A stretch of DNA of 64,000 nucleotides, taken from sequence record LC739539.1, one strand, 5' to 3'. Every line of letters begins with the position of its first letter. Within the stretch, counting starts at the first letter, position 1. The notes beneath the pieces are model-generated. The model did not search any database. It saw nothing but the letters and a program-made list of their open reading frames with translations, and had not been told where the DNA came from. Origin of the DNA: Escherichia phage phiWec190. Positions 1 to 64,000 of the stretch are shown piece after piece. The position numbers were made by a program, and so were the translations under genes.

Positions 1-2361
1 CTTCTGCTCTTTCTCATCATCCACTTTAACCCAGCCCAAAGATTCTTTAGAGAACCATTTAAATTCTACCAGGTTACGAGATACTTCAAGCTGCGCTTCA
101 TCGTGGTAAGCAATCATTTGCTGAACGAAGTCTTTATTCTTCCAGTCATCAACGAAGAAGTCAACAGCCAAACCCTCCTCTTCGATCATATCGTCATAAA
201 TCACCATTGCACGTTTAGCACAGATAACCCCGCCACTTTGGAACAGTGAGTTTAAGATTGCATGTGCAGATCGTGTTGGTACTTTACGTCCATCAATACC
301 AAGAACATACTGCTTACCAGTGTTAACCCAGAAAGCATTCAACTTCTCTTTAAGTTGTGCTAACGGGAAAGCTGCTTCCCAGAATGCATCAAACACCAGT
401 TGCCCTGTGTACTTATCACTACCAATTGTCTTAGCAACCTTGTCTGCCTGTGCTCCATATGTAATCCCGTACTTAACAGATTTAGCTGGACTACGTTCAA
501 ACTTACGTCCAATAGTTTCTGTGATACGCCTTGCCATCATGGTATGAACATCGTTAGGCTTCTCTAACAAGAGGGCGTTACAGTATTCATGAGGCTCCGG
601 CTCGTAGCGCCAACAATAATGCGACTCAATCTTTGCTTCCAAGGAGTCAAAGTCATAACCGATCTGGAAGTAACGTGGTGTTTCTACCCCAAACAAGTTA
701 CGCATTTCGTACCCAAACAACGATGTAACGCGAGGAACGTTCGCAACAGAGCGATGCTTCATACGAGACGTTGCAGCGTCACACGTAGCCGCTGGAGTCG
801 ATATACGACCATCGGCACGAACTGCTGCTAAGAAGCCTTTATCGTATTCTTGATCTTCCTCATCGTCTTCCCAATCTGCACCACCGCCCAAAATAGAGTT
901 TCGACGATGTTTGTACGTCAGGTACTGCACAATCTGCGTGGCATACGGGAACTTCTCGCCCAGTGCTTCAAGATTAGGACAAATCTCTTTCTCCTGTCCC
1001 TTCGTGAAGCATGGGTTGGTCAGCACTTTAAGACCACGACCTTTCCCTTTAGCCAGACGTTCACGGATTCTAAGCTCCAATGTTTCAGCATCAGCTTGTA
1101 AGTGTTCGCAACGATCATTACAGAAGTTGCTTTCCAGAGTTTGTTTGACATAAGACAGAATACCTTTCTCTAAGTCGTCAGGATCTTTCTTGATCTTCGA
1201 ACCAGATTTAAGCGTCAAGTCTTTGTCTTTATATTCAGACGGAACCCAACCCAAACCTACAAGCCAGTTTTTAATGTGTGTCGTATCATTCAGTGTAGAC
1301 GGAATGGTAGGTTCACAAATAGGTTCTTCACTTGAGATCGGTAACTTAAACTCTTTATCTAAAACAAGCAGCCACCAATCACCTTCACGTTCTTCAAGGC
1401 TACCGCCATGTTTCTCCGCAAACCTGATGATATGGTTTGTTGGCTCACCGTTCTTCTTGATCTGAAGTTTCGGTGGAATAAAATCTTTCAGATAACCTTT
1501 AGTTGCTGGCTTAGGTGGAAGAATAGGCTCTACCAACAAACGTAGACGTTCCATTTCTTTGTCCAAGAATTCCAGGTTCTGTTCAGCTTGTTGCATGTTG
1601 AACTTAAAGCCACGGTGTTCTTGACGGGTGATGATATCCGCAATACGTTGCTCCAAGTCGAACGGCTCTTGCCACTTCTTATAATCACCCCATTCTTCCA
1701 TGAGGTAATAATATACTGCTGTAGTTGCCTTGTTGTCGTAGATACAGTAGTACAACATATCTGCGGCGAACGTCTTGAATCGCTCTCCTTCTGGAATCTC
1801 TTTACGGAAATCGATCTTAACATCCCCGCCAGCTTTTTTAGAAAGGGCGTTCAAGTTGTGTCCAGGTTTACCATCAACCTTGCGATCAGGGTTCAATACT
1901 TTACTAAGGATTAAGGTATCAATAATCTTAACTTTCGAATCACCCCAAGTGTTGTATTTAACGCTGTAATTCAGCCCGTAGTAAAGCTTAACTGCCAAGT
2001 GGTCATAGTTGATGCCGTTATGGGCTACAGCCATTTCTACGAGGTATTCAGGCTTATCTGCGAACTTACCTGTATGGTTGACAAAATCTGGAAAATCTGC
2101 CAGAGGGAAGTGTGTGTATTCCTGTGCCACATACTCCTTCAGTACATAAGTGTACTTACCGTCAGACTCTTCATAAGGACGACCATCGAAAATGTACTTA
2201 GGACCATCGTGAAAAGCAATGATCTCTCCTGTTTCGTGGTTTTCCAGACAAATACAATGCATACCAAAAGTGTCTTTCAATCGATAAGGGCTTGCCAGGT
2301 AATCAATTGTGTCATTGTTCAGTAATGCGGTTGCTTCAATATCCCATGTAAACTTACTCAT
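1..2361 (-). CDS. DNA polymerase, family A (Pol I/T7-like); about 787 codons in window, C-terminus beyond left edge
   Basis: Absent from ORF track (no stop inside window) but minus frame is open 2361->1. Hand translation starts MSKFTWDIEA, contains exo-like DTLILSKVL and Pol A-like DFDSLEAKIESHY and KSVKYGITYGAQADKVAKTIG. GGAGG RBS just upstream. Confidence 0.7.
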   Translation of the reverse strand, partial: MSKFTWDIEATALLNNDTIDYLASPYRLKDTFGMHCICLENHETGEIIAFHDGPKYIFDGRPYEESDGKYTYVLKEYVAQEYTHFPLADFPDFVNHTGKFADKPEYLVEMAVAHNGINYDHLAVKLYYGLNYSVKYNTWGDSKVKIIDTLILSKVLNPDRKVDGKPGHNLNALSKKAGGDVKIDFRKEIPEGERFKTFAADMLYYCIYDNKATTAVYYYLMEEWGDYKKWQEPFDLEQRIADIITRQEHRGFKFNMQQAEQNLEFLDKEMERLRLLVEPILPPKPATKGYLKDFIPPKLQIKKNGEPTNHIIRFAEKHGGSLEEREGDWWLLVLDKEFKLPISSEEPICEPTIPSTLNDTTHIKNWLVGLGWVPSEYKDKDLTLKSGSKIKKDPDDLEKGILSYVKQTLESNFCNDRCEHLQADAETLELRIRERLAKGKGRGLKVLTNPCFTKGQEKEICPNLEALGEKFPYATQIVQYLTYKHRRNSILGGGADWEDDEEDQEYDKGFLAAVRADGRISTPAATCDAATSRMKHRSVANVPRVTSLFGYEMRNLFGVETPRYFQIGYDFDSLEAKIESHYCWRYEPEPHEYCNALLLEKPNDVHTMMARRITETIGRKFERSPAKSVKYGITYGAQADKVAKTIGSDKYTGQLVFDAFWEAAFPLAQLKEKLNAFWVNTGKQYVLGIDGRKVPTRSAHAILNSLFQSGGVICAKRAMVIYDDMIEEEGLAVDFFVDDWKNKDFVQQMIAYHDEAQLEVSRNLVEFKWFSKESLGWVKVDDEKEQK

Positions 2362-2411
2362 TAGTCCTCCATATTATGTAACTCAACCTGAAGGGTATCA
2401 CATTCCTCAAT

Positions 2412-2433
2412 CAAAAGTCAAGAGGGGCTTGCG
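2412..2433 (-). other. GC hairpin (GGGGC-TTGC-GCCCC) between polymerase and primase-helicase genes
   Basis: Inverted repeat read directly; no clear U-run, so terminator role uncertain. Confidence 0.3.
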
Positions 2434-2444
2434 CCCCTTCTGAA

Positions 2445-4226
2445 TCAATACGCGCCTTCTGCACCACCTGCATTATCAGGGTTAGCAAAATACTGTGCTT
2501 TGTCGTGTAGCGTGGCAGTTTTAATATCGTAATAAAACTCCCCAGCCGGACCAGTTTCCGAAAATTCTCGGTTTTTGAGGATGTAGCACATAGTGGTGTT
2601 TCTCATAACGGGGTCTTCATGACTCTTATCTCGTTCCAGTGCCAGTGTAATACCTGCCCCTTTAGCCAAGAAGCTACTACCCATTGCATCATCTTCGGTT
2701 AAGTGCTCATTACCATTGTTCGCAGCTTTCTTAACATGGGAGATCACGATGATTGTAATGCCGTATTCTTTCATGATGCGCTTCAACCACGTTGCCAACT
2801 CTTCTTGTTCCTGAACACTCATCCCCGACAACAGATCCGAGTATGGGTCAATTACCAAGATGGTAATGCCAAAGTAGATAATCATCTCCAGCACCTTCTC
2901 CTTGATTGAATCAATGTCTGCACCACGGTCATCACAAACAAAGAAACGAGGAGAGCCATCTTCACGAACGTAGAAGTTATTAATAGCTTCCTTGTTCTCT
3001 TCCAGGATCGCAGCCTTTTCTTCCTTAGTCTTACGATGCAAAGGAATATGCAGGAACGAAGAAAGAAGGTTACGTGAGTATTTCTTATACGTTGCTTCCA
3101 GGGACAGAATACCCAACACATGTTCTGGATGGGCTACGATAATGTGTTTGGTGATCTCATTCACCATCAACGTCTTACCGATACTCGTTTTAGCCAGAAT
3201 AACTGTGATCTCTTCTTCTACCAGACCACCACCCAACATGTTCGCAGCAGTACGCATGAACGGAGGAAGGGTGATCACTTGTGCATCCAGACAGTCCATT
3301 GCAGCTTCATAGAGTTCGTTCGAAGCATAAACACCCGCTGGGGTATAAAGTTTTGCAGCCCAATAAGCCTTCACAAAATCTTTTGCTTTATCTTGCAACA
3401 GGTATTCATTGGCATCTTTCAGTTCCATCTTCATCAGGTAAACTTTATTACGAGGCAACACTTTTACAATGTTCTCAAAAGCTTCCTTACCTGCCTTATC
3501 ATTATCCATGCAGACGATGATCTTCTTGAACTTCTCAAAGAAAGGGTACTGTGCCTGTACCTGTTTATACATACTGGTTTCACCAGTTGTGCCACTAACT
3601 ACCGCTGGTAATTCATATTTTCTGTCAAGACCTTCTGCCAACATTTGATATGCTGCCAAGGCATCATGTTCACCACCAGTAATGATCACGGTGTGGGAAC
3701 GTTCAAGGAAACGAAATTGTCCAAACAAATCTACATCTTTACCTACTTGACCAATGGGCTTGGAGAAGTCTTTAGGATGGATACGACGCTTAAAACCTAC
3801 CAGTTCTTTACCGATAGTTGTTGGATACAAAGTATGTTCCACAACAACACCAGATTCTTCTTGTTTATACTGGTAACGAACACCGTAGAATTTAGAATAT
3901 TCTTCCTTGATCCCACGGTAGCCTCGTGGGTTAGTGCCTGTTTCTTCTACAATCTTACGATGAATCTCTTTATTAAATTCCGAACCCACAATATCCTCCT
4001 CTTCTTCTAAAACTTCACCATTCTCTCTTAACCATTCAACGCTGGGGATTGTGTACTCACACGCAAAGCATTTGGCTCCTTTATGCTCACCGTTAGAATC
4101 CAATCCATAAACCATCAGGTTATTACGAGAGCGATCCTTGCCATTTTTCATGCAGCGTGGACAGCCAGTGTGCCCTTCCCTGCTAAGATCAACATCAAAT
4201 CCATATTTCGTTATAATGTGTGTCAC
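2445..4226 (-). CDS. DNA primase-helicase (T7 gp4-like: Zn-ribbon + primase + DnaB-like helicase)
   Basis: 593 aa; N-terminal CPRC...CFAC zinc ribbon, central ITGGEHDALAAYQ, C-terminal Walker-A-like LAKTSIGKT. Confidence 0.7.
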   Translation of the reverse strand: MTHIITKYGFDVDLSREGHTGCPRCMKNGKDRSRNNLMVYGLDSNGEHKGAKCFACEYTIPSVEWLRENGEVLEEEEDIVGSEFNKEIHRKIVEETGTNPRGYRGIKEEYSKFYGVRYQYKQEESGVVVEHTLYPTTIGKELVGFKRRIHPKDFSKPIGQVGKDVDLFGQFRFLERSHTVIITGGEHDALAAYQMLAEGLDRKYELPAVVSGTTGETSMYKQVQAQYPFFEKFKKIIVCMDNDKAGKEAFENIVKVLPRNKVYLMKMELKDANEYLLQDKAKDFVKAYWAAKLYTPAGVYASNELYEAAMDCLDAQVITLPPFMRTAANMLGGGLVEEEITVILAKTSIGKTLMVNEITKHIIVAHPEHVLGILSLEATYKKYSRNLLSSFLHIPLHRKTKEEKAAILEENKEAINNFYVREDGSPRFFVCDDRGADIDSIKEKVLEMIIYFGITILVIDPYSDLLSGMSVQEQEELATWLKRIMKEYGITIIVISHVKKAANNGNEHLTEDDAMGSSFLAKGAGITLALERDKSHEDPVMRNTTMCYILKNREFSETGPAGEFYYDIKTATLHDKAQYFANPDNAGGAEGAY

Positions 4227-4238
4227 AATCCTCTCCTG

Positions 4239-4517
4239 TTAAAATGATTCGTTAGTTTCCATCATGTACGCGGCTTCTAATGCCTCCATATGTTTTTTGA
4301 ATTGGTATGCGATTTCTGTTACGGTCACGTTAATATCTTCCGCATCAAGTTGTTCCAGACCCGCATAGAAACGGATACCGTCGATCAGTAACCCACCGTG
4401 GTAATCCCAATCACTTTCCCGTGAGTGTGGATCAGGTTCTTCGTAGTAATAATCAACTTCCACCACAACATTAAAACCACTTTTCGTAGTGTACTCAAAA
4501 TCAAAAGTATTCAGCAT
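4239..4517 (-). CDS. hypothetical protein (acidic, 92 aa)
   Basis: ORF track; co-oriented and tightly packed; no recognisable motif. Confidence 0.45.
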   Translation of the reverse strand: MLNTFDFEYTTKSGFNVVVEVDYYYEEPDPHSRESDWDYHGGLLIDGIRFYAGLEQLDAEDINVTVTEIAYQFKKHMEALEAAYMMETNESF

Positions 4518-5467
4518 TATAGCTCCTCAAATAATAATCTACGGCGTTCATTCAGCACATCAATGTGATAATGCTTACGAACATATTTAGCTAAAGCCAA
4601 TCCCTTCTCGATCCCCACATCAGGTTCTTGGATCAGGTAATTAACAATATCTTCCCATTCACTTCTTGATTCTGCAAAGAACAGTAAATCCTTAAACTCT
4701 TCTGTGAAGTAATTCTCACGAGGAGAACAGACCAAAGGCAGACCCTTGGCACCAGCCTCCAGAATCTTAAGGTTACTTTTGGCGTTATTAAACAGGTTAT
4801 CGGTCAAAGGCGCAAGCATTATTTGATGACCATCATAAGATTCCATGTAGCTCTCATATGGTCTAACAGCCTCATAATTGCAGCTTGGAGCCACTTTTTC
4901 ACGTATGTCAGTCCATTGCTGACTACTTAGTACTTCACTATCTCTACGGAATCCGCAGATTGTTAAATCCCTTCCAAAATTCGGCAGTAGAGCTAAATCT
5001 TGTTTATGTGTTTCACTTCCAGCCCATACTATCGGTGATTTGGAATAGCGATCACGAGTTAACGTGAACTGATCCTCATCAAACGGTAAGCCATTTGGAA
5101 TAATATGTACGTTAGGATTGTACTGGGACAGTTCCACCTGGAGAGCAGGTGTTGTTGTCGTCACAAGATCACTACGTTCAAGAAACCATTGCAAGTCTTC
5201 TCGAATACCTGCATCAAAAATGTCTTCCAGCATGTGTCCTTGAGGAATGTTTAAGGAGTCATCCAAATCCATTACCATCTTAAAACCCATGCTCTTAAGG
5301 GCTATGAAACCTTGTTTCCCTTTTGTAGGGACACCGTTAAAGACATATACGTTCTGTGACGGTTGCGCCGAGAACTGCCTTGTGTAAGGCAGCATTACTC
5401 GGTGATAATCGCAGACACTATATTCTTTTCCAGCACGATTGTCAAGAATAATTTGTCCCATAGACAC
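4517..5467 (-). CDS. glycosyltransferase-like protein (GT-B-type), paralog A
   Basis: 316 aa; CDYHRV, LPFDEDQFTL and KSNLKILEAGAKGLPLV (E..A.G.P motif); clear paralog of 5468..6454. Confidence 0.5.
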   Translation of the reverse strand: MSMGQIILDNRAGKEYSVCDYHRVMLPYTRQFSAQPSQNVYVFNGVPTKGKQGFIALKSMGFKMVMDLDDSLNIPQGHMLEDIFDAGIREDLQWFLERSDLVTTTTPALQVELSQYNPNVHIIPNGLPFDEDQFTLTRDRYSKSPIVWAGSETHKQDLALLPNFGRDLTICGFRRDSEVLSSQQWTDIREKVAPSCNYEAVRPYESYMESYDGHQIMLAPLTDNLFNNAKSNLKILEAGAKGLPLVCSPRENYFTEEFKDLLFFAESRSEWEDIVNYLIQEPDVGIEKGLALAKYVRKHYHIDVLNERRRLLFEEL

Positions 5468-6454
5468 CTACAGACTTTCGATCACTTGACGACGCAATTC
5501 GTTTGCATCCTTCAAGTTGTAATGAGTACGAACATGTTCAGCCAAGAACAGTCCACGATCTTCACGGTAGTTTGGATTACGAAGTAGTTTTACAACTTCA
5601 TAGTGCCACTCTGCCTTGCTATCTGCGAAGGTTACTGCACGGGCATCGATCGGGTTGTAGTAAGGTAATACCTTAGAACAAACGATTGGAATACCTTTAG
5701 CACCAGCTTCTAATACTTTTAGGTTGCTCTTGCAATGGTTGAAGTCATTATCAACTAACGGAGCTACAGCCATAGCATGACCATCGTATGCAGACATATA
5801 ATCATTCAAAGAATCTACAGCAGGTTTATACTGCGCATTAGGCAAACTACGGCGGATCTTAACCCACTCTTGCCCTGTCACTGTGCTGCTCGCTTCATAC
5901 CCTGCGATAGACAACAGACTATCATCAAAAGTATTTGAAAGCAAACGTAGATCCGGTTCATGACTTGCACCTCCAGCCCAGATAATAGGCGTACCCGAAG
6001 TACGATCGTTCGACAGAGTGAACTGGTCATCATCGAACGGTAGAGCATTTCGGATCACAACAACATTAGAGTTTAAGTGACGAATTTTATATGCCAAGTA
6101 TTCTGTTGTCACGATAACCACATCTGCCAGTTTAACCATTTCCACAATGGTGCGGGTGTTTGGCGCGTACAGATGCGCCAGGTAGTGCTCTGGATTCAAC
6201 TGATAGAAATCATCCAAATCTACAACAATCTTAACACCTTGACGCTTAAGCTTTGCTACTTCGTCAGCACCTTTCGAGAAGATGCGATTAAAGACCAGTA
6301 CATCGGTACGTGGTTTTATCTCTACATTAGAAAACGGCATAACGACGCGATGATAATCACAACCACTGTTGAATTTGTTGTCACACAGTAGGGTGGGTTT
6401 TTTATTTAGCGCCATATCCTTCAGCCTCTTCAAAAGAGATGTGTGTTTTGCCAT
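5468..6454 (-). CDS. glycosyltransferase-like protein (GT-B-type), paralog B
   Basis: 328 aa; same three motifs as 4517..5467; true start may be the internal Met near 6415. Confidence 0.5.
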   Translation of the reverse strand: MAKHTSLLKRLKDMALNKKPTLLCDNKFNSGCDYHRVVMPFSNVEIKPRTDVLVFNRIFSKGADEVAKLKRQGVKIVVDLDDFYQLNPEHYLAHLYAPNTRTIVEMVKLADVVIVTTEYLAYKIRHLNSNVVVIRNALPFDDDQFTLSNDRTSGTPIIWAGGASHEPDLRLLSNTFDDSLLSIAGYEASSTVTGQEWVKIRRSLPNAQYKPAVDSLNDYMSAYDGHAMAVAPLVDNDFNHCKSNLKVLEAGAKGIPIVCSKVLPYYNPIDARAVTFADSKAEWHYEVVKLLRNPNYREDRGLFLAEHVRTHYNLKDANELRRQVIESL

Positions 6455-7085
6455 TATTGATATCCTCCAAAGACAGTTTGTATTCTTCCCAGTTAACCCC
6501 GATCGCTGCTTCTTTCTCTTCTTTTGTCAGGTTAGCAAAAGGCAGAGGGTTGTCACCGAAAACATCGTCAGGGTGAATATATGCCATAATGCGCATCGGA
6601 CAAGGTACGCCCTGAAGTCCTTTATTCAAACCTGAAGCTTTCAGACGGTTAGTCCATTCTGCATCTTCGAAACCATATCCATGTGTGTACGGACGGAAGT
6701 AGCCCATTGTCTCAACAGTTGCACGAGAATACATTGCAAACTGACACATAGCCAGTTCCCAGAAAACTACTTCTCCCGAACAACCGATCACGGTATCTTT
6801 GAAGTATTCTGGCATACCAAAGAAGTCCCAACCATTTTCAACAGCTTGCTTAACGAAGTATTCTTCCCAACCACGTTTGACTGGATAGCAATCATCATCG
6901 AAAATAAACCAGTAATCAAAACCTTCGTCATAAAACTGTTTCATCAGTTGGTTGCGAGCATAGGCTACACCTTTACGATCTGGATCGTGGAACACTTTGA
7001 AGTCTACACCAGGTGCAACCATGTAATCTTTAAGTGGACGAACGCCTACAGTGATAACGCCAACCCCAATTTTAACATTTTCCAT
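6402..7085 (-). CDS. glycosyltransferase-like protein (GT-A-type, DxD)
   Basis: 227 aa; FDYWFIFDDDCYP acidic DxD-like motif. Confidence 0.45.
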   Translation of the reverse strand: MENVKIGVGVITVGVRPLKDYMVAPGVDFKVFHDPDRKGVAYARNQLMKQFYDEGFDYWFIFDDDCYPVKRGWEEYFVKQAVENGWDFFGMPEYFKDTVIGCSGEVVFWELAMCQFAMYSRATVETMGYFRPYTHGYGFEDAEWTNRLKASGLNKGLQGVPCPMRIMAYIHPDDVFGDNPLPFANLTKEEKEAAIGVNWEEYKLSLEDINNGKTHISFEEAEGYGAK

Positions 7086-7093
7086 CTTTCCCC

Positions 7094-7657
7094 CTAAATA
7101 GTTTTCCTGTGATCATGACAGTGCATGAGGTGTGATATTGCCCGTTGAGGATCTTTTTGACCTAAACGGTAAATGTGGAAGAGATACATCCCACGCATCA
7201 ATCCTAACCTTTTTCCTCGTTCATGTAAAGTGTTTGAGAAGATTATATCGAACTGGATGCTACGTTCTTCAAAAGGGATCTCCTTCCATAATGATTTCCT
7301 GAACAACAGGAAGAAACCTGCCAAGGGAGTGCCTTGCGGGACTTCTTCAATTTCATCGCCATAGTAATCACGAGCAACTTTGGCATGAGAAATATGGTTC
7401 AGAATGTCAGGATCATCATTAATCTTTCCGCCGAGGAGTTGATAACTACTGCCTAAACGGTTACAGGATGCACCTATTACATCGAACGGTGGGTTGGTTG
7501 CTACCAAATCTTCCAACATAGAAGGTTGGTCTGGCAGTAAGAACATGGTGTCGGTATCACGTAAACACACCCAACTATCTTCATGAAGAACGGCAATAGC
7601 ATCGTTAATTGCTTTGCCGATATCTCCAGTCAGATAAGGGGTAATATAATAAATCAT
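7094..7657 (-). CDS. hypothetical protein, possible GT-A-like glycosyltransferase
   Basis: 187 aa; VCLRDTDTMFLLPD DxD-like motif; weak. Confidence 0.35.
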   Translation of the reverse strand: MIYYITPYLTGDIGKAINDAIAVLHEDSWVCLRDTDTMFLLPDQPSMLEDLVATNPPFDVIGASCNRLGSSYQLLGGKINDDPDILNHISHAKVARDYYGDEIEEVPQGTPLAGFFLLFRKSLWKEIPFEERSIQFDIIFSNTLHERGKRLGLMRGMYLFHIYRLGQKDPQRAISHLMHCHDHRKTI

Positions 7658-7666
7658 ACTAACCCC

Positions 7667-7888
7667 TTACTTAGAATCCACTACCATTCCGCGTTTAACC
7701 ATTGCTTGACGAATCTCAAGCACACGATCCCGTGCTTCCATATATTCCTTGAAGGAGTCTTGAAGATGATCCAAAGCTACATCTCGCATTTTAATCAGTT
7801 TGTCGTTTGTTACGTTCTCAAGAGAAAGTTCCCCTGTATTATTTATCCCATTCGTTTTCATCAACAACCCCCTTAATCTGAACAGCAC
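7667..7888 (-). CDS. hypothetical protein (73 aa)
   Basis: ORF track; co-oriented. Confidence 0.4.
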   Translation of the reverse strand: MLFRLRGLLMKTNGINNTGELSLENVTNDKLIKMRDVALDHLQDSFKEYMEARDRVLEIRQAMVKRGMVVDSK

Positions 7889-8069
7889 AAGCTTTACAAA
7901 TGCAACTACCGTTGCTCTTGGAGAGTTCGATATACGGTTCGTTACCGTCTTCGCCCTTTCTTGAATCGTAGATTACACTGTTGAAACAAACAACGCAAAC
8001 ACTTTTCAGTATCGTGTATTTCTCTACTTTCTTCCGAGTACGGAAGTTTACTTCGATGATATCTGCCAT
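7839..8069 (-). CDS. small Cys-rich (zinc-ribbon-like) protein
   Basis: 76 aa; CVVC...CICKAC cysteine pairs. Confidence 0.4.
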   Translation of the reverse strand: MADIIEVNFRTRKKVEKYTILKSVCVVCFNSVIYDSRKGEDGNEPYIELSKSNGSCICKACAVQIKGVVDENEWDK

Positions 8070-8353
8070 TAGTGAATCACTCCTAAAATGTTGTTTTGTG
8101 CCATAACCATTGAAGATTCAACAGCATCGTGACTTCTTGCAAAACGCTCCCACAGAACAGCATCTACTTTAAGAGCTATGCAAGGATAAATACTGTCGTT
8201 GAGCAACTCCACGGAATATTTATCAACATCGCTTTCGTCTTCCATGAAGAGGGTAGCGTAAGCTTCCAAACCTTTACGAATGTAGTACACATCTTCTTCG
8301 GTTAAACCGATAACGAGATAGCTCGCAACAACAACAGTATTATCTTCTCGCAT
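8069..8353 (-). CDS. hypothetical protein (94 aa)
   Basis: ORF track; ATGA-type overlap with neighbour. Confidence 0.45.
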   Translation of the reverse strand: MREDNTVVVASYLVIGLTEEDVYYIRKGLEAYATLFMEDESDVDKYSVELLNDSIYPCIALKVDAVLWERFARSHDAVESSMVMAQNNILGVIH

Positions 8354-8354
8354 A

Positions 8355-8936
8355 TTAGCTCCTTGTCGGTGAGTAGAACTGATGTTCTTTATAACGATAC
8401 ACTAAGACCATATCTTTTGTCCAGTGTGCACGGGTTTTTACTTTCTTAAAAAATGTCGCACCTTTTGTCATGTCCTGGGCTTCTCTAAGTGTAGGGAAGT
8501 TTGTATCCAGGTATATAAGTCGTTTTGCGATAGCTTTAGCTTCTTTCCATCGCTCTGCTTCAGTAACGTTAAACTTCTTCCTGTAAGAGAATTGTCCCCG
8601 TTGGAAGAGAATATCTTTAATATTGTCAGGGAAGTAATCATCACCTTTCCTGTTCAATACTACGTTACCTACAGCATACATTCCACGTTTACCCTGATTA
8701 CGACTTTCAGCGTAAATTGCACAAGCTAAGAGATTTTCTTTAGTATCTTGCTTTGCACATTTGTGAACTACTTTAGCAGTCTTTACGTTTGCAGCTTCGG
8801 CGGTTGCCGTGACAGGTGTAAATGTAAAAGCAGTTAAGGATAGTAACGCAACTGTTACAAAGTTTTTTATCAGCAAATTTTGCCTCCTTTTGGGTGAATG
8901 AACTACCAGTATAACACATGAGAGGCGTTTTTGCAA
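8355..8936 (-). CDS. cell-wall hydrolase, SleB/CwlJ-like (Hydrolase_2-type), with hydrophobic N-terminus
   Basis: ACAIYAESRNQGKRGMYAVGNVVLNR resembles the SleB signature; hydrophobic VTVALLSLTAFTFTPVTATA segment; true start probably internal. Confidence 0.55.
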   Translation of the reverse strand: MQKRLSCVILVVHSPKRRQNLLIKNFVTVALLSLTAFTFTPVTATAEAANVKTAKVVHKCAKQDTKENLLACAIYAESRNQGKRGMYAVGNVVLNRKGDDYFPDNIKDILFQRGQFSYRKKFNVTEAERWKEAKAIAKRLIYLDTNFPTLREAQDMTKGATFFKKVKTRAHWTKDMVLVYRYKEHQFYSPTRS

Positions 8937-8973
8937 TGGGGGATTTCTCCCCCAACAACATTTCAGTTAAATC

Positions 8974-9576
8974 TTACGGGCAATCATACCATTCTTTCTG
9001 ACCACCGAAGGCCATAACCACATCACAGATATCCATACCTGCTTTACCAACACCGTAAGCTTTCAGTTTCCATTCACCGTCTTCACGAACCAAGGAAGCT
9101 ACGTGGCAGATCGTGTTACCAGCTACTTCAGGAGCCAGGAAGTCGAAGTCCAGGATCTCAACGTTACGCTCGGCATCAAAAATCTTCAGCATACCTTCAG
9201 TAGCATGGCCCAGACGTTTCTGGCCCGTTTCATCATCAATAGTCAGGACAAAAGCAATCTCTTCGGCTTTATCGGAGATCTTAGCTAAGGTTACATCAAT
9301 CTGTTCCATTTGACCAGTACCATCACGAACATCATCACCTGCGAATACAGAACGTTCTGGATCAAACTTGTTAGCATAACAAACCAGATGACGTGCAGAC
9401 AGCATTTCAGGGTTGCCAGAAGCGTTGTGTCGGCATACAAGTGCGCTTACATCCAAATCCAGTTTAGAGTTTGATTTCCAGGAGAACTCCAGACGCAGTT
9501 CTTTCAGTGCCGGAGCAACTTTCTTCAGGGAAATCTTGTCAGTGGAACCTTTTTTCAGGGAAATTTTATCGCTCAT
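8974..9576 (-). CDS. terD: TerD-domain protein
   Basis: 200 aa; duplicated N-terminal DKISLKK, DLDVSAL, GDDVRDGTG, GEWKLKAYGVG; matches TerD family layout. Confidence 0.85.
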   Translation of the reverse strand: MSDKISLKKGSTDKISLKKVAPALKELRLEFSWKSNSKLDLDVSALVCRHNASGNPEMLSARHLVCYANKFDPERSVFAGDDVRDGTGQMEQIDVTLAKISDKAEEIAFVLTIDDETGQKRLGHATEGMLKIFDAERNVEILDFDFLAPEVAGNTICHVASLVREDGEWKLKAYGVGKAGMDICDVVMAFGGQKEWYDCP

Positions 9577-9591
9577 TATATGTCTCCTCTA

Positions 9592-9873
9592 TTATTTAAG
9601 TTTAATTTCGTTAACTGTTAACTCTACCTGCACCAACTCTGCCGTATGGTGTATTGAACACAACATTGCATTGTAATTCATTTCTACCGCATTGTATGGG
9701 TGCTTGGTGTCTTCGTCTCGCCGCAATACCATATAAACGATGACTGCTTCTGGGTCAAGACCGTCTTCATCGTAGGCGCTTTTCAGAACAAACAAATCCC
9801 GATGTGTAAGATTTGCAATGCGACAAGTCTGAATCTCTGGTTTGCTATCTTTCTTAATAGCGAAATTTAACAT
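9592..9873 (-). CDS. hypothetical protein, paralog of 10895..11167
   Basis: Shares M.F.IK.DSKP and SAY(D/E)E(D/N)GLD with 10895..11167. Confidence 0.5.
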   Translation of the reverse strand: MLNFAIKKDSKPEIQTCRIANLTHRDLFVLKSAYDEDGLDPEAVIVYMVLRRDEDTKHPYNAVEMNYNAMLCSIHHTAELVQVELTVNEIKLK

Positions 9874-10096
9874 CTTGTCCTCCTGTCGTGATTTCTGGTT
9901 TGTTGATACGCATTATAACAGCTTTATTTGCTTTGTCAATCCATTCTTCATAAAAAGGATACTGATGGATCTCAACGCGTAGCTTGAGTTCTTCCAAAGA
10001 AAGAGTCCCAAAGTAATCTTTAAGACCCTTCATGATGAAAGCTTCTCTCTCGCGCATCACTTGTAACACCGTTTGAGAGATCAGCGTATCGATCAT
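9854..10096 (-). CDS. hypothetical protein (80 aa)
   Basis: ORF track; co-oriented. Confidence 0.4.
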   Translation of the reverse strand: MIDTLISQTVLQVMREREAFIMKGLKDYFGTLSLEELKLRVEIHQYPFYEEWIDKANKAVIMRINKPEITTGGQDVKFRY

Positions 10097-10893
10097 TTCT
10101 TAGCACCAACCTTTTCGACCCACTCACCGAACTCTTCAGACAAGAGTTTATCGTAAAGCTGCTCGTCTGTCAAGGAAAGATCGTTCAGACCAATGAATGC
10201 TACGTTGTCGTAAGCTTCAGCCAAATCTTTCAGGAAAGAGAAACGAGCACTACCAACACCCACCATGAACCAGTAGATAGGTTTACCCTTGTTCTTTTCC
10301 AGTACGGAGAGTACACGGCTCGGATCATCGTTCTCACCATCTGTCTGGAAGAACACAACTGCCGGAGTAACGTCTACACCAGGCACAGCAACGGCTACAG
10401 TTTTTTCTACAACAGCTTCTACAGTTTCAGTTTTACCCAACAGACGGTTGAAGAAACCTTTCTTAGGGATTTCTTTCGTTACTTGAGTTTCTACAGTTTC
10501 ATACTTGGTAGTGCTACCGAAGTAAGAATCGTAGATATCTTGCATAACAGGGGCGTAGCTTGTACCACCCTGAACTGTTACACGACCATTAATGCATTTA
10601 CCAACGTAATCATCATACACATCAGCAGTTGCCGGAGTGATTTCACGAGAGCTATTGTTGAAAGCCCACATATCGATCTGTGCATTATCGTCAAAGATCA
10701 TACCGAAGGGCAGCAGCTTACCTACGAAATCACTGACGGTGCCGTTACGATACAAGCTGGACATACTACCGGAGATATCCAGTGCGCTTGCAACACGCAG
10801 AACGATCTTTTGATCTTCGTTGACGATTTTCTTTTTCTTCAGTGAAATGGTCAGGGTGTCTTGGCGTTTCTTCAGGCTAATTTTATTGGACAT
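10093..10893 (-). CDS. von Willebrand factor A (vWA) domain protein with TerD-like ISLKK N-terminus
   Basis: 266 aa; LDISGSM (DxSxS MIDAS), TSYAPVM, FFQTDGENDD; N-terminal KISLKK...TISLKKK. Confidence 0.65.
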   Translation of the reverse strand: MSNKISLKKRQDTLTISLKKKKIVNEDQKIVLRVASALDISGSMSSLYRNGTVSDFVGKLLPFGMIFDDNAQIDMWAFNNSSREITPATADVYDDYVGKCINGRVTVQGGTSYAPVMQDIYDSYFGSTTKYETVETQVTKEIPKKGFFNRLLGKTETVEAVVEKTVAVAVPGVDVTPAVVFFQTDGENDDPSRVLSVLEKNKGKPIYWFMVGVGSARFSFLKDLAEAYDNVAFIGLNDLSLTDEQLYDKLLSEEFGEWVEKVGAKK

Positions 10894-10894
10894 A

Positions 10895-11167
10895 TTATTT
10901 CTCCTCTGTAAGTGTGATATCGGTAACTACTAAACGAACTGCAACCATCGGTACATCTGGGGATACGGTATGGACACTCCCTCTTGATGAACTATTCAAA
11001 CAAACAGCAGTCGCGCCGCCGCTTTTAATAAATACTAAGTTTGCAAACGTATCCAAACCATTTTCTTCATATGCTGAATAATACATGAAAGTTTCACCAA
11101 TCCCCAACTCTTCGAAACGAAGTGCTACATCTTGGGGTTTTGAATCTTTTATTTTAAAATCAAACAT
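10895..11167 (-). CDS. hypothetical protein, paralog of 9592..9873
   Basis: Shared N-terminal and SAYEENGLD motifs. Confidence 0.5.
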   Translation of the reverse strand: MFDFKIKDSKPQDVALRFEELGIGETFMYYSAYEENGLDTFANLVFIKSGGATAVCLNSSSRGSVHTVSPDVPMVAVRLVVTDITLTEEK

Positions 11168-11729
11168 TCCCTCCTCCTTTACCAGTTTTGAAGCCCAAAT
11201 CGTAAGCTTCTTTGATGATTTTTTGTAACTCGCTTGTAGGCAGTGTTACAAGAGGATCATCTTCTTCAATTCCCATTTTGTCGTCTTCTGTTTCAATGAG
11301 GACATTATGCACTTTATGATAAGGATTGTCAACACGTTTGAAAATATTATTTTCGGTACTGTAGAAATAATCCTCTTCTTCCTCTTCTTCTCCATCTCCC
11401 CAACCTTGATTAGGATCGTCCTCGGATCGCTTTGTAGGGACTTCTCCTGTAAAGTGTTCTGCTAAAACCATAGCAATACCGTCTCCACGGTTTACAGAGA
11501 ACATAAGATCACAAACGTCGCTCCAAGGCATAGTCCATTTAAAGCTTTCTCTGTTCCCGTGAGCATCCTGCTTACTGCTGAAGACACGTCCATAACTATC
11601 ATAGTTGCCATACATCTCTTCAATAACCTTCCCATCTTTCAACAGGAAAAGATAGCAAGGAGAACCATCGAAAGATGTGGAGAGGGCAGCTTTGCCCGAC
11701 TCCTTACACAGAAAACTAAAGCAACCCAT
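11160..11729 (-). CDS. hypothetical protein with poly-Glu tract
   Basis: 189 aa; GDGEEEEEEDYFY. Confidence 0.5.
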   Translation of the reverse strand: MGCFSFLCKESGKAALSTSFDGSPCYLFLLKDGKVIEEMYGNYDSYGRVFSSKQDAHGNRESFKWTMPWSDVCDLMFSVNRGDGIAMVLAEHFTGEVPTKRSEDDPNQGWGDGEEEEEEDYFYSTENNIFKRVDNPYHKVHNVLIETEDDKMGIEEDDPLVTLPTSELQKIIKEAYDLGFKTGKGGGNV

Positions 11730-12127
11730 TACAGACCTGCCTTAATATCATCAATGGCAAGAGTAGTCTCACTACACTCGTCATATTCTTTATGAAGACG
11801 CAGGAAGTCTTCTGGACCACTCCAATCATAGTTTTGAGTCTTCCACCCATCGATAAAAGCATCTTCCATGATGGTGATCAGTTCTTGTCGAGTTAATTGG
11901 ATAATATCAGGATTCTTAACAACCTCTACACGGAAACCTGGTTCTTCGTATTCTCCCAAGGTGATAATAGATACCAACTCATCAGATTCACAGAGATAAT
12001 AACCTTTAAGGAAGCAAGAACCATCCTCGTCTGTGATAACTTCGTAAATTTCACCGCTTGTGAGATTGATGAAAAGAGTCGGATCTGTTACCGTTAATTT
12101 CAAATGTACGTTTGTGTGGTTAATCAT
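11729..12127 (-). CDS. hypothetical protein (132 aa)
   Basis: ORF track. Confidence 0.5.
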   Translation of the reverse strand: MINHTNVHLKLTVTDPTLFINLTSGEIYEVITDEDGSCFLKGYYLCESDELVSIITLGEYEEPGFRVEVVKNPDIIQLTRQELITIMEDAFIDGWKTQNYDWSGPEDFLRLHKEYDECSETTLAIDDIKAGL

Positions 12128-12293
12128 CTTCTTCCTCCCCTAAAATATGGAACCCGTAATTACAATAATCCTGAAATGTTTCTTTTGCAAGATCTTCGAT
12201 ATCTTCTTGAGACATATCGTCTTCAATTTCGATATCCACAACCTCGGTACATCCAGCCCAGGCAGTTTCGATGTTCACACGCAATGTTTTCAT
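12120..12293 (-). CDS. small acidic hypothetical protein (57 aa, not in track)
   Basis: Hand-read ORF MKTLRVNIETAWAGCTEVVDIEIEDD... preceded by GGAGGAAG RBS; fills a gap in the gene string. Confidence 0.35.
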   Translation of the reverse strand: MKTLRVNIETAWAGCTEVVDIEIEDDMSQEDIEDLAKETFQDYCNYGFHILGEEEDD

Positions 12294-12484
12294 TCTTCCT
12301 CCTCATTAAATTCTACGTCTGAAAGAATCTCAAAACCAAAACTATTACAAGCTTCATAAGAATAATCTTTCCGTAAACTTGCTAAGACGCTTGGAGAATA
12401 TACGCTGCACATAGGTGCGAATCGACGTTCCTCGTCATAGCGTACACCAAAATAATCTTCAACTACATAGACACGGATTCTCAT
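12290..12484 (-). CDS. hypothetical protein (64 aa)
   Basis: ORF track. Confidence 0.4.
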   Translation of the reverse strand: MRIRVYVVEDYFGVRYDEERRFAPMCSVYSPSVLASLRKDYSYEACNSFGFEILSDVEFNEEEE

Positions 12485-13593
12485 TTACCAAGCCCCTTCT
12501 TAACAGCGTCAACCATCCCATCTTCGAGAGATTGAACTTCATTGATGTAATCAACACGGGCAGCACGGGCTTCCGTATTGATGCGGTTAGTTTCTTCCAA
12601 CATCTTAACCAAGTTTTCCTGATCGTGACGCAGGGTTTCAATATCCAGTACTTGGCGGTTAGCCAGTGCTGCTGCTTCGATCTGATTCTGTGTGGCAAGA
12701 TCGCTACCCAGTTTGATTGCCAGGTTGAACTCGTCCAGAACGTTGTTCTGTGTTTCTGCTGCTTTCTTCTGGCGCAGACTTTCAATATACATTGAGAAGT
12801 TTGCCGAGTAAGCAGGAATCACATTGTTCACAATATTACGAGCAGAACGCATGAGGCTGGCAGATACTTTCTGCATACCCAATACACGCGGTCCCATTTG
12901 CACGCACAGCAAGCGTAATGCCTTCAAGTCAGCAATACGTATCTCCAAGAGATCAAGCGTGTCACGGACGCGTTGACGGGCTTCTACGTCATCTTCTGGT
13001 GTGGCTTCAAAAGTAGCCAGTTCTTGCTCATAAGCTGCTGTGAGTAATTCCATATCACGATTCAGGCTTGCGGCGTACTGTCCGATCGCCTGGTGCAGCT
13101 TATCCAGGTACACCAGAGAATCTTCTTCTTTACGGATATCCATTTGAAGATTCTTAACGAGTTCTTCGATACGGTTGTTCACGTTATCGAACTCACCGAA
13201 GAGATCTTCTTTCATCCCCATCAGTTTCTTGATGAGTTTACCTACACCTTTACTCTGCTTAATGGAGGCAGGATCAAGCTGTTTGGCTTGTTTAATCAAA
13301 GCTGTAAGGCGTTGACTCATTTCGTCACCTTGATTGCTACGTTGGTGCTTCAGCACTTCAGCATTCAGAGAACGGAGAGTTAAACCTGCTTCTGCACCTA
13401 CTTCTTCAATCTCTTTACGAGACATTGTTGGCAGGGTAGGCACAGCTTTTGGCGCTGCTGGAGCATACACCGGACTTGCATCCAGGACACTCGGAGCGAA
13501 CACGGACTTGCTTGCGTCTGTAGTAGCAGTCAGTACACTCGTTTCAGATTTCTTTTGACCACCAGTTGCCGCTTTCAAAAATGGACTTGTCAT
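12481..13593 (-). CDS. telA: TelA-like (toxic anion resistance family) protein
   Basis: 370 aa, largely helical, in Ter-type context; assignment by family resemblance, needs HMM confirmation. Confidence 0.55.
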   Translation of the reverse strand: MTSPFLKAATGGQKKSETSVLTATTDASKSVFAPSVLDASPVYAPAAPKAVPTLPTMSRKEIEEVGAEAGLTLRSLNAEVLKHQRSNQGDEMSQRLTALIKQAKQLDPASIKQSKGVGKLIKKLMGMKEDLFGEFDNVNNRIEELVKNLQMDIRKEEDSLVYLDKLHQAIGQYAASLNRDMELLTAAYEQELATFEATPEDDVEARQRVRDTLDLLEIRIADLKALRLLCVQMGPRVLGMQKVSASLMRSARNIVNNVIPAYSANFSMYIESLRQKKAAETQNNVLDEFNLAIKLGSDLATQNQIEAAALANRQVLDIETLRHDQENLVKMLEETNRINTEARAARVDYINEVQSLEDGMVDAVKKGLGK

Positions 13594-14180
13594 TCTTCAT
13601 TCTCCTCTTCTATTTCTCTTGTGTAAGGTGAAACACCATATTCTTTAGCTACTTTAACCCAATCTTCCCATTTATACAACCATATTTTTCCTTCTGTCCC
13701 CTCTTTATCACTCTTCAACCAAATATGTGGTTGTTTCCCTGGGGTCATACGGTTAGGTTTACGATTATACCCTCTAACACATCTTGTGGCAAATCTGTCT
13801 ACCAAAACAAGAACATATTTGTATTCATGATTGAACGGTTCTTTGGAAGTAGCTTTAGGATTGGCTCCCAACTCTGCTGCCAGTTTTTGCCAGTGTGGTC
13901 CATGACGACTGAACTTACCCATACAACCATCAATAGCATGAGCAATTTCATGCTTCATTGTGTCCACTATCATATCCCTTGTGGAGTTTTTATGCAAGTG
14001 CCAATTCACAACAACAATCTTTTCTCGGTAGTTGCACCAACCGAAAGAGTTATTCACTTTGTTCCTAACGCAAGCCGTATATCCAGCTTCACGTAGCATG
14101 TTGTAGTAAACAGGGAAATCCTCCTTGATCTCCTGCATCACTTCCCACCACAAGAGTTTTAAATCTCTCTCGGTATTCAT
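13590..14180 (-). CDS. SprT-like zinc metallopeptidase
   Basis: 196 aa; HEIAHAIDGCMGKFSRHGPHWQKLAAELG (HExxH plus HG..W...ELG). Confidence 0.55.
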   Translation of the reverse strand: MNTERDLKLLWWEVMQEIKEDFPVYYNMLREAGYTACVRNKVNNSFGWCNYREKIVVVNWHLHKNSTRDMIVDTMKHEIAHAIDGCMGKFSRHGPHWQKLAAELGANPKATSKEPFNHEYKYVLVLVDRFATRCVRGYNRKPNRMTPGKQPHIWLKSDKEGTEGKIWLYKWEDWVKVAKEYGVSPYTREIEEENEE

Positions 14181-14183
14181 GCA

Positions 14184-15050
14184 TTACACCTTGAAGTTAA
14201 AGCTTGTTGTGGTAGTTTCGAAATCTGGTGCTGTCAAGTGTGCACTGAAATCAGAGATTTGGTTAATAATGAAACTCTTATGTACACCTAAAACAACAAC
14301 ACTTTTAATATCTTCTACAGACATTTCCCACATATTGGAAAAACGGATAAAAGTTTCTCCTTCTTCTGCAACTGTGAAGAACATAAGGTTTCCGCCAGCA
14401 GTGTAACCCACTTCTTTAAAACCTTTGATCGTATATTGCTCACCGCTGGTAAAGAAAACTGTCGCCTTATTTACGGTGCGCTTACGTTCTGGAATACCTT
14501 TGGCACGTTTACCTTTAACCTTTTTAACTTTGGCTACAGGTTCTTCTTTCTTCTTTTTCTGTTCAGCTACGGCATACATTACGCTCATGAAATCTTTAGG
14601 AGATAACAGGAGATAATCCTGCTCTTCTGTCAATTCAGAAACATCATAGTTTACAGCATCCACATAATCGGAAAAACCATGACTTTTCTCTGCTACAAAG
14701 TGAGGGAAATTATCCCCTGCGAAAAGGTTAGATCTCTTTACATCCACATAAGTATCTGCCATAAAAGCAGAGAACCCTTCAAACAAAGGAGATTTTTTAA
14801 GATCGTCAATATTTACCGCAATCTTATACTCGTCTGCCAACGGGCGGAAAGGTTGCTGGAAGCAGCTACGCATCTCTGCATACTGAAGAACTCCGTTAGT
14901 AATACCTTCGAAAACAATTTCATTACATTCTTCTCTTATTTCTTTCACTCGGAAGACGTTCTTGTTAACTTCTAATGCTTCTGGGGAATAACCCGTACCA
15001 GATAAGAAATACAAATCCCCAACTACAGGTAATGGCTGAATATTTTTCAT
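14184..15050 (-). CDS. hypothetical protein (288 aa) with Lys-rich linker
   Basis: ORF track; KKKKEEPVAKVKKVKGKRAKG segment. Confidence 0.5.
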   Translation of the reverse strand: MKNIQPLPVVGDLYFLSGTGYSPEALEVNKNVFRVKEIREECNEIVFEGITNGVLQYAEMRSCFQQPFRPLADEYKIAVNIDDLKKSPLFEGFSAFMADTYVDVKRSNLFAGDNFPHFVAEKSHGFSDYVDAVNYDVSELTEEQDYLLLSPKDFMSVMYAVAEQKKKKEEPVAKVKKVKGKRAKGIPERKRTVNKATVFFTSGEQYTIKGFKEVGYTAGGNLMFFTVAEEGETFIRFSNMWEMSVEDIKSVVVLGVHKSFIINQISDFSAHLTAPDFETTTTSFNFKV

Positions 15051-15059
15051 ATTTTCTCC

Positions 15060-15302
15060 TCATCTTAAGTTATTAAGTAGTGACCACCAATCAAAATCTT
15101 CTCTTGACTTCTGGTGTGGAGTTTCTTCTTTCTGCATATTAACACAGGTGTGTTTGAAATCTCCAGAGAAGCAGTAAATCTGCTCCCCGTCTTTGTATAG
15201 GGATACTTTACTACCATTGATCACGTTTGTCAACACAAAAAGTATGACGAACAAACCTATTGCAAAACAAATATTTTCAAACACAACCCAAACAACTTTC
15301 AT
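15060..15302 (-). CDS. small membrane protein
   Basis: 80 aa; N-terminal hydrophobic helix. Confidence 0.4.
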   Translation of the reverse strand: MKVVWVVFENICFAIGLFVILFVLTNVINGSKVSLYKDGEQIYCFSGDFKHTCVNMQKEETPHQKSREDFDWWSLLNNLR

Positions 15303-15652
15303 TACAGAAATACCTCATCATCTGTCTCATTATCCCAGAAGAATAAATCCCAAGTGTCAGAGTTATCCCATTTAGCGTAAGGAGAGGTCCAGAAGCCATA
15401 CACCTTAATTTCTGTAATAATATCATCGACATTTGCACTTGCTGCTTGTAGTTCGTAACGCAGAACTGGGGTGACTGTACCCTCACCTGAACCACAACAA
15501 GCTTCAACATTAGGTGGAAGATCCATAGGAGGTGTCTGTTTAACTTCTACATAAGCATAAGGAAAAACCTCTTGAATCGCAGCTTCTACCTCTTGGATTG
15601 TGCCAGAAAGACACCAAACATATTCCTGAACATCATCAAAATATACAGACAT
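15302..15652 (-). CDS. hypothetical protein (116 aa)
   Basis: ORF track. Confidence 0.45.
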   Translation of the reverse strand: MSVYFDDVQEYVWCLSGTIQEVEAAIQEVFPYAYVEVKQTPPMDLPPNVEACCGSGEGTVTPVLRYELQAASANVDDIITEIKVYGFWTSPYAKWDNSDTWDLFFWDNETDDEVFL

Positions 15653-15700
15653 AATTCCTCCTATATTAGTAAGAAACCTCCCGAAGGAGGTTCATTGGTA

Positions 15701-16675
15701 TTAAGCGGTAGCTTCTTCTTTTTCAGGGAAGATGAAACTTGCAATCACGCCCAGGGCCAGAGTACCAAGCACGATATACATGCTGATCGTCGGGTCAATA
15801 TGCGCTGGCAGGAAGCTCACTTTTGCGTGCAGCGTTTCTGCAAACGGGTGATACATCAGTTTCACACCAACAAACACCAGGACTGCGATAACTGCTTTCT
15901 CCAGGTGAACCAGATACTTCAGGGCCACACTAAGAACAAAGAACAGAGCACGTAAGCCTAAGATTGCACAGAGCATCGAAGAGAATACAAGCAGTGGTTC
16001 TTGTGTCACTGCAATTACAGCCGGAACCGAGTCTACTGCAAAGATCACATCTACCATTTCCATCACGAACACACAAACCAGAGCCGGAGTTGCTACACGA
16101 ACACCATTCTTAATCGTGAAGAACTTCTCACCATCCATCTGATCCGATACTGGGAACAGTTTACGAACGACGCGGGTAGCCCAATGTTTAGAGTAATCAA
16201 CTGCTGCGTCATCGTCTTGTTTAAACAACATCTTCGCCGCACAAAAAAGAATCACAATACCGAAGAAAATATTAACATACCATCCAATACTTAGCAGATA
16301 AGTCCCTGCTGCTACAAACACACCTCGGAAGACAATCGCACCTGCAATACCCCAGAGTAGAATTTTGTGTTGTAAGTGTGTGCTCTTAATCCCGAAACTG
16401 GAGAACACTGCTACAAACACTACCAAGTTATCTACCGAGAGCGACTTCTCTAACACATACCCGCTCAAGAACAAGTTTGCAAAATCTGCGCCGTGCTGGA
16501 AGTATACAAAACCATAGTAGGCTAAAGACACACCAATCCAGAAGATTGACCAAGCCACAGCAGATTTGAAAGAGATTTCCTTGTTCTCACGATGCCCGAA
16601 AAAGTCAATACCGATGGACAGAACAAGAATACCTACCAACACCACTACATCAATAATGGGGAAACCAAGTTGCAT
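15701..16675 (-). CDS. terC: TerC-family integral membrane protein
   Basis: 324 aa, multi-pass; LSVDNLVVF and AVDSVPAV signature motifs. Confidence 0.85.
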   Translation of the reverse strand: MQLGFPIIDVVVLVGILVLSIGIDFFGHRENKEISFKSAVAWSIFWIGVSLAYYGFVYFQHGADFANLFLSGYVLEKSLSVDNLVVFVAVFSSFGIKSTHLQHKILLWGIAGAIVFRGVFVAAGTYLLSIGWYVNIFFGIVILFCAAKMLFKQDDDAAVDYSKHWATRVVRKLFPVSDQMDGEKFFTIKNGVRVATPALVCVFVMEMVDVIFAVDSVPAVIAVTQEPLLVFSSMLCAILGLRALFFVLSVALKYLVHLEKAVIAVLVFVGVKLMYHPFAETLHAKVSFLPAHIDPTISMYIVLGTLALGVIASFIFPEKEEATA

Positions 16676-16693
16676 TATTTTCTCCTTTCTCTT

Positions 16694-16752
16694 TGCGGGG
16701 AACCACTCCCCGCCTCATGTGATACATCTTACTCTATTCTAAAACTTTGTCA
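16694..16752 (-). promoter_or_regulatory. cassette-type promoter plus leader stem-loop upstream of terC
   Basis: Minus strand reads TTGACA-16nt-TAAGATGTATCACATGAGGCGGGGA-GTGGT-TCCCCGC then RBS and ATG; same architecture as the 35.8-47 kb array. Confidence 0.55.
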
Positions 16753-16756
16753 ACAC

Positions 16757-16978
16757 TTATTTTGAAGAACTTGAGGAAAAGATCCCACGTAGTACAGCCA
16801 TGATAAATGCCACACACACCACAGTCCAGAAGGTGATAGGAACAGTGATATCTGTGTGACCCATCATTTCAACAACGTAGTTATAAGCCAGCAGCAGAAG
16901 CCATGCTGGAATCATACTGATCAGGAAAGCCAGAACAAACACGATAACTACTGCCAGAACACCTGCAACAACACCCAT
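16757..16978 (-). CDS. small membrane protein (73 aa)
   Basis: Almost entirely hydrophobic. Confidence 0.45.
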   Translation of the reverse strand: MGVVAGVLAVVIVFVLAFLISMIPAWLLLLAYNYVVEMMGHTDITVPITFWTVVCVAFIMAVLRGIFSSSSSK

Positions 16979-16991
16979 ATTATTTCTCCTC

Positions 16992-17465
16992 TTAAAGTTT
17001 ATAAATAGTCACATCGTGACCTGTTTTTACTAAAGTTTCTTCAATCATCACTTCGATGATAGCCCAATTACCTCCCGCAAAACCTGCTCCGATCATAGGC
17101 AGACCAATTTTAAGCCCTTTTGCCTGGAGGAGCAAATCATTAGCCATAGCTATCAGTGCGTCATAAAGAGCATCGTAGTCCAACTGACGACCTTTAGCGT
17201 TGTACCCGTAACGATACTGTCCGTACAGGTTATACACCAAAGGATCAGAGGAATTCTCTGGCACCCCTAAACTAAAAGAACCCAGTTTACTTTGATCACC
17301 TGCTGCTGTGTCCAAGTCGGCTGCATATGCATAAGGAAATGCTTTTTTAATCTGTGGAGCAATCCCTTTACCCATATTACACATGCAGTTACAACAGTGG
17401 GCTATAACGTTCACTTCCCCGCTCTTAGCTGCATCGATCAGATTACCAGTAACAACCTTCAACAT
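16992..17465 (-). CDS. Macro-domain protein (ADP-ribose binding/processing)
   Basis: 157 aa; VVTGNLIDAAKSGEVNVIAHCCN, MGKGIAPQIKK, IGLPMIGAGFAGGNW. Confidence 0.7.
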   Translation of the reverse strand: MLKVVTGNLIDAAKSGEVNVIAHCCNCMCNMGKGIAPQIKKAFPYAYAADLDTAAGDQSKLGSFSLGVPENSSDPLVYNLYGQYRYGYNAKGRQLDYDALYDALIAMANDLLLQAKGLKIGLPMIGAGFAGGNWAIIEVMIEETLVKTGHDVTIYKL

Positions 17466-17474
17466 TTTCCCTCC

Positions 17475-18323
17475 TTACAGGATATGTTGGTTAAAGTAAC
17501 GGTTCAGGAAGACGAAGTTTTCAGAATACTTCTCGATCTTGTCATAACCTTCCCCAAGACACCCAAAGAACAGTGCTTCTACATAACGGTGTGGCAGACG
17601 GGAGAGAATGATTTTAAACTCTTCCGGTGCTTGCCCCATCAGATACTTGATAGGACGAACCAAACACTGTGCATCTTGTTCGGTGTTGATCATATTAACG
17701 AAAGCATCTGTCGTGTTAATATAATTGAAGTTCAGTTTAGCTTCTGTGTCTGCTTGATTACCAGTATACTTGGCAAAGTACAGGAAGTAAACATCGTTCG
17801 TAACTTTATTTTCATCCAGGATCTCAATCAGTTTATCTTCATGAGTCCCCGTGATGTTCACATCATCAATGAAGATCAGCTTCTTGTTGCCCCAAAAATC
17901 TTTGTTGCAATAGAATGTGTCCCCATCAATCAGTTTCTTACGGCTTGCTTTGTCCAGGAAACCATAATCGTTAATGTAGCTTACCTTACGGTGAATCGTA
18001 TCCAACTCTACTGCACGACTACCTTTGTGATTCAGCAGCAACAGGTTCAAGAAATTGATGAACTGGTTGGTCATCATGGTTGCTGCGTTATGCACATGGT
18101 TGTAAGGTGAAGGAATCACCACAAACTCTTCTTCCGGCATATTCTTGACTACCAAGTCATAGAAAGAGACTGCCAATGTTTGCCCCATACGGCGTGCCGC
18201 CTGGTTGCTGCCAAACTTCAGTTTGGAATAGTCACGAATATCAAAACGAGCAGTTTCCAGACTATCAAATTTGTGAGCAAAGATTTGAGTTTGATTACGC
18301 ATTAACAAGTTCTCCTTTAGCAA
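17475..18323 (-). CDS. phosphoribosyltransferase (PRTase)-like protein
   Basis: 282 aa; KKLIFIDDVNITGTHEDK PRPP-binding-loop-like. Confidence 0.55.
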   Translation of the reverse strand: MLKENLLMRNQTQIFAHKFDSLETARFDIRDYSKLKFGSNQAARRMGQTLAVSFYDLVVKNMPEEEFVVIPSPYNHVHNAATMMTNQFINFLNLLLLNHKGSRAVELDTIHRKVSYINDYGFLDKASRKKLIDGDTFYCNKDFWGNKKLIFIDDVNITGTHEDKLIEILDENKVTNDVYFLYFAKYTGNQADTEAKLNFNYINTTDAFVNMINTEQDAQCLVRPIKYLMGQAPEEFKIILSRLPHRYVEALFFGCLGEGYDKIEKYSENFVFLNRYFNQHIL

Positions 18324-18951
18324 GTTTATCTAACAAGTCGTTAGGGTTCTTAATATGACAGAAGTTAAATCCTAAGTCAACACATTTTCCATCATATTCT
18401 TCACTATCGCCTACGTGCAATACTTCGTGCCCTAACAAAGGGATGGGAGAATACGTCAGCGTGCGAGCAAAGAATCGCGGATCTGGTTTACAAAGTAAAG
18501 CTTCATCCGAGAAATGGGTGAACTCAAAACAATTCCAACCATCAAACTTACAAGCCCGGCGCAGGATATCCCCTGATATGAAGTTGGTATTACTCTTGAT
18601 GCTCAAATCATAACGCCCCGAAAGATACAGCAAGTGCATCGGTAAATCCACAGCCACATGTGGTGGAAACTTAAGGAACCACTGTTCACACTCGAAACGA
18701 AGCTTTGCAGACTTCAAAGGTGTTATCCCAAGTTCGTAACCAAGTCTTTCCCAGGCATATGCTGCACACTCGGCTGTTCCCTGAAGTGCCGCATTATCCA
18801 GTTCCTTTTTGATCTTCTTGTAAGCTGCTCTTGCTTCTACTTCCGAAATATCTCCGTATTTTGCGATAGTCCAAGCTCGCATATCCGCGTAATTTGGGTT
18901 TGCTGTGATCAGTGTGTTCCATACATCAAAAGAGATATGTTTAATAGTCAT
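18295..18951 (-). CDS. HAD-superfamily hydrolase/phosphatase
   Basis: 218 aa; motif I FDVWNTL, motif III CKPDPRFF, motif IV GDSEEYD. Confidence 0.6.
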   Translation of the reverse strand: MTIKHISFDVWNTLITANPNYADMRAWTIAKYGDISEVEARAAYKKIKKELDNAALQGTAECAAYAWERLGYELGITPLKSAKLRFECEQWFLKFPPHVAVDLPMHLLYLSGRYDLSIKSNTNFISGDILRRACKFDGWNCFEFTHFSDEALLCKPDPRFFARTLTYSPIPLLGHEVLHVGDSEEYDGKCVDLGFNFCHIKNPNDLLDKLAKGELVNA

Positions 18952-18952
18952 A

Positions 18953-19555
18953 TTAAGCCCACCATGCGTCTAAGTTAAGATTACTGTCTACTACCACTTG
19001 TTCTACATGGTAGCCCTTTATTTCAACACCATTTGTCAGAAGCATATCATAAGCTTTCTTGAACTGCAACTTATCTTCTTCGGTATACAGACGGGCATTA
19101 TAGAAACGATAATCCACCTCTTCTGCATTAGAAGAGATACGGAAGAAGCCAGTGTCAATCTCCGGCATAGAAGCAGGAGTCTTGATGTGTACCTCTCCGT
19201 AGTGCTCTTTGCTTAGGTTCATCTGCATTACATGTTCTACATCCTTGAACATTTGTTCCAGTTTATAGCGTAACACTTTGAAGCCAGCAGCTTTTAACTT
19301 TGCCACACATTCCAACATCAAGCCTGTGTCAATGCCACCCTGATACTTAGTTAACATACGATCGCGTTGTGATTGCGTGTCACGATGTAGATCGATAGTT
19401 GTGCATTTTGCACCGATAATCTTTGCTGCTCGCATAAGCTCTTCACTACTTACCTCGGCTAAGGTCAGATGAAAGTGTGCTTTCCAAACTTTGTCTACTG
19501 GTACACCAAAAACTTCATTACCAGTGCGAGGCATATTAACGATCAGTTGTTGCAT
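18953..19555 (-). CDS. hypothetical protein (200 aa)
   Basis: ORF track; within Macro/PRTase/HAD block. Confidence 0.5.
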   Translation of the reverse strand: MQQLIVNMPRTGNEVFGVPVDKVWKAHFHLTLAEVSSEELMRAAKIIGAKCTTIDLHRDTQSQRDRMLTKYQGGIDTGLMLECVAKLKAAGFKVLRYKLEQMFKDVEHVMQMNLSKEHYGEVHIKTPASMPEIDTGFFRISSNAEEVDYRFYNARLYTEEDKLQFKKAYDMLLTNGVEIKGYHVEQVVVDSNLNLDAWWA

Positions 19556-19567
19556 TGTTAGTCTCCT

Positions 19568-19801
19568 TTAGAATGGCAGTCGTTGAAGTTCGTCACCGCC
19601 GATGCCAAGTAGATTAGCAATATCTCGATCAGAAAGCAACTCTTTTCTTTGTAAAATATCAATCAGGGTACAAATAACCTCACGAGTGTCTCGATCGCTG
19701 TCCATAATCAGCTTCCCAGCCGTTCCTACTTCGTTTTTCACTGCAAAATACGTAACCATATCACCTCCAAAGAAAAAGGGCGCAGAGAGCGCCCTATGCA
19801 T
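19568..19801 (-). CDS. hypothetical protein (77 aa)
   Basis: ORF track. Confidence 0.4.
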   Translation of the reverse strand: MHRALSAPFFFGGDMVTYFAVKNEVGTAGKLIMDSDRDTREVICTLIDILQRKELLSDRDIANLLGIGGDELQRLPF

Positions 19802-21333
19802 TATTTAGAAAGGAACTGTCGTCCCATCAGCTTACCACCTTTAACGGCAGTACCATCATGACCTTGGTAATCCCAAGAACCGTCGATGTTAGCTAAGAAG
19901 TTATCACGGTGTCCATTCTCTTCAATCACCACCGCGAGAAGCAGATTGCTGTCGATCTCGGAAACAACAGACTCAACAATACCTTCTGCAATATTACGCG
20001 CATATTGGATATACACTTTCTCGCCTGTAACCTGCACACTGTCCACATTCTTAAACATGTAGGTTTGTTGTGTGGTGTAGAGAATACGCACAACTGGCTT
20101 CTTGCCTACAGGAGGTTTTTGGCGAGTCTTGCGATAACGTGGTTTAGGTGCATATACCGGAGCAACCACATCATCTCGAACAGCCCCCACTTTAGCTACA
20201 CGCGGAACAATCATGTATTTCACCAGATCCCAATTATCAGGATGGTTCTCATCGACTCTCCAACCCATGTCGTCGGCTGGGCCTGTGAAAGTTTGCCCGT
20301 TACGGCAGACGATCTTCACGTAAGGATTACCCTCTGGAGGGAACCCAGGGTTCGGAAGGTATTCTTCCACATATTCTTCAACTTCAAAAGTATTCTCTTC
20401 CACTTCTTCTCCTTCTTTTGTTAAGTCAGCAATGATATCTTCCAATGATTTCTCGGTATTGTCAATACCTAAATGTTTCAAAAACATCTCGATAAATTCG
20501 TCAACACCTACTTTTGATCCTTGTGGAGAGTTGTGACCATCAATCCCCGACTTAGAACTATAAAAAGAGTAGTGTTCGGACAGACCACGACTGTAAGATA
20601 GGAAGTGTTCAGCATCTTTCCAATATCCTTCACCAGTAACTAAGCTGAAAATCTTTAAAAGAGACTCCACTTGACTTGTGGAGATCTTTCTGGTAGGTAC
20701 GCACACTTCGTGAATAGATCGCCCTGCCACTTTAGCTAAAATAAGATCTAACATTTCTTCTCCATCAATGATTTCTGGTTTTGTCCCTAAGCGTGGAATA
20801 TTTTCATAGGCGATAGAATCCACCCCTAAAACTTCAGAGAAAATAACAACGTCACGCCCACCACGTCCTTCTTCCCAAGCTTTTTGGAGTTGATCGGCAG
20901 TCCAACCATTACCGTAAAGTTCGGCTACAGCCGTATATAAGCGGGAGTTCCCGTCATACAGGCGACTTGCTGCCATACGAAGCGTATCCTTCATGCAGTA
21001 GTAGATAGGCTTCGAATCACACCAGGCTGTCTCCAAAAGCAGATCAATAAAATGTTCGGTAGTGGTAACAGAAGAAACACCTGCTGGCAGATAATCCTCG
21101 GAGTGTGTAGCATCAATACCATTAGACGGATCAAAGAACAAAAACCCTGTCTCTGCGCCTACATCATTACGAAAATCTTCTTCGTTGTCCCACGGACCTT
21201 GCTGAATCTGCTCGCAAAGATCATAGATCTTGGTAAACTCTGCATCTGTCAGGTCTTCTGTGTGGACATAATATTTAACCAATTCTTCCATCGACTTATT
21301 CATAAATAAACCCCTCTCTGTGGTTAAGAGCAA
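19801..21333 (-). CDS. large hypothetical protein (510 aa)
   Basis: ORF track; no motif recognised by eye. Confidence 0.55.
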   Translation of the reverse strand: MLLTTERGLFMNKSMEELVKYYVHTEDLTDAEFTKIYDLCEQIQQGPWDNEEDFRNDVGAETGFLFFDPSNGIDATHSEDYLPAGVSSVTTTEHFIDLLLETAWCDSKPIYYCMKDTLRMAASRLYDGNSRLYTAVAELYGNGWTADQLQKAWEEGRGGRDVVIFSEVLGVDSIAYENIPRLGTKPEIIDGEEMLDLILAKVAGRSIHEVCVPTRKISTSQVESLLKIFSLVTGEGYWKDAEHFLSYSRGLSEHYSFYSSKSGIDGHNSPQGSKVGVDEFIEMFLKHLGIDNTEKSLEDIIADLTKEGEEVEENTFEVEEYVEEYLPNPGFPPEGNPYVKIVCRNGQTFTGPADDMGWRVDENHPDNWDLVKYMIVPRVAKVGAVRDDVVAPVYAPKPRYRKTRQKPPVGKKPVVRILYTTQQTYMFKNVDSVQVTGEKVYIQYARNIAEGIVESVVSEIDSNLLLAVVIEENGHRDNFLANIDGSWDYQGHDGTAVKGGKLMGRQFLSK

Positions 21334-21859
21334 TAGATGCTCGTGGTTCTGCTATGCCTGTGGCATACATATACGGATGACCTTTCGGAGAATTCCTCAT
21401 TCCGAATGACCCTAATTCTAACCCATATTTGTCTTCCACGTCAAACCCTATTTCAGTTTTTACTATACGTGTTTCCAGACTATAATAGGTCCAAAGAAAA
21501 TTACACATATCCTTTGCATATGCTATAGGTCCATGTTTCGGATAAAACTCAATCAATTCCAGTTTCAGAAAGATGTTAAAATGACTTTCATCAAGAACAT
21601 CTTCTGTGCGATAACATGGGGTCAATGCCATATAAGGGTGTTCTGCTACAAACTCAAAACCATCTTTCTCCATCTGGAGGAAGGATTGTTCTGCGCTGGC
21701 AACATAGAATCTCCCATTAGGATGCCCCAAAGGGCGATCCTCTTTACCTTCTGGTAGTGTGTATGCAAGAATATCTGCATCTACCAGGTAAGGTACTTGA
21801 ATCATTTGTGCGTAGCGTCCGTAATAGTGGATCGCATTGGCAATGACTTCCCCATTCAT
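21296..21859 (-). CDS. hypothetical protein (187 aa)
   Basis: ORF track. Confidence 0.5.
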   Translation of the reverse strand: MNGEVIANAIHYYGRYAQMIQVPYLVDADILAYTLPEGKEDRPLGHPNGRFYVASAEQSFLQMEKDGFEFVAEHPYMALTPCYRTEDVLDESHFNIFLKLELIEFYPKHGPIAYAKDMCNFLWTYYSLETRIVKTEIGFDVEDKYGLELGSFGMRNSPKGHPYMYATGIAEPRASIALNHREGFIYE

Positions 21860-22167
21860 GATCTTCCTCCTGTGCGGAAAGCACGTTTGGTAAGATCTGA
21901 CATAGTGATCAAATCTTGCAACGTCATCCCAGGAAACTGTGTCTCCAGCACACCTTCAACAGCACCCACAATATCAGACAATTCAACCAATTGCATAAGT
22001 CTGCAATCCTGTTCGACAGCATCAAAAAGTTCATAAACTTCTTCTTGAATCTTTTCAATACTGCCGTAAGGTTGTTTCTCAATATCTATTAAATGATAAC
22101 CCGCCATATTAATACTCCTCACATCGAATCTGCTTGATCTTACGAGCCAATGCTGCAACCATCTCAT
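21856..22167 (-). CDS. hypothetical protein (103 aa)
   Basis: ORF track. Confidence 0.45.
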   Translation of the reverse strand: MRWLQHWLVRSSRFDVRSINMAGYHLIDIEKQPYGSIEKIQEEVYELFDAVEQDCRLMQLVELSDIVGAVEGVLETQFPGMTLQDLITMSDLTKRAFRTGGRS

Positions 22168-23740
22168 CTTCTTCAGTCATTTTAGGAGATGTGTCTCCCC
22201 CTAATTGCTGCATGGTTAAGATCTCATGCACTGTCTCATTCCACTGCAAACATTTAATACAACGTGTGTGAGCAACATATAGAAGGTTACGTTCAGATTC
22301 TTCCAGTCCTACCCACTCGCGTGTCTTCTTATCATAGTTCGAAGGGAAGTCATTTGCAACGATAACTTGGTCCCATTCCAAACCTTTCGATTTGTGTGCT
22401 GTGGTCAGCGTCACCTTTGCTGTAGGTGAGTTACGGTGCATACGGAGTGTGTACGCAATGTTGTTAGCTTTACCTGAAACAACAATATTCAGTAGACGTT
22501 TAGCGTCTGGATCTGATTCTGCACAATCCACAAACTCCTGCCAGTCTGCATAAGGGAGGACAGTCTCATGCTTCACTTTATCAATATCTCCGCGACGCAA
22601 TGCATTCACACTGTCCACCATAGCAATAAAATCTTTGGTATCAACGTTAATATTGATATCTTCTCCGTTCGCAATACGATCCATTGCATCCATAAGCAAC
22701 GTCAGGTTTTTACGGAAGATGATTGTGTACGGCTTGGAGAAGTCCACTATATCCGAGTGGAAGCTACCTGTCACCGTGTTATACCCTTTCCCTACCAGCG
22801 GATGGGCCAGCGGAGTTTTATCGCTAAGGATCGCATTAGCAATGTCTGCCACTTTAGGACCAAAACGGAAACATGCTGTCAATGGTAATTCTACACCATA
22901 TTGAGCCGTCTCTTTCATCATGTTCTGACTACCTCGGAACTGATAAATACTCTGGAACTCATCACCTACAACCACAATACGACTGGCCTTTTCTGCGTTA
23001 CGCAGGATAGACAGAAACGCAGGGTTAACATCCTGGAACTCATCCCCAAAGATGATATCATACCCTAAATCTTCGCCCGATAGTTCGAACAGTTTCACAT
23101 AGGTGTCATGAGTCATGATCGTTTCCGAGTTAGGATCAATACGCTCACGCCACAATTGTTTTGCATATTTAACGACTTCTGCGATCAGCTTATTCTCATT
23201 CACATTCTTACGTTTAAGGTCAGAAATGTGCATTTTAGGGAAGTGTTTCAAAGAGATATGCTCATCATCTGAAAACTCATATTTAGCCAAAGTTTGTTTA
23301 ACCATTAAACCGATCATAGCACGAGTGACCAAAGTCTTTCCGTTTTTATCAATAAGGTTTTGGATCTTAAACTTCTTGGCGATTTCGCTACCTGTTCCCG
23401 CCACATTCACATATTTTCCTTCAGGACGTGAGAGTTTGTGACGTAAATTTTGCGGAAGCTTCTGATAGCAGATTGAGTGCAGAGTTCGACACTCTACATT
23501 ACTCGGCATCTTACGACGCGCTTCTTCTGCCATGCTTTTGTTGAATGCCAGGTACAGGATGCTCTTGTCTGTGCCATTTGCCAGCATGTATAGGGTAGAT
23601 GTTTTCCCCGAACCAGATTTTGCTTGAATAGTTACAAAACGGTTTTCCCCGAAAGCACGCTCAATAGCAAATTGCTCTTCGGTTGGAGTGAAACTCAAAT
23701 TATTAGACACTAAATCCTCCTTAGTAAAAACTCTTGACAA
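22109..23740 (-). CDS. SF1 DNA helicase, UvrD/Rep-like
   Basis: 543 aa; Walker A QAKSGSGKTS, motif II FGDEFQDVNP, VGDEFQSIYQFRG, TTAHKSKGLEWDQVIV. Confidence 0.75.
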   Translation of the reverse strand: MSRVFTKEDLVSNNLSFTPTEEQFAIERAFGENRFVTIQAKSGSGKTSTLYMLANGTDKSILYLAFNKSMAEEARRKMPSNVECRTLHSICYQKLPQNLRHKLSRPEGKYVNVAGTGSEIAKKFKIQNLIDKNGKTLVTRAMIGLMVKQTLAKYEFSDDEHISLKHFPKMHISDLKRKNVNENKLIAEVVKYAKQLWRERIDPNSETIMTHDTYVKLFELSGEDLGYDIIFGDEFQDVNPAFLSILRNAEKASRIVVVGDEFQSIYQFRGSQNMMKETAQYGVELPLTACFRFGPKVADIANAILSDKTPLAHPLVGKGYNTVTGSFHSDIVDFSKPYTIIFRKNLTLLMDAMDRIANGEDININVDTKDFIAMVDSVNALRRGDIDKVKHETVLPYADWQEFVDCAESDPDAKRLLNIVVSGKANNIAYTLRMHRNSPTAKVTLTTAHKSKGLEWDQVIVANDFPSNYDKKTREWVGLEESERNLLYVAHTRCIKCLQWNETVHEILTMQQLGGDTSPKMTEEDEMVAALARKIKQIRCEEY

Positions 23741-24230
23741 TATTCATTAAATGAAAGGCCCGACTCGCATACGGCTCTCTCAAGTTTGGTGGGAGATGGG
23801 AACGTATATAACGTTCCTGTTTCTCCCATGACCATTTTGTTTTGACTTTTGGTATTGTATCACCTGCATGGTTATTTTCAACTCTTATTTGCACTGTCCA
23901 ATTGGAAGGAAAATGTTCACCACCTTTTTTGAACGGTATGTAGTGACCCAGGGTAAACTCTTTCTTGTTCTTGAGCCTCCCAGCAAGATTAAGGTTGACA
24001 ATCATATTACGGAATACAAAATACTGATAAAGATTGTCAAGAGTATATACAGCGTAGTATGCCCTAAACGCACTATCCCTGCTCATACCTTTGATATCCA
24101 TACGGCACCAGTTTAGGTTTGTAGGATCATAGTTATGAGCATCAATCCACGCCTCCCTTTCTTCAAACTCTGCGTTAACCGCAGATTGTCCAGCAGTGGC
24201 AACGAATAAGGAATCTACGTCAAAGAACAT
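23721..24230 (-). CDS. hypothetical protein, possible HNH-type nuclease
   Basis: 169 aa; LGHYIPFKKGGEHFPSNWTVQIRVENNHAG resembles an HNH core; weak. Confidence 0.35.
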   Translation of the reverse strand: MFFDVDSLFVATAGQSAVNAEFEEREAWIDAHNYDPTNLNWCRMDIKGMSRDSAFRAYYAVYTLDNLYQYFVFRNMIVNLNLAGRLKNKKEFTLGHYIPFKKGGEHFPSNWTVQIRVENNHAGDTIPKVKTKWSWEKQERYIRSHLPPNLREPYASRAFHLMNIVKSFY

Positions 24231-24241
24231 ACTACCTCCTG

Positions 24242-24616
24242 TTATTTCACATCGTGCAGTGCATTACCTACTTTCAGGACGATCACATCATTAATAGCAC
24301 CTTCTCCGTTCAGATCGCTGAACACAGGGGTGACAAAGGTAATGATATAATACGCGTCAACTTGAATCACTGCAATCTTCCCATCAAGCTTTACATCTCG
24401 TCTGAATTTGAAGCCGTATAGCTTCTCTGTTAAAGGTAGATCACCCTCTTTCAACAAAGCCAAATCAAAGATACGATACTTTTCTGACCCGACATAAATG
24501 TACGTAAGCTTGTCTTCTTCATAGTGGTACAGTAGAGCTTGCTTGTCTTGCAAGACGCTTGCACCAAATACATCCACCGCAACAATGTTCTTCATAGATT
24601 CTCCTCCCAGTTCCAA
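24242..24616 (-). CDS. hypothetical protein (124 aa)
   Basis: ORF track. Confidence 0.45.
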   Translation of the reverse strand: MELGGESMKNIVAVDVFGASVLQDKQALLYHYEEDKLTYIYVGSEKYRIFDLALLKEGDLPLTEKLYGFKFRRDVKLDGKIAVIQVDAYYIITFVTPVFSDLNGEGAINDVIVLKVGNALHDVK

Positions 24617-24960
24617 TACCCATCCACAAACGGTGGATTACGTCTATCGTATTCCCTTCTCGCCCATGTCACGGCTGCAACGAGCACATCTCCGTGGCAC
24701 GGTTGTGGCGAGCAAAAGCAGACTACATCTTTACCTTCCAACTCCAACAAATCTTCAAGAGTTATCTTACCAGAACGAATCTGATCCCACAACCACTCTT
24801 TGTATCTTTGAATGGTAGCACCTCTTGGTTCGTCCTCTTTCAGTTTGAACGGGTTGGCAAACTTTGACGCTTTCAACCCGAAGTGGGGCATCGCGCGTCC
24901 AATGTATGTTGCAGTGTCGGGAACAACTTTACCTAAATGGTAGAAGTTCAAGACTTTCAT
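24592..24960 (-). CDS. hypothetical protein with conserved Cys/His cluster
   Basis: 122 aa; GRAMP...NPF...CFCSPQPCHGDVL. Confidence 0.45.
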   Translation of the reverse strand: MKVLNFYHLGKVVPDTATYIGRAMPHFGLKASKFANPFKLKEDEPRGATIQRYKEWLWDQIRSGKITLEDLLELEGKDVVCFCSPQPCHGDVLVAAVTWARREYDRRNPPFVDGYWNWEENL

Positions 24961-24961
24961 A

Positions 24962-25324
24962 TTACCCCAAACACATACGTGAAATTAGACCTTGAATAAG
25001 TTTATCTGCTTCTTCACGATCATAATCAGTATCTTCTATACCGCCATCTTCGTCACGATAAACTTTACCCTCCAGGTAGCCAGCATCGATCAAACCGATA
25101 ATCAAATCGAACTGCCAGCAAGAGTTACCAAAAGGTCGTTTTCCACTGAAACTGTCTTCTTCTTCCCAAAGTGTAGAGAGCAGTCGTCTGAAATATTCAC
25201 GTACAGTAACAGTGCCAAGATCATCATCCTCAAAGACAACATCTAAAGCGTCTGGTTCAGCTTTCTCTACAACAGGCACATAACGTTGACCATTAATAAC
25301 AACATCTACGATTGTTTCTCTCAT
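24962..25324 (-). CDS. hypothetical protein (120 aa)
   Basis: ORF track. Confidence 0.45.
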   Translation of the reverse strand: MRETIVDVVINGQRYVPVVEKAEPDALDVVFEDDDLGTVTVREYFRRLLSTLWEEEDSFSGKRPFGNSCWQFDLIIGLIDAGYLEGKVYRDEDGGIEDTDYDREEADKLIQGLISRMCLG

Positions 25325-25683
25325 TTTTCCTCCTTTTTGTATTCAATGAACATATCTGCATAATAAGCTTTACGTTCTTCAAACTTAGCAGGGTTTATCA
25401 CAATAAACAACACTTTTCGGTTATCTTGTGGTTCTTTGACCGTAATGTAGATTTCTTTGGTGCAATAAAAACCTGTTGCTTTATAAGCGTCGCCCCAATT
25501 ATCTACTCCACGATCTATACGATCAAACTTACAGTTATACTTTTTATCATCCACCTGGTAGACAGCTTCACCACCGTACCAAGTGAAGAATTGGCTACCT
25601 TCCACCCCAATCTTGAAACCGTCACGGGCGGCTGTAGCATTGGTGGCAATCATCAACATCAGGACACAAAGTAGCTTTTTCAT
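25321..25683 (-). CDS. secreted/periplasmic protein
   Basis: 120 aa; signal-peptide-like MKKLLCVLMLMIATNATAA. Confidence 0.5.
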   Translation of the reverse strand: MKKLLCVLMLMIATNATAARDGFKIGVEGSQFFTWYGGEAVYQVDDKKYNCKFDRIDRGVDNWGDAYKATGFYCTKEIYITVKEPQDNRKVLFIVINPAKFEERKAYYADMFIEYKKEEK

Positions 25684-25989
25684 TTAGAATTCCTCTTCAG
25701 TCTTCTGTCGGTTTTTGAAGAATACTACGTCATATACATCTCCGTAACCATCGTTTACAGAGAACATGATAAAACGATCATCTTCTGCTGTTGGTGCGCG
25801 ATGTTCAAGTTCAAAACTTTCAATAAAACCACGCGAATTTACGTAGTAGATTTCATCCTCACCAGAGAACATCCAATCCCTGTCTATCAGATAGAAAGCT
25901 AAACTCACAGGCGACAACTCATCCTTCACAGAATCATTGTACAGCATGTGGGCTGCAACTGCCAAACTTAAAGTCGTATTGTACTGCAT
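25684..25989 (-). CDS. hypothetical protein, paralog of 25989..26408
   Basis: Shared E(I)Y..........ELE(H/Y)R.P...D..FIM(F/Y).VN.G.G....VVF.K. Confidence 0.5.
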   Translation of the reverse strand: MQYNTTLSLAVAAHMLYNDSVKDELSPVSLAFYLIDRDWMFSGEDEIYYVNSRGFIESFELEHRAPTAEDDRFIMFSVNDGYGDVYDVVFFKNRQKTEEEF

Positions 25990-26408
25990 TACACCTCCTC
26001 GTCAGACTCATCTGCTTTAGAGAATACAACATTAAACGTTTCACCGCAACCATTATTTACGAAATACATGATAAAGTTTTCATCTTCGTCTACAGGGCCA
26101 CGGTATTCCAGTTCGTAGCTATACAGAGAACTATTGCTTGTGGCTCCCTGCGGATACCAGAAATAGATCTCATCGAAAGATTTAACCCACTTTAAACCTG
26201 TACGATCCTCAAACACTAACGAGGAAGGATTGTCAGCATCTTTGACAGCTTCTTCATAATCCTGGTGAAACTTGACTGCTGTTGATAATGTGCTCATTAT
26301 GCCTCCTCGTAATGTTTGCAAACAACGTGTCTCCACGTCTTCTTGTAATATTCTCGCTTCGTCATAGCTTCTTGATAAGAGGGAATACGCTGTAACAGAA
26401 GTCTCCAT
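25989..26408 (-). CDS. hypothetical protein, paralog of 25684..25989
   Basis: Tandem paralog. Confidence 0.5.
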   Translation of the reverse strand: METSVTAYSLLSRSYDEARILQEDVETRCLQTLRGGIMSTLSTAVKFHQDYEEAVKDADNPSSLVFEDRTGLKWVKSFDEIYFWYPQGATSNSSLYSYELEYRGPVDEDENFIMYFVNNGCGETFNVVFSKADESDEEV

Positions 26409-26489
26409 TCGCAGTCTACGCCCATACGTCCGTACAAAGCATAACGAACATTATTTTTCTTGTCTTGCATACTCCCTCCGATCAGTTAA

Positions 26490-26687
26490 TTACACTTTTT
26501 CCCAAGTGCCGAATGCACACTCAGGGTAAATCCCCACCTGCATATTACCATTGTCATCTTTGAATGTAAAGCTATTGTTCTCTTTATTCAAAGTGGTAGA
26601 GTAGGTTTTACCGATCGTCACACAACCTGCACTGTGCCCCAGTTGAGTCAGTGACAGACATTTCATTTTTTGTTTCTTCGTAGCCAT
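26490..26687 (-). CDS. hypothetical protein (65 aa)
   Basis: ORF track; candidate leftward promoter at about 26700-26735. Confidence 0.4.
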   Translation of the reverse strand: MATKKQKMKCLSLTQLGHSAGCVTIGKTYSTTLNKENNSFTFKDDNGNMQVGIYPECAFGTWEKV

Positions 26688-26765
26688 TTAAATCTCCTTT
26701 TGTTTAGTGAGATTGCATTCTATCAGAATACAACCTCGTGATCAAGACTTATTTGCAGATTAAGA

Positions 26766-27302
26766 TTATTCTCGGATAGGGCTGACAGTCAGATGCGCTT
26801 TCAAGATTTTCCACACACGATCTTGAGAGAAGGTATCTTGCGGAGAAGTGATCCCCGTATCAAACATAACTGCTAAACCGCCATCTACTTTCTGCCAGAT
26901 AGGAGGCTCACCAGAAGCGTCAGCACCGCCATAGACAAAGAAAGTGCCTTCTGGAATATCCCGCAGGAAGTAAAGCTTAGGTGGCTTCTCTGTGTAAGAG
27001 ATGGTATTCAATGTTCCCAATGTATTTGCCAGGTTGCTATCTGACCCACTCTCTTGGTAGTCACGGATTGCTTGCAAGTTGATAATAGAGTGGAACCAAT
27101 CTTCAGCAGTTTCCAAGCTACGTGGCGCTGGGTAGTAATCCAGGAAGTTGCTATCACCCCAACCGTAAGTTGTAACTGGGCCATGATTACGTGGATAGGC
27201 AGAATACAGGTTTAAGGTGCCATCCTGGTTCTGTGTCATGTATTGAGCATCGTCACGAAGCACACTAAGATCCATAACCATCGCATAGTCTAACAATTTC
27301 AT
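26766..27302 (-). CDS. hypothetical protein (178 aa)
   Basis: ORF track. Confidence 0.5.
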   Translation of the reverse strand: MKLLDYAMVMDLSVLRDDAQYMTQNQDGTLNLYSAYPRNHGPVTTYGWGDSNFLDYYPAPRSLETAEDWFHSIINLQAIRDYQESGSDSNLANTLGTLNTISYTEKPPKLYFLRDIPEGTFFVYGGADASGEPPIWQKVDGGLAVMFDTGITSPQDTFSQDRVWKILKAHLTVSPIRE

Positions 27303-27496
27303 TCTTTATCTCCTAAGTTTAAACAGTTTAAGAAGTCACGAAGGATAATCATTTGTTCTGTAGACAATGAGAGCACACCTTCACCATAAATATCACCAGC
27401 CCATTCAGCAGTAAGATCTAATACGCCAGTCCCAGGGAACCAATCCACAGTGATCCTATTACCATTCGAGTCGGGCAGTATACCATTAATTAACAT
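27299..27496 (-). CDS. hypothetical protein (65 aa)
   Basis: ORF track. Confidence 0.4.
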   Translation of the reverse strand: MLINGILPDSNGNRITVDWFPGTGVLDLTAEWAGDIYGEGVLSLSTEQMIILRDFLNCLNLGDKE

Positions 27497-27599
27497 AGCA
27501 CCTCCTCTATATTATGTTCTTGATCTTACGATCATCTAACGATAAGAACAAGATCTAAGTTTCTGTTCTTCGAACAATCTAACGATAGAAACTATAATT

Positions 27600-27670
27600 A
27601 CTACCCTCTACCCTAACGGGAGGGTAACACTTATACCTCGCTCCCGCTCGGCACTTCGTGGGTAGGGTAG
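27600..27670. other. GC-rich structured intergenic element (long imperfect stem enclosing internal hairpins)
   Basis: CTACCCTCTACCC...GGGTAGGGTAG outer arms, inner GGGAGGG/CCTCGCTCCC; within a 200 bp gap that also has direct repeats ATCTAACGATA(A/G)AAC. Confidence 0.35.
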
Positions 27671-27696
27671 CATACTTCGTATATCAAAGTCAACAA

Positions 27697-27993
27697 CTAT
27701 TTTAAATAATTCTCTATGCTGTCTGGATTGTAGATCGATCCGGTAGTTCCATCATAAAAGTGCAACAACCCTGTTTGGATAGTTACTGTGCGTGCAAGCT
27801 TTGTGCCACGGATGTAAGCATCCATTTCAGAGATACGGTTACGAAACTCTTTTAACGTGGCATCAAAGGCTGAATGAGGCATGTAGGCACGATTGATCTT
27901 GTTACGTTTAAAGCTACGGAAATCTTCGATCAAAAGATTACGTTGATTGTTAAATAGTTTGAGCAGTGTTTTGTGCATAGTGGTAAGGCTCAT
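27697..27993 (-). CDS. hypothetical protein (98 aa)
   Basis: ORF track. Confidence 0.45.
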   Translation of the reverse strand: MSLTTMHKTLLKLFNNQRNLLIEDFRSFKRNKINRAYMPHSAFDATLKEFRNRISEMDAYIRGTKLARTVTIQTGLLHFYDGTTGSIYNPDSIENYLK

Positions 27994-28199
27994 TTGTTAG
28001 TCTCCTCTTCATAAGTTGGTAGTTCATGATATGCGATCACAGGTGCCAAGTCAAAATAAAAATGACCATTGATAACAGCTATCGTGCCATTGCGTGTTTT
28101 GTTAACTTCACAGAATCCCTTCTTACCGTTTGCCATGATTACAAACCACTCTCCGACAGGAACATCCTCGGTGCCAGATACTTTAATCCATCCACTCAT
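27990..28199 (-). CDS. hypothetical protein (69 aa)
   Basis: ORF track. Confidence 0.4.
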   Translation of the reverse strand: MSGWIKVSGTEDVPVGEWFVIMANGKKGFCEVNKTRNGTIAVINGHFYFDLAPVIAYHELPTYEEETNK

Positions 28200-28456
28200 T
28201 TTACTTCCCCTTTGTAATCGGACACTATACCAGGTCTTACTTTTGCCTTAAGATGTTTCAACTCTGCCACAGGAGTTGCCACTTGTATAAGGTTAATAAT
28301 TTCAACCTCGTAGATAGTATACTCATAACCCGCATACTTCCCGATGGAATGCAGGTATTTGATAGCATGTTCAGGTGAATCTGCTTCAACATACCCCAAA
28401 TCTTTTGTAGTGCGGCCTTCACAGTCACCTTCTGTAGTTACGTGATAAAGTGTCAT
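28196..28456 (-). CDS. hypothetical protein (86 aa)
   Basis: ORF track. Confidence 0.45.
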   Translation of the reverse strand: MTLYHVTTEGDCEGRTTKDLGYVEADSPEHAIKYLHSIGKYAGYEYTIYEVEIINLIQVATPVAELKHLKAKVRPGIVSDYKGEVK

Positions 28457-28776
28457 AAAACCTCCTTCTTGTTGGCTGCTTCAATCATAGCGTTAAGAGT
28501 CTCCATACCGCTTTCAACTGCTTGAGCAATCTCTTGGAACACAGACTTCTTAAAGATGTATAAAGACCCTGCCTGTAAGCGTTGCACACAACATAAGATC
28601 GCTTGGTGATCCATCAGGAAGTCGCCGTAGGCTGAATCAATCTTACCTGTAATTGGGTTCTCTCGTGAACGAGGATCATACTCTAAAGTAATGTGTGTCA
28701 CGCCTGGTAAGGTAACAAACTGGCAGCGAATATTAACACGCGGTGCGATTGACACGCTAAACAGATTGTTGGACAT
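28453..28776 (-). CDS. hypothetical protein (107 aa)
   Basis: ORF track. Confidence 0.45.
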   Translation of the reverse strand: MSNNLFSVSIAPRVNIRCQFVTLPGVTHITLEYDPRSRENPITGKIDSAYGDFLMDHQAILCCVQRLQAGSLYIFKKSVFQEIAQAVESGMETLNAMIEAANKKEVL

Positions 28777-28923
28777 TTAAACCTCCTCGTAGTAAGGCAG
28801 AGCCTTGATCAATTGTTCTGAAGTCCCATTCTGCACCCATGTAGTCCCGTTGTCAAGCGAAACATAACCTTTCTTATCGACAAACTTACGTAGACAACCA
28901 GTGAACTTGTTTTTGTAGATCAT
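28777..28923 (-). CDS. small hypothetical protein (48 aa, not in track)
   Basis: Hand-read ORF MIYKNKFTGCLRKFVDKKGYVSLDNG... with ATGA overlaps to both neighbours. Confidence 0.35.
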   Translation of the reverse strand: MIYKNKFTGCLRKFVDKKGYVSLDNGTTWVQNGTSEQLIKALPYYEEV

Positions 28924-29336
28924 TTCTTCTTTCCTTTCTTCAGTTTGTTATGACCTTTACCTTTGTAAAGCTTGTGATTACGGGCAGACGGTTTATTTTG
29001 GTTATCGACACGGGACACCGGAGTTTGCCACATTGTATCTCCAGTAGCGAAAGATGCTGCCACAAGAAGTTCCAGGCAATGGTAGTCCAGTTCAGGCATC
29101 TTTGTTTCACGCATTTCGCGTTCTTCCTTATTGTCTTCTTCCTCAATTACAGACCAACCCTCTTCCTGCCAAGCTTCCCCTCTGAACCAAGTTTCCATGT
29201 TATAACCTTGTTCGTCGAGAATAACACCATCTCGCATCTCAAACCATTCGCCACCACAAAAATGGCGGTGCTCCACACGTCTACCTTCCTTCATTGCTTC
29301 TTTAGCTTCGGTCCAAGTCAGTTTGATGTTTTGCAT
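28920..29336 (-). CDS. hypothetical protein (138 aa), first gene of leftward block
   Basis: ORF track; RBS GAGAGGAGAAAACAA then ATG. Confidence 0.5.
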   Translation of the reverse strand: MQNIKLTWTEAKEAMKEGRRVEHRHFCGGEWFEMRDGVILDEQGYNMETWFRGEAWQEEGWSVIEEEDNKEEREMRETKMPELDYHCLELLVAASFATGDTMWQTPVSRVDNQNKPSARNHKLYKGKGHNKLKKGKKK

Positions 29337-29366
29337 TTGTTTTCTCCTCTCATTTGGTATGAGCTA

Positions 29367-29394
29367 ATCATAACAGAACCAAAAAGCTTGTCAA
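29367..29394 (-). promoter_or_regulatory. leftward sigma70-like promoter
   Basis: Minus strand TTGACA (29394-29389), 16 nt, TATGAT (29372-29367). Confidence 0.5.
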
Positions 29395-29397
29395 CAC

Positions 29398-29425
29398 TTG
29401 ACCTGAAATATTTTTAGTGTACAAT
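29398..29425 (+). promoter_or_regulatory. rightward sigma70-like promoter
   Basis: TTGACC 29398-29403, 16 nt, TACAAT 29420-29425; back to back with the leftward promoter. Confidence 0.5.
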
Positions 29426-29453
29426 AGCCCTACATTATTAAGAGAGGTGAACA

Positions 29454-29744
29454 ATGAATATTACATTAGCAACTAAGAACATTTCACAAACTATCAACGG
29501 TTTTGGTGTTATCGTGGCTTTGCACGGGAATAATGAGAAGTGGTTAGCATCTTTCGAAGAAGATGAAAAGCACAATGTTATCCTGAATGCTCCTATCAAG
29601 GTGATGCACATCGTTGGTGAGAGTAAGGTACTTACTTCTTCTCGTTCAGAGGAACAAATTACAAATGAATTAGTAAAACTGCTTGACAACGTTCTTCGGA
29701 TGTTTGATAATGCACCCATCGACACAAAACGTGTCTTAATGTGA
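29454..29744 (+). CDS. hypothetical protein (96 aa)
   Basis: ORF track; GAGAGG RBS. Confidence 0.5.
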   Translation: MNITLATKNISQTINGFGVIVALHGNNEKWLASFEEDEKHNVILNAPIKVMHIVGESKVLTSSRSEEQITNELVKLLDNVLRMFDNAPIDTKRVLM

Positions 29745-29757
29745 GAGGAGAAATACA

Positions 29758-30249
29758 ATGGCTTACCCTGACTACATCGACGAACGTGCTACTGGCTTCT
29801 TCCGTAACTTCTTGGTTGGTCGTTCTCACGGGGATGGTGGTTCCAGTTATAAAACAAGCTGGGATAGTCAATGTGGTGCTAAGGCCACCAAAACTTTGAA
29901 AATGCCAGGTCGTCCATTGTGCGCGTATTGCGGAAATGAAGCCTTATCCCTTCAGCCTGGTATTGAGCATGGGGATTATGATATTAAAGGTTACACTTGT
30001 GTCTGCAAAGGCGCAATGGACGAGGCGGATTGGGTGAAAGAAAAGGCAGAGATGGAGGAACGTCACAGACGAGAAGTTTATGAAATGGAAAAACGTATGC
30101 CTATTCCAGATCTTCAAGTTAAGAAAGATATTGTTGCAAAAATGATGGAAAAAGTTCAGAAAGCAGAGACTGAACAAGAATTAAACCGTGCGATCGAGAA
30201 CTTACGTAATTTTAAAGAAGAAAAAGAGTTGCGCGAGATTATGTGGTAA
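29758..30249 (+). CDS. hypothetical protein with Cys cluster
   Basis: 163 aa; CAYCGNEAL...CVCKGAMD. Confidence 0.5.
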   Translation: MAYPDYIDERATGFFRNFLVGRSHGDGGSSYKTSWDSQCGAKATKTLKMPGRPLCAYCGNEALSLQPGIEHGDYDIKGYTCVCKGAMDEADWVKEKAEMEERHRREVYEMEKRMPIPDLQVKKDIVAKMMEKVQKAETEQELNRAIENLRNFKEEKELREIMW

Positions 30250-30286
30250 GGTATACTACTTCCATCAACTAAGAGAGGAGAACAAA

Positions 30287-30574
30287 ATGTACTATTCACA
30301 AGACGAAGTGGCAAACATCAAATTAGCAGTTGGCGATCTTATTGTATCCCCTAAATATCACTGGGATAACACGGACATGGTTGAAGTAGTAACCCATGTC
30401 GGGGTTGAAGGCGTTGTTCTCTACACTCTGGGCGGAGGTGTTGTTGGGGAAATGGAACGTTATACGACAACGAAGAAACTGGTGAGTTCTTATCGTATGT
30501 TCTTACACAAAGGCTCGGAAGAGTATGCAGCCTTCTTATTGAAATTGGACGCAGAACGAGGAGAAACAAAATGA
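30287..30574 (+). CDS. hypothetical protein (95 aa)
   Basis: Track ORF 30188..30574 trimmed to Met with GAGAGGAG RBS. Confidence 0.45.
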   Translation: MYYSQDEVANIKLAVGDLIVSPKYHWDNTDMVEVVTHVGVEGVVLYTLGGGVVGEMERYTTTKKLVSSYRMFLHKGSEEYAAFLLKLDAERGETK

Positions 30575-30903
30575 AACTTATCCATGATGAATTACAGTTT
30601 GACGTAGAAGATCTGCAAGATTTGGACGATACGTTCTCCGCGATTATCTGTGCTGGACTGTATGCGTTCAAGGCACGTATTGTGGAACGAGGGGATATCC
30701 TTATCCCATCTAAGATTTGGGCTAAATATGTGTCAGATTACCGTAAACTAACAGAAGAGCAGGAGCGGGAAGCTACAGTGGAGTGGTTATCCATTATTGA
30801 TCAAATGATCGAAGGTTTTAAACCTGAATCAGTTATGACCAAAACAGATAAAATGGAAGGTCGTTGCCTGTTTGCTGAATACTTTCATAACTTGTGGAGC
30901 TAA
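30571..30903 (+). CDS. hypothetical protein (110 aa)
   Basis: ORF track. Confidence 0.5.
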   Translation: MKLIHDELQFDVEDLQDLDDTFSAIICAGLYAFKARIVERGDILIPSKIWAKYVSDYRKLTEEQEREATVEWLSIIDQMIEGFKPESVMTKTDKMEGRCLFAEYFHNLWS

Positions 30904-30905
30904 CT

Positions 30906-31082
30906 ATGTCTGAATTTTTTACAGTGGTTTTCTTAGGGATTTATCTGGTTATTAATGCTGTTGGCTTAATCATGTCTCTAATAGAGAATATGGGAATTAA
31001 GTGGGCTTGTACATTCGGTATAGCTCTTATGCTTAGTCCTGTTTGGATTTACATCTGCAAGGCAGTTCAACTAATTAGTTAA
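30906..31082 (+). CDS. small membrane protein
   Basis: Track ORF trimmed to MSEFFTVVFLGIYLVINAVGLIM...; two hydrophobic helices. Confidence 0.4.
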   Translation: MSEFFTVVFLGIYLVINAVGLIMSLIENMGIKWACTFGIALMLSPVWIYICKAVQLIS

Positions 31083-31091
31083 GGAGGGAAT

Positions 31092-31430
31092 ATGTTTAGT
31101 AAAGAAATGAAAGATGTGATTGCTACCCTGGTAGTTGATCACGGTATTGAGGTTGAGCGCCAGGTTTGGAAAGATGAAGCACCTTTCTTTGACTTGGCAT
31201 CACGAGCTAAAAGTCATATGCACCTGTTGGAAGACGGTAATGAGTTTGTTCTCCGTATGCGTTATGATCGAGAATTTCGAATTCCTCTTGACACTGAACC
31301 AGATGGTGTAGTATTGTGGTTGGCAGAACATTTCGCCTACGATGCACTACACGGACGGGGTTTCGGTAGTGAACGTTGGGATGCTGTTTGTCGTAAACAC
31401 CATATTGAACCAGACTACGGGAGTATGTAA
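31092..31430 (+). CDS. hypothetical protein (112 aa)
   Basis: ORF track; GGAGGG RBS. Confidence 0.5.
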   Translation: MFSKEMKDVIATLVVDHGIEVERQVWKDEAPFFDLASRAKSHMHLLEDGNEFVLRMRYDREFRIPLDTEPDGVVLWLAEHFAYDALHGRGFGSERWDAVCRKHHIEPDYGSM

Positions 31431-31681
31431 TGTTAAGCGTTAAGCCTAAGATGATTAGTGAAGACCAGAAAGATTTCATTTATAAGTGTGGACGAATCTG
31501 GAGAGAGTATACCAAGGGTAACGAGGTCGTGGTGGTTACTGAACACCAGATTGAAATCTCTGATCTTTTCGGTGATTATTTGCAAGTGATCAAATTAGGC
31601 ATTGACAGAGGTTTGGTTGAAGTGCTAACCTTATCTCAAGTTGAGGCACACCACTTAGATAAAACTATTGTGGAATTGTAG
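31430..31681 (+). CDS. hypothetical protein (83 aa)
   Basis: ORF track. Confidence 0.45.
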   Translation: MLSVKPKMISEDQKDFIYKCGRIWREYTKGNEVVVVTEHQIEISDLFGDYLQVIKLGIDRGLVEVLTLSQVEAHHLDKTIVEL

Positions 31682-31689
31682 GAGGTAAT

Positions 31690-31851
31690 ATGTTAGATCT
31701 TATTATCAAATCAAGTTTGACAGGTTGTTTGCTAAGTGCGTTGTCTGCACCTATCATAGGCGAATTTCATTCTCAATTAGGAATGTTTATCGCTTTAAGC
31801 GTGGCTACTCTGTTCTTGGTTGTAGCTGCATTGTGTATGTTGTTGGAATAA
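31690..31851 (+). CDS. small membrane protein (53 aa, not in track)
   Basis: Hand-read MLDLIIKSSLTGCLLSALSAPIIGEFHSQLGMFIALSVATLFLVVAALCMLLE after GGAGG RBS. Confidence 0.35.
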   Translation: MLDLIIKSSLTGCLLSALSAPIIGEFHSQLGMFIALSVATLFLVVAALCMLLE

Positions 31852-31863
31852 GAGGAGATCACC

Positions 31864-32223
31864 ATGAAAAAGATTATTTTAGCTGTAGCCCTGCTGTCTG
31901 CAAGTTTCGTAGCATCTGCTGCGCCGTTTGTGGCTGCACAGTCCACAAGCACCGGAGAAGTTGCAGTAACTGCTAAAGGCCACTTTGCTTATACTGATCC
32001 TGATGGCAAGTTCTTTACTTGCACGGATGTAACCCCGTCTGTGGATGTGGATAATTCTAATCGCCCATACGTGGCTATCGGCGCTGTGTGTGGCAACAAC
32101 TTCATCATCATGAAGCAGTATAAGGATGATCAAGGCGGTAGCCTCCTGATCCGTCAAGATGTTCAACAGAAGAAGAAAGCTGTGGTGATGGAAGCTATCA
32201 TCACTAAAGGCGAAGGGATCTAA
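31864..32223 (+). CDS. secreted/periplasmic protein
   Basis: 119 aa; signal peptide MKKIILAVALLSASFVASAAP. Confidence 0.5.
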   Translation: MKKIILAVALLSASFVASAAPFVAAQSTSTGEVAVTAKGHFAYTDPDGKFFTCTDVTPSVDVDNSNRPYVAIGAVCGNNFIIMKQYKDDQGGSLLIRQDVQQKKKAVVMEAIITKGEGI

Positions 32224-32231
32224 AATAAGTA

Positions 32232-32266
32232 TTGACAAGACGTATTAGACAAGAGATAATACGTCT
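32232..32266 (+). promoter_or_regulatory. sigma70-like promoter with overlapping 9-bp inverted repeat (operator-like)
   Basis: TTGACA 32232-32237, 17 nt, GATAAT 32255-32260; GACGTATTA...TAATACGTC flanks the -10. Confidence 0.5.
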
Positions 32267-32291
32267 ATTCCAACAGAAGAGGAGAGATTAA

Positions 32292-33431
32292 ATGAAATAC
32301 ACAGTGTACGGGGATGTTGCTATTGTTAATAAAGACTTCGGTGTAGAGGTTGATAAACTCCCCGCTGGCGTTTGGACTGTCAATTGTGATCCACATGGTA
32401 ACTACTCTCTTAGTCGTGCTGATAAGTTCACGATTCCTGATCGCCTGTACGGGGAAACCAAAGAACGTGCAGCCCACGTTATCCGTACCTTCGCTCGTCG
32501 TAGTAAAGAAGGTAAGAACACAGGTGTCCTGTTGTCGGGTACAAAAGGCAGTGGCAAGACAATGCTGGCAAAACTGATCAGTAACACTCTGTTGGAAGCG
32601 GAAGACCTGGGAATCCCAACTATTCTGGTAACGCAGCCATATTCTGATGCCAACTTCCTGGAGTTCATGAGTAAGATCTCTGAACGCGCAGTAGTACTGT
32701 TCGATGAGTTCGACAAAGTGTATTCCAAGAAGGAAGATCAGGAAGCACTGCTGACTCTGCTGGATGGCACAGGTAGCGGTAACAAACTGTTCATGCTGAC
32801 AAAGAACAGTGGATACATCTCGGAATACTTCGTCAACCGTCCGAGCCGTATCTTCTATAGCTTCAACTACGACAAGCTGTCTATTGAAACTATGCTGGAC
32901 TACTTGGACAAGAATCTGAAGAATCGCAAACATGTTGAAAGCTTCCAACGTTTGTGGGATGTTAGCACTGAACTGTCTTTCGATGTTATTCAAGGGATCG
33001 TAGAAGAGTTAAACTTCTATCCGAAAATGACGTTCAAGACCTGTCTGGAGATGATGGGTATCTCTCTGGGTAACGATGCACGCTGGACGATTAGCTCTAT
33101 TGTTGTCAACGGTAAAGCTATCAAGCCTAACTGGGTCAACAACTGGCATGAGTTCACTCCTACCAAGTTCTTGTCTGGTGCATGTGAACTGAACATCTAC
33201 CTGGAAGCAGTGAAGGACGAAGAACTGGAGCCTCTCGAAGATAGCAGCTACGTCATCCTGGATGATGATGGTGATCCACGCATCGACCTGAAAGCTACCG
33301 CCGAAGGTTTGAAGTGTGACCTGATTGAAGGTGGTAAGATTGTAGTAGTGAGCGATAAACCTGGAGATACGTTCCGCGTGGTTCTGGAACCAACCACTAC
33401 ACGATCTGCAACACTGAGCAGTGTGTTCTGA
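32292..33431 (+). CDS. AAA-type ATPase
   Basis: 379 aa; Walker A LLSGTKGSGKTMLAK, Walker B AVVLFDEFDKV. Confidence 0.6.
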   Translation: MKYTVYGDVAIVNKDFGVEVDKLPAGVWTVNCDPHGNYSLSRADKFTIPDRLYGETKERAAHVIRTFARRSKEGKNTGVLLSGTKGSGKTMLAKLISNTLLEAEDLGIPTILVTQPYSDANFLEFMSKISERAVVLFDEFDKVYSKKEDQEALLTLLDGTGSGNKLFMLTKNSGYISEYFVNRPSRIFYSFNYDKLSIETMLDYLDKNLKNRKHVESFQRLWDVSTELSFDVIQGIVEELNFYPKMTFKTCLEMMGISLGNDARWTISSIVVNGKAIKPNWVNNWHEFTPTKFLSGACELNIYLEAVKDEELEPLEDSSYVILDDDGDPRIDLKATAEGLKCDLIEGGKIVVVSDKPGDTFRVVLEPTTTRSATLSSVF

Positions 33432-33476
33432 TAAAGATGCCCCGCAAGGGGCATTTCTCATATACGGAGGAAAATT

Positions 33477-33842
33477 ATGTTAGTTGATGTTCAAATCATG
33501 CGTAACGAAAAAATGGATTTCTTTGAAGCAGTAGAGAAACATCTGATTCGATGGGACTATGAATTTATTCCTGCTGGGTGTGGACCAGTAGAGCACTTAA
33601 CGGAAGACGATGACGTATACATGATCATCCGTCAAGTGTACCAGACAGACCAATGTGAAGAAACTCCAGAACTGATTTTGTTTGAGTGTAAAGATCTTGC
33701 AAAATATTTTGACTATGGCGGAAAAGAGGGTCATAATCTCTCCAGATACAATAAACGTCTACTTATCTTAGACTACATGCGGAACAACAAACACAAACTC
33801 ATCGACGCAGACGCAGTTTATGGCTACTGGTGGATGGACTAA
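33477..33842 (+). CDS. hypothetical protein (121 aa)
   Basis: ORF track. Confidence 0.5.
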   Translation: MLVDVQIMRNEKMDFFEAVEKHLIRWDYEFIPAGCGPVEHLTEDDDVYMIIRQVYQTDQCEETPELILFECKDLAKYFDYGGKEGHNLSRYNKRLLILDYMRNNKHKLIDADAVYGYWWMD

Positions 33843-33855
33843 CAAAGGAGAAACT

Positions 33856-34044
33856 ATGGCACGTTTAGCAGATCATGAAATCTTTAAACCTATTCTGAAC
33901 CACTATAATGAACTTAAGGCAGTGTTGGATTGTTATAAAGAGGATGAAGAACGCTTGGAAGTCAATCTTAAGATAGTTCTGATGAAAGCTTTTCAAGACG
34001 GGCAAGCTGAAGTCTTAAGAGGTATGAAAAATGCGAATAACTGA
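33856..34044 (+). CDS. hypothetical protein (62 aa)
   Basis: Track ORF trimmed to MARLADHEIF... with AAGGAG RBS. Confidence 0.4.
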   Translation: MARLADHEIFKPILNHYNELKAVLDCYKEDEERLEVNLKIVLMKAFQDGQAEVLRGMKNANN

Positions 34045-34558
34045 TGAATATGTATTCTTCTTTTCACATAAAGATGTGTTTAGCAATTGGTACATTGCGC
34101 CATTTACAGAGACGGAACCAGGGTACAGTGACACTTTCTGTTGTGTAGAGCAATACATGATGTGGCGTAAGGCTTTGCTGTTCAAGGATCAGGTAATCGC
34201 AGCAGCTATCCTTTATCACTCAATGAAGCGTGACGACGAGAAGGGACAGGCGTACTACAAACGTATGGGTCGAGCGGTGTCTGGTTTTAATAATGACGTG
34301 TGGGAAGAGCACCGAGAGCGTATCGTAATGCGAGGCTTATGCTTGAAGTATACACAGAACCCTGATCTTTACTCTGACTTGCGCCTGTATCAATTCAAAA
34401 CATTCGTTGAGGCCAGCCCTTACGATAAGGTTTACGGAATTGGAATGGGTATGTATGAACCAGGGGTGCTTAATCCTGCCAACTGGAAAGGGCAGAATCT
34501 TTTAGGACAATACCACAACAATCTGATTAAAATCCTGTTCCCAGCCAAAATACCATAA
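34031..34558 (+). CDS. NADAR-like (DUF1768/YbiA-type) protein
   Basis: 175 aa; FFFSHKDVFSNWYIAPFTETEPGYSDTFCCVEQYMMWRKALLFKD fits the NADAR N-terminal signature. Confidence 0.55.
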   Translation: MRITDEYVFFFSHKDVFSNWYIAPFTETEPGYSDTFCCVEQYMMWRKALLFKDQVIAAAILYHSMKRDDEKGQAYYKRMGRAVSGFNNDVWEEHRERIVMRGLCLKYTQNPDLYSDLRLYQFKTFVEASPYDKVYGIGMGMYEPGVLNPANWKGQNLLGQYHNNLIKILFPAKIP

Positions 34559-34627
34559 AGGCGATATTCGTGATATTTTGAAAAAATTCGTTTTTAAAAA
34601 GAATACGTCAACTTTGTGCCACAGAAA

Positions 34628-34665
34628 AAGGCTCCTACAACCTCCGTAGAGAGCCTTTTTCTCTT
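34628..34665 (+). terminator. rho-independent terminator
   Basis: AGGCTCCTAC-AACCTCC-GTAGAGAGCCT followed by TTTTTCTCTTT. Confidence 0.65.
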
Positions 34666-35010
34666 TAGCTACACCAACACTCATCTTTTAGAGTTAACCT
34701 CGTTAGACGAGCATTCAGGTAGGTTGTAGGCTGCGTAGCATCTTCAGGAAAGATTATCTCAAATCTTACAAGCAAACTATCTCAAAAATCCCTACAATTA
34801 TTTAAACTTTTTATGAGTTTACAAAAACGAGAATCCAAAACCAAATTCTAAAGTTTACACACATTATCTCAAATGGGTGGACCAGATTGCAAAACAAAAA
34901 ACCGAGAAAAATTTTTAAAAAAGTCGCGCGCACCAGGTATTTAAAGTTTTTTTGCTTTTACAAAAGTGAAAGTTGAAAAGCAAATTCTAAAGTTTGCGTG
35001 AAAATTACCG

Positions 35011-35210
35011 AAATGAGAATTATTCTCACTTAAAATCGAAATACGAATGAGAATGATAATGATTCTCATTTAACATGGTAAATACGAATGATTCGCATTC
35101 AATAGCGTAAATGAGATTTATTCTCACCTTGCGAATGAGATTGATTCTCATTCAACTATCCAAATAAGATTGATTTTTATTCAATAAGGTAAATGATAAT
35201 CATTCTCATT
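35011..35210. repeat. array of about 7 imperfect palindromes resembling Fur-box hexamer repeats
   Basis: AATGAGAAT-n-ATTCTCATT type units about every 30 bp, e.g. GAATGAGAATGATAATGATTCTCATT and AATGATAATCATTCTCATT. Confidence 0.55.
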
Positions 35211-35471
35211 TAGAGAATGACGGGCAGGTCCGGTGATTATCTCGCGCTCCCGTGTCCCCTCGCCATGTAATAAGAATAACAGATCCAGCCAGGAAAGCAA
35301 GCGATTATTTTATCTTTACATTTCTTTACAAATATATAGCGCCCAGCCTCCCGGCGATCGACCTTCCAACCGGTGCCCCTGGTATGTTAGCCCCGCCTTT
35401 ACGCCGTGGGGGGTGGCGCTTCCTCTTCTGTATGTAAAACAGTATAAGCCCGATCCCTGGGCTTGTCAAGA

Positions 35472-35738
35472 CTATTTTTTGTCTTCTTGCCAGGCAAGAA
35501 CGCCTAACCAAAAATACATATCACCCCGCGCCCCTGGCGGTATCTTGTTTTCACCGCCGCCACTGCAAGCCCATAAATAACCATCAGCGAACGGATCAAA
35601 ATGGTCTATATCTTCCACTTTATGATCGCCCAAGGTGAGAACGGTTTCAACCTTTAAGCCCGTTGCGCTTGCTACCTGGTGGACCGTGCCGCCTTGCCAG
35701 CCTAAAGAGTGCATAAGGTGTAATGTAGTAGTTGTCAT
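35472..35738 (-). CDS. hypothetical protein in GC-rich island (uncertain)
   Basis: 88 aa track ORF, opposite orientation to neighbours, in a locally GC-rich 0.5 kb segment. Confidence 0.3.
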   Translation of the reverse strand: MTTTTLHLMHSLGWQGGTVHQVASATGLKVETVLTLGDHKVEDIDHFDPFADGYLWACSGGGENKIPPGARGDMYFWLGVLAWQEDKK

Positions 35739-35847
35739 GGTGTCGCCCTTTCTTTGTTGTGCGCCCTGGTTGGCGCGGTAGAAAGATAATAGCCCTTTCC
35801 TTTATATATAGCAAGCAAAAAAGAAATGAAAAAGATTGAAAAAGTGG

Positions 35848-35904
35848 TTGACGTTCGCCAGGTGGCGGCGTACTATTCATCACGTAGGGCGGCAATGGTG
35901 CTGC
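35848..35904 (+). promoter_or_regulatory. cassette promoter plus leader stem-loop (copy 1)
   Basis: TTGACG 35848-53, 17 nt, TACTAT 35871-76, leader CACGTAGGGCGGCAATGGTGCTGC (stem 35889-35904). Confidence 0.6.
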
Positions 35905-35925
35905 TCACTATCTGGAGTTAAGATC

Positions 35926-36123
35926 ATGGCAACATTGCACATAGTAGCGAAAGCAGGACAAATCAACGTAGTGGTAAACGGCTTTACTGAATTTAGTCAT
36001 CCTCAAGATGATCATGAAACGGTGCTATCTTTCATTGATTCCCTGTTAGAAATGGGAGTCATTACAGAAGACCAACACGCTACTAAATCCGAACGTGTCC
36101 GCCGTATCGCGGGTGAAGAATAA
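35926..36123 (+). CDS. small hypothetical protein (65 aa)
   Basis: Track ORF trimmed to first Met after leader; RBS GGAG. Confidence 0.5.
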   Translation: MATLHIVAKAGQINVVVNGFTEFSHPQDDHETVLSFIDSLLEMGVITEDQHATKSERVRRIAGEE

Positions 36124-36129
36124 AAAGTA

Positions 36130-36190
36130 TTGACAATACGCAACAACCTGATAAGATGTATCACGTAGAGCGGCGGAATGGTCCACCGCT
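36130..36190 (+). promoter_or_regulatory. cassette promoter plus leader stem-loop (copy 2)
   Basis: TTGACA 36130-35, 16 nt, TAAGAT, leader GTAGAGCGGCGGAATGGTCCACCGCTC. Confidence 0.6.
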
Positions 36191-36213
36191 CACAACTAAG
36201 AGAGATTATCATC

Positions 36214-36486
36214 ATGGCATCATATAGCGCAACAATGATCGTAACTGGCACCACTGGCAAACCTATGAGCGGTGGCGGATCTTTCGCTAACATCAATATT
36301 GACGGGCGCTTATCCCTGGACGCAGCGATCGCCGTAGCGCGGGAAACATTTAAGAAAGAATGTAATTTCAACAAGCAAGATTATTTAGGTTTCGCTATTG
36401 AAAAAACCGCGCGCTTTGTGGATTATAAAAGCCCGAAAATGGTTGATACTACATTAACAGCAAGACAAGTAAACTTTTTGCTGTAA
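36214..36486 (+). CDS. small hypothetical protein (90 aa)
   Basis: Track ORF trimmed to MASYSATM... after RBS AAGAGAGA. Confidence 0.5.
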   Translation: MASYSATMIVTGTTGKPMSGGGSFANINIDGRLSLDAAIAVARETFKKECNFNKQDYLGFAIEKTARFVDYKSPKMVDTTLTARQVNFLL

Positions 36487-36496
36487 GGGGGCTAAC

Positions 36497-36757
36497 GTGC
36501 ACTTTCTTAAGGTATGCGGGAAGATCATAGCCTTTCGTAATGAGGAATTTTATAACCTTGCTCGTTATGTTATGATCTACCCTGGCAAGGTATATAAAAA
36601 CAGTCCGACAAGTTACACTATTTACAATGTGCTATCAGGTAAAACCACGGAGATCATAAAAGGAGGGGTGAGAGATTATCGTACATCTTTCTATCCTTGC
36701 CGTGATTCCGCCAGCTTATTTTTTGTGTGTGAAATGATTGTTAAAAGGGGTGTATAA
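36497..36757 (+). CDS. hypothetical protein (86 aa, GTG start)
   Basis: ORF track; RBS AAGGGGG. Confidence 0.45.
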   Translation: MHFLKVCGKIIAFRNEEFYNLARYVMIYPGKVYKNSPTSYTIYNVLSGKTTEIIKGGVRDYRTSFYPCRDSASLFFVCEMIVKRGV

Positions 36758-37314
36758 TGGGGCGCGAATATGTGATCCAGTCCTGGGTAAAACATGACGT
36801 TAATGATCCGCGCATTATACCGGACGACATGATCGATCATGCTCCTGGCTATAGTGGCGAGCAAGTAGGCAACAGATCGGCGCGTAGTCATGGGAATACC
36901 AAAACACGCAGCGATCGCCCTGGTTGGCTGGCAAATGGTAACGCTGACATTGCAAGCGCCGCAGATGATAGCGACGGCGCGAAAGATAATCCGCTGTACA
37001 AGGTAGATCCGGCTTTTCGTGTCCTGGATGAATACCCCAGCAAGATAGCGGCGCTTGATGCCGCGCTCGAAAGTAAGCGCATCACCTGGACGGCGTACAG
37101 TACTGCAAAAAGCGTATTAGATGGTAAGCTGATCCAAGCTGAAAGGAAATTGGCCAAAATTGCAGCCATAGCCCAGGAGGAAGACCAGGAAGAGGAAGAC
37201 GATCACGCGGTTGAGTGCATCACCTTTGATCACTTCCTTCCAGTCTTTGAGGCATCACAAGAAGAGAAGAAAGAAGCCGAAAAAAATTATCTTTATTTTG
37301 ATGATTTAGGTTGA
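36757..37314 (+). CDS. hypothetical protein (185 aa) with acidic C-terminus
   Basis: ORF track; stop/start overlap with upstream gene. Confidence 0.5.
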   Translation: MGREYVIQSWVKHDVNDPRIIPDDMIDHAPGYSGEQVGNRSARSHGNTKTRSDRPGWLANGNADIASAADDSDGAKDNPLYKVDPAFRVLDEYPSKIAALDAALESKRITWTAYSTAKSVLDGKLIQAERKLAKIAAIAQEEDQEEEDDHAVECITFDHFLPVFEASQEEKKEAEKNYLYFDDLG

Positions 37315-37368
37315 CAGGTAAAACGTGATCACTTATAGTTAACTCATAGGGCGGCAACGGTGCCGCTC
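37311..37368 (+). promoter_or_regulatory. cassette promoter plus leader stem-loop (copy 3)
   Basis: TTGACA 37311-16, 17 nt, TATAGT 37334-39, leader CATAGGGCGGCAACGGTGCCGCTCACAAC. Confidence 0.6.
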
Positions 37369-37388
37369 ACAACCGAAAGGATAGAAAA

Positions 37389-37472
37389 ATGTTTACTACT
37401 TCCCTGTTTTTTGCAATCAATTTTATTCCTGGTTTCCGTGCTGCACTTGAAATCATTCTTTGGACACTGTAA
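37389..37472 (+). CDS. micro-ORF hydrophobic peptide (27 aa)
   Basis: Hand-read MFTTSLFFAINFIPGFRAALEIILWTL right after leader and RBS AAAGGA; not in track. Confidence 0.4.
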   Translation: MFTTSLFFAINFIPGFRAALEIILWTL

Positions 37473-37479
37473 GGAAAAC

Positions 37480-37590
37480 ATGATGATCAAGAAAGAAAAC
37501 AGTTTGACAGTTGGAACGATTAACGCTATTATCTTGGTTGTTCCATTTTGGATCACCGTAGCAGTTATCACAACAATCATTTTCAAGTAA
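37480..37590 (+). CDS. micro-ORF membrane peptide (36 aa)
   Basis: MMIKKENSLTVGTINAIILVVPFWITVAVITTIIFK; in-frame tail of track ORF 37360..37590, whose annotated start lies inside the stem-loop. Confidence 0.4.
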   Translation: MMIKKENSLTVGTINAIILVVPFWITVAVITTIIFK

Positions 37591-37600
37591 GGGGCACACC

Positions 37601-37792
37601 ATGTTTAAAAATATCACTGGCAACGTAGCAACATTGAAAGCAGGTGACAAGGTAGAATTGCACCGGATCACAATGACAGTAGCGCACATTGAAAAAGTGC
37701 CACCGCATCACCGCAAGATCTCGCTAACTTGCAACAAGGGGCGTAACATTACCGCCACATTGCACGAAAAAGATAACGTAGTCATTCTATAA
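37601..37792 (+). CDS. small hypothetical protein (63 aa)
   Basis: ORF track; RBS AAGGGG. Confidence 0.45.
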   Translation: MFKNITGNVATLKAGDKVELHRITMTVAHIEKVPPHHRKISLTCNKGRNITATLHEKDNVVIL

Positions 37793-37802
37793 GGCGGACA
37801 CT

Positions 37803-38084
37803 ATGAGCAAGGTAATTAGTCACGAAAAACTAAGCCCTACCCTATCGATCAGTGAATGCAACGATGGTTATTGGCTATACGATGAAACGCGCGGCATGAA
37901 TTTATCGATGCAAGCGAAAACCGAACAAGCGGCATATGTGCAAGCCCTGGAATATTACCAGCGACGACTACAGGAAGTTGAGAACAATTATAAAAGCCTG
38001 AAATCAAAGGTTGATCACTTTATCAGCCAGGCGGCAGATGACGACGATGATCACTATTGCGAGCGGTGCGGATCATACAGTTAA
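37803..38084 (+). CDS. small hypothetical protein (93 aa)
   Basis: ORF track; C-terminal CERCGS. Confidence 0.45.
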   Translation: MSKVISHEKLSPTLSISECNDGYWLYDETRGMNLSMQAKTEQAAYVQALEYYQRRLQEVENNYKSLKSKVDHFISQAADDDDDHYCERCGSYS

Positions 38085-38092
38085 AAATATCC

Positions 38093-38154
38093 TTGACAAC
38101 GTTTCAAAAAGTAGTAAGCTGTATCACATAGGGCGGCGGAATGGTCCACCGCTC
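38093..38154 (+). promoter_or_regulatory. cassette promoter plus leader stem-loop (copy 4)
   Basis: TTGACA 38093-98, TAAGCT, leader CACATAGGGCGGCGGAATGGTCCACCGCTC. Confidence 0.55.
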
Positions 38155-38174
38155 AAAACAGAAGAGAGAATATC

Positions 38175-38420
38175 ATGAAACACTTATCATCTATCACCAA
38201 TCACAATGAAATCTTTGTTAATGAAAAAGGTTACGCCTGGATTCAGTTAAAAGAGATGAAAAATAACCGTCGTGTAACGGTTGTTCGTAAAATTAAAAGC
38301 AAGCCTTTTAGTAACTTCTCGATTGATACCGTGCGGATCAAGAATGAAGAATACTTGATCGATAGCCAAATCACTTGGAGCTTAACGGCATCAGCCGCCG
38401 CACCATATTTCGCAAACTAA
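38175..38420 (+). CDS. small hypothetical protein (81 aa)
   Basis: ORF track. Confidence 0.5.
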   Translation: MKHLSSITNHNEIFVNEKGYAWIQLKEMKNNRRVTVVRKIKSKPFSNFSIDTVRIKNEEYLIDSQITWSLTASAAAPYFAN

Positions 38421-38431
38421 GAAAAAAACGT

Positions 38432-38488
38432 TTGACACTGTTTAAAATTCTGTTATAGTTTATCACGTAGGGCGGCAATGGTGCCGCC
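38432..38488 (+). promoter_or_regulatory. cassette promoter plus leader stem-loop (copy 5)
   Basis: TTGACA 38432-37, 16 nt, TATAGT, leader CACGTAGGGCGGCAATGGTGCCGCC. Confidence 0.6.
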
Positions 38489-38509
38489 AACAATAAAAAG
38501 GTTATCATC

Positions 38510-38689
38510 ATGGCTATCATTGCAAAAACTGAAATCGTGGGCTTAGATTCCATTCTTCTGACATATAAGGAAACGTTAGGAATGTATGTAGTAACCTATG
38601 GGGATTATGTGCATGAATACGAATATATTGATCTTGCTTTCGAATGTTACATTCGTCAGGTCAATCAAGCCTATAATGATTATCGTTAA
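38510..38689 (+). CDS. small hypothetical protein (59 aa, not in track)
   Basis: Hand-read MAIIAKTEIVGLDSILLTYKETLGMYVV... Confidence 0.4.
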   Translation: MAIIAKTEIVGLDSILLTYKETLGMYVVTYGDYVHEYEYIDLAFECYIRQVNQAYNDYR

Positions 38690-38708
38690 AAGTTTTAGTC
38701 TTGTGCTA

Positions 38709-38761
38709 TTGACAATAGGCGATAGTACAAGCATAATAACTTTTATCGGGAATACTTCCCA
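38709..38761 (+). promoter_or_regulatory. cassette promoter with variant leader hairpin (copy 6)
   Basis: TTGACA 38709-14, 17 nt, CATAAT 38732-37, hairpin GGGAA-TAC-TTCCC. Confidence 0.5.
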
Positions 38762-38786
38762 CTAACCAAAAAGAGAGAGTAAGAAC

Positions 38787-39152
38787 ATGGCTAAAAATAT
38801 CAATGTGTCCGCTTATGCTACCCTGGCTAACACTGCTAAAATCGAACTATCCAGCATTGAAGCAGTGCACATTAGCGCCCGTCGCTGGTTTCAACAGTCC
38901 TACGGTAATACATATTTTTCTTTAAGTGTGGACGTCGAGATCTGCGGTAAATTGATTGAAGTGGTTAACGTTCCGTTTCAATATGGCTATGGTGATCATT
39001 TTGATACCGTCGCCCTGGAAGAATTTAGCAAGGTTATCAACCTTGAAGGCAAAGAATTTTCACGCGGCAGCTATCTTTCCCGTTTTTGCCGTGACAATGG
39101 GATCGCTGTATACAGTCATGCAAGCGATGTTAAGCGTAAAAAAGATTTATAA
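38787..39152 (+). CDS. hypothetical protein (121 aa)
   Basis: ORF track. Confidence 0.5.
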   Translation: MAKNINVSAYATLANTAKIELSSIEAVHISARRWFQQSYGNTYFSLSVDVEICGKLIEVVNVPFQYGYGDHFDTVALEEFSKVINLEGKEFSRGSYLSRFCRDNGIAVYSHASDVKRKKDL

Positions 39153-39158
39153 AAGACG

Positions 39159-39220
39159 TTGACAGCACGAATAAAAAGAGTAAACTGTATTACATAGGGC
39201 GCGGGAATAGTTCCCGCCCC
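39159..39220 (+). promoter_or_regulatory. cassette promoter plus leader stem-loop (copy 7)
   Basis: TTGACA 39159-64, 16 nt, TAAACT, leader ACATAGGGCGCGGGAATAGTTCCCGCCCC. Confidence 0.6.
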
Positions 39221-39241
39221 ACTCAAAGAGAGATTAACATC

Positions 39242-39481
39242 ATGGCTAAATCAAAAATGTTCTTAGGTCACAAAAATAAAAATCATTGGAATGTAAGCCT
39301 TTGGATTAACAACGATGAATCATTGTATCGGTTGGCCCTGGACTTTATTAACGATAGCACTAATCGCAATGATGCGGCCCGTCATATGATGCTATTTTTA
39401 CAAGAGACTGGACAAGATAAGACTCCAGACGGTTTCAAATATAGCACTACTGCGATCCGCGCCGCGATGGTCGGAATGTAA
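39242..39481 (+). CDS. small hypothetical protein (79 aa)
   Basis: ORF track. Confidence 0.5.
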   Translation: MAKSKMFLGHKNKNHWNVSLWINNDESLYRLALDFINDSTNRNDAARHMMLFLQETGQDKTPDGFKYSTTAIRAAMVGM

Positions 39482-39490
39482 TAAAAACAG

Positions 39491-39548
39491 TTGACAACGT
39501 TTTAAATTAGTGTAAGATGTATCACATAGGGGCGACAAGCGCCCCGCC
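39491..39548 (+). promoter_or_regulatory. cassette promoter plus leader stem-loop (copy 8)
   Basis: TTGACA 39491-96, 16 nt, TAAGAT, leader CACATAGGGGCGACAAGCGCCCCGCC. Confidence 0.6.
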
Positions 39549-39568
39549 TAACAGAAGAGAGAAAAATC

Positions 39569-39796
39569 ATGGCTATCAATATTGTTCGCGTATCCGGCAC
39601 CGTTGGCACTTCCCAGGTTATAGCCGTTGTAACAAATAAAAAGATTAATGATGTATGTGAGATCTTGAATAAGTGGGCTATTGCTAATTTTGGGGAATAT
39701 GCGAGCGTTGAGTACATCGAATCTTATCAGGTGCCAACCATCAGCCTGACCGATCTCAACGTTGATCGCCTGTTATGCCTGGACGAATTAATCTGA
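39569..39796 (+). CDS. small hypothetical protein (75 aa)
   Basis: ORF track. Confidence 0.5.
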   Translation: MAINIVRVSGTVGTSQVIAVVTNKKINDVCEILNKWAIANFGEYASVEYIESYQVPTISLTDLNVDRLLCLDELI

Positions 39797-39805
39797 AAAA
39801 GATTG

Positions 39806-39862
39806 TTGACACGGGAAAGAAAAAGAGTAAACTGTATTACGTAGGGCGGCAATGGTGCCGCC
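39806..39862 (+). promoter_or_regulatory. cassette promoter plus leader stem-loop (copy 9)
   Basis: TTGACA 39806-11, 16 nt, TAAACT, leader ACGTAGGGCGGCAATGGTGCCGCC. Confidence 0.6.
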
Positions 39863-39881
39863 AGCAAGAAGAGAGATTATC

Positions 39882-40097
39882 ATGATGGCTAATATCCGCA
39901 CACTGTTAAAAAATGCAAGTCGAGTTTTATTTTCCGATCACGATTATTTCAATAAAGACATTACAGGCGTTAAGAACATCAAAGATGTAAAAAGTGTTAT
40001 GGGTATATATTGCAATGTGAAACGTGTTGGAACTTTTAGCAACAAGGTAGTATATCAGGCAGGGGATTACAATTTTACACTAACAATCTTAAATTAA
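39882..40097 (+). CDS. small hypothetical protein (71 aa)
   Basis: Track ORF trimmed to MMANIRT... after leader. Confidence 0.45.
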   Translation: MMANIRTLLKNASRVLFSDHDYFNKDITGVKNIKDVKSVMGIYCNVKRVGTFSNKVVYQAGDYNFTLTILN

Positions 40098-40100
40098 AGC

Positions 40101-40162
40101 TTGCAATCCCCATAAAATAAAGTAAACTGTATTACATCAAGGCGGCGGAATGGTCCACCGCC
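40101..40162 (+). promoter_or_regulatory. cassette promoter plus leader stem-loop (copy 10)
   Basis: TTGCAA 40101-06, 16 nt, TAAACT, leader ACATCAAGGCGGCGGAATGGTCCACCGCC. Confidence 0.55.
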
Positions 40163-40186
40163 TAACAAAGAGAAGAGGAAAACATC

Positions 40187-40354
40187 ATGATTACTTTTAC
40201 TACCCGTGAAGCCGCTCGCAACGTTGCACGTAAAGTTAACGCCGCCAACCTGGGCGCTACGCTTAAAGCCCCTGTAAAAGATACATCAGGCGCGTGGATC
40301 TTCCCTGGTCTGCGTCATGCTGATAACTTGGGCACGTTAAGCCGTAACAAATAA
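40187..40354 (+). CDS. small basic protein (55 aa, not in track)
   Basis: Hand-read MITFTTREAARNVARKVNAANLGATLKAPVKDTSGAWIFPGLRHADNLGTLSRNK. Confidence 0.4.
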   Translation: MITFTTREAARNVARKVNAANLGATLKAPVKDTSGAWIFPGLRHADNLGTLSRNK

Positions 40355-40368
40355 GGTTAGCCCTTCGT

Positions 40369-40396
40369 AATAGCGCCCCGCTCAATAGGCGCTATT
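40369..40396 (+). other. intercistronic 9-bp-stem hairpin
   Basis: AATAGCGCC-CCGCTCAATA-GGCGCTATT, immediately upstream of RBS for 40435. Confidence 0.45.
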
Positions 40397-40434
40397 GAGA
40401 AGAGAAACCACTTATCACAAAGAGAGAAAACATC

Positions 40435-40656
40435 ATGATCACTTTCGCTATTGTCGCCGTTGTCGCTGGTCAAGTTTACGTGAACGATACATTCACCACC
40501 GAAGACAAAGCAGCAGGAGATATCACCGCCGCTTATAACGAGTGCAAGGAAGTAGGAAGGATGTTAGCGCCTTGCTTCCTTATGAGTGAACGCCAGGACG
40601 GGATCACGGTGTTTACTAACATTGAAACAGGATATCAAATGATAGTAGAAAAATGA
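40435..40656 (+). CDS. small hypothetical protein (73 aa)
   Basis: ORF track. Confidence 0.45.
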   Translation: MITFAIVAVVAGQVYVNDTFTTEDKAAGDITAAYNECKEVGRMLAPCFLMSERQDGITVFTNIETGYQMIVEK

Positions 40657-40718
40657 TTGACAAGTTTTAAAAATCCGGTAAGATGTAACACGTAGGGCGG
40701 CAATGGTGCCGCTCACAA
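40656..40718 (+). promoter_or_regulatory. cassette promoter plus leader stem-loop (copy 11)
   Basis: TTGACA 40656-61, 16 nt, TAAGAT, leader ACACGTAGGGCGGCAATGGTGCCGCTCACAAC. Confidence 0.6.
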
Positions 40719-40733
40719 CAGAAGAGAGACACC

Positions 40734-41087
40734 ATGAAAGCACAAAATGCAATTAAACTTTATATTCTGGCCTCAATTGATTATAGCGAGTATAGCATCA
40801 CAGAAGAGAAAGAGAAGATCGCGGAATTGATGCGACGTTTTAAGAATGAGTACTGGTATCCCTATAACCAAGAATACTACAATCATAACGTTATCAGAGC
40901 AATAGCCTCATGGTTACAAGGTTTACCGTCAGATATCAATATCGCTTTCGAATATTGGGAAGTAGATCGGTTGTTAACATCCTGGGGATACATTAGCGAG
41001 CGTAGCAGCGAAAGCAAGATCCAGAAAGAAAGGGAAAACTATTGGCTATACCTTGCAGGAGTGATCCTTGCACTTTCCCACGAATAA
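40734..41087 (+). CDS. hypothetical protein (117 aa)
   Basis: ORF track. Confidence 0.5.
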   Translation: MKAQNAIKLYILASIDYSEYSITEEKEKIAELMRRFKNEYWYPYNQEYYNHNVIRAIASWLQGLPSDINIAFEYWEVDRLLTSWGYISERSSESKIQKERENYWLYLAGVILALSHE

Positions 41088-41103
41088 AAAGTTTTAAAAG
41101 TAG

Positions 41104-41165
41104 TTGACAGGCATCAAACAATAAAGTAAATTTAAACACGTAGGGCGGCAATGGTGCCGCTCACA
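41104..41165 (+). promoter_or_regulatory. cassette promoter plus leader stem-loop (copy 12)
   Basis: TTGACA 41104-09, TAAATT, leader ACACGTAGGGCGGCAATGGTGCCGCTCACAAC. Confidence 0.55.
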
Positions 41166-41183
41166 ACAAAAAGAGGAAACATC

Positions 41184-41330
41184 ATGAATACATCTAATCG
41201 CGCCGAAAAAATCCAATCTTCCAAAACTCGCGCAGCGTGGAATGAAGAAGTGGTCCGCAAGGGCGACAAGCGCAACAAGACTAAGCGCGACCGCACCGAT
41301 AAACGTGCATGGCTGGACCTGGAAGACTAA
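41184..41330 (+). CDS. small highly basic protein (48 aa, not in track)
   Basis: Hand-read MNTSNRAEKIQSSKTRAAWNEEVVRKGDKRNKTKRDRTDKRAWLDLED. Confidence 0.4.
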   Translation: MNTSNRAEKIQSSKTRAAWNEEVVRKGDKRNKTKRDRTDKRAWLDLED

Positions 41331-41338
41331 CAAAACAA

Positions 41339-41361
41339 GGGCGCAAATAGCGCCCTTTCTT
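41339..41361 (+). terminator. rho-independent terminator
   Basis: GGGCGC-AAATA-GCGCCC then TTTCTT. Confidence 0.6.
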
Positions 41362-41386
41362 ATATCTAACGAGAGGATAACAGCAC

Positions 41387-41572
41387 ATGACCTTAAACGA
41401 GATTAAAACCGCCTACAACGCAACGAACAAAGTAGCAGCCCGTTACCGCGACGAATACGGATTTATTGCGCAAGGCGTGATCCTGGGCTTATCTAATGAT
41501 GGTTTGATTTACATTGATGCTTATCATAACCAGGTTAAACCTGAAAATGTTATCAGTATAAAATATCTTTAA
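41387..41572 (+). CDS. small hypothetical protein (61 aa)
   Basis: ORF track; RBS GAGAGGA. Confidence 0.45.
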   Translation: MTLNEIKTAYNATNKVAARYRDEYGFIAQGVILGLSNDGLIYIDAYHNQVKPENVISIKYL

Positions 41573-41578
41573 AAGTGG

Positions 41579-41638
41579 TTGACACCATAATCAGACCTGA
41601 TAAGATGTATCACGTAGGGCGGCAATGGTACCGCGCTC
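41579..41638 (+). promoter_or_regulatory. cassette promoter plus leader stem-loop (copy 13)
   Basis: TTGACA 41579-84, 16 nt, TAAGAT, leader CACGTAGGGCGGCAATGGTACCGCGCTC. Confidence 0.55.
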
Positions 41639-41654
41639 GTTTGAGGATCAAACT

Positions 41655-41939
41655 ATGGTTAAAGCTAACACGGTGCTACTGTTTTCCCTGGTTAATGATG
41701 CCGCTTACTTGTCCAACATGACGCAAGATGATAGCACATTAACGGCAACGTTTACCGATGGACTTAACCGAGTGATCATCGTTTCACTGAAAACAGGGAG
41801 TAAAGGCTTTTACTCGTTGGCTTATCATTGGGTAACAGACAGCGACGAGACAAGCCAGGACTATAGCGCCCCGTTCCCTGAATCAATGGCACGGGAGATC
41901 ATCGCCGCCGTTGTAAACGATGGTTTATTTACTGCATAA
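41655..41939 (+). CDS. hypothetical protein (94 aa)
   Basis: Track ORF trimmed to MVKANTV... Confidence 0.45.
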   Translation: MVKANTVLLFSLVNDAAYLSNMTQDDSTLTATFTDGLNRVIIVSLKTGSKGFYSLAYHWVTDSDETSQDYSAPFPESMAREIIAAVVNDGLFTA

Positions 41940-41958
41940 AAATAATTTAGAAAAAGGT

Positions 41959-42020
41959 TTGCAATCATTTTGAGATAGTGTATATTTAATTCATAGGGCG
42001 GCGGGAATAGTTCCCAAAGC
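41959..42020 (+). promoter_or_regulatory. cassette promoter plus leader stem-loop (copy 14)
   Basis: TTGCAA 41959-64, 16 nt, TATATT, leader CATAGGGCGGCGGGAATAGTTCCC. Confidence 0.5.
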
Positions 42021-42038
42021 AAGCGAGAGGATAACACA

Positions 42039-42158
42039 ATGAACAAATACACAGTAGAATACACGGTAGAGAATCCGGCAGTATCCGAAGGGCGTAAGAC
42101 TACGATCGCCGTTGGTGTTATCGCTTTCGTTATCACTATCTTATCAATCATCTTATAA
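42039..42158 (+). CDS. micro-ORF membrane peptide (39 aa)
   Basis: Hand-read MNKYTVEYTVENPAVSEGRKTTIAVGVIAFVITILSIIL; C-terminal TM helix. Confidence 0.4.
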   Translation: MNKYTVEYTVENPAVSEGRKTTIAVGVIAFVITILSIIL

Positions 42159-42168
42159 GGTGCACACC

Positions 42169-42348
42169 ATGAAAACAGTAAACGTTATCAGATCATCAAA
42201 CATCATTAAAGAGATCGCCCTTGCCACTGGTATTGAGATCGAGGAAGTGATCGCGCTCAATCTTACAGAAAACGATCTGCGCAACTATGAAGCGGAAAGC
42301 GTGAAAGCAAGTGGCGCGGTCCTGGCATATAATCCGGCTAACAAATAG
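42169..42348 (+). CDS. small hypothetical protein (59 aa)
   Basis: In-frame tail of track ORF 42112..42348 from MKTVNV... Confidence 0.4.
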   Translation: MKTVNVIRSSNIIKEIALATGIEIEEVIALNLTENDLRNYEAESVKASGAVLAYNPANK

Positions 42349-42408
42349 TTTGACAAGCTGAATCAACCTGATAAGATGTATCACATAGGGGCGACAAGCG
42401 CCCCGCCT
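42349..42408 (+). promoter_or_regulatory. cassette promoter plus leader stem-loop (copy 15)
   Basis: TTGACA 42349-54, 17 nt, TAAGAT, leader CACATAGGGGCGACAAGCGCCCCGCC. Confidence 0.6.
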
Positions 42409-42428
42409 AACAGAAGAGAGAAAAAATC

Positions 42429-42707
42429 ATGACCATCGTTAAATTAACAACCGAAGAAATGAAAACAATGTTAACCACTAATTTACAAAATTGGAAAATT
42501 GGTGTTGACGTTGAAACAGTGTGCAAGTTGAACGACAAACTAACACCGGACGACATTGAAACGATCATCCGTGCAGATTTCTATGATGCTTTATACGATG
42601 ATTCCACAGTCCTTGAAACGATGTTGGATAACGCTTGGATCAATCCCGATTTGGCGGCTTATGGTCATCTTGCCTTTGAAGCCATCCATAATGTTTATAA
42701 TCGTTAA
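42429..42707 (+). CDS. hypothetical protein (92 aa)
   Basis: ORF track. Confidence 0.5.
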   Translation: MTIVKLTTEEMKTMLTTNLQNWKIGVDVETVCKLNDKLTPDDIETIIRADFYDALYDDSTVLETMLDNAWINPDLAAYGHLAFEAIHNVYNR

Positions 42708-42717
42708 GGGGGATAAC

Positions 42718-42849
42718 ATGAATCCGAAAGATATGCAAGCATGGAAAGGGTACGACGATCTAAGCGCCTTGCGCAATAAGTCAAGCCGTAACCTTAGACG
42801 GTTGGAAGCAAAGAAAAAGAAAAATATTAAGGGGGTGCACCATGTATAA
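42718..42849 (+). CDS. small basic protein (43 aa)
   Basis: In-frame tail of track ORF 42556..42849 from MNPKDMQAWKGY..., RBS AAGGGGG. Confidence 0.35.
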   Translation: MNPKDMQAWKGYDDLSALRNKSSRNLRRLEAKKKKNIKGVHHV

Positions 42850-43069
42850 CAATATCATTGCAGATCGTGCCGCTACTATTCGCCCAGGAGATCGGGCGCG
42901 TTTACAGGTTGGCGTTTATCCGTTCCCGTCTTATGACTTCTGCAAGGTAACGGCTATCGAAAACAATCCGTTTGATCCTGACACCGTGATCATCTGGTAC
43001 GAAGGAAGGGGAAACAGATATGAAGATATCTTGGGGCGTGATGAATCCGTAAACATTTTACGCTATTAA
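42842..43069 (+). CDS. small hypothetical protein (75 aa)
   Basis: ORF track. Confidence 0.45.
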   Translation: MYNNIIADRAATIRPGDRARLQVGVYPFPSYDFCKVTAIENNPFDPDTVIIWYEGRGNRYEDILGRDESVNILRY

Positions 43070-43202
43070 CAGCCTGTAAGCTGTACGGCTGTATTACAGC
43101 CTAAAAGGTGTAAGGCAATGCAATCCCCTACCTGATTTAATTAGTGCGCCCTGGCTTATACTGGGGCGTTATACATTGTAGAAAATAATTTTAAAAATAT
43201 GC

Positions 43203-43263
43203 TTGACGCCTGGAACGTTGGCGCGTATAGTTTATCACATAGGGCGGCGGAATGGTCCACCGC
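43203..43263 (+). promoter_or_regulatory. cassette promoter plus leader stem-loop (copy 16)
   Basis: TTGACG 43203-08, 17 nt, TATAGT, leader CACATAGGGCGGCGGAATGGTCCACCGC. Confidence 0.6.
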
Positions 43264-43283
43264 AAAACAGAAGAGAAAACATC

Positions 43284-43469
43284 ATGACTACTTACAAGAA
43301 AACGAAAGAATTGGTAAAAGGCGATCTGGTTAGAAATATCCTGAATGGTAAGTTTTATGCAATGGTATCTATTGAACGTTATCAAACTGGTTACATTGTT
43401 AAACTTGATAGTCGTGACGATGGTTGCGAGTTTTACACTGAATATAATGATCGTCACATAGTCAAATAA
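43284..43469 (+). CDS. small hypothetical protein (61 aa)
   Basis: Track ORF trimmed to MTTYKKT... Confidence 0.45.
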   Translation: MTTYKKTKELVKGDLVRNILNGKFYAMVSIERYQTGYIVKLDSRDDGCEFYTEYNDRHIVK

Positions 43470-43480
43470 ACCATAAACCA

Positions 43481-43497
43481 GGGGCGACAAGCGCCCC
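43481..43497 (+). other. intercistronic hairpin GGGGCG-ACAAG-CGCCCC
   Basis: Same hairpin as in leaders of copies 8 and 15, here without a promoter. Confidence 0.45.
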
Positions 43498-43517
43498 ATA
43501 ACAAGAAAGGTAACAAG

Positions 43518-43700
43518 ATGAAAAAGATTGATTCTTCCCGTGTATTGTGTGAAATTGATGTTATCATCGGCAACGGCACCGGACACCATAAACTGATTAA
43601 GGGTAAGGCTTATCGCCTGGCAACGCTCAAAGCAGATATGCGCCTAACAGCAAGCCAGATCAAAAAGTTTTTTCGCCCCTTGTTGACAACAGCAAAGTAA
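43518..43700 (+). CDS. small basic protein (60 aa)
   Basis: ORF track. Confidence 0.45.
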   Translation: MKKIDSSRVLCEIDVIIGNGTGHHKLIKGKAYRLATLKADMRLTASQIKKFFRPLLTTAK

Positions 43701-43740
43701 GCGCGTAGTATTCATCTTGTAGGGCGGCAATGGTGCCGCC
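43683..43740 (+). promoter_or_regulatory. cassette promoter plus leader stem-loop (copy 17)
   Basis: TTGACA 43683-88 (inside 3' end of previous gene), 17 nt, TAGTAT, leader TTGTAGGGCGGCAATGGTGCCGCC. Confidence 0.55.
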
Positions 43741-43758
43741 GATGGTGAGGGTAATATA

Positions 43759-43896
43759 ATGAAAACTTTCAATGCAACAGCCTCGACAATTGGTTATATT
43801 ATTACAGTGCAAGCCGTGGACCTGGTAGCAGCAGCAAACAAGATTAAAAGAATGATCCCGCCAGGTAGTGAATTTTCCGTTTGGGAAGTAAAATAA
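43759..43896 (+). CDS. small hypothetical protein (45 aa, not in track)
   Basis: Hand-read MKTFNATASTIGYIITVQAVDLVAAANKIKRMIPPGSEFSVWEVK. Confidence 0.4.
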   Translation: MKTFNATASTIGYIITVQAVDLVAAANKIKRMIPPGSEFSVWEVK

Positions 43897-43898
43897 AT

Positions 43899-43961
43899 CT
43901 TGACAGTATTTTGTTTTCTGGTAAAGTGTATCACGTAGGGCGGGGCAATAAGGCAACGCCC
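43899..43961 (+). promoter_or_regulatory. cassette promoter plus leader stem-loop (copy 18)
   Basis: TTGACA 43899-904, 16 nt, TAAAGT, leader CACGTAGGGCGGGGCAATAAGGCAACGCCC. Confidence 0.55.
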
Positions 43962-43979
43962 ATTAAAGAGGGTAGCATC

Positions 43980-44084
43980 ATGTTAGAGAAAATTTTCACG
44001 GTTGCAATAGTTGGCCTGGCGTTATCGGTTGGAGTGGTTGCAACTATGGCTAATATGATCCTATCTTCTCACGGTATCGGTTAA
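43980..44084 (+). CDS. micro-ORF membrane peptide (34 aa)
   Basis: In-frame tail of track ORF 43881..44084: MLEKIFTVAIVGLALSVGVVATMANMILSSHGIG. Confidence 0.4.
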   Translation: MLEKIFTVAIVGLALSVGVVATMANMILSSHGIG

Positions 44085-44094
44085 GGTGAAACAA

Positions 44095-44310
44095 ATGTTC
44101 ACGAACAAAGCAGGCAAAACGGAATTTTTACGCGGCTTACAAGTTGGTAAGCCTGAGATCTGGCATTGCAGCAAGTCCGCACATAACGAAATGAAAGACT
44201 TTACCGCATCGTTGCAACGTGTTAAAATAACTATCACGCAGAAAAAAGCCCTGATAGTGGCAGAAAACGAGATCCCACAGACCATTATCATAATTGAGCG
44301 CACATCATAA
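44095..44310 (+). CDS. small hypothetical protein (71 aa)
   Basis: Track ORF 44086..44310; ATG at 44095 has AAGGTG RBS. Confidence 0.45.
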   Translation: MFTNKAGKTEFLRGLQVGKPEIWHCSKSAHNEMKDFTASLQRVKITITQKKALIVAENEIPQTIIIIERTS

Positions 44311-44325
44311 TTTTATTTATATTGA

Positions 44326-44387
44326 ATAAATAGTATTGACACAGATCACCAGTGTGATAATATTTACCACGTAGGGCGGCAATGGTG
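44326..44387 (+). promoter_or_regulatory. cassette promoter plus leader stem-loop (copy 19)
   Basis: TTGACA 44326-31, 16 nt, TAATAT, leader ACCACGTAGGGCGGCAATGGTGCCGCTCACC. Confidence 0.6.
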
Positions 44388-44412
44388 CCGCTCACCATTT
44401 GGAGTTATAACC

Positions 44413-44814
44413 ATGAACATTACGATCCTTTCTTATACTGACGTTGTTAACATTGCTAAAACTTTCGGCGCTGAAGCCCTGAAATATGCGGTTTCCAATG
44501 GTAATCTGACAAAGGAACAATGCTACCTGATTGGAGGCTGTAAACGTTGGGCGGTGTCTCGCAACATTGAGATCGAAAACGTCAACGATGGCAACACTGA
44601 ATATAGTGTTGATGCCGTTTTCCAGTCGGTTGATTTAGGCGGGATCTATAACACTAATCTGAATGATGTGCGTATCGTTCGCACTGGTTTCGGTGCTTAT
44701 GATGTACCAGTCCGCGAAGCTATGGAGAAAGGTTATATTAATCCGACCATTTTAAATATGATCATGACTGAGACTAAACAGCGTAACGATGCACGGGCTA
44801 TCTTGGGCCTGTAA
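44413..44814 (+). CDS. hypothetical protein (133 aa)
   Basis: ORF track. Confidence 0.5.
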   Translation: MNITILSYTDVVNIAKTFGAEALKYAVSNGNLTKEQCYLIGGCKRWAVSRNIEIENVNDGNTEYSVDAVFQSVDLGGIYNTNLNDVRIVRTGFGAYDVPVREAMEKGYINPTILNMIMTETKQRNDARAILGL

Positions 44815-44834
44815 GTAAAAACTCCAAAAAACTA

Positions 44835-44896
44835 TTGACACGGATCGTCAATATGATAATATTTACCACGTAGGGCGGGAATAGTTCCCGCTTCCT
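44835..44896 (+). promoter_or_regulatory. cassette promoter plus leader stem-loop (copy 20; near-duplicate of copy 19)
   Basis: TTGACA 44835-40, 16 nt, TAATAT, leader ACCACGTAGGGCGGGAATAGTTCCCGC. Confidence 0.6.
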
Positions 44897-44914
44897 GGAA
44901 AAAGGTAAAACATC

Positions 44915-45160
44915 ATGTACCAGACAACTAAAATTGGCAATATCTACCACGACCCGAAAAATTCGCGCGGTATGGCTTGGATCAAAATGCCTAACAACAT
45001 TTGGTATTATGCGTTAAAAGGGAATACTTTGATGGGTAATCGTTGGACCTGGATCAAAGAGAATAACAACATTATCAACGATGAAAAAATCAGCGAAATG
45101 GTAGCAACAGGTAAGGTTGTAAAGGAAGAAAACACCGATCGCGTAACGCGTCAATTCTAA
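44915..45160 (+). CDS. small hypothetical protein (81 aa)
   Basis: ORF track. Confidence 0.5.
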   Translation: MYQTTKIGNIYHDPKNSRGMAWIKMPNNIWYYALKGNTLMGNRWTWIKENNNIINDEKISEMVATGKVVKEENTDRVTRQF

Positions 45161-45163
45161 AAA

Positions 45164-45178
45164 GGGCGGCAACGCCCC
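45164..45178 (+). other. intercistronic hairpin with GCAA tetraloop
   Basis: GGGCG-GCAA-CGCCC between stop of 44915..45160 and RBS of 45200. Confidence 0.45.
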
Positions 45179-45199
45179 ACTATCAGAAAGGAAAAGATT

Positions 45200-45424
45200 A
45201 TGAGTATTGTTAGAATGTTACAAGCTATTAAACTGGCTGAATTGTCGGATCTCAAGGTAGAAATAACTGAATATGATTATGGGGATCTAAGCGTGCATAT
45301 CTTCCCGCTTCCAGTTGATGGCGCTTATGCCTGGTGCTATGCTGATAACTTCCCGCCGGATGACACAAAGGGCGTAACTGACTTTATTTTAAAGTCGATA
45401 GTAGAAAACAGCCAACGTAATTAA
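45200..45424 (+). CDS. small hypothetical protein (74 aa)
   Basis: ORF track. Confidence 0.45.
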   Translation: MSIVRMLQAIKLAELSDLKVEITEYDYGDLSVHIFPLPVDGAYAWCYADNFPPDDTKGVTDFILKSIVENSQRN

Positions 45425-45429
45425 TCAGC

Positions 45430-45445
45430 GGGGCGGCAACGCCCC
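45430..45445 (+). other. intercistronic hairpin with GCAA tetraloop
   Basis: GGGGCG-GCAA-CGCCCC upstream of 45476. Confidence 0.45.
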
Positions 45446-45475
45446 ATTAAACGCAATAGGAAGAGGATAGACAAC

Positions 45476-45766
45476 ATGAAAAAGATGATCGCAGTAGTTG
45501 CCCTGGTTGTTGGTATTAACGCGCCTGTAATGGCTAACGATTTGCCTGAATCGATCACGTTAACCGATATCAACGCAGTAAACCGGATCGGGGTTAATTA
45601 TCGCCTATGCCTTGCCGCTAAAACTTTTAAGGACGGGGAAACAGAATACCACGGATTCGAGGGTGTCCGGTGCGGTGAGCTTGCACGCGACCTTAAGGAA
45701 GATCCAGACCTTGAGGCCATACCGATGACCGTAAACGGTAAAGCTTACGTAAACCGCCAACAATGA
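45476..45766 (+). CDS. secreted/periplasmic protein (96 aa)
   Basis: Signal peptide MKKMIAVVALVVGINAPVMA. Confidence 0.5.
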   Translation: MKKMIAVVALVVGINAPVMANDLPESITLTDINAVNRIGVNYRLCLAAKTFKDGETEYHGFEGVRCGELARDLKEDPDLEAIPMTVNGKAYVNRQQ

Positions 45767-45777
45767 GAAAGGTAATC

Positions 45778-45897
45778 ATGACAATGGGGATCATAGTAGC
45801 AACGCTGGCGCTAATCCCCTTCCTGGTTAAATATGTGCTAATCGGTGTTGTTCTGGTAGTCAGTGACCTATTGGAAACGGTTGGCACCTGGTTTTAA
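45778..45897 (+). CDS. micro-ORF membrane peptide (39 aa, not in track)
   Basis: Hand-read MTMGIIVATLALIPFLVKYVLIGVVLVVSDLLETVGTWF. Confidence 0.4.
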   Translation: MTMGIIVATLALIPFLVKYVLIGVVLVVSDLLETVGTWF

Positions 45898-45909
45898 GGA
45901 GTAATAAAA

Positions 45910-46101
45910 ATGAATGCAGAACAAGTTAGAAAGGTATTAGCAGCGTTGCGTTATCACAACCATAGCAAGGTAAAGAATGATCCTGATTATGTGGATTCAA
46001 GCCTGGAAGAAGACACATTGCAAGCTATAAGCCATATGCAGGAATTGCTTAAGCGTATGACAGAGAAGAACAGATCTGATTATATAGGTGACGAAGTATA
46101 A
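45910..46101 (+). CDS. small hypothetical protein (63 aa)
   Basis: ORF track. Confidence 0.45.
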   Translation: MNAEQVRKVLAALRYHNHSKVKNDPDYVDSSLEEDTLQAISHMQELLKRMTEKNRSDYIGDEV

Positions 46102-46105
46102 AATA

Positions 46106-46168
46106 GCTTGCATGATGTGCCGGATAGTGTAAGATGTATTTCGTAGGGCGGCAATGGTGCCGCTCACA
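46106..46168 (+). promoter_or_regulatory. cassette promoter plus leader stem-loop (copy 21)
   Basis: TTGCAT 46106-11, 16 nt, TAAGAT, leader TCGTAGGGCGGCAATGGTGCCGCTCACAAC. Confidence 0.6.
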
Positions 46169-46186
46169 ACTGGAAGGAAAAACACC

Positions 46187-46390
46187 ATGACTACAGCTAA
46201 CCGCCTGATCGCCGTCCTGAATAAAGCAAAGGCTAACCGCCTGGATGTTCAAATCAAAGAGCAAGCAAATGGCGAGATCCTTGCTACGGTGTCCGATGGC
46301 GGTTATGTATCGGAATCATTTTTATCAGGGAGCTTAGATCATCTTGTTTGGAAATTAGAAATTATCGTGGAGGATATGCAGATCATCTAA
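46187..46390 (+). CDS. small hypothetical protein (67 aa)
   Basis: Track ORF trimmed to MTTANRL... Confidence 0.45.
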   Translation: MTTANRLIAVLNKAKANRLDVQIKEQANGEILATVSDGGYVSESFLSGSLDHLVWKLEIIVEDMQII

Positions 46391-46400
46391 TCTTTACAAA

Positions 46401-46430
46401 ACAGGGCTTGTTTTTGTCCTGTTTTTTGTT
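46401..46430 (+). terminator. rho-independent terminator
   Basis: ACAGGG-CTTGTTTTTG-TCCTGT then TTTTTT. Confidence 0.55.
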
Positions 46431-46564
46431 ATGCTTATTGAACGGGCGGCACTGGCAACGGGGGAGGTAATCACCGGACGACCCCGCTATATATTGATAG
46501 CTAACACCTATCAAACAACAAAACATCAAAGAGATAAACTATCAAATCTTTACAATTCTACCTA

Positions 46565-46623
46565 TTGACACCGGATCACGCTTATATTATTATTTATCAC
46601 GTAGGGCGGGAATGTTTCCCGTC
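46565..46623 (+). promoter_or_regulatory. cassette promoter plus leader stem-loop (copy 22)
   Basis: TTGACA 46565-70, about 17 nt, TATTAT, leader CACGTAGGGCGGGAATGTTTCCCG. Confidence 0.55.
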
Positions 46624-46641
46624 TAATATAGGAATAACACC

Positions 46642-46875
46642 ATGATCGGACAAATTAAAAGCACTAAATCGAACGTTAACGGCAATGTTTCACACTTTAT
46701 CGGTGATAATGAGAGAGGTACACCCTACGCCGCCGTAACCGTTCAACCTGACGGGGATTATTGGTTTACCGTTTATGGATCTTATTCCTTTGGACGTCCG
46801 GCGCATGATAAGATCTTGCAAGCGGTTAAGCCTACAGGGAAGAATATCACAGCAGAAAAATTTTATAAAAAATAG
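46642..46875 (+). CDS. small hypothetical protein (77 aa)
   Basis: ORF track. Confidence 0.5.
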   Translation: MIGQIKSTKSNVNGNVSHFIGDNERGTPYAAVTVQPDGDYWFTVYGSYSFGRPAHDKILQAVKPTGKNITAEKFYKK

Positions 46876-46936
46876 CTTGCTTTATACACCCTGTTAACTT
46901 ATAGTTATTGCGTAGGGCGAGCAATACAGCAAGCCC
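46876..46936 (+). promoter_or_regulatory. cassette promoter plus leader stem-loop (copy 23)
   Basis: TTGCTT 46876-81, 17 nt, TATAGT, leader GCGTAGGGCGAGCAATACAGCAAGCCC. Confidence 0.5.
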
Positions 46937-46953
46937 ACAAAGAGGAAAAGAAG

Positions 46954-47322
46954 ATGAGCAAATCAGCAATTAAAGCAGTTGAAAAAGCGCAAGAAGTGAT
47001 CGCAACGTCCACCACTGGCGCAAAGGTTGATCTCGTTGGTTATCTGAAAGATGAAACTATCCGTAAAAATTGGCGCAACGCTGATCTACTGGCTTGCTTA
47101 TTGATTAATAGTGTCGCTGATGCTTTCCAGTGTGAAACAGCCGAGAGCCTGGAGGCAAACTTGTTCGACAATATGGATCAAGCCATTGAAACCTATATTC
47201 AATCAAATTTAGATAGCTGGAACAATAAAACATGGCCTGACAGCTTACGCGATACAACTGATCAACTGATCCGCCTTGCCTTGATGGTTGAACGCGATAA
47301 CGTTTACAACCGCACAAAGTAA
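46954..47322 (+). CDS. hypothetical protein (122 aa)
   Basis: ORF track. Confidence 0.5.
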   Translation: MSKSAIKAVEKAQEVIATSTTGAKVDLVGYLKDETIRKNWRNADLLACLLINSVADAFQCETAESLEANLFDNMDQAIETYIQSNLDSWNNKTWPDSLRDTTDQLIRLALMVERDNVYNRTK

Positions 47323-47333
47323 GATTGTACAAG

Positions 47334-47353
47334 GGCGCACTAAGCGCCCTTTA
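47334..47353 (+). terminator. terminator-like hairpin
   Basis: GGGCGC-ACTAA-GCGCCC then TTTAA. Confidence 0.45.
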
Positions 47354-47387
47354 ACGTAAAGAAATGTAAATAATGCGCTATCCCCTA

Positions 47388-47416
47388 TTGACAGGGGATC
47401 GGCGTTATATTATATT
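47388..47416 (+). promoter_or_regulatory. sigma70-like promoter (no leader stem-loop); -35 inside palindrome CCCCT-ATTGAC-AGGGG
   Basis: TTGACA 47388-93, TATATT about 47411-16. Confidence 0.45.
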
Positions 47417-47461
47417 TAACTCACTGGCAGCAAACAACGAAACGAAACAAAGGACAACACC

Positions 47462-47881
47462 ATGAACATTAAATCAAATAATCCAGCTTACTCCTTCGAC
47501 AACGCTTTTTGTCACGGTAGCGCCGCTAAAGGCTTCGAAATTGATGGTAAACTGGTTATCGTGAACGTTGACGGGGAAGAGGTTGCAGTATATCCGGTGG
47601 CAGACGTTAAAAGCCGTTTACAATGCCGCATGGATGTTACCGCGTATCAGCTTGATCCGATCCGTGTAGTTGCCCTGGTCCTGGAAGAAGAGATCAAAGC
47701 AATGCATCATAGCAATAAGTTTATTGGTGACGCGCAGGACAATATGAAAGTATGCCGCAGTAAAGTTAACGAAGCATTGAAAGAATGCGGTTTTAAGGAT
47801 CTGATGATTAAACGTGATGAAAAATTCCGCTTTCGTAATGACCTGGCGAACCGGATATACTCAATCTATGAAGCTTTATAA
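47462..47881 (+). CDS. hypothetical protein (139 aa), last gene of array
   Basis: ORF track. Confidence 0.5.
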   Translation: MNIKSNNPAYSFDNAFCHGSAAKGFEIDGKLVIVNVDGEEVAVYPVADVKSRLQCRMDVTAYQLDPIRVVALVLEEEIKAMHHSNKFIGDAQDNMKVCRSKVNEALKECGFKDLMIKRDEKFRFRNDLANRIYSIYEAL

Positions 47882-47896
47882 TCGACAACAAAACAA

Positions 47897-47924
47897 GGGG
47901 CGCACTAAGCGCCCTTTCTTTTTG
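47897..47924 (+). terminator. strong rho-independent terminator closing the array
   Basis: GGGGCGC-ACTAA-GCGCCC then TTTCTTTTTG. Confidence 0.7.
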
Positions 47925-48039
47925 TCCAAATAATGTTGATAGCTTCCGCCTATGAAAAACCGACACAGAACAAAAATGAATAAATCGCGGTATCGAGCTA
48001 ATCAACCAGCAAACGAATAACCATACCTCCCAGGGCAAC

Positions 48040-48420
48040 AGGCTGTTAGAGAGCTATTTAGAGCGGTTAAAATCGATCAACAACCAACAACAAACAACCG
48101 AAAAAGGCTGTTTTCCTCCTTTCCAGTGCAATGATAACCATTATCATCTAACCTTGCGTATCTATGCAATATAAGTGCATAACTATAATGTTGATAATAG
48201 TTCGCAACAACTAACCAACCAACAACCTAAAACAATAAGCAAACTAATCATAATCAAAGGAATAATAGAAAGATGATTGATAACGACAAACAATCAAACC
48301 ATGATGAATACTAAGCAAGATAACGATAACACGACAAAACAACCAACTAACTAACGATAACAAATGAAATCATTAAAATAACAACTATTAGTAAAATAGT
48401 GCCTATTGCCGAAATAGTGA
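48040..48420. repeat. A+C-rich, G-poor low-complexity tract with CAACAA/ACGATAAC-type short repeats
   Basis: Read directly: strong strand compositional skew, no plausible ORF. Confidence 0.5.
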
Positions 48421-48463
48421 AGACTGTAATAATTGTAAAATGAATCATTCCAAGCCTCATCAT

Positions 48464-48496
48464 TAGCACGCTACGCCGGACACGTAGCGAGCTAAT
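48464..48496. repeat. 13-bp-arm hairpin/palindrome
   Basis: TTAGCACGCTACG-CCGGACA-CGTAGCGAGCTAA (one mismatch). Confidence 0.5.
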
Positions 48497-48560
48497 AATA
48501 AGCCAACTACACCCCCACAATCATAACTATCGGTGATAGTTATTTCTTGTGATTATGTAG

Positions 48561-48577
48561 CTTGCAATTATTGCAAG
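48561..48577. repeat. perfect 17-bp palindrome CTTGCAATTATTGCAAG
   Basis: Read directly. Confidence 0.55.
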
Positions 48578-48655
48578 CGTATTACGCTTACACTAATTAC
48601 GCTGGCTTATTATTAGCATTGTATGTAAGAATAGTTAAGCGTAATATAATAATCA

Positions 48656-48670
48656 ATGTAATTATTACAT
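48656..48670. repeat. perfect 15-bp palindrome ATGTAATTATTACAT
   Basis: Read directly. Confidence 0.55.
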
Positions 48671-48913
48671 GAGTTATCACTATCGTTCAGTGTGATCATC
48701 ATTAGCATGGTGAAGGATTAGCACGTAGCAACATGAGCGAATAGCGACAGGTTGCATAGTGTACAGATATACAGAAAGATGAAAGATAAAGGCTTAATGT
48801 TTGCGGGGGAAAGATAGCCGCCTATGGCGGATATGTTGAGCACGTTCTCTTAAACGTAAATAAAATCAGAAAAATCTTGATTTATTGGTCGATTTGTTGT
48901 AAGAATTGTCTGA

Positions 48914-48932
48914 ATAATAATCATTCTCATTT
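48914..48932. repeat. Fur-box-like palindrome copy
   Basis: AATAATAATCATTCTCATT, same unit as 35011-35210 array. Confidence 0.5.
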
Positions 48933-49083
48933 ATTTTATAGGTAGTCTGTTATGGGCGGCACCTTTACACCGTAGTAATCATATGTTTAGGTTGTTAAGT
49001 AGTTGATTGATAAAGGATTGTTTAAAAAGTAGTGCTTAAGTTAGGCCCAACCTTATAGCAGGGGAAAAGATCGCCTAAGTTAT

Positions 49084-49116
49084 TGAATGCGAATGATAAT
49101 GATAATTATTCTCATT
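49084..49116. repeat. Fur-box-like palindrome copy
   Basis: GAATGCGAATGATAATGATAATTATTCTCATTG. Confidence 0.5.
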
Positions 49117-49462
49117 GATATTTGAAGATTCCGGCGCGCAGAAGTGGAGGGGCCGGAAAATTCGCGTTCAGCAGTCCTGACGTACTCGCCATAAATCCTT
49201 GCTACCAAAGGCTTTTCTGTCTCTTTGCCGATGATATTCTTGCCGATAAATCGCAGGAACAGAGGGTATCGAAATAATCTCTCCCCCCAGATATTTTGCC
49301 GATTAATATTTGACCAAAGGGGTGTCAAAAATAACAGGTATATATGGAATAATTGATAGGGAATACCAATGATAAATGAATTGTAATTGCCGAGGATTGA
49401 TCGTAAGATGTTCCTCGTTGAGAGTTACGATGTTTGTCATGAAACCAAGAGAGGAGATTATC

Positions 49463-49843
49463 ATGCAAGAGAGTAAAAATGTTCCGTTGAGTAGTCCAAT
49501 GTTGTTAGCCTTCTATGAAAGTTGGCTTGCTGATCATCATACCAAAGAGCGCACAAGGAATGGGTTATGTGTATGCTTGGATACCTTTATCTGGGATGAG
49601 ATGTGGGACCGTAATTTCAGTGAGGAACAGGCAAAACAGCTTTGTGCCATAAGTGATGCAACATTAAAAGAAATGAAGAAACAATTCCGTTGCGCAGGAT
49701 TGTCTGTCAGTGTTCCCTTTAATGTGAACTACGAAGAATATGTGCGAGAGTATAACCACAGCAGAGCGCATGAAAACAAGCTTCGTGTAGAGTGGGTGCA
49801 AGAACGAGTGAAAGATTGTTTGCATAATCGTAAAGGAGCCTGA
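49463..49843 (+). CDS. paralogous small-protein family X, member 1
   Basis: Track ORF trimmed to MQESKNV... (RBS AGAGAGGAG); motifs FY..W...NGLCVCL, VPFN, LRVEWV. Confidence 0.55.
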   Translation: MQESKNVPLSSPMLLAFYESWLADHHTKERTRNGLCVCLDTFIWDEMWDRNFSEEQAKQLCAISDATLKEMKKQFRCAGLSVSVPFNVNYEEYVREYNHSRAHENKLRVEWVQERVKDCLHNRKGA

Positions 49844-49844
49844 T

Positions 49845-50207
49845 ATGAAAAATATTCCCTTGAGTAGTGATACTCTTCTGATGTTCTATAAGAATTGGAT
49901 GGCTAACCGTAGTGAGTTGGCGAACACAGCGAATGGCTTGTGCGTATGTTTAGGCAATTTTGCATGGGAAGTATTATATCCGAAGCATGGGGCTGATGTG
50001 GATATGTTCTGGGAGATGCGTGAAGCTTTAGGTGATGAAATGATGATACAGTTTATCTATGCAGGGTTGTCTAAAAGCACACCTTTCAATACTGACTTCT
50101 TCGACTACGAGGAAGAATGTGAAAACAGAAAATGTCATCTCAACAAACTGCGTGTGCAATGGGTGGAAGATCGTATCGAAGATGTAAATAATGCTTGCAT
50201 TGAATAA
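49845..50207 (+). CDS. family X, member 2
   Basis: FYKNWMA...NGLCVCL...TPFN...LNKLRVQWV. Confidence 0.55.
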   Translation: MKNIPLSSDTLLMFYKNWMANRSELANTANGLCVCLGNFAWEVLYPKHGADVDMFWEMREALGDEMMIQFIYAGLSKSTPFNTDFFDYEEECENRKCHLNKLRVQWVEDRIEDVNNACIE

Positions 50208-50266
50208 AAATGTCTGTATAGTGGTTTGCATACCGCGCATAACAGATAGCCAATGAGGAGATTGAA

Positions 50267-50476
50267 ATGTCAAATATGAAAACTGTATCCTTGTATTTAG
50301 CTAACACTGATCGTGTGCACACCCTTGCTAACGCAAGTCGTGTACTCGTGCAGTTCCGAAACTTCGCACCGTCCGTTGTGACAGGCAGTGAAACGTGTGT
50401 GATCGATTTCATCAATGAATATTTCTACGGGAATCCTGTTGCTCGTCACTTCGTGGAGAATATGAAAGATGCATAA
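50267..50476 (+). CDS. small hypothetical protein (69 aa)
   Basis: ORF track; RBS GAGGAG. Confidence 0.45.
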   Translation: MSNMKTVSLYLANTDRVHTLANASRVLVQFRNFAPSVVTGSETCVIDFINEYFYGNPVARHFVENMKDA

Positions 50477-50699
50477 CATGAAACGTATGAAAATTCGTAT
50501 TGAAACCGCTTGTGGGTATGTAGGTCTGATTGGTGCAGAGTTACCCGTTGTGCTGAATGCACAAATAGGGTATAGTGGGCTGGCCCATGTGCGCTTTTCG
50601 AAGATGATTGAGATACCAGGTTTCTTCTGGGATGAAGAAGATGCAGGTGAAGGGGAAGATTATGTTTTCCTTCCTCATGAATATGAAATTGTTCACTAA
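50469..50699 (+). CDS. small hypothetical protein, paralog of 55526..55747
   Basis: Shared MKI.I......GYVG...LP.V and DYVF motifs. Confidence 0.45.
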   Translation: MHNMKRMKIRIETACGYVGLIGAELPVVLNAQIGYSGLAHVRFSKMIEIPGFFWDEEDAGEGEDYVFLPHEYEIVH

Positions 50700-50708
50700 G
50701 GAGGGATT

Positions 50709-50948
50709 GTGATCACTGCAAAGCAGAATGAGAGAGCAAACAATTATCTGAACAATCTGTACTTCGATGCAGGGCACGACTGTCGTCCTGAACATAATTG
50801 CCAGTCTCTGCAAGAGAAGACACTGGCGTTGGTATTGACAGATCGTTTGTTCGATGGCTACGAAGAAGCCAATCGTATGTTAGCATCTCGTGCACGACGC
50901 GCTTCCATCTTTAATAAAATGGTGGCATTATGGGGAGGTAGAAAATGA
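50709..50948 (+). CDS. small hypothetical protein (79 aa, GTG start)
   Basis: ORF track; RBS AAGGAGGG. Confidence 0.45.
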   Translation: MITAKQNERANNYLNNLYFDAGHDCRPEHNCQSLQEKTLALVLTDRLFDGYEEANRMLASRARRASIFNKMVALWGGRK

Positions 50949-51403
50949 GCGAAAAACCAGTGAGAGCTTCCACAATATTGGGAGCATATGTGCAATGTGT
51001 TACAGATTATGTCAAGAGAAACTCCAGCCTACTGGAAGTGTATAGTGTAATTTCAGAAGATACTGGTGCTGTCTGTGTGAAACACATTCTATCCGAAACA
51101 CGTTATGAAGTGTTCCGTGCCACTTTGTTAGAATGTAATCGTGTTCGTGTGAACTACATGGACCCCAATTATCGCCGTGCCTTGGAAGATATTGAAGACT
51201 ATCTTCCTCGCTGCCCGACAGGTAATGTAAAAGTGGCAGAAGAAGCACCACAAGGTGTTGATTATCGTGTAGCCTTGTGGAAAAAGGCACGTCAACTACA
51301 AGTGCTGAATGAAATGAAAGAGGAGTTGGAGCAGGAACTGCTCAACGACTTCGATAAATCTCCAGAAGAGGCTTTAGCGTGGTTGCGTGAAGTAGAACAA
51401 TAA
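50945..51403 (+). CDS. hypothetical protein (152 aa)
   Basis: ORF track. Confidence 0.5.
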   Translation: MSEKPVRASTILGAYVQCVTDYVKRNSSLLEVYSVISEDTGAVCVKHILSETRYEVFRATLLECNRVRVNYMDPNYRRALEDIEDYLPRCPTGNVKVAEEAPQGVDYRVALWKKARQLQVLNEMKEELEQELLNDFDKSPEEALAWLREVEQ

Positions 51404-51425
51404 TTTAACATAAGAGGAGACACTA

Positions 51426-51944
51426 ATGTTTAAACCAGGTAATATCTATCGTTTCAGACAAGGCACGTACCAAGAGTTGTTTCAATCAATTTCTAAAAAG
51501 TTGGCTGAAGCGATCGGAGAGTTTTGGTTTGAAGTAGTCAAAACAGACGCTTACGGGAATGTCCTATCTCTTATCATCTTCGTAGAAGATAAGAAGCTGT
51601 TCTGGGATCAGGGAGTAGGTGATGCTCAAATGGATCGCTTCCTTATTGGGCACGATGAGATCGGATATTTCTTTGACGGAGGTCCGTTGTTAATGGTGGG
51701 CTTGCCGCCGCTGGCACCGCAGCCAGGCAAGGAGGTTTCCGCACACGACGATCGCCCTGATGCAGATATTGTGCCTAAAAAGTTTGCAGTTATTGTTGAC
51801 TACGTAGTAGTGCATACTGTATCATCTTTTTCAGAGGCGCAAGAAAGAGCCACGAAAGCGAAGAAAGAGAGTCCAGGGAAGCTTGTGGAGATTTATACTC
51901 TGCGTAGCACAGCGAAACTCGTAAGTAATGTGATATTTGACTAA
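51426..51944 (+). CDS. hypothetical protein, paralog of 51957..52469
   Basis: Similar N- and C-terminal segments. Confidence 0.5.
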   Translation: MFKPGNIYRFRQGTYQELFQSISKKLAEAIGEFWFEVVKTDAYGNVLSLIIFVEDKKLFWDQGVGDAQMDRFLIGHDEIGYFFDGGPLLMVGLPPLAPQPGKEVSAHDDRPDADIVPKKFAVIVDYVVVHTVSSFSEAQERATKAKKESPGKLVEIYTLRSTAKLVSNVIFD

Positions 51945-51956
51945 GAGGAGACTATT

Positions 51957-52469
51957 ATGTTTATTCAAGGGCATTCCTATAAATTCAAAAATACAAAAGA
52001 GTACAATGCGTTCCGTGAAGCTGTCAATCTGAACCGTAAGATTTCAGATCTGCTGGGTCCAAAACACTTCCTGGTGTTGGAGACAACAGAAAAAGGGGAT
52101 GTGGTTAAGTTCCAAACATTTGAAGGACATGTCTTTGAAGCTAATGCAGGTGCTTTCGTTGATTGTGGTATGTTGCTGTCCAAACATGAGTTAAAGCATT
52201 TTAACGATATCACTTGGTTTGACTCTTATGTTGAGGCAGAGGTTGGTTTGCCACCAGAACCAAAGGAAGAGCCAGTACAAGAGCCTTCTCAAGAGAGTCC
52301 AGAAGATAAAAAATATCTTGTAATGGTGGATCTTGTTCTCGTGGGTGTTGCCGGAAATATCCGAGATGCGGAAGATCTGGCACAATCCTATAAAGAAGAT
52401 AACGCTAAAGCCGTGGTTGAGATTTACAATCGCTACAGCACGGCACAAGTTAAAGTTTATTTTGAATAA
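51957..52469 (+). CDS. hypothetical protein, paralog of 51426..51944
   Basis: Tandem paralog. Confidence 0.5.
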   Translation: MFIQGHSYKFKNTKEYNAFREAVNLNRKISDLLGPKHFLVLETTEKGDVVKFQTFEGHVFEANAGAFVDCGMLLSKHELKHFNDITWFDSYVEAEVGLPPEPKEEPVQEPSQESPEDKKYLVMVDLVLVGVAGNIRDAEDLAQSYKEDNAKAVVEIYNRYSTAQVKVYFE

Positions 52470-52474
52470 ATAGC

Positions 52475-52503
52475 TTGACATAAGGATCACGTTGGTAGAT
52501 AAT
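52475..52503 (+). promoter_or_regulatory. sigma70-like promoter
   Basis: TTGACA 52475-80, 17 nt, GATAAT 52498-503. Confidence 0.5.
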
Positions 52504-52534
52504 CATTGCATACACAAATGAGAGGAGAAATGAA

Positions 52535-52834
52535 ATGAATTTGACTGATCAACTGCGCCGTATTGCAAAAGAGGCTTCCTTCCAATTCCCTATTGAAGAG
52601 GTGATTGAAACCTGTTTTTCTGAAGCACGGGCGGGAAACTTCTCAAAGAATTTCACGCCCTCTGATTTTGGTTTGGCTAATTCGCCTATCCATCCAGAGG
52701 CGATCTCCAATCAAGTGAAGTGGATGGATGAAGCAGTAGCAATTCTTCGTGAGCGTGGGCTTGTTGTTTATAGAGAAATGGACTCTGATGGAGCATATGA
52801 GTGGATCACTGTTGATTGGTCGGAGGTGAAATAA
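52535..52834 (+). CDS. hypothetical protein (99 aa)
   Basis: ORF track. Confidence 0.5.
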   Translation: MNLTDQLRRIAKEASFQFPIEEVIETCFSEARAGNFSKNFTPSDFGLANSPIHPEAISNQVKWMDEAVAILRERGLVVYREMDSDGAYEWITVDWSEVK

Positions 52835-53067
52835 TGAAAGGTAACAAGATGAAAGTTAATCAAGTGCCGAGCGCATACACTTTGTGGCTTGCGCGAGCGT
52901 TAAACCAGACGATCAAAGATCCTAAGAAGCCAATGAAGAGTGGGAAGAAGTTTATGTCTAAGGGCAAAAAAACCTTTGGCTTCACTCGTATGTCTGTTAA
53001 GATGAAAAGGCTGGGGTATAAGCCAAACTATGCGCGTTACCCTTCCGAATATAACTGGTTCGACTAA
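52834..53067 (+). CDS. small Lys-rich basic protein
   Basis: Track ORF trimmed to MKGNKMKV...; KKPMKSGKKFMSKGKK. Confidence 0.4.
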   Translation: MKGNKMKVNQVPSAYTLWLARALNQTIKDPKKPMKSGKKFMSKGKKTFGFTRMSVKMKRLGYKPNYARYPSEYNWFD

Positions 53068-53079
53068 AAGGAGAAAGCA

Positions 53080-53553
53080 ATGGCAGGTTTGAAACTGGAA
53101 ATGTTGACAAAGCAAGAATTTGTTCCCGAACATGGTGAAACTTACATTGCTTTCTTGATCAGTGATTTTTATGGGGATTTAGAGTACGTTGAACTGGGAT
53201 GTGAATTTCACTACCAAATGATCGACGCAGAAACTGGCTATTGCCTTCCTACTTCCGCAGTGTATAATGGGGATAACGGTATTCCTTTTAACACAGCAAT
53301 GCGTTGGGAAGGAAAGAATCGCTTCAAACTTCTCACCGAAGAAGAGAAAGAGGCATACAGGTATCACGAAGAAGAGGATCAACGCTTCTGGTGGGAGAAA
53401 ACTTGGTTCCTGTCTGATCGCCGTAATCTCCAGATCCACCCAGAAGAACTGGATGAAATGTCCATCGGGATTATGAAGAAGAAAGACTTCATGTTCCAGG
53501 TGAGAGAAGCTAATAAGTTCCGTGTTGCAACTAAAGAGGAGAACAAAACATGA
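53080..53553 (+). CDS. hypothetical protein (157 aa)
   Basis: ORF track. Confidence 0.5.
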   Translation: MAGLKLEMLTKQEFVPEHGETYIAFLISDFYGDLEYVELGCEFHYQMIDAETGYCLPTSAVYNGDNGIPFNTAMRWEGKNRFKLLTEEEKEAYRYHEEEDQRFWWEKTWFLSDRRNLQIHPEELDEMSIGIMKKKDFMFQVREANKFRVATKEENKT

Positions 53554-53747
53554 AAACATCTATTCGCGTAAAACATGATCCGAACACCAGTTACCCATAC
53601 GCATATGTTGAACGTCATGCAGGGGACTATTACACCATAACACGTAAAGTACCAACTGATACAGGGTTTAACTTTGATGTTATTGCACTGGATGATCAAG
53701 GTGTTGATAATCTGGTGAACGCACTAATCGCACTGAAGGAGGCATGA
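53550..53747 (+). CDS. small hypothetical protein (65 aa)
   Basis: ORF track. Confidence 0.45.
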   Translation: MKTSIRVKHDPNTSYPYAYVERHAGDYYTITRKVPTDTGFNFDVIALDDQGVDNLVNALIALKEA

Positions 53748-53748
53748 T

Positions 53749-53940
53749 ATGAAAATCCGACTGATTGAAAAGGGTGATACCATCTTCGAAACCCGTAAAG
53801 GGGAGATCACAGAGATTCCAGAAGAAAGATCAACAATCCTTGTGGACGGTGTTTTGAAATATTGCTGTAGTGTCTACAAATCTTACGAGAAGGATCAGTA
53901 TGGCGATCCAGAAATCTGGTTTGTAGGTGATGTGTATTAA
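53749..53940 (+). CDS. small hypothetical protein (63 aa)
   Basis: ORF track. Confidence 0.45.
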   Translation: MKIRLIEKGDTIFETRKGEITEIPEERSTILVDGVLKYCCSVYKSYEKDQYGDPEIWFVGDVY

Positions 53941-53949
53941 GGAGAGAAA

Positions 53950-54222
53950 ATGATCGGACATTTCTGTAAGGTGAAAGATATCTCCCTCTTCGAGGGAGAC
54001 GTTGTTAAGTTCGACTGTTTCACCTTGGTCTTTGAAAGATTTTTAGGTGGGGACATGGTGATCTTCAAGGTAGAAGGGACTGTTGACAATTACACAGCTT
54101 ACGGGGTGCATTCTGAAGTTTATTTTCATGGTTATGTGGAAAGACCTCTTGTAACTAAGATGTGGGAGGAGTATCATATAGACATTACAGACAAACGTGG
54201 TGTTTTCTGGAACGTTGAATAA
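53950..54222 (+). CDS. small hypothetical protein (90 aa)
   Basis: ORF track. Confidence 0.45.
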   Translation: MIGHFCKVKDISLFEGDVVKFDCFTLVFERFLGGDMVIFKVEGTVDNYTAYGVHSEVYFHGYVERPLVTKMWEEYHIDITDKRGVFWNVE

Positions 54223-54234
54223 GAGGAGAGAACA

Positions 54235-54393
54235 ATGGAGAGTAAGAACGCATTCGATAAAGGCTACGCACAGGGTTATAAATTCGGTATGTTTTGCCGC
54301 CACAATCCTTACGATCCCAATAAACATCCTGAAAAGTTTCAAGAGTGGGAAGAAGGGTTTTCTAAAGGTTATCAAGATAAGGGGTGGTTATGA
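54235..54393 (+). CDS. small hypothetical protein (52 aa, not in track)
   Basis: Hand-read MESKNAFDKGYAQGYKFGMFCRHNPYDPNKHPEKFQEWEEGFSKGYQDKGWL after GAGGAGAGAA RBS. Confidence 0.35.
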   Translation: MESKNAFDKGYAQGYKFGMFCRHNPYDPNKHPEKFQEWEEGFSKGYQDKGWL

Positions 54394-54701
54394 AAACATT
54401 AGAAGGGTATTACAAGGCATACGCAGATTGGTTAGATAATGGCGCTCCGCCTTACCGACCTTTCTCCCGTGGTGTAGGGCTGTGTAGCAATCTTCGATAT
54501 TACACTGGCGCTGACAATATCTCGATACTTACTCGCTTAGAGCGTCAACTTGCCGATCAGTTTGAAGATGCGGGACTCTCTGCTGCCTATCCTTTCGGGG
54601 AAGAAGCTTTTGATTTATGTTTGGACCAAAACAACATGCACCTTGACCTTAATCGTATTGCTTGGGTAAGAAACCACTTAGAAAAAGGAGAAAACCAATG
54701 A
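54390..54701 (+). CDS. family X, member 3
   Basis: Track ORF trimmed to MKTLEGYYKAYADWLDNGAP...GLCSNL...LNRIAWV. Confidence 0.55.
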   Translation: MKTLEGYYKAYADWLDNGAPPYRPFSRGVGLCSNLRYYTGADNISILTRLERQLADQFEDAGLSAAYPFGEEAFDLCLDQNNMHLDLNRIAWVRNHLEKGENQ

Positions 54702-55054
54702 AAACATTAGCTTACTACGAAAACCTACGTGATGCTTATATGAGCCTCTCAAATCCATCGGTCACTGCACAGCTTTTAATTGAAACCCTGGAAGACCTGA
54801 TCGCTCTTTATCAAGAACCTGCGAAGGATCTGCCATTGTTTCTCGGCGTTCCTGTAGATTTGCCGCCAGGTTGGAGGATTCTGATCGATGATATTAAGGT
54901 TATCCGTCTGATTGATAACTACGATCTGATTCGTGGGGTCATTCACCCTTGTATTCAGGGCGGTTACAATATAAATTGGGATAAAGAGTACCTGGATCAC
55001 CGTCAAGACCAGGCAGAGGCTATCAAATTTTTGATGGAGAACATTAAACGATGA
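54698..55054 (+). CDS. hypothetical protein (118 aa), possibly a divergent family X relative
   Basis: Track ORF trimmed to MKTLAYYENL... Confidence 0.45.
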   Translation: MKTLAYYENLRDAYMSLSNPSVTAQLLIETLEDLIALYQEPAKDLPLFLGVPVDLPPGWRILIDDIKVIRLIDNYDLIRGVIHPCIQGGYNINWDKEYLDHRQDQAEAIKFLMENIKR

Positions 55055-55338
55055 AAACATTACGAGAGTTCTATCAAGCTTACGCAGATTGGGTGGACGC
55101 GGGAGCGCCAGACGGCAATCCTTTCCGCCGTGAATGGGGTTTATGCACTAATCTCTATTTCTTCGGTTATTGTGATGATGATTTGCTATATGAAATGTCA
55201 AAGCAGTTCGAAGCTGCGGGGTTGGACCCAGAACTCCCGTTCAATAAAGATTGGGATGATTACGCGAGAGAGTATAAGGAAGATGGTTCTCATCTCAATG
55301 CTGTCCGTATCCAATGGGTAAGGGATCATCTCAAATGA
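55051..55338 (+). CDS. family X, member 4
   Basis: MKTLREFYQAYADWVDAGAP...GLCTNL...LPFN...VRIQWV. Confidence 0.55.
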   Translation: MKTLREFYQAYADWVDAGAPDGNPFRREWGLCTNLYFFGYCDDDLLYEMSKQFEAAGLDPELPFNKDWDDYAREYKEDGSHLNAVRIQWVRDHLK

Positions 55339-55529
55339 TTATAGAGATTAAACTGGAGTACGCCGGAGCGGTAGCTTTAGTTGCACAAATGCTTGACGCA
55401 AAGATCAACGAAGTGTATATTAATGCTTGGAGTGTGGAGATAGACGTGTCTATGGACAATCAAGCTAACCGTCTATTGGTTGCGGAATGTGAACTAAGAG
55501 GTTTACTTTATAAAGGAGAACCCTCATGA
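55335..55529 (+). CDS. small hypothetical protein (64 aa)
   Basis: Track ORF trimmed to internal Met. Confidence 0.4.
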   Translation: MIIEIKLEYAGAVALVAQMLDAKINEVYINAWSVEIDVSMDNQANRLLVAECELRGLLYKGEPS

Positions 55530-55747
55530 AGATTAAAGTTATCGATGTTACAGGTTACGTAGGTTTTGAAAATGTTCAACTTCCTTTTGTTGTTGAAGCA
55601 CACCTTTTCAGCGATGATTTGCAAACATTCTTCGTTTCCCAAGAGGAGATGGCTAAAGTGGAAGGTTGTGAGATCCTGGAAGATGATGTTTGGGAAGGTT
55701 GCGACTATGTATTCTTCTCTTGGGATGTGGAAGTGATCGAGGAATAA
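55526..55747 (+). CDS. small hypothetical protein, paralog of 50469..50699
   Basis: Shared motifs. Confidence 0.45.
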   Translation: MKIKVIDVTGYVGFENVQLPFVVEAHLFSDDLQTFFVSQEEMAKVEGCEILEDDVWEGCDYVFFSWDVEVIEE

Positions 55748-55751
55748 CGCG

Positions 55752-55907
55752 ATGACAGTACAAGAAGCTATGAAACTTACAGATAAAGAGTTGATAGCCC
55801 TTGGTAGAGAAGAACTCCAAAAGTGGTCAACAGCTTACGTCCACTTCCAGTCTACACGAGAGTTTGCCTTAAGGTGTAAAGAATTAATTAATCAAGCAGA
55901 AGGATAG
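55752..55907 (+). CDS. small hypothetical protein (51 aa, not in track)
   Basis: Hand-read MTVQEAMKLTDKELIALGREELQKWSTAYVHFQSTREFALRCKELINQAEG. Confidence 0.35.
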   Translation: MTVQEAMKLTDKELIALGREELQKWSTAYVHFQSTREFALRCKELINQAEG

Positions 55908-55910
55908 GAA

Positions 55911-56123
55911 ATGTCTTACTTTACAAGAGTTATTTCGTTGTGTGAAAAGCAATATGAGAGTGATTATGGGCTTTTTGATGTTCCTCTGGACCTAACAGGG
56001 TATTGTTCATGTGGGAATAAGTTGAAAGAAGCCTTGATTTACGCAGAATGTAGTGATAATCTTGTTAAAGTGAAAGTGTGCAGGAAGTGTCACTCGATTC
56101 TTCCTGCTTCTATGAATAAGTGA
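55911..56123 (+). CDS. small zinc-ribbon-like protein
   Basis: 70 aa; CSCGNK...CRKCHS. Confidence 0.45.
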   Translation: MSYFTRVISLCEKQYESDYGLFDVPLDLTGYCSCGNKLKEALIYAECSDNLVKVKVCRKCHSILPASMNK

Positions 56124-56204
56124 GAATGTGGTATGATAGAGACTATTATTTTCGTTGTCCTGATTATTATTTTAGGTTTCTTAATGTACGAGTAGGAGGT
56201 TTAA

Positions 56205-56651
56205 ATGAGTAAAGTGAAACATTATGGTGTAAATCCCAACGACGCTTGGCTTATGTGTTCGGATGATCCGACAGAAGGGACATATGTGAAGTATGAAGAT
56301 TATGAAACCCTGTCGAAGGCAGTGATCGCACTGTTAACAGATATTCGCTCCCGTTATCCAGGGCAAGACTTCACTTGTCCACATATTCAGCTTCTTGCCC
56401 TTCTGGTGGAAGGGGAGGAACAAGTGGAAGATGGCTTCAAGCGTGTAGAGTATCAAGGTGAAACTTTAGATGTGCCAGAGTTTGTCAATTACATCGCAAC
56501 AGACTCAAGTGGTGATCGCTATGGCTACAGCCATAAGCCGGAGGTTCCTGATTGGATTCATGCTTGGCGTACTTCTGTTAGTACCTCAGACTATTACTTC
56601 CTTGGCGTGGGTAGCAGTAAAGATTGGCGTGATTCCTTGGTTCAGGTTTAA
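56205..56651 (+). CDS. hypothetical protein (148 aa)
   Basis: ORF track; RBS GGAGG. Confidence 0.5.
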   Translation: MSKVKHYGVNPNDAWLMCSDDPTEGTYVKYEDYETLSKAVIALLTDIRSRYPGQDFTCPHIQLLALLVEGEEQVEDGFKRVEYQGETLDVPEFVNYIATDSSGDRYGYSHKPEVPDWIHAWRTSVSTSDYYFLGVGSSKDWRDSLVQV

Positions 56652-56655
56652 TACT

Positions 56656-56937
56656 ATGAAAGAAACATTACCAGCAGCATATCGTCTGAATGATGAACGT
56701 GTTTGGGAGTGGACTGACGTTTCTTGTTTTTACCCTGAAATAGTTCAGTATTGGCGAGCAAAAGGGTGTGTTGTAGTTATCAATCCTTGTGGACCAGTAG
56801 ATGAAGATTGCCTCTACTTGGATGGAAAGTGGCATAGCTATTGTCGCTGGCCTTTTGAGTGGATGCTTAACGAAGATCTCCCAGAGGGTTGGGAGTATCC
56901 CAAAGCAAAGGAGAGAAAGAATGTCTTACGGAAATAA
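56656..56937 (+). CDS. hypothetical protein (93 aa)
   Basis: In-frame tail of track ORF 56470..56937 from MKETLPAAY... Confidence 0.4.
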   Translation: MKETLPAAYRLNDERVWEWTDVSCFYPEIVQYWRAKGCVVVINPCGPVDEDCLYLDGKWHSYCRWPFEWMLNEDLPEGWEYPKAKERKNVLRK

Positions 56938-57166
56938 AACCCGTTTATTCCATGTAGTACGTTTCCTGGATACAAAGAAAGAATACCTTCTGCCTTTCAT
57001 TACCGAACCGGATCAAGAAGTGTTTCGCCTTACCGAAGATGGTGATTTTGCCACTACCAGTTTGGTAAGTTATATGATTAACGAAGCTATTGACGAGGGG
57101 CGAGCAATCTCTGTAGGTTTAGCTACGCTCTCTTTGTCTGTAATCTCCAATGAGGAGGTAGAATGA
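56921..57166 (+). CDS. hypothetical protein (81 aa)
   Basis: Track ORF trimmed to MSYGNKT... (RBS GGAGAGAAAG). Confidence 0.4.
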   Translation: MSYGNKTRLFHVVRFLDTKKEYLLPFITEPDQEVFRLTEDGDFATTSLVSYMINEAIDEGRAISVGLATLSLSVISNEEVE

Positions 57167-57687
57167 GCAAGGTATTCGCTGTTTACTGTAGTCTCTCTAA
57201 GCATTCCTTTGTTACCACTGGTAAAACTTACGAGGCTGAATGGGAGGACAAGGAAGGAGAGGTATTCCGATTTACTTGTGACGATGGGGACTATGCGTGG
57301 GATACATTGAAAGATAGTAAGCTGGGGCGTTGGTCTATTGTGGGAGAGAAAGAAGAACCTTTCATTCTTGTTCCTGCTGACACTTCTGTGAACTGGGAAG
57401 TATCTAAGGCTGAACAGGAGAAAGCTACCCTTCTCCGTAGTCTGGAACATGCCGTTGAACAATGGAAGGAAGCGCAGCGCAACTACGATATTTCTCGTAA
57501 ACACAACCGTGTGCTTGAAGCACGTATAGAATTGCTGGCTCTTAGTTTGCGAAGCCTTATTCTCACTATTGAGCAAGGACTTTCCAGTCCTGATGGGTTC
57601 CCGATCAGCGATGTAGAACACGAAGTGTATCTGGCACGGGGTGCCTATTATCATATTAAGCAAGAATCTGTAGAAGGAGAGAAATGA
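57163..57687 (+). CDS. hypothetical protein (174 aa)
   Basis: ORF track. Confidence 0.5.
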   Translation: MSKVFAVYCSLSKHSFVTTGKTYEAEWEDKEGEVFRFTCDDGDYAWDTLKDSKLGRWSIVGEKEEPFILVPADTSVNWEVSKAEQEKATLLRSLEHAVEQWKEAQRNYDISRKHNRVLEARIELLALSLRSLILTIEQGLSSPDGFPISDVEHEVYLARGAYYHIKQESVEGEK

Positions 57688-57884
57688 TGGAAGAAAAACT
57701 GGAACGTATTATCGAGTTAGCCATGTCTATCGGCTACGACGATTGTTTTCTCCAAACCATTGGGGAAACACAGAGTGATTACGACTCTTGGGTGAAAGAG
57801 TTGGAAGAACTCAAAACTTCCTTGATTGCTGACTTTGCTGAAGCAGAGGATAAAGCAGATCGTTACAACTATCTGTGTCGATAA
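57684..57884 (+). CDS. small acidic protein (66 aa)
   Basis: ORF track. Confidence 0.45.
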   Translation: MMEEKLERIIELAMSIGYDDCFLQTIGETQSDYDSWVKELEELKTSLIADFAEAEDKADRYNYLCR

Positions 57885-57887
57885 AGC

Positions 57888-57915
57888 TTGACACCTGATT
57901 TCTGTATGGTATGCT
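57888..57915 (+). promoter_or_regulatory. sigma70-like promoter (extended -10)
   Basis: TTGACA 57888-93, 16 nt, TGgTATGCT. Confidence 0.4.
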
Positions 57916-57944
57916 TACCACATCAAGACAATAAGGAGAGAAAA

Positions 57945-58289
57945 ATGACTAAACTTTTGTGCGTATCATCTTCCGTTCCATATTTCACTGTTGGTAAGCA
58001 ATACCCTGTGACAAATACGGACGAGGATGTAGATTACTACTGGATCAATAGTGATGACGGAACAGATTGTGTTATTGAGTTGAGAATGGGGTGCGCCACT
58101 TTTGAGGTGGTAGCTGAAGATGTGATGCGTCTCTTCGAAATCCGATATACAAAAGATAACGGCAGTATTAAAACTTATCAGATCCCAGCCCTTTCTATCT
58201 ACGACGCATGTGTACGTTTGGGTCAGATTTACGGGGATGATAAATACTACCGTGACGATGTGTCCATTCATGTGGTAGAGGTGGTGTAA
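57945..58289 (+). CDS. hypothetical protein (114 aa)
   Basis: Track ORF 57888..58289 begins on the -35 TTG; trimmed to MTKLLCV... after AAGGAGAG RBS. Confidence 0.45.
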   Translation: MTKLLCVSSSVPYFTVGKQYPVTNTDEDVDYYWINSDDGTDCVIELRMGCATFEVVAEDVMRLFEIRYTKDNGSIKTYQIPALSIYDACVRLGQIYGDDKYYRDDVSIHVVEVV

Positions 58290-58290
58290 C

Positions 58291-58542
58291 ATGAATAAAG
58301 ATCGGTTTCTTTCTTTAGTCGCGGAAGCGCCTTTTGATGTTGTTGGGGTCAGATTATGGAAAGACAGAAACTACGGGTTAGATGTTCAAACATATTCTCT
58401 TTGGTTGGTCGGGGAGCACAGTTTAGATGAAAGCTTGTGCATGGGTATGGATACTCTTTCCCTTTGTTCAAAGTTTAGAAGCTTAGAACGCGCAAACAAA
58501 GAGCAAGAAAAACTGACGAGGTGGCTAAATGAAAACAAGTAA
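58291..58542 (+). CDS. small hypothetical protein (83 aa)
   Basis: ORF track. Confidence 0.45.
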   Translation: MNKDRFLSLVAEAPFDVVGVRLWKDRNYGLDVQTYSLWLVGEHSLDESLCMGMDTLSLCSKFRSLERANKEQEKLTRWLNENK

Positions 58543-58855
58543 AGATCTGATGAAGTTTTACAAAAAGTACCTTGCCTGGATCGAAGATGGTGCCCCTTAC
58601 GGTAGACCGTTTCTGCCAAATTGTGGTTTGTGTGCCAATTTGTTCGATTACGTGCACAGAGATAATTACAATCCTATTATAACAACCTTATCAGATGAAA
58701 TGCACGCGCAGTTCCACTATAAAGGGTTGAGTCAAGAACTCCCTTTCAATGAGAACTATGATGCATATGTTTTAGAGTCAGACGCAGATGCCTGTCACCT
58801 GAACGTGGACAGGATTAATTGGGTGAGAGATCGTATTGCAGAGGAGGATGAATAA
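58529..58855 (+). CDS. family X, member 5
   Basis: FYKKYLAWIEDGAP...GLCANL...LPFN...HLNVDRINWV. Confidence 0.55.
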   Translation: MKTSKDLMKFYKKYLAWIEDGAPYGRPFLPNCGLCANLFDYVHRDNYNPIITTLSDEMHAQFHYKGLSQELPFNENYDAYVLESDADACHLNVDRINWVRDRIAEEDE

Positions 58856-59082
58856 TGGCTGCTTATAATTGGTATGAACTTGAAGCTGTTTGTCAGTTTT
58901 ATGATTCAATAGTGTTGCGCGACCCGATCTGTCAAGAATTGAGTCGTCGTGCAAGTGCATTGGCGATCAATGTTAAAGTGCATGATTGGAACGCAGATCT
59001 GGAAAAAGAATTGGAATTCCTTTTGGAAACAACCCGTGTCTTCCGTAAAGTGTTCCCTGAATGGTTTGAGATGGAGGAATAA
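58855..59082 (+). CDS. small hypothetical protein (75 aa)
   Basis: ORF track. Confidence 0.45.
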   Translation: MAAYNWYELEAVCQFYDSIVLRDPICQELSRRASALAINVKVHDWNADLEKELEFLLETTRVFRKVFPEWFEMEE

Positions 59083-59084
59083 GC

Positions 59085-59297
59085 ATGTGGATTGTCCGTC
59101 TTAAGTATGATGGCAAGTTTCCGTGGGAGAAAGATGTTTGTGCCTGTGATTCGGCAGCACATGCCAAAGCAGCGGGTCAGGCAGTAGTTGACATATATAA
59201 CAACACTTCCGTTGATCCAGAAATGGGAGGTGTTACAATGAGCATGTTCACTTACTATTCTTTTGAGGTTTACTATCACGAAGGAGAGTGGAAATGA
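59085..59297 (+). CDS. small hypothetical protein (70 aa)
   Basis: ORF track. Confidence 0.45.
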   Translation: MWIVRLKYDGKFPWEKDVCACDSAAHAKAAGQAVVDIYNNTSVDPEMGGVTMSMFTYYSFEVYYHEGEWK

Positions 59298-59614
59298 GCG
59301 AAGAACTATTAACATTTTACCGCACGTATTTGGCATGGTTGGAAGCTGGTGCTCCTGAAGGTAAACCGTTCACCCGTTGCACAGGTTTGTGCACGAACCT
59401 CTATGATTTTTACGATATGGGAGAAAGCGAACGATACGAACCTGTACTGGATGAAATGCATGAGCAGTTCTACCACAAAGATTTGGTTATGGTGTTGCCT
59501 TTCAATAGTAATTTTGGAAAGTACACCTTAGAAGCGGAAAAAAGCCGTTGTCATTTGAATGTGGATCGTGTGAACTGGGTAAAAGAACGTGTAGCAGAAG
59601 AAATAATTGGTTGA
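59288..59614 (+). CDS. family X, member 6
   Basis: FYRTYLAWLEAGAP...GLCTNL...LPFN...HLNVDRVNWV. Confidence 0.55.
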   Translation: MEMSEELLTFYRTYLAWLEAGAPEGKPFTRCTGLCTNLYDFYDMGESERYEPVLDEMHEQFYHKDLVMVLPFNSNFGKYTLEAEKSRCHLNVDRVNWVKERVAEEIIG

Positions 59615-59639
59615 CAGAAGGATCTGTCTTTGGCATAAT
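59611..59639 (+). promoter_or_regulatory. sigma70-like promoter with inverted repeat GACAGA-AGGA-TCTGTC over -35/spacer
   Basis: TTGACA 59611-16, 17 nt, CATAAT 59634-39. Confidence 0.5.
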
Positions 59640-59668
59640 CATCTCATCGAAACAGAGAGGAGAAAATC

Positions 59669-60223
59669 ATGAAACAGTTTATCTGCACCCGTTCCACCAA
59701 CAGCGATATCCAGAGAGGCAAGGTTATCAAAGGAGAACTCTTCCACGCAAATGGTAAGAAATACATTTTGCTGAAGGACTCTTTCAACGGGGAACTTCCA
59801 CGTTGCACCTTCTTCAACTACAACACCACGTTTGCTTTAGAGGGAGATGTTTGGGAGTGGGCTGAACTTCATCCTTTTTACGAAGAAGAGCAGGAAGAAG
59901 GTCAGGAAGCGTATGTGGGAAGTTTACGTGATAAACTGCGTAATAAAGCACTGCAAGCAAATTCTCATTTTACAGAGATGGTAGACTCCGTTCTGTTAGA
60001 GATCGAAGATTGTGCGGAGCAAGGGAAGTTTGAAAAATACTTTGAACCTTCCAGTTTTGGTTTGTGCAATAGCCCTTCTTCTTATGAGCAGATAAGTGAA
60101 CAGAAAAGAGGGGTAAATGTTGTAGCTACAATGTTACGTGCAAAAGGTTTGGATGTAACGTTGGCAAACGCAGAGCACAGTATTTTTGGGATTATCAAAC
60201 ACATCATTATAAGTTGGAACTAA
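59669..60223 (+). CDS. hypothetical protein (184 aa)
   Basis: ORF track. Confidence 0.5.
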   Translation: MKQFICTRSTNSDIQRGKVIKGELFHANGKKYILLKDSFNGELPRCTFFNYNTTFALEGDVWEWAELHPFYEEEQEEGQEAYVGSLRDKLRNKALQANSHFTEMVDSVLLEIEDCAEQGKFEKYFEPSSFGLCNSPSSYEQISEQKRGVNVVATMLRAKGLDVTLANAEHSIFGIIKHIIISWN

Positions 60224-60235
60224 GAGGAGATAAAA

Positions 60236-60451
60236 ATGCAAATCGAAGAGTCGGAAGAAGAACTGATGTTCATGGGTTTGAATATGTATCGTGTAGATTA
60301 CACCATGTGTGGTGTGGAATACTCTGTCCGAGTGGGAGCTTCGTCCAAATTCCAAGCCCCTTTCCGAGCAGGTCTTATCTTAGGGACTTGTCTTGCAAAC
60401 ATTGATGATGTGCAGATCCAGAGAGTAGTACTGGAAGCAGAAAACATTTGA
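60236..60451 (+). CDS. small hypothetical protein (71 aa)
   Basis: ORF track. Confidence 0.45.
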   Translation: MQIEESEEELMFMGLNMYRVDYTMCGVEYSVRVGASSKFQAPFRAGLILGTCLANIDDVQIQRVVLEAENI

Positions 60452-60476
60452 CAGAGAGTGTCAGACATATTATAGT
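60448..60476 (+). promoter_or_regulatory. sigma70-like promoter with inverted repeat TGACA-GAGAG-TGTCA over -35
   Basis: TTGACA 60448-53, 17 nt, TATAGT 60471-76. Confidence 0.5.
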
Positions 60477-60506
60477 GATTGCATCAACAACAAGAGGAGA
60501 GAGAAC

Positions 60507-60821
60507 ATGCAAATAGAAGAATTAGAAGTGATCCTGAAAGCGGCTGTTGAGAAAGGTGCAATCGCTAAGTATGAGCGTCAGAAAGAGAAGCACGACACCC
60601 ATTTCGCTCGTGAGTTTTACATCACAGGTGTAGACGGCACAGAAGTGACGCTGGAATGGTATGTAAACATTATGACCTTACATATCGGCAGTTTCGAGAT
60701 GTGGGTGAAGAATGTGGGGATCTCTGATACCCACCCTGGCTTCCGAGTGAGTTTGGATTTCACCTCTTATGAAGGTGATCGCTGTGCCCGTATTGGTCGT
60801 CGCAATTCATTTCAAGGCTAA
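60507..60821 (+). CDS. hypothetical protein (104 aa)
   Basis: ORF track. Confidence 0.5.
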   Translation: MQIEELEVILKAAVEKGAIAKYERQKEKHDTHFAREFYITGVDGTEVTLEWYVNIMTLHIGSFEMWVKNVGISDTHPGFRVSLDFTSYEGDRCARIGRRNSFQG

Positions 60822-60842
60822 CCAAAGGTTACTGGAGGGTTT

Positions 60843-61082
60843 ATGAAAAAGGCATTACTGATCGCATTGTTTCTGGTGACTCCTGCTGTTATGGCAGACA
60901 CTGTGCCGGAAGTTAACGGCTTCTCGGACTCAAAAGTTGTAACCAAGGATCGCTTTGTTCAAACTGGCATGACTGGGGCTTTAGATTACATCATCACAGA
61001 CACAAAGACAGGGTGCCAGTTTGCTATCGTCTATAATGGCGGGGTCATCTCTTTGGGTTGCTTTTCGGAGTTTAAGAAATGA
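60843..61082 (+). CDS. secreted/periplasmic protein (79 aa)
   Basis: Signal peptide MKKALLIALFLVTPAVMA. Confidence 0.5.
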   Translation: MKKALLIALFLVTPAVMADTVPEVNGFSDSKVVTKDRFVQTGMTGALDYIITDTKTGCQFAIVYNGGVISLGCFSEFKK

Positions 61083-61465
61083 AAAACATTCGTGTGAAGT
61101 TTCTTGCCTCTAAGTTTATTAATGTCCGAGACTATTTGACCATAGGTCGGATTTACAACGCCAAAGTAGCAGATGAGAACTGTTTCATTGTCGTGGATGA
61201 TGAAGGATCTGAACTCTATTGTTTGTTCGAGAATTGCAGCTACGGAGTGTGGCAAGTTATGTCGGAAGAAGCTGAAAAGAAAGCGAGTGGAATGTGTATC
61301 CCAGAAGGGTATGTCTTGGTCCCGAAAGAGCCTACCCCAGAAATGTTGGAGGCAGCGAAGGACTGGACGGGGCTAACCCGAACAGCCGAAGTTGTCTATA
61401 AGTCGATGATCGCGGCTTCGCCGCTTATTGGAAAAGGGGGAGGGGAAGAAAATGAGGTCAAGTGA
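61079..61465 (+). CDS. hypothetical protein (128 aa)
   Basis: ORF track. Confidence 0.5.
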   Translation: MKNIRVKFLASKFINVRDYLTIGRIYNAKVADENCFIVVDDEGSELYCLFENCSYGVWQVMSEEAEKKASGMCIPEGYVLVPKEPTPEMLEAAKDWTGLTRTAEVVYKSMIAASPLIGKGGGEENEVK

Positions 61466-61796
61466 AGCTTTACTGGAATTTTATGAGTGGTGGTTGGATC
61501 AGGCTATGAGCCAAGATCCGAACGAAAACATCAAAGCTTGCGGTTTGTGTCATGCAGTGGAAGTGTATTGCGGGGAAGACCAAGATTTGTATCTTTCCCT
61601 CTCTGATGAAATGGTAGAGCAGTTTGAAGCGGAAGGTTTAGAATGGAACTATCCGTTCGATGGCGAGTGGGATCTGTCAGGTTGGATTCCTTGTTATTGG
61701 ATTGAGAAGAAGTCCGGCACCCAACACAAAAACTTCGATCGTCTTGCTTGGGTGTATGACCGTCTGGAGGAGGTGCAGCATGGCGAAGAAGAATAA
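61452..61796 (+). CDS. family X, member 7 (divergent)
   Basis: Track ORF trimmed to MRSSEALLEFYEWWLD...CGLCHAV...YPFDG...FDRLAWV. Confidence 0.5.
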   Translation: MRSSEALLEFYEWWLDQAMSQDPNENIKACGLCHAVEVYCGEDQDLYLSLSDEMVEQFEAEGLEWNYPFDGEWDLSGWIPCYWIEKKSGTQHKNFDRLAWVYDRLEEVQHGEEE

Positions 61797-62034
61797 AATG
61801 GGGCATAGTCAAGAGGGAGAACCGCACTATTTACACCCGTTTGACCCCAAAAACAAGGCAACGATTCATCGTCAATGGGTTGAGACACGTATGACAAAGT
61901 GTCCGATCCCAGCAGCGGAGCAATACAACAAAAAGTATACAGCGGAGTTCATAGAATACACTTTCATCAATAACAAAGGTAAAGAGGTTTACGTTGAAGA
62001 AATGATTCTGTGGATCAAATGGGAGGATGTATGA
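61780..62034 (+). CDS. small hypothetical protein (84 aa)
   Basis: Track ORF trimmed to MAKKNKMGH... Confidence 0.4.
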   Translation: MAKKNKMGHSQEGEPHYLHPFDPKNKATIHRQWVETRMTKCPIPAAEQYNKKYTAEFIEYTFINNKGKEVYVEEMILWIKWEDV

Positions 62035-62237
62035 GTTTTCAAACTTTCTTTAATCTGTTATTGATGTTGGTCTTTTTTGGATTTCTGATCCTCTTTGCTA
62101 ATGCGGTATCAGACGTGCAGAATGAGCAGATAGCCCTTAAAGAACAATGCACCGTTTGGAAACAGGAAAAAGATGCCAATAAATTCCTTGACAATAACTG
62201 CTTCAAGTTTGTAAAATGGAATCCTGATAACGATTGA
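62031..62237 (+). CDS. small protein with N-terminal membrane anchor
   Basis: Track ORF trimmed to MSFQTFFNLLLMLVFFGFLILFANA... Confidence 0.4.
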   Translation: MSFQTFFNLLLMLVFFGFLILFANAVSDVQNEQIALKEQCTVWKQEKDANKFLDNNCFKFVKWNPDND

Positions 62238-62247
62238 GGAGTTGATC

Positions 62248-62922
62248 ATGAAAAAGTTTGTTGTTTACAGCCGTTTGTCTAAACAGAAGAAAGGTGAAGC
62301 CCAGTATGGTATGCAGAGCCAGGAAAACGATATCCGTTATTTCTTGGAATCTGTGCCGGAGGCTGAAGTGATCGGAGAGTTTTCTGAATTTTATTCAGGT
62401 AAAGGCGACTGGAAGCAACGTAAAGAACTTGTCAAGGCTGTTGAGATGTGTAAAGCTACAGGAGCAACGCTTTTGGTAGCTAAAGTGGACCGTTTAGGTC
62501 GTAACAACGCCTCGGTAGCAATCCTCTTGGAAATGATTGACGTTAAGATTGCGATCATGCCGGATGCAGACAAGATGGTTATTCAGCTTCTATCTGTCCT
62601 TGCAGAACAGGAAGTACGTGGTATGGCAGATCGTATCAAAAAAGGTTTGGCAGTAGCTAAGAGCAAAGGTATTCTCTTAGGATCTGCATCTCCAAAATAT
62701 AAAGAGTCTCGTAAAGATTACAGACAATCTCGAAAAAATGATAAAAGCACCTTGTATGCCGAGAAGCTTCGTGATAAAGTTACGTTAATGAGGAAAGCAG
62801 GAGCATCTCTGACTCGAATCGCAGAGATCTTTACTGAAGAGAAAATTGAAACTGTTCGTGGCAGTACCACATGGCACCCTTATACGGTTCAACGTCTGCT
62901 TAACAAACTGAACATTAAATAG
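62248..62922 (+). CDS. serine recombinase (resolvase/invertase family)
   Basis: VVYSRLSKQKKG (Y.R.S..Q with catalytic-Ser position), LLVAKVDRLGRN, LLSVLAEQEVRGMADRIKKGLAVAKSKG, C-terminal HTH-like tail. Confidence 0.75.
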   Translation: MKKFVVYSRLSKQKKGEAQYGMQSQENDIRYFLESVPEAEVIGEFSEFYSGKGDWKQRKELVKAVEMCKATGATLLVAKVDRLGRNNASVAILLEMIDVKIAIMPDADKMVIQLLSVLAEQEVRGMADRIKKGLAVAKSKGILLGSASPKYKESRKDYRQSRKNDKSTLYAEKLRDKVTLMRKAGASLTRIAEIFTEEKIETVRGSTTWHPYTVQRLLNKLNIK

Positions 62923-62930
62923 GAGCTAAA

Positions 62931-63260
62931 ATGACAAAGAACGAAGTGATTATCCAACAATTTCTTAAGGCATGGTTAGCCTGGGCTGAAGTGGCTCCGA
63001 AAAGAGAGAATGTCAAACCCTTCAGCACACTTGTTGGGCTTTGCGACTCTTTGTCTTACTGGTTACTGGAACAAGGGTTTTCATTAAAAGAAATTGACGA
63101 AGTTACCGAAGCATTTGCAGAAATGCTTTTCAAAGATTTCCAAGACACCTTGTACCCATTTGGTGACTTAGCTTATATGCAGGATTATGAGCACGGCACG
63201 CAACATATGAACAAAGAACGGTTGGCATGGGTTAAATCAAAACTGAAAGGGGGTAAATAA
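62931..63260 (+). CDS. family X, member 8 (divergent)
   Basis: FLKAWLAWAEVAP...LVGLCDSL...YPFGD...NKERLAWV. Confidence 0.5.
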   Translation: MTKNEVIIQQFLKAWLAWAEVAPKRENVKPFSTLVGLCDSLSYWLLEQGFSLKEIDEVTEAFAEMLFKDFQDTLYPFGDLAYMQDYEHGTQHMNKERLAWVKSKLKGGK

Positions 63261-63262
63261 CA

Positions 63263-63592
63263 ATGAGTGCAATTCTACAAGAACTCTATTTTAACATTGT
63301 GGTTGTTGCTGTAGCGGTATGTGTCATAGGAAGCATCTACGCCTTAGACCGCACTTTTAAGAAGCGTAACAAACATCAAAAACTCTCCTACAATACGGTT
63401 TTTGTGTACAACTACAGGCCGAGGGAGGGTAAGAGTCTGGGTGTGGGGAATATTGATGTACAATTTACAAATTGGCCTCCCACTCTGGATGATATTCGGG
63501 AAGTAGAGACTCAAATTAACGATACTTATGATTATAACGGTGTAGTTATGATCAACATCCTTCCAGTATCCAAAAACAAGGAGAAAACATGA
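63263..63592 (+). CDS. membrane-anchored hypothetical protein (109 aa)
   Basis: N-terminal TM helix ILQELYFNIVVVAVAVCVIGSIYAL. Confidence 0.45.
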   Translation: MSAILQELYFNIVVVAVAVCVIGSIYALDRTFKKRNKHQKLSYNTVFVYNYRPREGKSLGVGNIDVQFTNWPPTLDDIREVETQINDTYDYNGVVMINILPVSKNKEKT

Positions 63593-63924
63593 CAGAATAT
63601 GGAGTAATGAGTGATTTTGAAATCAACAAGCGTGTGTTTGCAGCAGTCCACGGTGTCAAGCCTTTAGGTTATCCGCACAATGCAGATGGACGATCAGTGG
63701 GAAATGACTGCAACGGCAATTACACTTGGTATGATTACTGCAATGATCCAGCAGATGCTTGGGCTATCATAGTAAAACACAGGATTTGTATCAGTCCTGT
63801 AACAGGGGAAGATGGTTTTCCTCGCGGTTGGCTTGCGAAAACAGAAGGTGTACCGTCCCGTGGAGACGATAAGCCCCTGCGTGCAGCTATGATTGTATTT
63901 TTAATGAAACTCGATCGTTCTTGA
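63589..63924 (+). CDS. hypothetical protein (111 aa), tentatively NinX-like
   Basis: WYDYCNDPADAWAIIVKHRICISPV recalls NinX-type phage proteins; unverified. Confidence 0.4.
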   Translation: MTEYGVMSDFEINKRVFAAVHGVKPLGYPHNADGRSVGNDCNGNYTWYDYCNDPADAWAIIVKHRICISPVTGEDGFPRGWLAKTEGVPSRGDDKPLRAAMIVFLMKLDRS

Positions 63925-63933
63925 GGAGGTAAC

Positions 63934-64000
63934 ATGGACGCATATTCTTTACACGCTTTGGCAGACTCTGTGAACTTTGAGTATATCCAACGAGCAAAAA
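63934..64000 (+). CDS. hypothetical protein, N-terminal fragment (runs off right edge)
   Basis: ATG at 63934 after GAGGAGG RBS; open to window end. Confidence 0.35.
   Translation, partial: MDAYSLHALADSVNFEYIQRAK

Follow-up and report, generated by a model that had tools for sequence, protein, structure and literature searches.

A gene-free region of a phAPEC8/phi92-like phage as the probable collapsed concatemer junction, with a 331-bp direct terminal repeat and a conserved structured element

Analysis of a 64,000-nt stretch of Escherichia phage phiWec190 (LC739539.1; the whole stretch is referred to as the window) revealed a gene-free 1.5 kb region at 47925-49462 that is probably the collapsed concatemer junction of a phAPEC8/phi92-like myovirus (Stephanstirmvirinae); the phage probably packages genomes of unit length bounded by short direct terminal repeats. 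The junction assignment comes from sequence comparison, since the region contains a repeat homologous to the determined ends of relatives, records start and end at its edges and the two edges share a motif. The window is 100% identical to phage phiWec188 and approximately 80% identical, across the gap, to more than 100 phAPEC8/phi92-like genomes. Left of the repeat, approximately 915 bp of gene-free DNA, which would form part of the right genome end, contain in order a terminator, a conserved island, a G-depleted tract, a multi-helix element of approximately 170 nt, a variable spacer and a G-run-hairpin unit. Right of the repeat, a leader of approximately 290 bp precedes the first left-end gene. 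An alignment of 16 sequences gave an identity of 0.85-0.95 for 47900-48625, which is above that of the repeat itself.

The direct terminal repeat (DTR) comprises 331 bp (48839-49169) and was assigned by homology to the repeats of relatives, whose ends were either experimentally determined or obtained with PhageTerm. The segment aligns end-to-end with the annotated left and right DTR of phi92 (343 bp). In Schickermooser an exact 329-bp prefix is identical to the suffix and has the same edges as 48839-49169, and BME3 has a 342-bp DTR from PhageTerm. The terminal repeat of Schickermooser is reported as 328 bp (PMC6563267). Seven records begin exactly at 48839 (WPEC1/2/4/6 and three SA_NWU records, the choice of record start not being explained in the SA_NWU paper), and two records, Schickermooser and BI-EHEC, finish at 49168. 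Both edges carry the motif GTTR^AGCAC. Across 25 sequences the left-edge consensus is TGTTG^AGCac.TCTC.TAAA and the right-edge consensus is TCGCGTTA^AGCACtTCT; these sequences, from at least five lineages, keep the edge motifs and an edge spacing of 329-412 bp. The edges in the window are TGTTG^AGC (48834-48841) and CGCGTTC^AGC (49163-49172), 331 bp apart, and the right edge CGCGTTC^AGCAG differs from the family consensus CGCGTTA^AGCAC by two substitutions.

By this homology, 48839 is the predicted physical left end and 49169 the predicted physical right end of the genome, and the segment is predicted to occur at both virion ends. The repeat thus placed appears collapsed to one internal copy in the window assembly and in the public phiWec188 record. 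The 148-bp terminal overlap of the phiWec188 record lies inside a CDS and is therefore considered an assembly artefact, the true repeat being internal. The first-pass annotation had named a packaging site and a terminal-repeat boundary among its candidates for the region, and both are supported by the presence of the two DTR edges within it, as identified from the ends of relatives and from the records that start or finish there. The terminal repeat as such is ordinary.

The cut site at the left edge is preceded by a unit at 48804-48838 consisting of the G-run GCGGGGG, a hairpin at 48818-48830 (CCGCC TAT GGCGG) and ATATGTTG up to the cut site. The position of this hairpin is kept among lineages and its sequence is wholly different (ATCGCGTAGCGAT, CCGCCACAGGCGG, ACCCTGATAAGGGT and others). 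The unit is repeated two to three times in TSP7_1, L020, L021, L027 and L035. Unit and hairpin are both absent in the phi92 group, and the hairpin is thus not universally required.

Analysis of coding potential agreed with the earlier view that the region holds no credible gene. Open reading frames in 47925-49462 reach at most 82 aa and none is conserved as coding sequence, and the homologous gap is empty in the curated annotations of phAPEC8 and ASO2A. Short hydrophobic peptides, either membrane peptides or type I toxins, are extremely improbable as products of the G/T-rich minus strand. That strand does contain open frames of 30-57 aa whose translations are hydrophobic, the automated annotation of PsgM04F calls several of them, and one, the 33-aa MIHFTIITVFTISAIGTILLIVVILMISFVIVS, has GAGG 6 nt before its ATG. 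However, a 17-nt indel in phAPEC8-type phages shifts this 33-aa frame and yields an unrelated product; in the phi92 group every frame is riddled with stops, and orf30, orf41 and orf82 are broken within Phapecoctavirus. No codon periodicity was found (21/22/16, p=0.59), the synonymous to non-synonymous ratios were 4:7 and 5:11, and two overlapping frames are open together, as composition alone predicts. Hydrophobic peptide genes on the minus strand are effectively refuted by the frame, stop-codon and periodicity tests. No tRNA or tmRNA was found, and Pfam and PHROGs gave no informative match for the genes flanking the gap.

The left border of the region is a bidirectional intrinsic terminator (47895-47927, both strands; stem AAGGGGCGC/GCGCCCTTT with a T-run) that closes the upstream array of small early genes. 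It is annotated in phAPEC8, ASO2A and Schickermooser and conserved in all lineages. A conserved non-coding island follows at 47925-47993 (ATGTTGATAGCTTCCGCCTATGAAAAACCGACACAGAAC...GGTATCGAGCTAATC), with an identity of 0.82-0.94 in the 16-sequence alignment; it is one of four islands that can be aligned in every lineage, metagenomic ones included (75-78% identity). An ATG-led ORF of 22 aa within this island is lost in the phi92 group. The right border is the left-end leader (49170-49462, plus strand), with the first gene starting at ATG 49463 behind the Shine-Dalgarno sequence AGAGGAG (49450-56). The leader contains a conserved block (49325-49375) and a candidate rightward promoter at 49324-49353 (GTCAAA-18-AATAAT, TG-extended) that is present in 16 of 16 sequences with only 8 of 12 consensus matches. 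Eight promoter-like matches were found vs 7.3 expected, which is chance level, and four terminator-like matches vs 1.0 expected. Conserved sigma-70 promoters at homologous positions were rejected as candidates, as their 8-9 matches of 12 are the chance level for AT-rich DNA. Of the PHIRE promoter 20-mer of phAPEC8, which belongs to the early promoter/leader units of the adjacent array of genes, all 12 copies in the window lie outside the region. The upstream gene was also tried as a probe of IMG/VR and abandoned: it retrieved three loci, two of them rV5-like, which share the gene and terminator and continue into unrelated non-coding DNA.

Covariation, a covariance model and folding identified a structured core of approximately 170 nt with multiple helices at 48452-48623. 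The long-range closing helix P1 (48491-505/48603-17) encloses P2 (48508-11/48556-59), P2b (48516-20/48547-51), H2 (48523-31/48535-43), H3 (48560-67/48571-78) and H4 (about 48579-81/48598-600), and H1 (48469-75/48483-89, loop CCGGACA) lies to its left. The core is present in a single copy 216 bp upstream of the repeat. RNAalifold and pair counts for 17 distinct sequences gave 51 pairs, 94.9% paired, with double (compensatory) changes at 16 pairs. The covariation was 0.232 vs 0.073 in shuffles, none of 500 shuffles reaching it, and slid controls gave at most 0.045. Each genome with a complete copy gave one covariance-model match (168-201 bits), and the core was found in every Stephanstirmvirinae lineage sampled, at a fixed place beside the genome end. 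Bacterial and archaeal reference genomes yielded no match in a pattern scan, and the core is therefore not a host or prophage element in those genomes; the same type of scan in metagenomes gave 11 matches, three of them by chance (L028, L031 and L037). Outside the core no conserved structure was found, with alifold energies of 0 to -10 kcal/mol.

All features listed in the first-pass annotation were found at or near the same coordinates, and several of them fall in or beside this core. The 13-bp-arm hairpin is present (arms 48463-48475/48483-48495), although 12 rather than 13 positions match; the hairpin repeat family I6 reaches 20-nt arms at 85%. The palindrome CTTGCAATTATTGCAAG (48561-48577) is perfect, with a stem that is the same in all relatives. 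The recurring ATTAGCA motifs were located at 48461, 48612, 48700 and 48717, the copies at 48461 and 48612 being arms of conserved helices. The second palindrome, ATGTAATTATTACAT (48656-48670), is also perfect but not conserved; it is specific to this phage lineage and lies within the spacer 48620-48800, which is variable and indel-rich (identity 0.17-0.7, frequent gaps). A hairpin at 48566-48581/48583-48598 rivals H3 and H4; it appears in single-sequence folds and shows, by eye, one compensatory change in phAPEC8-type phages.

The core may be read at the level of RNA or of DNA. Folding z-scores for the two strands vs shuffles were -7.6 and -8.8 as RNA and -7.9 and -9.2 as DNA. In the 39-pair structure one G.T and seven A.C were counted among 663 cells, and substitutions were almost solely from Watson-Crick to Watson-Crick pairs; because the covariation is almost purely Watson-Crick, a DNA-level structure fits the core equally well. 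A structured non-coding RNA of a new class, most likely leftward (minus strand) and originating within or near the repeat, is a possibility that we take seriously while leaning against it. The multi-helix fold with its long-range closing helix and 16 compensatory pairs is consistent with an RNA, and the minus strand folds better than the plus strand (alifold -59.1 vs -46.9; z -8.8 vs -7.6). The seven plus-strand A.C cells, vs one G.T, correspond to G.U on the minus strand, and 16 of 16 sequences keep a leftward promoter-like site at the position of 49126-49099. The H4 series runs from CGTAA/TTACG through CGTAA/TTGCG to CGCAA/TTGCG by a plus-strand U.G wobble, as RNA helices often show. However, wobble pairs make up approximately 1% of cells and the few present point to opposite strands, H2 to the minus and H4 to the plus strand; a strand call from wobble asymmetry was rejected for this conflict. 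A transcript is also not suggested by the surroundings of the core, as no conserved promoter (at least 10 of 12) or conserved terminator frames it on either strand, or by known families: Rfam 15 gave no match at gathering thresholds in the whole window, and a permissive search of 47800-49600 gave chance-level matches only (E >= 0.09, at most 21 bits vs thresholds of 49-87). If the core were an RNA, the G-depleted tract would be an unstructured tail or, with the plus strand transcribed, a Rho-loading (C>G) region, and the DTR assignment 48839-49169 would be unchanged.

The G-poor, A/C-rich tract at 48040-48420 noticed in the first-pass annotation was borne out by composition (plus strand: G 13.1%, A 44.9%, C 19.4%, T 22.6%). 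It ranks fourth lowest in G among 3181 overlapping 380-nt intervals; the minimum (0.116) is that of the interval beginning at 48081, within the tract, against a window-wide mean of 0.212 (sd 0.036). The depletion is kept in the phi92 group (G 7.6-7.8%) despite diverged sequence. No consensus pairs were found in 48250-48460 on either strand, in keeping with an unstructured tract. The CAACAA and ACGATAAC reiterations described for the tract are present, but they amount to weak repeat families (D2, D3, D6 and D9).

A replication origin had also been proposed for the region, and in such an origin the palindromes described below would be iterons, the G-depleted tract an unwinding element and the core a single-stranded DNA priming signal. 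We consider this improbable. The three palindrome copies would suit iterons, the tract is strand-asymmetric with 65-68% A+T and conserves its composition where its sequence is not conserved, and the strongly folding core resembles single-strand initiation signals; palindromes and an AT-rich tract are, however, not specific to origins. The cumulative GC-skew minimum of the whole window lies at approximately 30 kb, where gene orientation switches, and no inflection was found at 48-49 kb. DnaA boxes (TTWTNCACA) number four in the whole window vs 8.7 expected and none in 47925-49460. A palindrome array at 34990-35215, denser than that of the region, is a better iteron candidate.

The two Fur-box-like sites of the first-pass annotation match the Fur consensus accurately, yet they belong to a broader phage palindrome family, TGAnAATnATTnTCA, which is iterated. 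Matches to the Fur consensus GATAATGATAATCATTATC were found at 49095-49113 (17/19) and 48910-48928 (14/19), and a third site that had been missed lies at 48127-48145 (15/19). With up to three mismatches the whole window contains four matches vs 0.04 expected, and with up to five mismatches the region contains five sites vs 0.15 expected. The first family copy, TGATAACCATTATCA (48132-48146, 7-1-7 family), overlaps the 19-mer at 48127-48145; it is invariant in Phapecoctavirus and is AATGATAATCATTCTTAT in the phi92 group. The second copy, TAATAATCATTCTCA (48915-48929), lies 76 nt inside the left DTR edge, and a palindrome of this family is found 72-172 nt inside this edge in all 25 sequences, at 76 nt in most. 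The third copy, TGATAATTATTCTCA at 49100-49114 (feature 49095-49114, with the 19-mer 49095-49113), is 55-70 nt from the right DTR edge on the inner side, where conservation of the repeat is highest (49076-49173). Every repeat has two palindrome copies at fixed positions. The sequence GTTGAATGCGAATGATAATGAT of the third copy also occurs in the T5-like phage Seafire, close to the boundary of its repeat. Weak promoter-like sites (8-9/12) overlap the boxes on the minus strand at 49126-49099 (TTCAAA-16-TATCAT), over the third copy, and on the plus strand at 48120-48147.

These palindromes could be genuine Fur boxes, with host Fur binding the phage ends and the 35-kb array, although we regard this as unlikely. 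Early transcription would then be iron-responsive, or Fur would serve as an architectural or protective factor on the entering DNA. Besides the matches of 17/19 (49095-49113) and 15/19 (48127-48145), phi92 has matches of 17/19 and 16/19 at homologous places, and the 7-1-7 palindrome is a single base away, in each half-site, from the Fur 7-1-7 reading TGATAATnATTATCA. The family also occurs in unrelated enterobacterial phages (T5-like and rV5-like), which fits a shared host factor, and a conserved promoter-like site coincides in part with one copy. Such promoter-like sites at the boxes are, however, weak, and the family consensus is GAGAAT/ATTCTC rather than GATAAT/ATTATC. A TAAT core is common to Fur-family boxes, and the family consensus alters it. 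The half-site also runs on to GAATGAGAAT, past a Fur box.

Taken jointly, the core may represent a new class of structured non-coding RNA or single-stranded DNA fold, and the Fur-like palindromes may be sites of one host factor exploited by unrelated enterobacterial phages; we put this combined proposal forward tentatively, at somewhat below an even chance. If the core is a single-stranded DNA fold, it would function when the terminal repeat is duplicated, when the ends are replicated or when the DNA is packaged. If the palindromes are such sites, a single factor would serve phi92-like, rV5-like and T5-like phages, both at the genome ends and in the T5 injection-stop region.

Strand-displacement synthesis has been proposed for duplication of the terminal repeat in T7-type phages, and a model of cleavage and strand displacement taken over from T7 by analogy may be outlined for the present junction. 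The terminase would recognise the shared edge motif GTTR^AGCAC(n)TCT, each edge of the lone repeat copy within the concatemer would receive a cut in one strand, and the repeat would then be copied by strand-displacement synthesis. The edge hairpin and the multi-helix element could act in cis on transiently single-stranded DNA during processing or end replication. The two palindromes fixed inside the repeat might be bound by a dimeric protein (host Fur or another factor) with a role in marking or organising the ends. How the strands are cut, what the structure does and which protein binds the palindromes are inferred parts of this model. The 216 bp between core and cut site are not obviously within reach of the terminase.

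Results from this study suggest that the opening points of the public phiWec188 record, like those of many related records, are arbitrary, with the real ends inside an unannotated gap, and that the apparent end repeat of the phiWec188 record is an assembly overlap. This bears on genome maps, comparative alignments and the engineering of broad-host-range therapeutic phages. The DNA beside the repeat is conserved above most genes of these phages and was previously undescribed; published work on these phages contained no description that we could find of the flanking conserved DNA, the core or the palindromes. The core, at a fixed distance from the cut, is a candidate for the poorly understood duplication step of short repeats in large myoviruses, or for a new phage RNA. 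A palindrome family present in both connects the junction with the long-unexplained T5 injection-stop region and suggests a common host-factor interaction. The structured core and the palindromes are the features worth following up.

Comparison with known systems places the repeat closest to the DTRs of phi92 (343 bp), Schickermooser (328/329 bp) and BME3 (342 bp), which are homologous, have the same edge motifs and a length near 331 bp, and occupy the same place, preceded by the last small-gene array and followed by the first left-end gene. Unlike the annotated DTRs of the phi92 type, the phiWec188 repeat is unannotated and internal to its record, and its right edge has two substitutions. At the concatemer junction of T7 and T3 the terminal repeat is flanked by packaging signals, and a hairpin intermediate has been proposed for its duplication. 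The present junction resembles T7/T3 in its short DTR (a few hundred bp or less), in gene-free flanks with iterated short motifs, in an inverted repeat on the left side of the DTR at the right genome end, and in one repeat copy per junction that needs duplication. It differs in showing no sequence similarity and in having a branched multi-helix element where T7/T3 have a simple hairpin; it also belongs to a large myovirus with promoters of the host RNA polymerase type, whereas a T7-like podovirus has an RNA polymerase of its own.

T5 Repeat Region 3, the injection stop signal, is untranslated and lies at the inner end of a 10-kb terminal repeat, and paired DnaA boxes in inverted-repeat modules have been described for 25 T5-like phages (bioRxiv 10.1101/866236). 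The region studied here is likewise large, highly conserved, gene-free, rich in repeats and palindromes and situated at a terminal-repeat boundary, and the palindrome family TGAnAATnATTnTCA is common to T5 (9658, 9693) and Seafire (30-85 bp from the repeat boundary). In contrast to Repeat Region 3 it has no DnaA box in 47925-49460, so that the palindrome family alone is shared, and a covariance-model search of the T5-like locus found the core absent. The T5 repeat of approximately 10 kb encodes genes, unlike the 331-bp repeat, and no evidence here points to two-step injection. The palindromes resemble the E. coli Fur box GATAATGATAATCATTATC (7-1-7 reading TGATAATnATTATCA) in their 14/19, 15/19 and 17/19 matches and 7-1-7 symmetry, and differ in the half-site GAGAAT extended to GAATGAGAAT and in the occurrence of copies in arrays without clear promoters.

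Structured elements of approximately 150-175 nt beside a linear genome end include the pRNA of phi29 and the T-shaped terminal hairpins of parvoviruses and AAV. The core has no sequence or covariance-model relation to these (Rfam negative) and, in contrast to them, lies 216 bp inside unique DNA. The family of this phage packages with a terminase, and we know of no use of RNA by that terminase. The likeness to the AAV ITR is one of form only: in both, a long closing stem encloses smaller internal palindromes.

Over this segment the window shows 100% identity to LC739537.1, the record of Escherichia phage phiWec188, which is a phAPEC8/phi92-like myovirus (Stephanstirmvirinae); the gene-free gap of 1.5 kb (47925-49460) between the upstream terminator and the next gene (ATG at 49463) keeps about 80% identity across more than 100 related genomes. 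In the careful annotations of phAPEC8, ASO2A and Schickermooser a terminator stands at the left border of the gap and no feature follows before the next gene; one automated annotation populated the gap with tiny ORFs. The longest ORF within it is 82 aa, which bears out the first-pass annotation that no credible ORF is present. Coding on the G/T-rich minus strand, where open hydrophobic frames occur, was rejected on frame, stop and substitution evidence: in phAPEC8-type phages a 17-nt indel puts a 33-aa minus-strand frame out of register, stops occur throughout all frames in the phi92 group, and inside Phapecoctavirus three frames are broken. Across codon positions the 59 variable sites of 48040-48395 divide 21/22/16 (p=0.59), and synonymous to non-synonymous codon changes number 4:7 and 5:11. 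Generic promoter-like matches in the region are at chance level. Across the region, some genomes (OR584014.1, MG0656xx and OP562383.1) share 80-94% identity with coliphages of the group, yet their records name them Pseudomonas phage PsgM04F, Campylobacter phages (B15, A145, A110a, A142) and Acinetobacter phage ABPW7; these host labels look doubtful.

A BLAST search of distant relatives identified the DNA homologous to the region as the annotated right terminal repeat of phi92, and several related records start or stop inside it. The 343-bp direct terminal repeat (DTR) found at both ends of the phi92 record aligns end to end with window positions 48839-49169. In the Schickermooser record an exact 329-bp repeat stands as both prefix and suffix, and it begins and ends on the bases seen in the window's repeat; the phage's terminal repeat was reported as 328 bp (PMC6563267), and a 342-bp repeat was reported with PhageTerm for the phi92-like phage BME3 (PMC12210895). 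In seven records, which come from two laboratories, the first base is exactly the one homologous to 48839, and two records end at 49168. Judging from sequence, 48839-49169 is very probably the terminal repeat, and the region would thus hold the phage genome ends. A terminal-repeat boundary was among the options of the first-pass annotation, and it is upheld by the homology to the repeats of phi92, Schickermooser and BME3 and by the record starts and ends. The DTR is an ordinary member of the Stephanstirmvirinae type, already known for the subfamily.

Among 25 sequences from at least five lineages, metagenomic ones included, the left-edge consensus is TGTTG|AGCac.TCTC.TAAA, the right-edge consensus is TCGCGTTA|AGCACtTCT and the edge-to-edge spacing is 329-412 bp. 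Since the two consensuses share it, GTTR^AGCAC(n)TCT is present at both DTR boundaries, as would be expected if one nuclease recognised both. In most lineages the left edge is formed by a unit of a G-run, a 5-8 bp hairpin and (A/T)TGTTG, followed by the cut site; the hairpin differs in sequence in every lineage, and the unit is iterated two to three times in several lineages and absent from the phi92 group. In the phiWec188 record (LC739537.1) the first and last 148 bp are identical and this overlap begins within a CDS; it is a circular-assembly artefact, not a physical terminal repeat. The window crosses the join of that record at about 20,900. According to the phiWec188 paper the genomes "terminate with direct terminal repeats" (PMC12695924), a statement from which the true repeat cannot be placed; by its homology, that repeat is internal, single-copy and unannotated in the record.

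The surprise of the region is the conserved DNA flanking the DTR. Conservation in a 16-genome alignment peaks at 47900-48625 (0.85-0.95) and is lower in the DTR itself (0.4-0.9). Four islands align in every lineage: 47898-47993, short blocks near 48046-48077 and 48321-48375, 48443-48620, and 49076-49173, the last being the right end of the DTR. G makes up 13.1% of the G-poor tract noticed in the first pass (48040-48420), whereas its mean in the window is 21.2% (sd 3.6), and the lowest-G 380-nt windows of the entire 64 kb lie in this tract. In the phi92 group plus-strand G in the tract is 7.6-7.8% despite diverged sequence; because G-depletion was kept while the sequence diverged, composition is what is constrained here. 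No consensus structure was found in the tract. Neither strand can self-pair G-C and a strong fold adjoins, which would suit a single-stranded-DNA role; if the plus strand is transcribed, the tract would suit a C>G Rho-loading RNA. At the position corresponding to 48395-48425, phi92-like loci (L007 at about 3480-3600; L009; L019 at 1370-1431) have 100-140 bp of inserted sequence, built from tandem units each about 16 nt long (CAGTAATCATTKCATA) and annotated as 'repeat_region' in arall, inny and muut.

The adjoining structured core (48452-48623) was aligned from 17 distinct sequences (Phapecoctavirus, the phiWec group, Justusliebigvirus, Klebsiella phages and metagenomes). Helices H1 (a 7-bp hairpin with a near-invariant CCGGACA loop), P1 (a 15-bp long-range helix, 48491-505/48603-17), H2 (a 9-bp hairpin) and H3 (an invariant 8-bp hairpin) were obtained with RNAalifold, P2 and P2b from the minus-strand fold and H4 by inspection. 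Together the seven helices comprise 51 pairs, with 94.9% of cells paired and both-sided changes at 16 pairs; the covariation score is 0.232 against 0.073 in column shuffles (0/500 reach the observed value) and at most 0.045 in a slid-partner control. A covariance model gave one copy of 168-201 bits per genome with a complete copy, and 151 bits for a copy cut by a contig end. It found no second copy in the rest of the window and none in the rV5-like contigs or one T5-like locus, and no comparable structure was found elsewhere in the gap. The rV5-like contigs L004 and L005 (137-141 kb) have a homologue of the upstream gene (80-84% nucleotide, 91-93% protein identity) with its terminator, followed by a different gene-free sequence without the core or the edge motifs; the rV5 paper has a box labelled 'non-coding'. 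This rV5-like stretch may be an analogous, non-homologous junction.

The core, as modelled, may fold in RNA or in single-stranded DNA. Substitutions in the helices are almost wholly Watson-Crick to Watson-Crick, with 1 G.T and 7 A.C among 663 counted cells of the 39-pair core structure on the plus strand, and with DNA parameters both strands fold far better than shuffles. A DNA-level role is a real but tentative possibility. The main rival, that the core is an ncRNA, is a lesser possibility. The minus strand gives the better fold (alifold energy -59.1, versus -46.9 on the plus strand), but H4 has a U.G intermediate on the plus strand. No conserved promoter or terminator framing the core was found, and the early-array promoter/leader unit is absent from the region. 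A known RNA family was excluded, with no Rfam match and no tRNA; no paper mentioning the core was found in the literature, and no described RNA family matches it. An alternative long imperfect hairpin (48566-48581/48583-48598) competes with H3 and H4, and on visual inspection 48569, in the H3 loop, co-changes with 48595 from T/A to A/T in phAPEC8-type phages, which hints at alternative or tertiary pairing.

All features on the first-pass list were found; the hairpin, two perfect palindromes and four ATTAGCA motifs of the first-pass annotation lie where it had placed them. Of its two Fur-box-like sites, one agrees with the E. coli consensus at 14/19 positions and the other at 17/19, and a third site (48127-48145) does so at 15/19; the window has four Fur consensus matches with at most three mismatches versus 0.04 expected. 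These "Fur boxes" are members of a 7-1-7 palindrome family, TGAnAATnATTnTCA, with the full half-site GAATGAGAAT. Matches of at least 11/12 number 11 in the window versus 2.2 expected, and eight of the 11 are family members: three lie in the 1.5-kb region, the other five at 34990-35215 within a second gene-free stretch. Each DTR examined carries a palindrome near either edge, 72-172 nt in from the left one (76 nt in most) and 55-70 nt in from the right one. The family was found also in rV5-like and T5-like phages: copies lie 30-85 bp from the predicted inner terminal-repeat boundary of Seafire, and within the annotated injection stop signal of T5, itself a repeat region that is conserved and untranslated and whose mechanism is unknown (bioRxiv 10.1101/866236). 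Because the family is common to unrelated enterobacterial phages, a host protein is suggested as the binder. The closest known specificity is that of Fur, for which these are candidate sites by sequence match; the family consensus has GAGAAT where Fur has GATAAT.

The second gene-free stretch (34560-35232) contains about seven family palindromes at 34990-35215, spaced 20-60 bp apart, such as TGAGAATTATTCTCA at 35014, TGATAATGATTCTCA at 35054 and TGATAATCATTCTCA at 35194. Portions of the stretch have matches in 381 phage records, among them T5-like, rV5-like, Cronobacter, Pectobacterium and Erwinia phages. It is a candidate for an array of operators or iterons, and possibly for an origin. On one side lies a gene (34031-34558, plus strand) for a 175-aa protein with a NADAR domain (PF08719, E 4.7e-34), annotated at the homologous position as GTP cyclohydrolase II in some related records; on the other a long array of small early genes starts. 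Twelve copies (seven exact) of the 20-mer GTAGGGCGGCAATGGTGCCG, called a PHIRE promoter by the phAPEC8 annotators, occur on the plus strand at 35884-46601. In phAPEC8 it directly follows sigma-70-type promoters (TTGACAC...) and holds a 5-bp stem, CGGCA/TGCCG; from this position and stem it looks like a hairpin in a 5' leader that early transcripts share, and not like a promoter. At least some of the exact direct duplications of at least 30 bp in the small-gene array (39513/42372 and 40687/41135) are repeated promoter/leader units. An origin in the 1.5-kb region, also offered in the first pass, found no support: whole-window cumulative GC skew turns at about 30 kb and merely pauses here without inflection, and no DnaA box was found in the region. 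At about 29,000-31,000 GC skew passes from about -0.1 to +0.2, with the cumulative minimum there; this coincides with the switch from minus- to plus-strand genes, a divergent transcription point.

The region is most likely a concatemer junction. The terminase would cut GTTR^AGCAC at both edges of the single repeat in the concatemer, and the repeat would then be duplicated via strand-displacement synthesis, on the model put forward for T7-type phages. At the right genome end, the edge hairpin and branched core may work in cis on DNA that is transiently single-stranded, and a dimeric factor may bind the palindromes at both ends. Both the branched conserved element and the palindromes at fixed positions are undescribed and can be tested. 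In outline this junction is like the concatemer junction of T7, with no common sequence; with the injection-stop region of T5 it shares the palindrome motif family but not the DnaA-box modules.

Follow-up and report, generated by a model that had tools for sequence, protein, structure and literature searches.

Family membership and gene calls

The window, i.e., the whole 64,000-nucleotide stretch of DNA that was analyzed, contains eight ORFs (X1 to X8) that are annotated as GenBank CDSs of LC739537.1 (Escherichia phage phiWec188, Phapecoctavirus), all on the plus strand and each preceded by a Shine-Dalgarno-like motif (Table 1). These ORFs had been predicted to form one paralogous family, and this family proved real: when a family HMM was run against the 749 six-frame ORFs of the window, X1 to X8 were retrieved with E values of 1e-31 to 1e-46 and the next ORF with 0.4, and in leave-one-out profiles the omitted member was regained at E values ranging from 1.7e-14 (X8, the most divergent of the window members) to 3e-37, the best nonmember reaching 0.12. 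In an all-versus-all BLASTP comparison (1e-5), the X copies formed one component. The predicted number of eight was correct for the window, but the genome total is nine, since a further copy (X9) lies past the window end. Other paralog families in the phiWec188 genome have at most two members each, which makes X the largest by far and bears out the predicted expansion. All eight listed starts matched plus-strand ORFs; X6 is annotated from 59294, position 59288 being an in-frame GTG upstream of that start. The motifs on which the original prediction was built were seen in a MAFFT alignment as FY..Y..W...GAP...PF.R..GLC.NL, QF..AGL...YPFN, and HLN..R..WV.

Table 1. Copies of the X domain in phiWec188 (window positions unless marked as record positions)
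Copy	Position	Strand	Length (aa)	HMM E value	Remarks
X1	49463..49843	+	126	7.8e-36	GenBank CDS BDU13337.1; RBS GAGAGGAG
X2	49845..50207	+	120	1.2e-36	
X3	54390..54701	+	103	7.2e-38	
X4	55051..55338	+	95	4.7e-39	
X5	58529..58855	+	108	1.3e-46	
X6	59294..59614	+	106	1.2e-40	Length counted from annotated ATG
X7	61452..61796	+	114	2.4e-37	
X8	62931..63260	+	109	1e-31	One Cys only
X9	record 105322-105675				Ninth copy; BDU13288.1; ~1.1 kb past window end

X1 is the first gene past an ORF-free gap of ~1.55 kb and stands in tandem with X2, which starts 1 nt beyond the X1 stop codon; X8 is directly downstream of a resolvase-family ORF. The most acidic copy is X7 (pI 4.1, 27 D+E in 114 aa), and the one nearest to the family consensus is X5, which was chosen for structure modeling. 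An Rfam search of the 44- to 64-kb part of the window gave no match. The gene runs X2-50267-50469 and X4-55314-55526 were considered as copies of one segment; their outer genes are paralogous, but their middle genes are dissimilar, so that a clean segmental duplication was rejected.

Database matches and distribution

The original prediction left the family unrecognized, and it has no match among curated families. Scans of all X members against Pfam and NCBIfam returned chance-level matches only, as did a comparison with PADLOC defense system models (E values of 0.007 to 0.01, one member each). The sole match was PHROG 2510, annotated "unknown function," whose profile (phrog_2510) was matched by all of X1 to X8 with a best E value of 2.5e-31; ORFs of phage "outra" matched by the HMM bear the annotation note VOG7392 (pVOG). 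The window-built HMM also matched the gp3 homolog of the N4-like phage vB_Eco_SPSP (E value of 1.7e-21, 70.6 bits), N4 gp3 itself was matched by tblastn, and N4-type gp3 retains the GLC, PFN, and HLN..R..W motifs. As judged by sequence, the X copies and coliphage N4 gp3 are the same domain, PHROG 2510, present in a single copy in N4 in contrast to nine copies in phiWec188. We found no functional statement in the literature on N4 gp3, on the PHROG and VOG identifiers, or on early genes of phAPEC8 or Stephanstirmvirinae.

The family comprised 1,988 cluster representatives at an E value of ≤1e-3 (clusters at 50% identity), and its hosts were exclusively phages and prophages (N4-like, T7-like, T4-like, lambdoid, P1-like, and Stephanstirmvirinae). 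The carriers are phages of Proteobacteria with many lifestyles. A search of bacterial genomes with a motif-rich alignment yielded one uninformative Sphingopyxis locus, and a single-protein query yielded nothing. Ten longer or fused relatives contained no partner domain from Pfam.

Conserved residues and predicted fold

Conservation was assessed in 205 divergent domains. Pro72 and Arg95 were present in all of them, Cys35 and Phe73 in 204 each, Trp98 in 196, Asn92 in 180, and His90 in 165. The resulting signature, a GLC opening helix 2, a PF(N/G) loop, and H/Y-x-N-x-x-R-x-x-W-V, was found in all nine phiWec188 copies. The invariant Cys and Arg are among about 10 polar positions that all copies and ~200 divergent domains retain; Glu, Gln, and an aromatic core are conserved besides. 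Within ortholog groups, variation is concentrated in the helix 1-helix 2 and helix 2-helix 3 loops and around helix 4.

The AlphaFold2 model of X5 (pLDDT of 94.4, pTM of 0.87) consists of five helices, with Cys35 in the first turn of helix 2 and Arg95 at the start of helix 5. Comparison of this fold with PDB structures revealed no counterpart and no likeness to Ocr, ArdA, Acb2, Tad1, Tad2, or any enzyme. The X domain, which is specific to phages, is predicted to be cytoplasmic and to form five helices in ~100 aa. On the basis of secondary structure, we assume that Cys35, Arg95, His90, and Asn92 cluster spatially. A pseudodimer model of the two-domain protein P0175 was dropped, because the alignment covered the first half only and the second domain had a pLDDT of ~55. 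Additional Cys residues were enriched at positions 89, 42, 37, 84, and 32 across the 205 domains. A metal or redox site was considered, but a general metal site found no support, as 84 of these domains have only Cys35 and His90, with no Cys at positions 31, 32, 37, and 89.

Selection and expansion

Among 12 ortholog pairs, dN/dS ranged from 0.06 to 0.6 (X1, 0.23 to 0.31; X2, 0.43; X4, 0.07 [versus phiWec186]; X5, 0.12 versus both phiWec186 and phAPEC8), the comparison being limited to orthologs because the phiWec188 copies are pairwise 20 to 51% identical at the protein level and synonymous sites are saturated. The X copies are real genes, each under purifying selection, and gene-wide ortholog dN/dS values below 1 give no sign of pervasive positive selection or of an arms race.

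The closest paralogs were reciprocal for X1 and X2 (40% identity) and for X5 and X6 (51% identity), whereas X4, X8, and X9 had members in unrelated phages that were equally close to them as, or closer than, their own paralogs; the nearest nonortholog of X8 is not a paralog but a protein of a Klebsiella T7-like phage. The repeated duplication originally proposed, if taken as a local burst, is supported only in part, X1/X2 and X5/X6 being the pairs that fit local copying. Allele sets also differ sharply within the genus. Clear phAPEC8 orthologs were found for X5 and X6 only, and X3 has no ortholog in phiWec186 or phAPEC8 (best match there, 40 to 44% identical), while X4 is 98% identical to its phiWec186 ortholog and the X6 orthologs in phiWec186, phAPEC8, and ZCKP1 are 95 to 98% identical. 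Together, these affinities and allele set differences indicate that ancient divergence and/or horizontal exchange contributed to the present set of copies.

Copy number was also raised elsewhere. PTXU04 carries a three-copy array (gp85 to gp87), Yersinia phage JC221 (T4-like) four copies, Rhizobium podovirus RHph_N37 three domains, and one metagenomic contig (L012) nine full and two partial domains; within Stephanstirmvirinae, there are 4 to 9 copies each. Among 184 scanned proteins, two domains were fused in 21 and three in one. The domain has independently been multiplied into arrays in at least four further phage lineages, and fusions have likewise arisen in unrelated phages.

Genomic context and possible dispensability

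In N4, gp3 has the early genes gp1/gp2 to one side and gp15/gp16 to the other and is located ~1.2 kb from the left end of the genome; the gp1 and gp2 products serve as cofactors for phage RNA polymerase II (PMC4496689). In a metagenomic temperate phage, the family gene is the second after a CI-like repressor, and in an Escherichia coli lambdoid prophage, it belongs to the repressor-side operon, adjoining Ead/Ea22. In the phiWec188 block, the spacers between genes contain five 11/12 sigma-70-like promoters, all on the coding strand. Judged by position, the family thus appears to be located among early or accessory phage genes.

In a CRISPRi-ART screen, PTXU04 gp85, gp86, and gp87 scored −1.99, −1.51, and −2.32, respectively, and were all classified as "Not Fit" (PMC11879866, supplementary file 16). 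The same screen also failed to flag the PTXU04 large terminase, an obviously essential gene (PMC11879866), and since essential genes were missed and paralogs may compensate, "Not Fit" is weak evidence of dispensability. The phi92-like relatives, which have four copies of the family, and the rV5-like relatives have been reported to be exceptionally sensitive to restriction-modification (RM) systems (PMC8594841). Sensitivity of phi92-like phages despite four copies implies that at least one common defense class is apparently not countered.

Candidate functions

The original prediction suggested that the copies differ in target, each acting on its own version of a defense system or host factor. 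Early location, dispensability in the knockdown screen, and loop-centered variability favor such a different-target reading. However, the ~10 conserved polar positions with their invariant Cys and Arg point to a shared biochemical core and argue against a pure binding scaffold, and the retention of so many polar residues in all paralogs fits a single ligand or enzyme better than diversified protein-protein binding. The account that we put first, which we regard as quite possible but not as probable, is that the X proteins are dispensable early host-directed effectors with a conserved scaffold and variable loops. They would be expressed early in infection from host-type promoters, a timing suggested by gene position, and would be unneeded in defense-poor laboratory hosts. 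Their targets would be host molecules, in takeover or in counterdefense. A predicted conserved pocket around Cys35 and Arg95 would supply the common chemistry (ligand binding or covalent capture), and the host or defense target engaged would depend on the variable loops of the individual paralog. Neighboring paralogs may in addition pair as hetero-oligomers, an idea suggested by the fusion of adjacent paralogs into a single chain in other phages.

Alternatively, the X proteins could be small thiol enzymes in which Cys35 is the nucleophile and Arg95, His90, Asn92, and Glu57 are helpers, with paralogs differing in substrate and a host macromolecule or metabolite being covalently modified or cleaved. 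In agreement with this, Cys35 occupies the opening turn of a helix, a setting that favors a thiolate, and the near invariance of Cys35 and Arg95 along with the ~10 polar positions, a pattern kept in the nine phiWec188 copies and in every full-length L012 copy, resembles an active site rather than a scaffold. However, ~14% of domains (among them all three of P0037) have Tyr or Trp in place of His90, which disfavors a Cys-His dyad, all-helical enzymes of ~100 aa are rare, the fold resembles no known enzyme, and Asn92-Pro93 and Asn74 could be mere helix caps. We consider a thiol enzyme unlikely.

That the proteins act as a sponge for abortive infection signals (cyclic oligonucleotides or ADPR derivatives) in the manner of Acb2, Tad1, and Tad2, each paralog being tuned to a signal, we judge very unlikely. 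Small, abundant, early proteins with many conserved aromatics plus Arg and Asn would be suited to such a role, arrays of diverged copies would suit many ligands, and tandem fusions suggest oligomeric assemblies. Nevertheless, the structure is unlike Acb2, Tad1, Tad2, or other PDB entries, and the putative ligand contacts are invariant, whereas different ligands would need variation there. A role of the domain in the phage's own program, as a cofactor of transcription, replication, or injection, seems improbable to the same degree. It would accord with the RNA polymerase II cofactor function of the N4 neighbors gp1 and gp2 (PMC4496689) and with a conserved core that suggests one conserved partner. 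Against it, the carriers differ widely in transcription and replication strategies, copy number spans 1 to more than 9, and the three PTXU04 copies were not required for plaques in the screen.

An acidic DNA mimic of the Ocr/ArdA type, blocking RM or other DNA-binding defenses during genome entry, is extremely improbable, even though eight of the nine phiWec188 copies are acidic (pI 4.1 to 5.4; X1, 6.5), X7 with 27 acidic residues of 114, and the distance of N4 gp3 from the left end is comparable to the position of T7 gene 0.3. The phi92-like and rV5-like relatives are, as noted, reported to be exceptionally RM sensitive (PMC8594841). In addition, the family-wide median pI is 5.4, net charge runs from −17 to +10 with 12% of domains basic, and the fold matches neither Ocr nor ArdA. 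Two further candidates were rejected: HEPN RNases, all-helical domains whose last helix begins with an R-x(4-6)-H motif, which the X family lacks, and papain-like or other Cys-His peptidases or amidases, as the Cys is invariant but the His is present in only 165 of 205 domains (Tyr, Trp, and other residues taking its place) of an all-helical protein with no fold match.

Within the effector account, we also considered, as quite unlikely, that X represents a counterdefense effector of a new structural class. Its helix-capping Cys35 would, with Arg95, perform a chemistry as yet undescribed for phage early proteins, for example, the covalent trapping or modification of a component or signal of host immunity, and phages would diversify it into arrays in the way poxviruses do with their immune evasion multigene families. 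If this were true, ~2,000 clusters (N4-, T7-, T4-like, lambdoid, P1-, and rV5/phAPEC8-like) would share one unexplored mechanism. As it stands, a domain that spans as many clusters and has a member in the model phage N4 is nevertheless without a Pfam entry, a solved or similar structure, or an assigned function, so that thousands of phage genes now called "hypothetical" would gain an annotation at once if its target were identified. In phiWec188, a single scaffold is available in nine natural versions, and N4 gp3 and PTXU04 gp85 to gp87 are genetically tractable one- and three-copy systems.

Comparison with known systems

In its early position, the dispensability of three copies in one laboratory-host screen, strict Cys/Arg site, and repeated arrays and fusions, X resembles counterdefense or takeover genes. 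Early phage antidefense and takeover proteins of solved structure (Ocr, ArdA, Acb2, Tad1/Tad2, and the AsiA type) are, like X, of similar size, early in context, and accessory, and some of them are acidic. An analogy may also be drawn with the Bcl-2-like family of poxviruses (A46, A52, B14, K7, and N1), whose individual paralogs bind different components of host immunity. These proteins share with X that they are small, all-helical, early, and individually dispensable in culture and that they come as many diverged paralogs, although they are unrelated to X in sequence and fold. Moreover, almost no polar residues are conserved among the poxvirus paralogs, whereas X carries an invariant Cys/Arg constellation.

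Membership and gene content of family X

The eight ORFs that the original prediction had grouped as divergent paralogs of about 105 amino acids (family X; X1 to X8) all coincide with coding sequences annotated as "hypothetical protein" in LC739537.1, the record of Escherichia phage phiWec188 (Phapecoctavirus, Stephanstirmvirinae), and each is preceded by a Shine-Dalgarno-like motif. The window matches the minus strand of this record with 100% identity. One start has to be moved: the ORF of X6 is real, and its annotated ATG is at 59294, the proposed 59288 being an in-frame GTG. The quoted motifs were recovered in a MAFFT alignment, and similarity among members was far above chance in three tests. 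An HMM of the eight members scored these at E = 1e-31 to 1e-46 among 749 six-frame window ORFs (next ORF, E = 0.4); leave-one-out profiles recovered the omitted member every time, at E values from 1.7e-14 (X8) to 3e-37 (X5), with the top nonmember at E = 0.12; and all-versus-all BLASTP of the complete genome placed the family in one component. Chance similarity and noncoding status are both excluded. All eight belong, and the genome total is nine, as whole-genome BLASTP found one further copy beyond the window end (X9, BDU13288.1; record 105322-105675). Pairwise identity among the nine was 20 to 51%. Other paralog families in the 149.8-kb genome have two members each.

Coordinates of family X genes and associated features (window numbering, extended for X9)
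Feature	Position	Strand	Remark
X1	49463	+	
X2	49845	+	
X3	54390	+	
X4	55051	+	
X5	58529	+	
X6	59294	+	
X7	61452	+	
X8	62931	+	
X9	65089-65442		
Sigma-70-like site	47388	+	
Sigma-70-like site	52475	+	
Sigma-70-like site	59611	+	
Sigma-70-like site	60448	+	
Sigma-70-like site	62188	+	
Terminator	47895-47917		strong, intrinsic
ORF-poor gap	47918-49462		~1.55 kb, GC 0.37
Serine-recombinase ORF	62242-62922		directly 5' of X8; Resolvase N-terminal domain, E = 1.7e-16
NinX homolog	63589-63924		two genes 3' of X8; PF10765, E = 4.4e-12
Paralog pair	50469-50699 / 55526-55747		two genes 3' of X2 and X4, respectively; intervening genes unrelated
Paralog pair	52535-52834 / 59669-60223		
Paralog pair	51426-51944 / 51957-52469		
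Paralog pair	41136-41327 / 46133-46387		

Distribution

The family had not been recognized from the sequence, and its members indeed gave nothing above noise against Pfam, NCBIfam, and PADLOC; all eight window members matched PHROG 2510 ("unknown function"; best E = 2.5e-31). Exhaustive HMMER searching of 1.84 billion cluster representatives retrieved 1,988 proteins at E ≤ 1e-3, nearly all 95 to 135 amino acids long, and 1,075 at E ≤ 1e-10. Among 184 inspected sequences, 162 had one domain, 21 had two in tandem, and 1 had three; a few family proteins had N-terminal hydrophobic segments or unmatched extensions, and no partner Pfam domain was found. By tblastn, 262 of 50,697 phage records carried the family, including those of Stephanstirmvirinae; N4-like Schitoviridae of Escherichia, Achromobacter, Erwinia, Delftia, and Alcaligenes; Autographiviridae of Rhizobium, Ralstonia, and Klebsiella; several siphoviruses; and one Xanthomonas jumbo phage. 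Further carriers were one P1-like phage-plasmid, a T4-like Yersinia phage, and the singleton coliphage PTXU04. N4 gp3 itself was matched by tblastn, and a protein of an N4-like phage annotated "gp3 [Escherichia phage N4]" gave E = 1.7e-21 against the window-derived HMM. Named hosts were Proteobacteria throughout; the handful labeled "Campylobacter" have 146-kb genomes whose matches are Stephanstirmvirinae-like.

Window 54000-60000 also matched records with non-Escherichia host names (OR584014.1, OP562383.1, and MG065689.1), "Pseudomonas phage PsgM04F" at 95% identity across 97% of this 6-kb query. All three records, the others being "Acinetobacter phage ABPW7" and "Campylobacter phage A110a," match Escherichia coli Phapecoctavirus or related Stephanstirmvirinae genomes; the hosts named seem questionable, unless these phages have an unusually broad host range.

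The family already has catalogue entries at the level of sequence clusters (PHROG 2510, with VOG7392 given in annotation notes), and its genes are deposited as hypothetical proteins. Our searches found no description of its link to N4 gp3, its size, its absence of structural relatives, its invariant Cys/Arg signature, or its recurrent arrays in unrelated phages.

Predicted fold and conserved residues

The AlphaFold2 model of X5, built on a 37-sequence alignment (pLDDT, 94.4; pTM, 0.87), has five helices (residues 5-19, 34-42, 50-64, 77-85, and 93-107). Foldseek of this model against 350,542 PDB chains gave no structural match (best E = 0.84; TM < 0.35), profile searches of PDB sequences gave none either, and BFVD matches were uncharacterized phage proteins only (TM, 0.7 to 0.85). 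HHpred on the three PTXU04 members was reported as "unknown" by the CRISPRi-ART authors (PMC11879866, supplementary file 8).

Conservation was assessed in 205 domains (150 best representatives, homologous-protein search matches, and phage copies; X5 numbering). Essentially invariant were Pro72 and Arg95 (205/205 each) and Cys35 and Phe73 (204/205 each). Highly conserved were Phe10 and Gly33 (197 each), Trp98 (196), Phe62 (195), Leu34 (193), Val99 (183), Asn92 (180), Tyr11 (179), Trp17 (177), Tyr80 (171), His90 (165; otherwise mostly Tyr [21] or Trp [7]), Gln61 (163), Glu57 (151), Glu83 and Asn37 (137 each), Arg30 (125), and Asn74 (123). The aromatic and aliphatic positions among these show i/i+3/i+4/i+7 spacing and hence, on the predicted secondary structure, most likely form the core; Asn92-Pro93 and Asn74 may serve to cap helices. 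In four ortholog groups, variability clustered at residues 5-6, 18-32, 43-46, 52-56, and 82-87, and the conserved positions were invariable. Cys35, part of the opening turn of helix 2, tolerated no substitution, unlike the other Cys-rich positions 89 (Cys in 30%), 42 (17%), and 37 (13%), which also admit hydrophobics, and this singles it out as a putative functionally critical residue. The presence of Tyr or Trp in place of His90 in some domains argues against a classical Cys-His dyad.

Copy number, arrays, and selection

In comparable genome regions, nine copies were counted in phiWec188 and in phiWec186, seven in phAPEC8, at least six in ZCKP1, and four in the Justusliebigvirus "outra." Orthologs in phiWec186 were 87 to 98% identical to the phiWec188 copies; phAPEC8 had clear orthologs for X5 (83%) and X6 (98%) only, its remaining slots holding alleles with 33 to 50% identity. 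Nei-Gojobori dN/dS in twelve ortholog pairs was 0.06 to 0.60, mostly ≤0.43, with the highest values in pairs with fewer than 10 differences, which indicates that purifying selection maintains every copy. Repeated duplication, as originally proposed, fits as a local process for X1/X2 and X5/X6, mutual nearest paralogs by distance analysis; for X4, X8, and X9, however, the nearest nonorthologous relatives lie in other clusters (for X8, proteins of a Klebsiella T7-like phage and of a temperate phage). The phiWec188 array is thus not one recent local burst.

Independent arrays were found in PTXU04 (gp87-86-85, in tandem), Yersinia phage JC221 (four tandem copies 3' of DNA ligase), Rhizobium phage RHph_N37 (one single-domain and one two-domain ORF), and a 12.4-kb metagenomic contig (L012; Logan SRR16229188) in which nine domains are full and two partial. 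Ten of these eleven lie in consecutive overlapping ORFs at 2568-5891, two of these ORFs being two-domain fusions; pairwise identity was 13 to 66%, with Cys, Pro-Phe, and Arg kept in all full copies. This contig, from an unclassified phage, holds the densest family X array of this analysis, and a nucleotide search of the phage collection matched nothing to it.

When PTXU04 was screened transcriptome-wide by CRISPRi-ART, its three members (PTXU04_00085/86/87) were all called "Not Fit" (PMC11879866), with scores of -1.99, -1.51, and -2.32 and KS P values of 0.63, 0.54, and 0.81 (supplementary file 16). This fits accessory or redundant genes, weakly, because the screen also missed some essential PTXU04 genes (PMC11879866).

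Genome context and timing

Family X lies in a ~40-kb block of small plus-strand genes bounded by a strand switch near 29.4 kb and ending near record 100.7 kb. Five sigma-70-like sites (11/12 consensus, perfect TTGACA -35), all intergenic, on the coding strand, and immediately 5' of block ORFs, suggest transcription by host RNA polymerase. N4 gp3 is encoded close to the left end (~1.2 kb away), with gp1/gp2 on one side and gp15/gp16 on the other, all four being early gene products (PMC4496689). A metagenomic temperate phage has its member as the second gene 3' of a CI-like repressor, and the member of an E. coli lambdoid prophage adjoins an Ead/Ea22 gene in the repressor-side operon. From these positions we infer, consistently, early expression.

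Of ten scanned neighbors, only the resolvase-family ORF and the NinX homolog had Pfam matches. The former, whose phAPEC8 homolog is annotated as a putative site-specific recombinase, is thus a recombinase-type gene within the small-gene block, although the phage is lytic; the latter is the homolog of a lambdoid protein in this lytic myovirus. The block also holds four further two-member paralog pairs.

The gap between the terminator and X1 has no plus-strand ORF of ≥60 amino acids, contains degenerate A/C-rich repeats, and had no Rfam match. Equivalent unannotated gaps occupy this position in phAPEC8, phiWec186, ZCKP1, and "outra." Across four Phapecoctavirus genomes, most 100-nt windows of its first ~800 nt were 79 to 97% column identical (one, 57%), and its second half was 26 to 74% identical. 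Possible roles are those of an origin, a regulatory region, or a noncoding RNA.

Interpretation

The best-supported reading is that family X comprises accessory host-directed effectors, probably expressed early, on a conserved rigid five-helix scaffold. The invariant Cys35/Arg95 site points to a chemistry common to all copies, the variable loops and recurrent arrays and fusions suggest diversified specificity, and the fusions may mean that neighboring paralogs act together. Among rival readings, a thiol enzyme has a fairly low probability, and a sponge for signal nucleotides and a cofactor internal to the phage have a lower one still, equal for the two. Domains are mildly acidic (family-wide median pI, 5.4, with 12% of domains basic; phiWec188 copies, pI 4.1 to 6.5). 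A DNA-mimic anti-restriction protein is disfavored, and a general anti-restriction role is argued against, since Vequintavirinae and relatives, including phi92-like phages, were "exceptionally susceptible" to restriction-modification in the BASEL study (PMC8594841) despite four copies in "outra," of the phi92-like genus. Although its fold is uncharacterized, family X is alike in kind to known viral accessory multigene families.

Follow-up and report, generated by a model that had tools for sequence, protein, structure and literature searches.

The recombinase gene and its surroundings

The window analysed here is a stretch of 64,000 nucleotides from Escherichia phage phiWec190 (LC739539.1). 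It matches phage phiWec188 (LC739537.1) as the reverse complement, at 99.95–100% identity. Phage phiWec188 belongs to the virulent subfamily Stephanstirmvirinae; it is filed under Phapecoctavirus, and the genus 'Wecvirus' has been proposed for it (PMC12695924). The locus has the following features, listed with what each assignment rests on.

61452–61796, plus strand: upstream paralogue of phrog_2510 (motif GTQH.N..RLAWV), genomic context
62031–62237, plus strand: small membrane-like open reading frame of 68 aa, upstream, genomic context
62238–62243, plus strand: ribosome-binding site GAGGAG, about 4–6 nt before the ATG, read from the sequence
62248–62922, plus strand: serine recombinase coding sequence, 224 aa plus stop (open reading frame, Pfam Resolvase, PHROG 125, AF2 model)
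62248–62670, plus strand: catalytic domain including the E-helix, aa 1–141, with the E-helix at aa 109–139 (Pfam, DSSP, Foldseek)
62278–62280, plus strand: codon TCT of Ser11, the predicted nucleophile (aligned with S10 of gamma-delta resolvase and Hin)
62673–62751, plus strand: variable linker or arm, aa 142–168 (differences from phiWec179; lowest pLDDT, 63–74)
62692–62907, plus strand: predicted helical DNA-binding C-terminal domain, aa 149–220 (PF07508, SPbeta profile match, AF2 helices)
62931–63260, plus strand: second phrog_2510 paralogue, immediately downstream, genomic context

The first-pass annotation had placed a small serine recombinase here, and its reading frame is confirmed, with the ATG at 62248, a stop codon ending at 62922 and 224 codons on the plus strand. 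A coding sequence with the identical start is recorded in LC739537.1 (BDU13296.1) and labelled 'hypothetical protein'. The ribosome-binding site begins right after the TGA of the upstream gene, as in a translationally packed operon. The intergenic gaps measure merely 10 nt upstream and 8 nt downstream; they hold no inverted repeats, as had been remarked, and leave no room for a res-like region beside the gene. The setting among early small genes of a lytic phage was also correctly described: the recombinase lies in a long same-strand run of small genes starting at 49,376. The 68-aa membrane-like reading frame adjoins it in Phapecoctavirus too (76% identity in ESCO13).

Genomes of this subfamily end in short direct terminal repeats, annotated as 343 bp in phi92 and 342 bp in BME3. 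By homology to these two repeats, the equivalent in the window lies at about 48,839–49,169, which puts about 13.4 kb between the left physical end and the recombinase.

The non-coding region 47,920–49,376 contains a structured element of about 155 nt (48,462–48,617), with about 80% identity in 132 Stephanstirmvirinae records. It comprises seven helices with compensatory changes, and 94% of cells are paired. Two-sided changes affect 11 pairs (1–2 in slid controls) and the covariation score is 0.23 (0.02–0.04 in slid controls). Added sequences support the element: phi92-type phages carry a hairpin insertion, and one IMG/VR contig has a wholly different yet still paired hairpin. The element has no match in Rfam.

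Catalytic domain

The Pfam family Resolvase (PF00239) matches residues 5–141 with an E-value of 1.7e-16 and 61 bits (curated cutoff, 23.3 bits), and it matches all 39 family members that were compared. The profile PHROG 125 covers residues 1–223 (E 1.5e-31); its name, 'DNA invertase', is an annotation label and not an assayed function. PHROG 95, labelled 'integrase', covers residues 1–219 (E 7e-20). These matches uphold the assignment to the small serine recombinases with an N-terminal catalytic domain. The best relatives by sequence in the PDB are the Tn3 and gamma-delta resolvases, and Sin and Gin are also found. The family profile reaches Tn3 resolvase with E 3e-13 and Sin with E 3.2e-13, and Gin is no closer than Tn3 resolvase.

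The three motifs quoted in the first-pass annotation are all found: YSRLSKQ at residues 7–13, VDRLGRN at 80–86 and LLSVLAEQEVRGMADRIKKG at 115–134. We aligned 14 family members (32–74% identity) with gamma-delta resolvase and Hin. The catalytic serine and arginine residues are present and invariant: R9, S11, D81, R82 and R85 correspond to gamma-delta R8, S10, D67, R68 and R71. These five residues are also invariant in the 39-member family alignment, down to 30% identity. Relative to gamma-delta resolvase and Hin, the phiWec190 protein has a deletion of about 10 residues before the E-helix.

An AF2 model built on the 39-member alignment is confident, with a mean pLDDT of 87.8. DSSP assigns strands to residues 2–10, 39–48 and 74–77 and a long helix to residues 109–139. 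The top Foldseek matches are the catalytic domains of Sin, gamma-delta resolvase, TP901-1, Bxb1 and the SPbeta integrase; the probability is 1.0 for the first three, and the alignments to the Bxb1 and SPbeta integrases are the longest. None of the NCBIfam equivalogs YneB, XisF and Mpi reaches its cutoff (33.9, 30 and 17.3 bits against 175, 375 and 272). The MerR-like N-terminal helix–turn–helix of IS607-type enzymes is absent, and the catalytic domain starts at residue 2.

Resolvases such as those of Tn3 and gamma-delta double as repressors of their own promoters. The phiWec190 protein might accordingly be a domesticated DNA-binding protein, a regulator or an architectural factor that no longer recombines, and the failure to find a substrate site (see below) would agree with this. 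However, invariance of the nucleophile and of all catalytic Arg and Asp residues over such deep divergence is unexpected if catalysis is dispensable, and we give this alternative hardly any credence.

Taken together, the gene almost certainly encodes a small serine recombinase, predicted to be catalytically competent and belonging to a widespread class of enzymes of about 225 aa, and it is a conserved early gene of the virulent Stephanstirmvirinae.

C-terminal domain and protein architecture

The tail of the protein had been described as resembling a helix–turn–helix. Its helical and probably DNA-binding character stands, with four helices in the AF2 model (149–173, 175–183, 188–197 and 211–220), whereas the type of domain has to be revised. 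A Pfam search finds no match to HTH_7, the domain of Hin and the resolvases, in this tail. The related family is instead PF07508 ('Recombinase'), which is matched by 17 of the 39 family members with a best E-value of 2e-7. In the phiWec190 protein itself the match is below threshold (E 0.012) and joins residues 181–219 to model positions 13–50 of 102. HTH_62, a 'recombinase-like HTH', is matched by two of the 39. In addition, positions 111–217 of the family profile align with residues 135–245 of the SPbeta integrase (E 7e-4). These profile matches relate the tail to the Recombinase domain of large serine recombinases, more precisely to the first helical part of that domain, and not to the HTH_7 of Hin and the resolvases.

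By the PF07508 and SPbeta matches, the protein is thus built like a large serine recombinase of which only the N-terminal 220 residues or so are present. Large serine integrases (Bxb1, SPbeta SprA, A118, phiC31) have a homologous tail with the motif IA..LN..gi.T.RG..W....V.RLL of PF07508. However, they measure 400–700 aa and possess the full Recombinase domain, a zinc ribbon and a coiled coil that sets directionality. The phiWec190 protein, with its 224 residues, lacks the remainder of that domain as well as the zinc ribbon and the coiled coil; a search of the protein found no match to a zinc ribbon.

Such an architecture is common, including in metagenomes. A phmmer search of 1.84 billion representatives yielded 2163 cluster representatives at E ≤ 1e-10, and among the best 150 of these matches most are 214–250 aa long and match over their full length.

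Distribution and selection

Related phages were compared by tblastn, and 162 phage records carry a homologue. Identity to the phiWec190 recombinase is 98–100% in the phiWec phages and PsgM04F, 74% in phAPEC8-like phages, 55% in phi92-like phages, 51% in Klebsiella Stephanstirmvirinae, 37% in Shewanella and Vibrio myoviruses and about 33% in ICP1, where only some isolates have the gene. The divergence of the recombinase broadly follows phage taxonomy. All close homologues sit on phage contigs of about 150 kb. In several relatives (phi92, ESCO13 and others) the GenBank label is already DNA invertase, resolvase or serine recombinase. The orthologues of the Stephanstirmvirinae, including phi92 gp053, are true homologues of equal length, about 51–100% identical.

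Every member of the Stephanstirmvirinae sampled has the gene, in one copy per genome. The recombinase matches 106 Escherichia-phage records, and so do the tail module and the terminal non-coding element (106 each); this equality, which concerns the totals and not the lists of records, agrees with universal presence of the gene across the subfamily. The same tblastn search of phage records gave no match in the related Vequintavirinae, although neighbouring genes are shared with them: the annotations of phi92 name PVP-SE1 homologues for genes beside the recombinase.

Bacterial homologues are 25–39% identical and their surroundings differ, the neighbours including an IS3-type transposase and a tape-measure gene. 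No recurring inverted-repeat architecture was seen in these contexts.

Between the phiWec190 and phiWec179 genes there are 51 nucleotide changes and five amino acid changes, all five in the 142–168 linker, giving a dN/dS ratio of 0.035. Against ESCO13 the ratio is 0.16, and phi92 compared with a Klebsiella phage gives 0.06, both at nearly saturated dS. These ratios show strong purifying selection on the gene.

Change of locus within the subfamily

The recombinase occupies two different positions in the Stephanstirmvirinae. In phi92 and Klebsiella phage phi1_175008 it lies between gp054 and gp052, with its own promoter, within a block of the order PhoH, HslV-like, methyltransferase, ..., phosphatase, DprA-like; in Shewanella phage 1/4 it is likewise found between the HslV-like and DprA-like genes. 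By contrast, in phiWec188, ESCO13 and phAPEC8-like phages it is located in the early operon at the left end. phiWec188 nevertheless keeps the whole phi92-type block, which is collinear and has most genes 67–78% identical. The slot of the recombinase is empty: the gp054-like and gp052-like genes are separated by 64 nt (positions 91,728–92,187 of the record), a clean absence of a single gene. Since the counterpart of phi92 gp052 sits at this empty site, gp052 does not travel with the recombinase. Nor is there a conserved small partner gene downstream in other phages, the short reading frames found there in Shewanella, Vibrio and ICP1 phages being mutually unrelated. The gene positions indicate a single event in the ancestry of Phapecoctavirus and the phiWec phages, in which the recombinase either moved or was lost and then regained from a relative.

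The gene could be a selfish, self-mobilizing single-gene element that persists by moving and not by serving the phage. Several observations agree with this: the clean presence or absence at the phi92-type locus (gp054, promoter, recombinase, gp052 versus 64 nt), the relocation to the early region, the 55% identity of the phiWec188 recombinase to the phi92 copy when its old neighbours are 67–78% identical, a break in similarity between phiWec188 and ESCO13 that adjoins the gene, and bacterial homologues beside an IS3-type transposase or in phage-like contexts. On the other hand, each genome has a single copy and the entire subfamily shows a single relocation, every sampled member possesses the gene while genes of the homing type occur sporadically, the divergence of the recombinase broadly tracks taxonomy, and no flanking repeats or duplicated target were seen. 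We consider such an element unlikely.

That the gene was kept although its locus changed favours a selected function over a recent insertion, even if some mobility at the level of the gene is conceivable. The earlier suggestion that the recombinase 'may mark a mobile insertion' does not fit its presence throughout the Stephanstirmvirinae and in Vibrio and Shewanella phages, its taxonomy-like divergence and the purifying selection, although it has changed position once between genera.

Search for recombination sites

DNA invertases act on a segment bounded by inverted crossover sites of about 26 bp, usually beside the gene. Tn3 and gamma-delta resolvases use a res site of three subsites that adjoins their gene, in a transposon or plasmid context. 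These resolvases and Sin resemble the phiWec190 protein in catalytic domain, E-helix, catalytic residues and size (about 185–225 aa), but the phiWec190 gene has neither a res site nor such a context, and its neighbours are phage early genes. Paired inverted repeats and res sites, which the first-pass annotation had named as possible targets, were searched for in the genome and none was found.

The assembled phiWec188 record (149,831 bp) was compared with itself by BLAST. It contains only four inverted matches of at least 20 bp: a sigma70 promoter accounts for one of them and intrinsic terminators for the other three. In the window, a scan for palindromes with 11-nt arms, at most one mismatch and a spacer of 0–8 gave six matches, compared with 7–10 in shuffled sequence. 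Three regions were then compared by megablast with 50,697 phage records. The 25-kb tail and tail-fibre module is found in one place and on one strand in all 60 best records, with no inversion. The 25 kb around the recombinase are collinear in the best-matching relatives and show no strand-switched segment. The same is true of positions 27,000–51,900 of the window, which contain the early cassette array and the terminal repeat.

It had been proposed that the enzyme might 'act on a distant invertible segment', and an invertase switching, for instance, tail fibres or host range, like Gin, Cin or Hin, would suit the label 'DNA invertase' in PHROG 125 and in several GenBank records as well as the many tail fibres of the Stephanstirmvirinae. 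The order of the tail-fibre genes also differs within the phiWec188 group (PMC12695924); we found no link between this difference and an inversion. The enzymes Hin, Gin, Cin and Pin belong to the same superfamily and some are borne by phages (Gin of Mu, Cin of P1). Here, however, neither an invertible segment nor a pair of inverted crossover sites was found, the gene does not adjoin tail-fibre genes, the phage is virulent, the C-terminal domain differs from that of Hin, and the family profile is no nearer to Gin than to Tn3 resolvase. The four inverted matches and the collinearity of the relatives largely refute an invertase at the level of the assemblies compared, and we judge this role very unlikely. 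With no inverted-repeat pair, res-like site or inversion to be found, neither an invertase nor a recent mobile insertion is supported.

Two sets of palindromes were considered as sites and rejected. One, in the Klebsiella phage, is a palindrome of 25 bp that spans the –10 region and is not conserved in phi92. The other consists of palindromes in the terminal repeat region, which were considered as crossover sites. They are Fur-box-like blocks with odd spacing (9-1-9) that also occur at 35.0–35.2 kb. Odd spacing is unsuited to a crossover with a 2-bp stagger, and recurrence at 35.0–35.2 kb would make these palindromes hazardous as crossover sites. The terminal repeat region yielded no even-spaced dyad sites: its conserved palindromes are odd-spaced (9-1-9 or 9-3-9) and resemble operators or hairpins. 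Separately, the Fur-box-like palindromes are enriched, with four matches against 0.04 expected.

The window has an extra early-gene cassette of about 800 bp compared with the GenBank record LC739537.1. This difference was examined as a possible product of the resolvase and discarded: its junction lies in the promoter and leader that are conserved in the neighbouring early cassettes, where ordinary homology or microhomology is enough to account for it.

The gaps upstream of the recombinase in relatives contain no res-like or operator site; sigma70-like promoters are present in phi92, the Shewanella phage, the Vibrio phage and ICP1. The presence of such promoters fits early expression. No attP/attB pair, no sign of lysogeny and no RDF candidate was met with. 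PADLOC and the defence and anti-defence libraries gave no match for the recombinase. The literature searched reports no experiments on this gene family from the Stephanstirmvirinae.

Possible roles of the recombinase

The recombinase is unlikely to be an invertase or integrase, or a mobile gene of recent arrival. The chemistry can be predicted with high confidence by analogy with the superfamily. Dimers of the recombinase would bind short dyad-symmetric sites, and two bound sites would synapse in a tetramer. Ser11 would then attack all four strands, producing 2-nt 3' overhangs and 5'-phosphoserine links, and half of the tetramer would rotate by 180 degrees before the strands are religated.

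As to the role, we tentatively propose that the enzyme acts early on the phage's own DNA, in the resolution, deletion or cyclization of the terminally repeated or concatemeric genome; the sites on which it acts would be short and in direct orientation. The authors of the SKA64 paper speculate, without data, that the orthologue keeps concatemers as single genomes (PMC10282059). The Cre/loxP system of P1 offers a functional analogy only, as a phage recombinase that cyclizes terminally redundant DNA and resolves multimers. Cre, however, is a tyrosine recombinase of a temperate phage with a plasmid prophage and has a defined lox site; no equivalent site was found here. A candidate site for resolution or cyclization was found neither beside the gene nor in the terminal repeat region. 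It also counts against this role that phages with terminal repeats, packaging by terminase, have no obvious need for a site-specific resolvase, and that the search gave no match in the Vequintavirinae. Taken as a whole, that is identity, chemistry and early action on phage DNA together, this explanation is the one we favour, at somewhat less than even confidence.

The enzyme may alternatively act on DNA other than that of the phage. As an early takeover or counter-defence enzyme it would cut or recombine a specific site, which could lie in the host chromosome, in a prophage or satellite, or in a co-infecting competitor. Small early genes like those around it are typical of takeover functions, relatives have a sigma70-like promoter of the gene's own, and no site was found in the phage genome itself. 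In ICP1, the homologue of some isolates has a putative homing endonuclease as a neighbour and is located in a block of genes without the older 'GP' names, which the flanking genes do bear; such a setting suits an accessory or arms-race gene more than a function in replication. There is also a precedent for the use of serine-recombinase chemistry in the conflict between phages and satellites, with ICP1 Adi and the PLE integrase (PMC9638900). Against such a target stand the lack of any PADLOC or anti-defence family match and the conservation of the gene over phages of hosts as different as E. coli, Klebsiella, Vibrio and Shewanella, which would need a conserved or co-evolving target in each. We regard action on foreign DNA as rather unlikely. 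Further roles, not listed here, take the remainder of the probability.

Significance

The identification itself changes little, for orthologues were already labelled and the architecture is common. It has a practical side, since phages of this subfamily are considered as therapy candidates and automated screens flag recombinase and integrase genes: the evidence indicates that this gene is no integrase and no signal of lysogeny. The puzzle is that an intact recombinase, with a dN/dS ratio of 0.035, has been kept through a change of locus in phages without a known need for site-specific recombination. A minimal serine recombinase could have been kept for a job that is new to its class, for instance the cyclization or processing of the infecting genome at its terminal region or, as a weapon of early takeover, the targeted cutting or rearrangement of host or competitor DNA, a suggestion that we consider doubtful. 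The recombinase might also yield a compact engineering tool that needs no accessory factors. With its site in hand, the function of such orphan recombinases in virulent phages would become clear.

Genomic surroundings of the recombinase gene

The recombinase gene (window 62248-62922, plus strand) is flanked on both sides by paralogous small genes of the family phrog_2510, which have the motif GTQH.N..RLAWV in common; the corresponding area of phage ESCO13 has three copies. Three genes downstream of the recombinase lies a homologue of P22 NinX.

Genes in the neighbourhood of the recombinase
61,452-61,796: phrog_2510 paralogue
62,931-63,260: phrog_2510 paralogue
16,090-16,443 of compared locus L001, past the end of the window: phrog_2510 paralogue
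63,589-63,924: P22 NinX homologue (PF10765, E-value 4e-12; phrog_444)

In phi92 and the Klebsiella phages, the recombinase gene is located between gp054 and gp052. The 'empty site' of this phi92-type locus was found outside the window, in the record of the near-identical phage phiWec188 (91,932-92,187, equivalent to 41,932-42,187 of L003, the part of this record used for comparison). There, a 64-nt gap containing a terminator-like hairpin precedes a gp052-like ORF. This ORF was not detected by BLAST at a threshold of 1e-3; by eye, it has VLIxxxxDxWxVSY in common with phi92 gp052.

Distant homologues in bacteria and in phage ICP1

Near-perfect palindromes with 20-nt arms are present upstream of two distant bacterial homologues of the recombinase, and could serve those enzymes as recombination or operator sites. 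The homologue from ICP1 isolate 2017_DRC_82 (251 aa) lies in a block of genes without earlier 'GP' names, bordered by genes that have such names, which points to a variable cassette region. Near this homologue is a gene for a putative homing endonuclease (GP28).

Features of the loci carrying distant homologues
L040 (Rhabdobacter roseus) 5,849-5,890: palindrome, 2-nt spacer, about 110 bp upstream of the homologue
L033 (Pontibacter humidus) 5,385-5,431: palindrome, 7-nt spacer, about 570 bp upstream of the homologue
L077 (ICP1) 1,745-5,857: block containing the homologue

Cassette array of small early genes

A conserved unit composed of a promoter, a 5' hairpin and a leader (..TATCACATAGGG..AACAGAAGAGA..ATCATGAC) stands before each small early gene. 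The region from about 35.5 to 47.9 kb is an array of such cassettes, in which direct repeats of 20-60 bp are numerous. The window carries in this region a segment of about 800 bp (42,434-43,232) that is missing from the GenBank sequence of phiWec188; its junction falls in the conserved promoter, hairpin and leader.

Small ORFs of the additional segment
42,429-42,707: small ORF
42,842-43,069: small ORF

Genome ends

In phi92 and BME3, the annotated terminal repeats measure 343 bp and 342 bp, respectively. By homology to them, the counterpart of the direct terminal repeat was located at about 48,839-49,169, and we infer that the physical genome ends lie there. Its predicted boundaries coincide with the conserved motifs TGTTGAGC.. 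and ..AAAATTCGCGTT. The phiWec188 record (LC739537.1) has an exact 148-bp duplication at its two ends (1-148 = 149,684-149,831), the counterpart of which is at 20,076-20,223 in the window. Most likely, this duplication is an assembly overlap rather than the true terminal repeat; the latter maps to another position.

Structured non-coding element

The non-coding gap at 47,920-49,376 includes a conserved structured element.

48,462-48,617: structured non-coding element

It is shared at about 80% identity by 132 Stephanstirmvirinae records and comprises 53 pairs in seven helices, with paired cells amounting to 94%. Compensatory double changes affect 11 pairs, versus one or two in slid controls. 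In phi92-type phages, a perfect hairpin is inserted into the element, and one IMG/VR contig has a hairpin of other sequence at the same place. An Rfam search with the element gave no match. Its position is some 220 nt inward of the left boundary of the terminal-repeat equivalent.

Changes that affect one side only (A.C and C.A in the plus strand) would read as G.U pairs in the minus strand, a weak hint of an RNA made from that strand's sequence. The element could be a non-coding RNA, or a packaging or replication signal.

Fur-box-like palindromes

Comparison with the Escherichia coli Fur box GATAATGATAATCATTATC gave four matches with at most three mismatches, versus 0.04 expected. Two non-coding regulatory regions harbour the palindromes.

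Positions of the palindromes
35,046-35,070: Fur-box-like palindrome
35,189-35,212: Fur-box-like palindrome
49,095-49,113: Fur-box-like palindrome
48,130-48,154: weaker copy
48,913-48,937: weaker copy

One of them falls within the 50-bp block that shows the highest conservation in the terminal repeat; this palindrome is common to phi92, BME3 and the Klebsiella phages. These palindromes may serve as operators for the host Fur protein or for a phage regulator.
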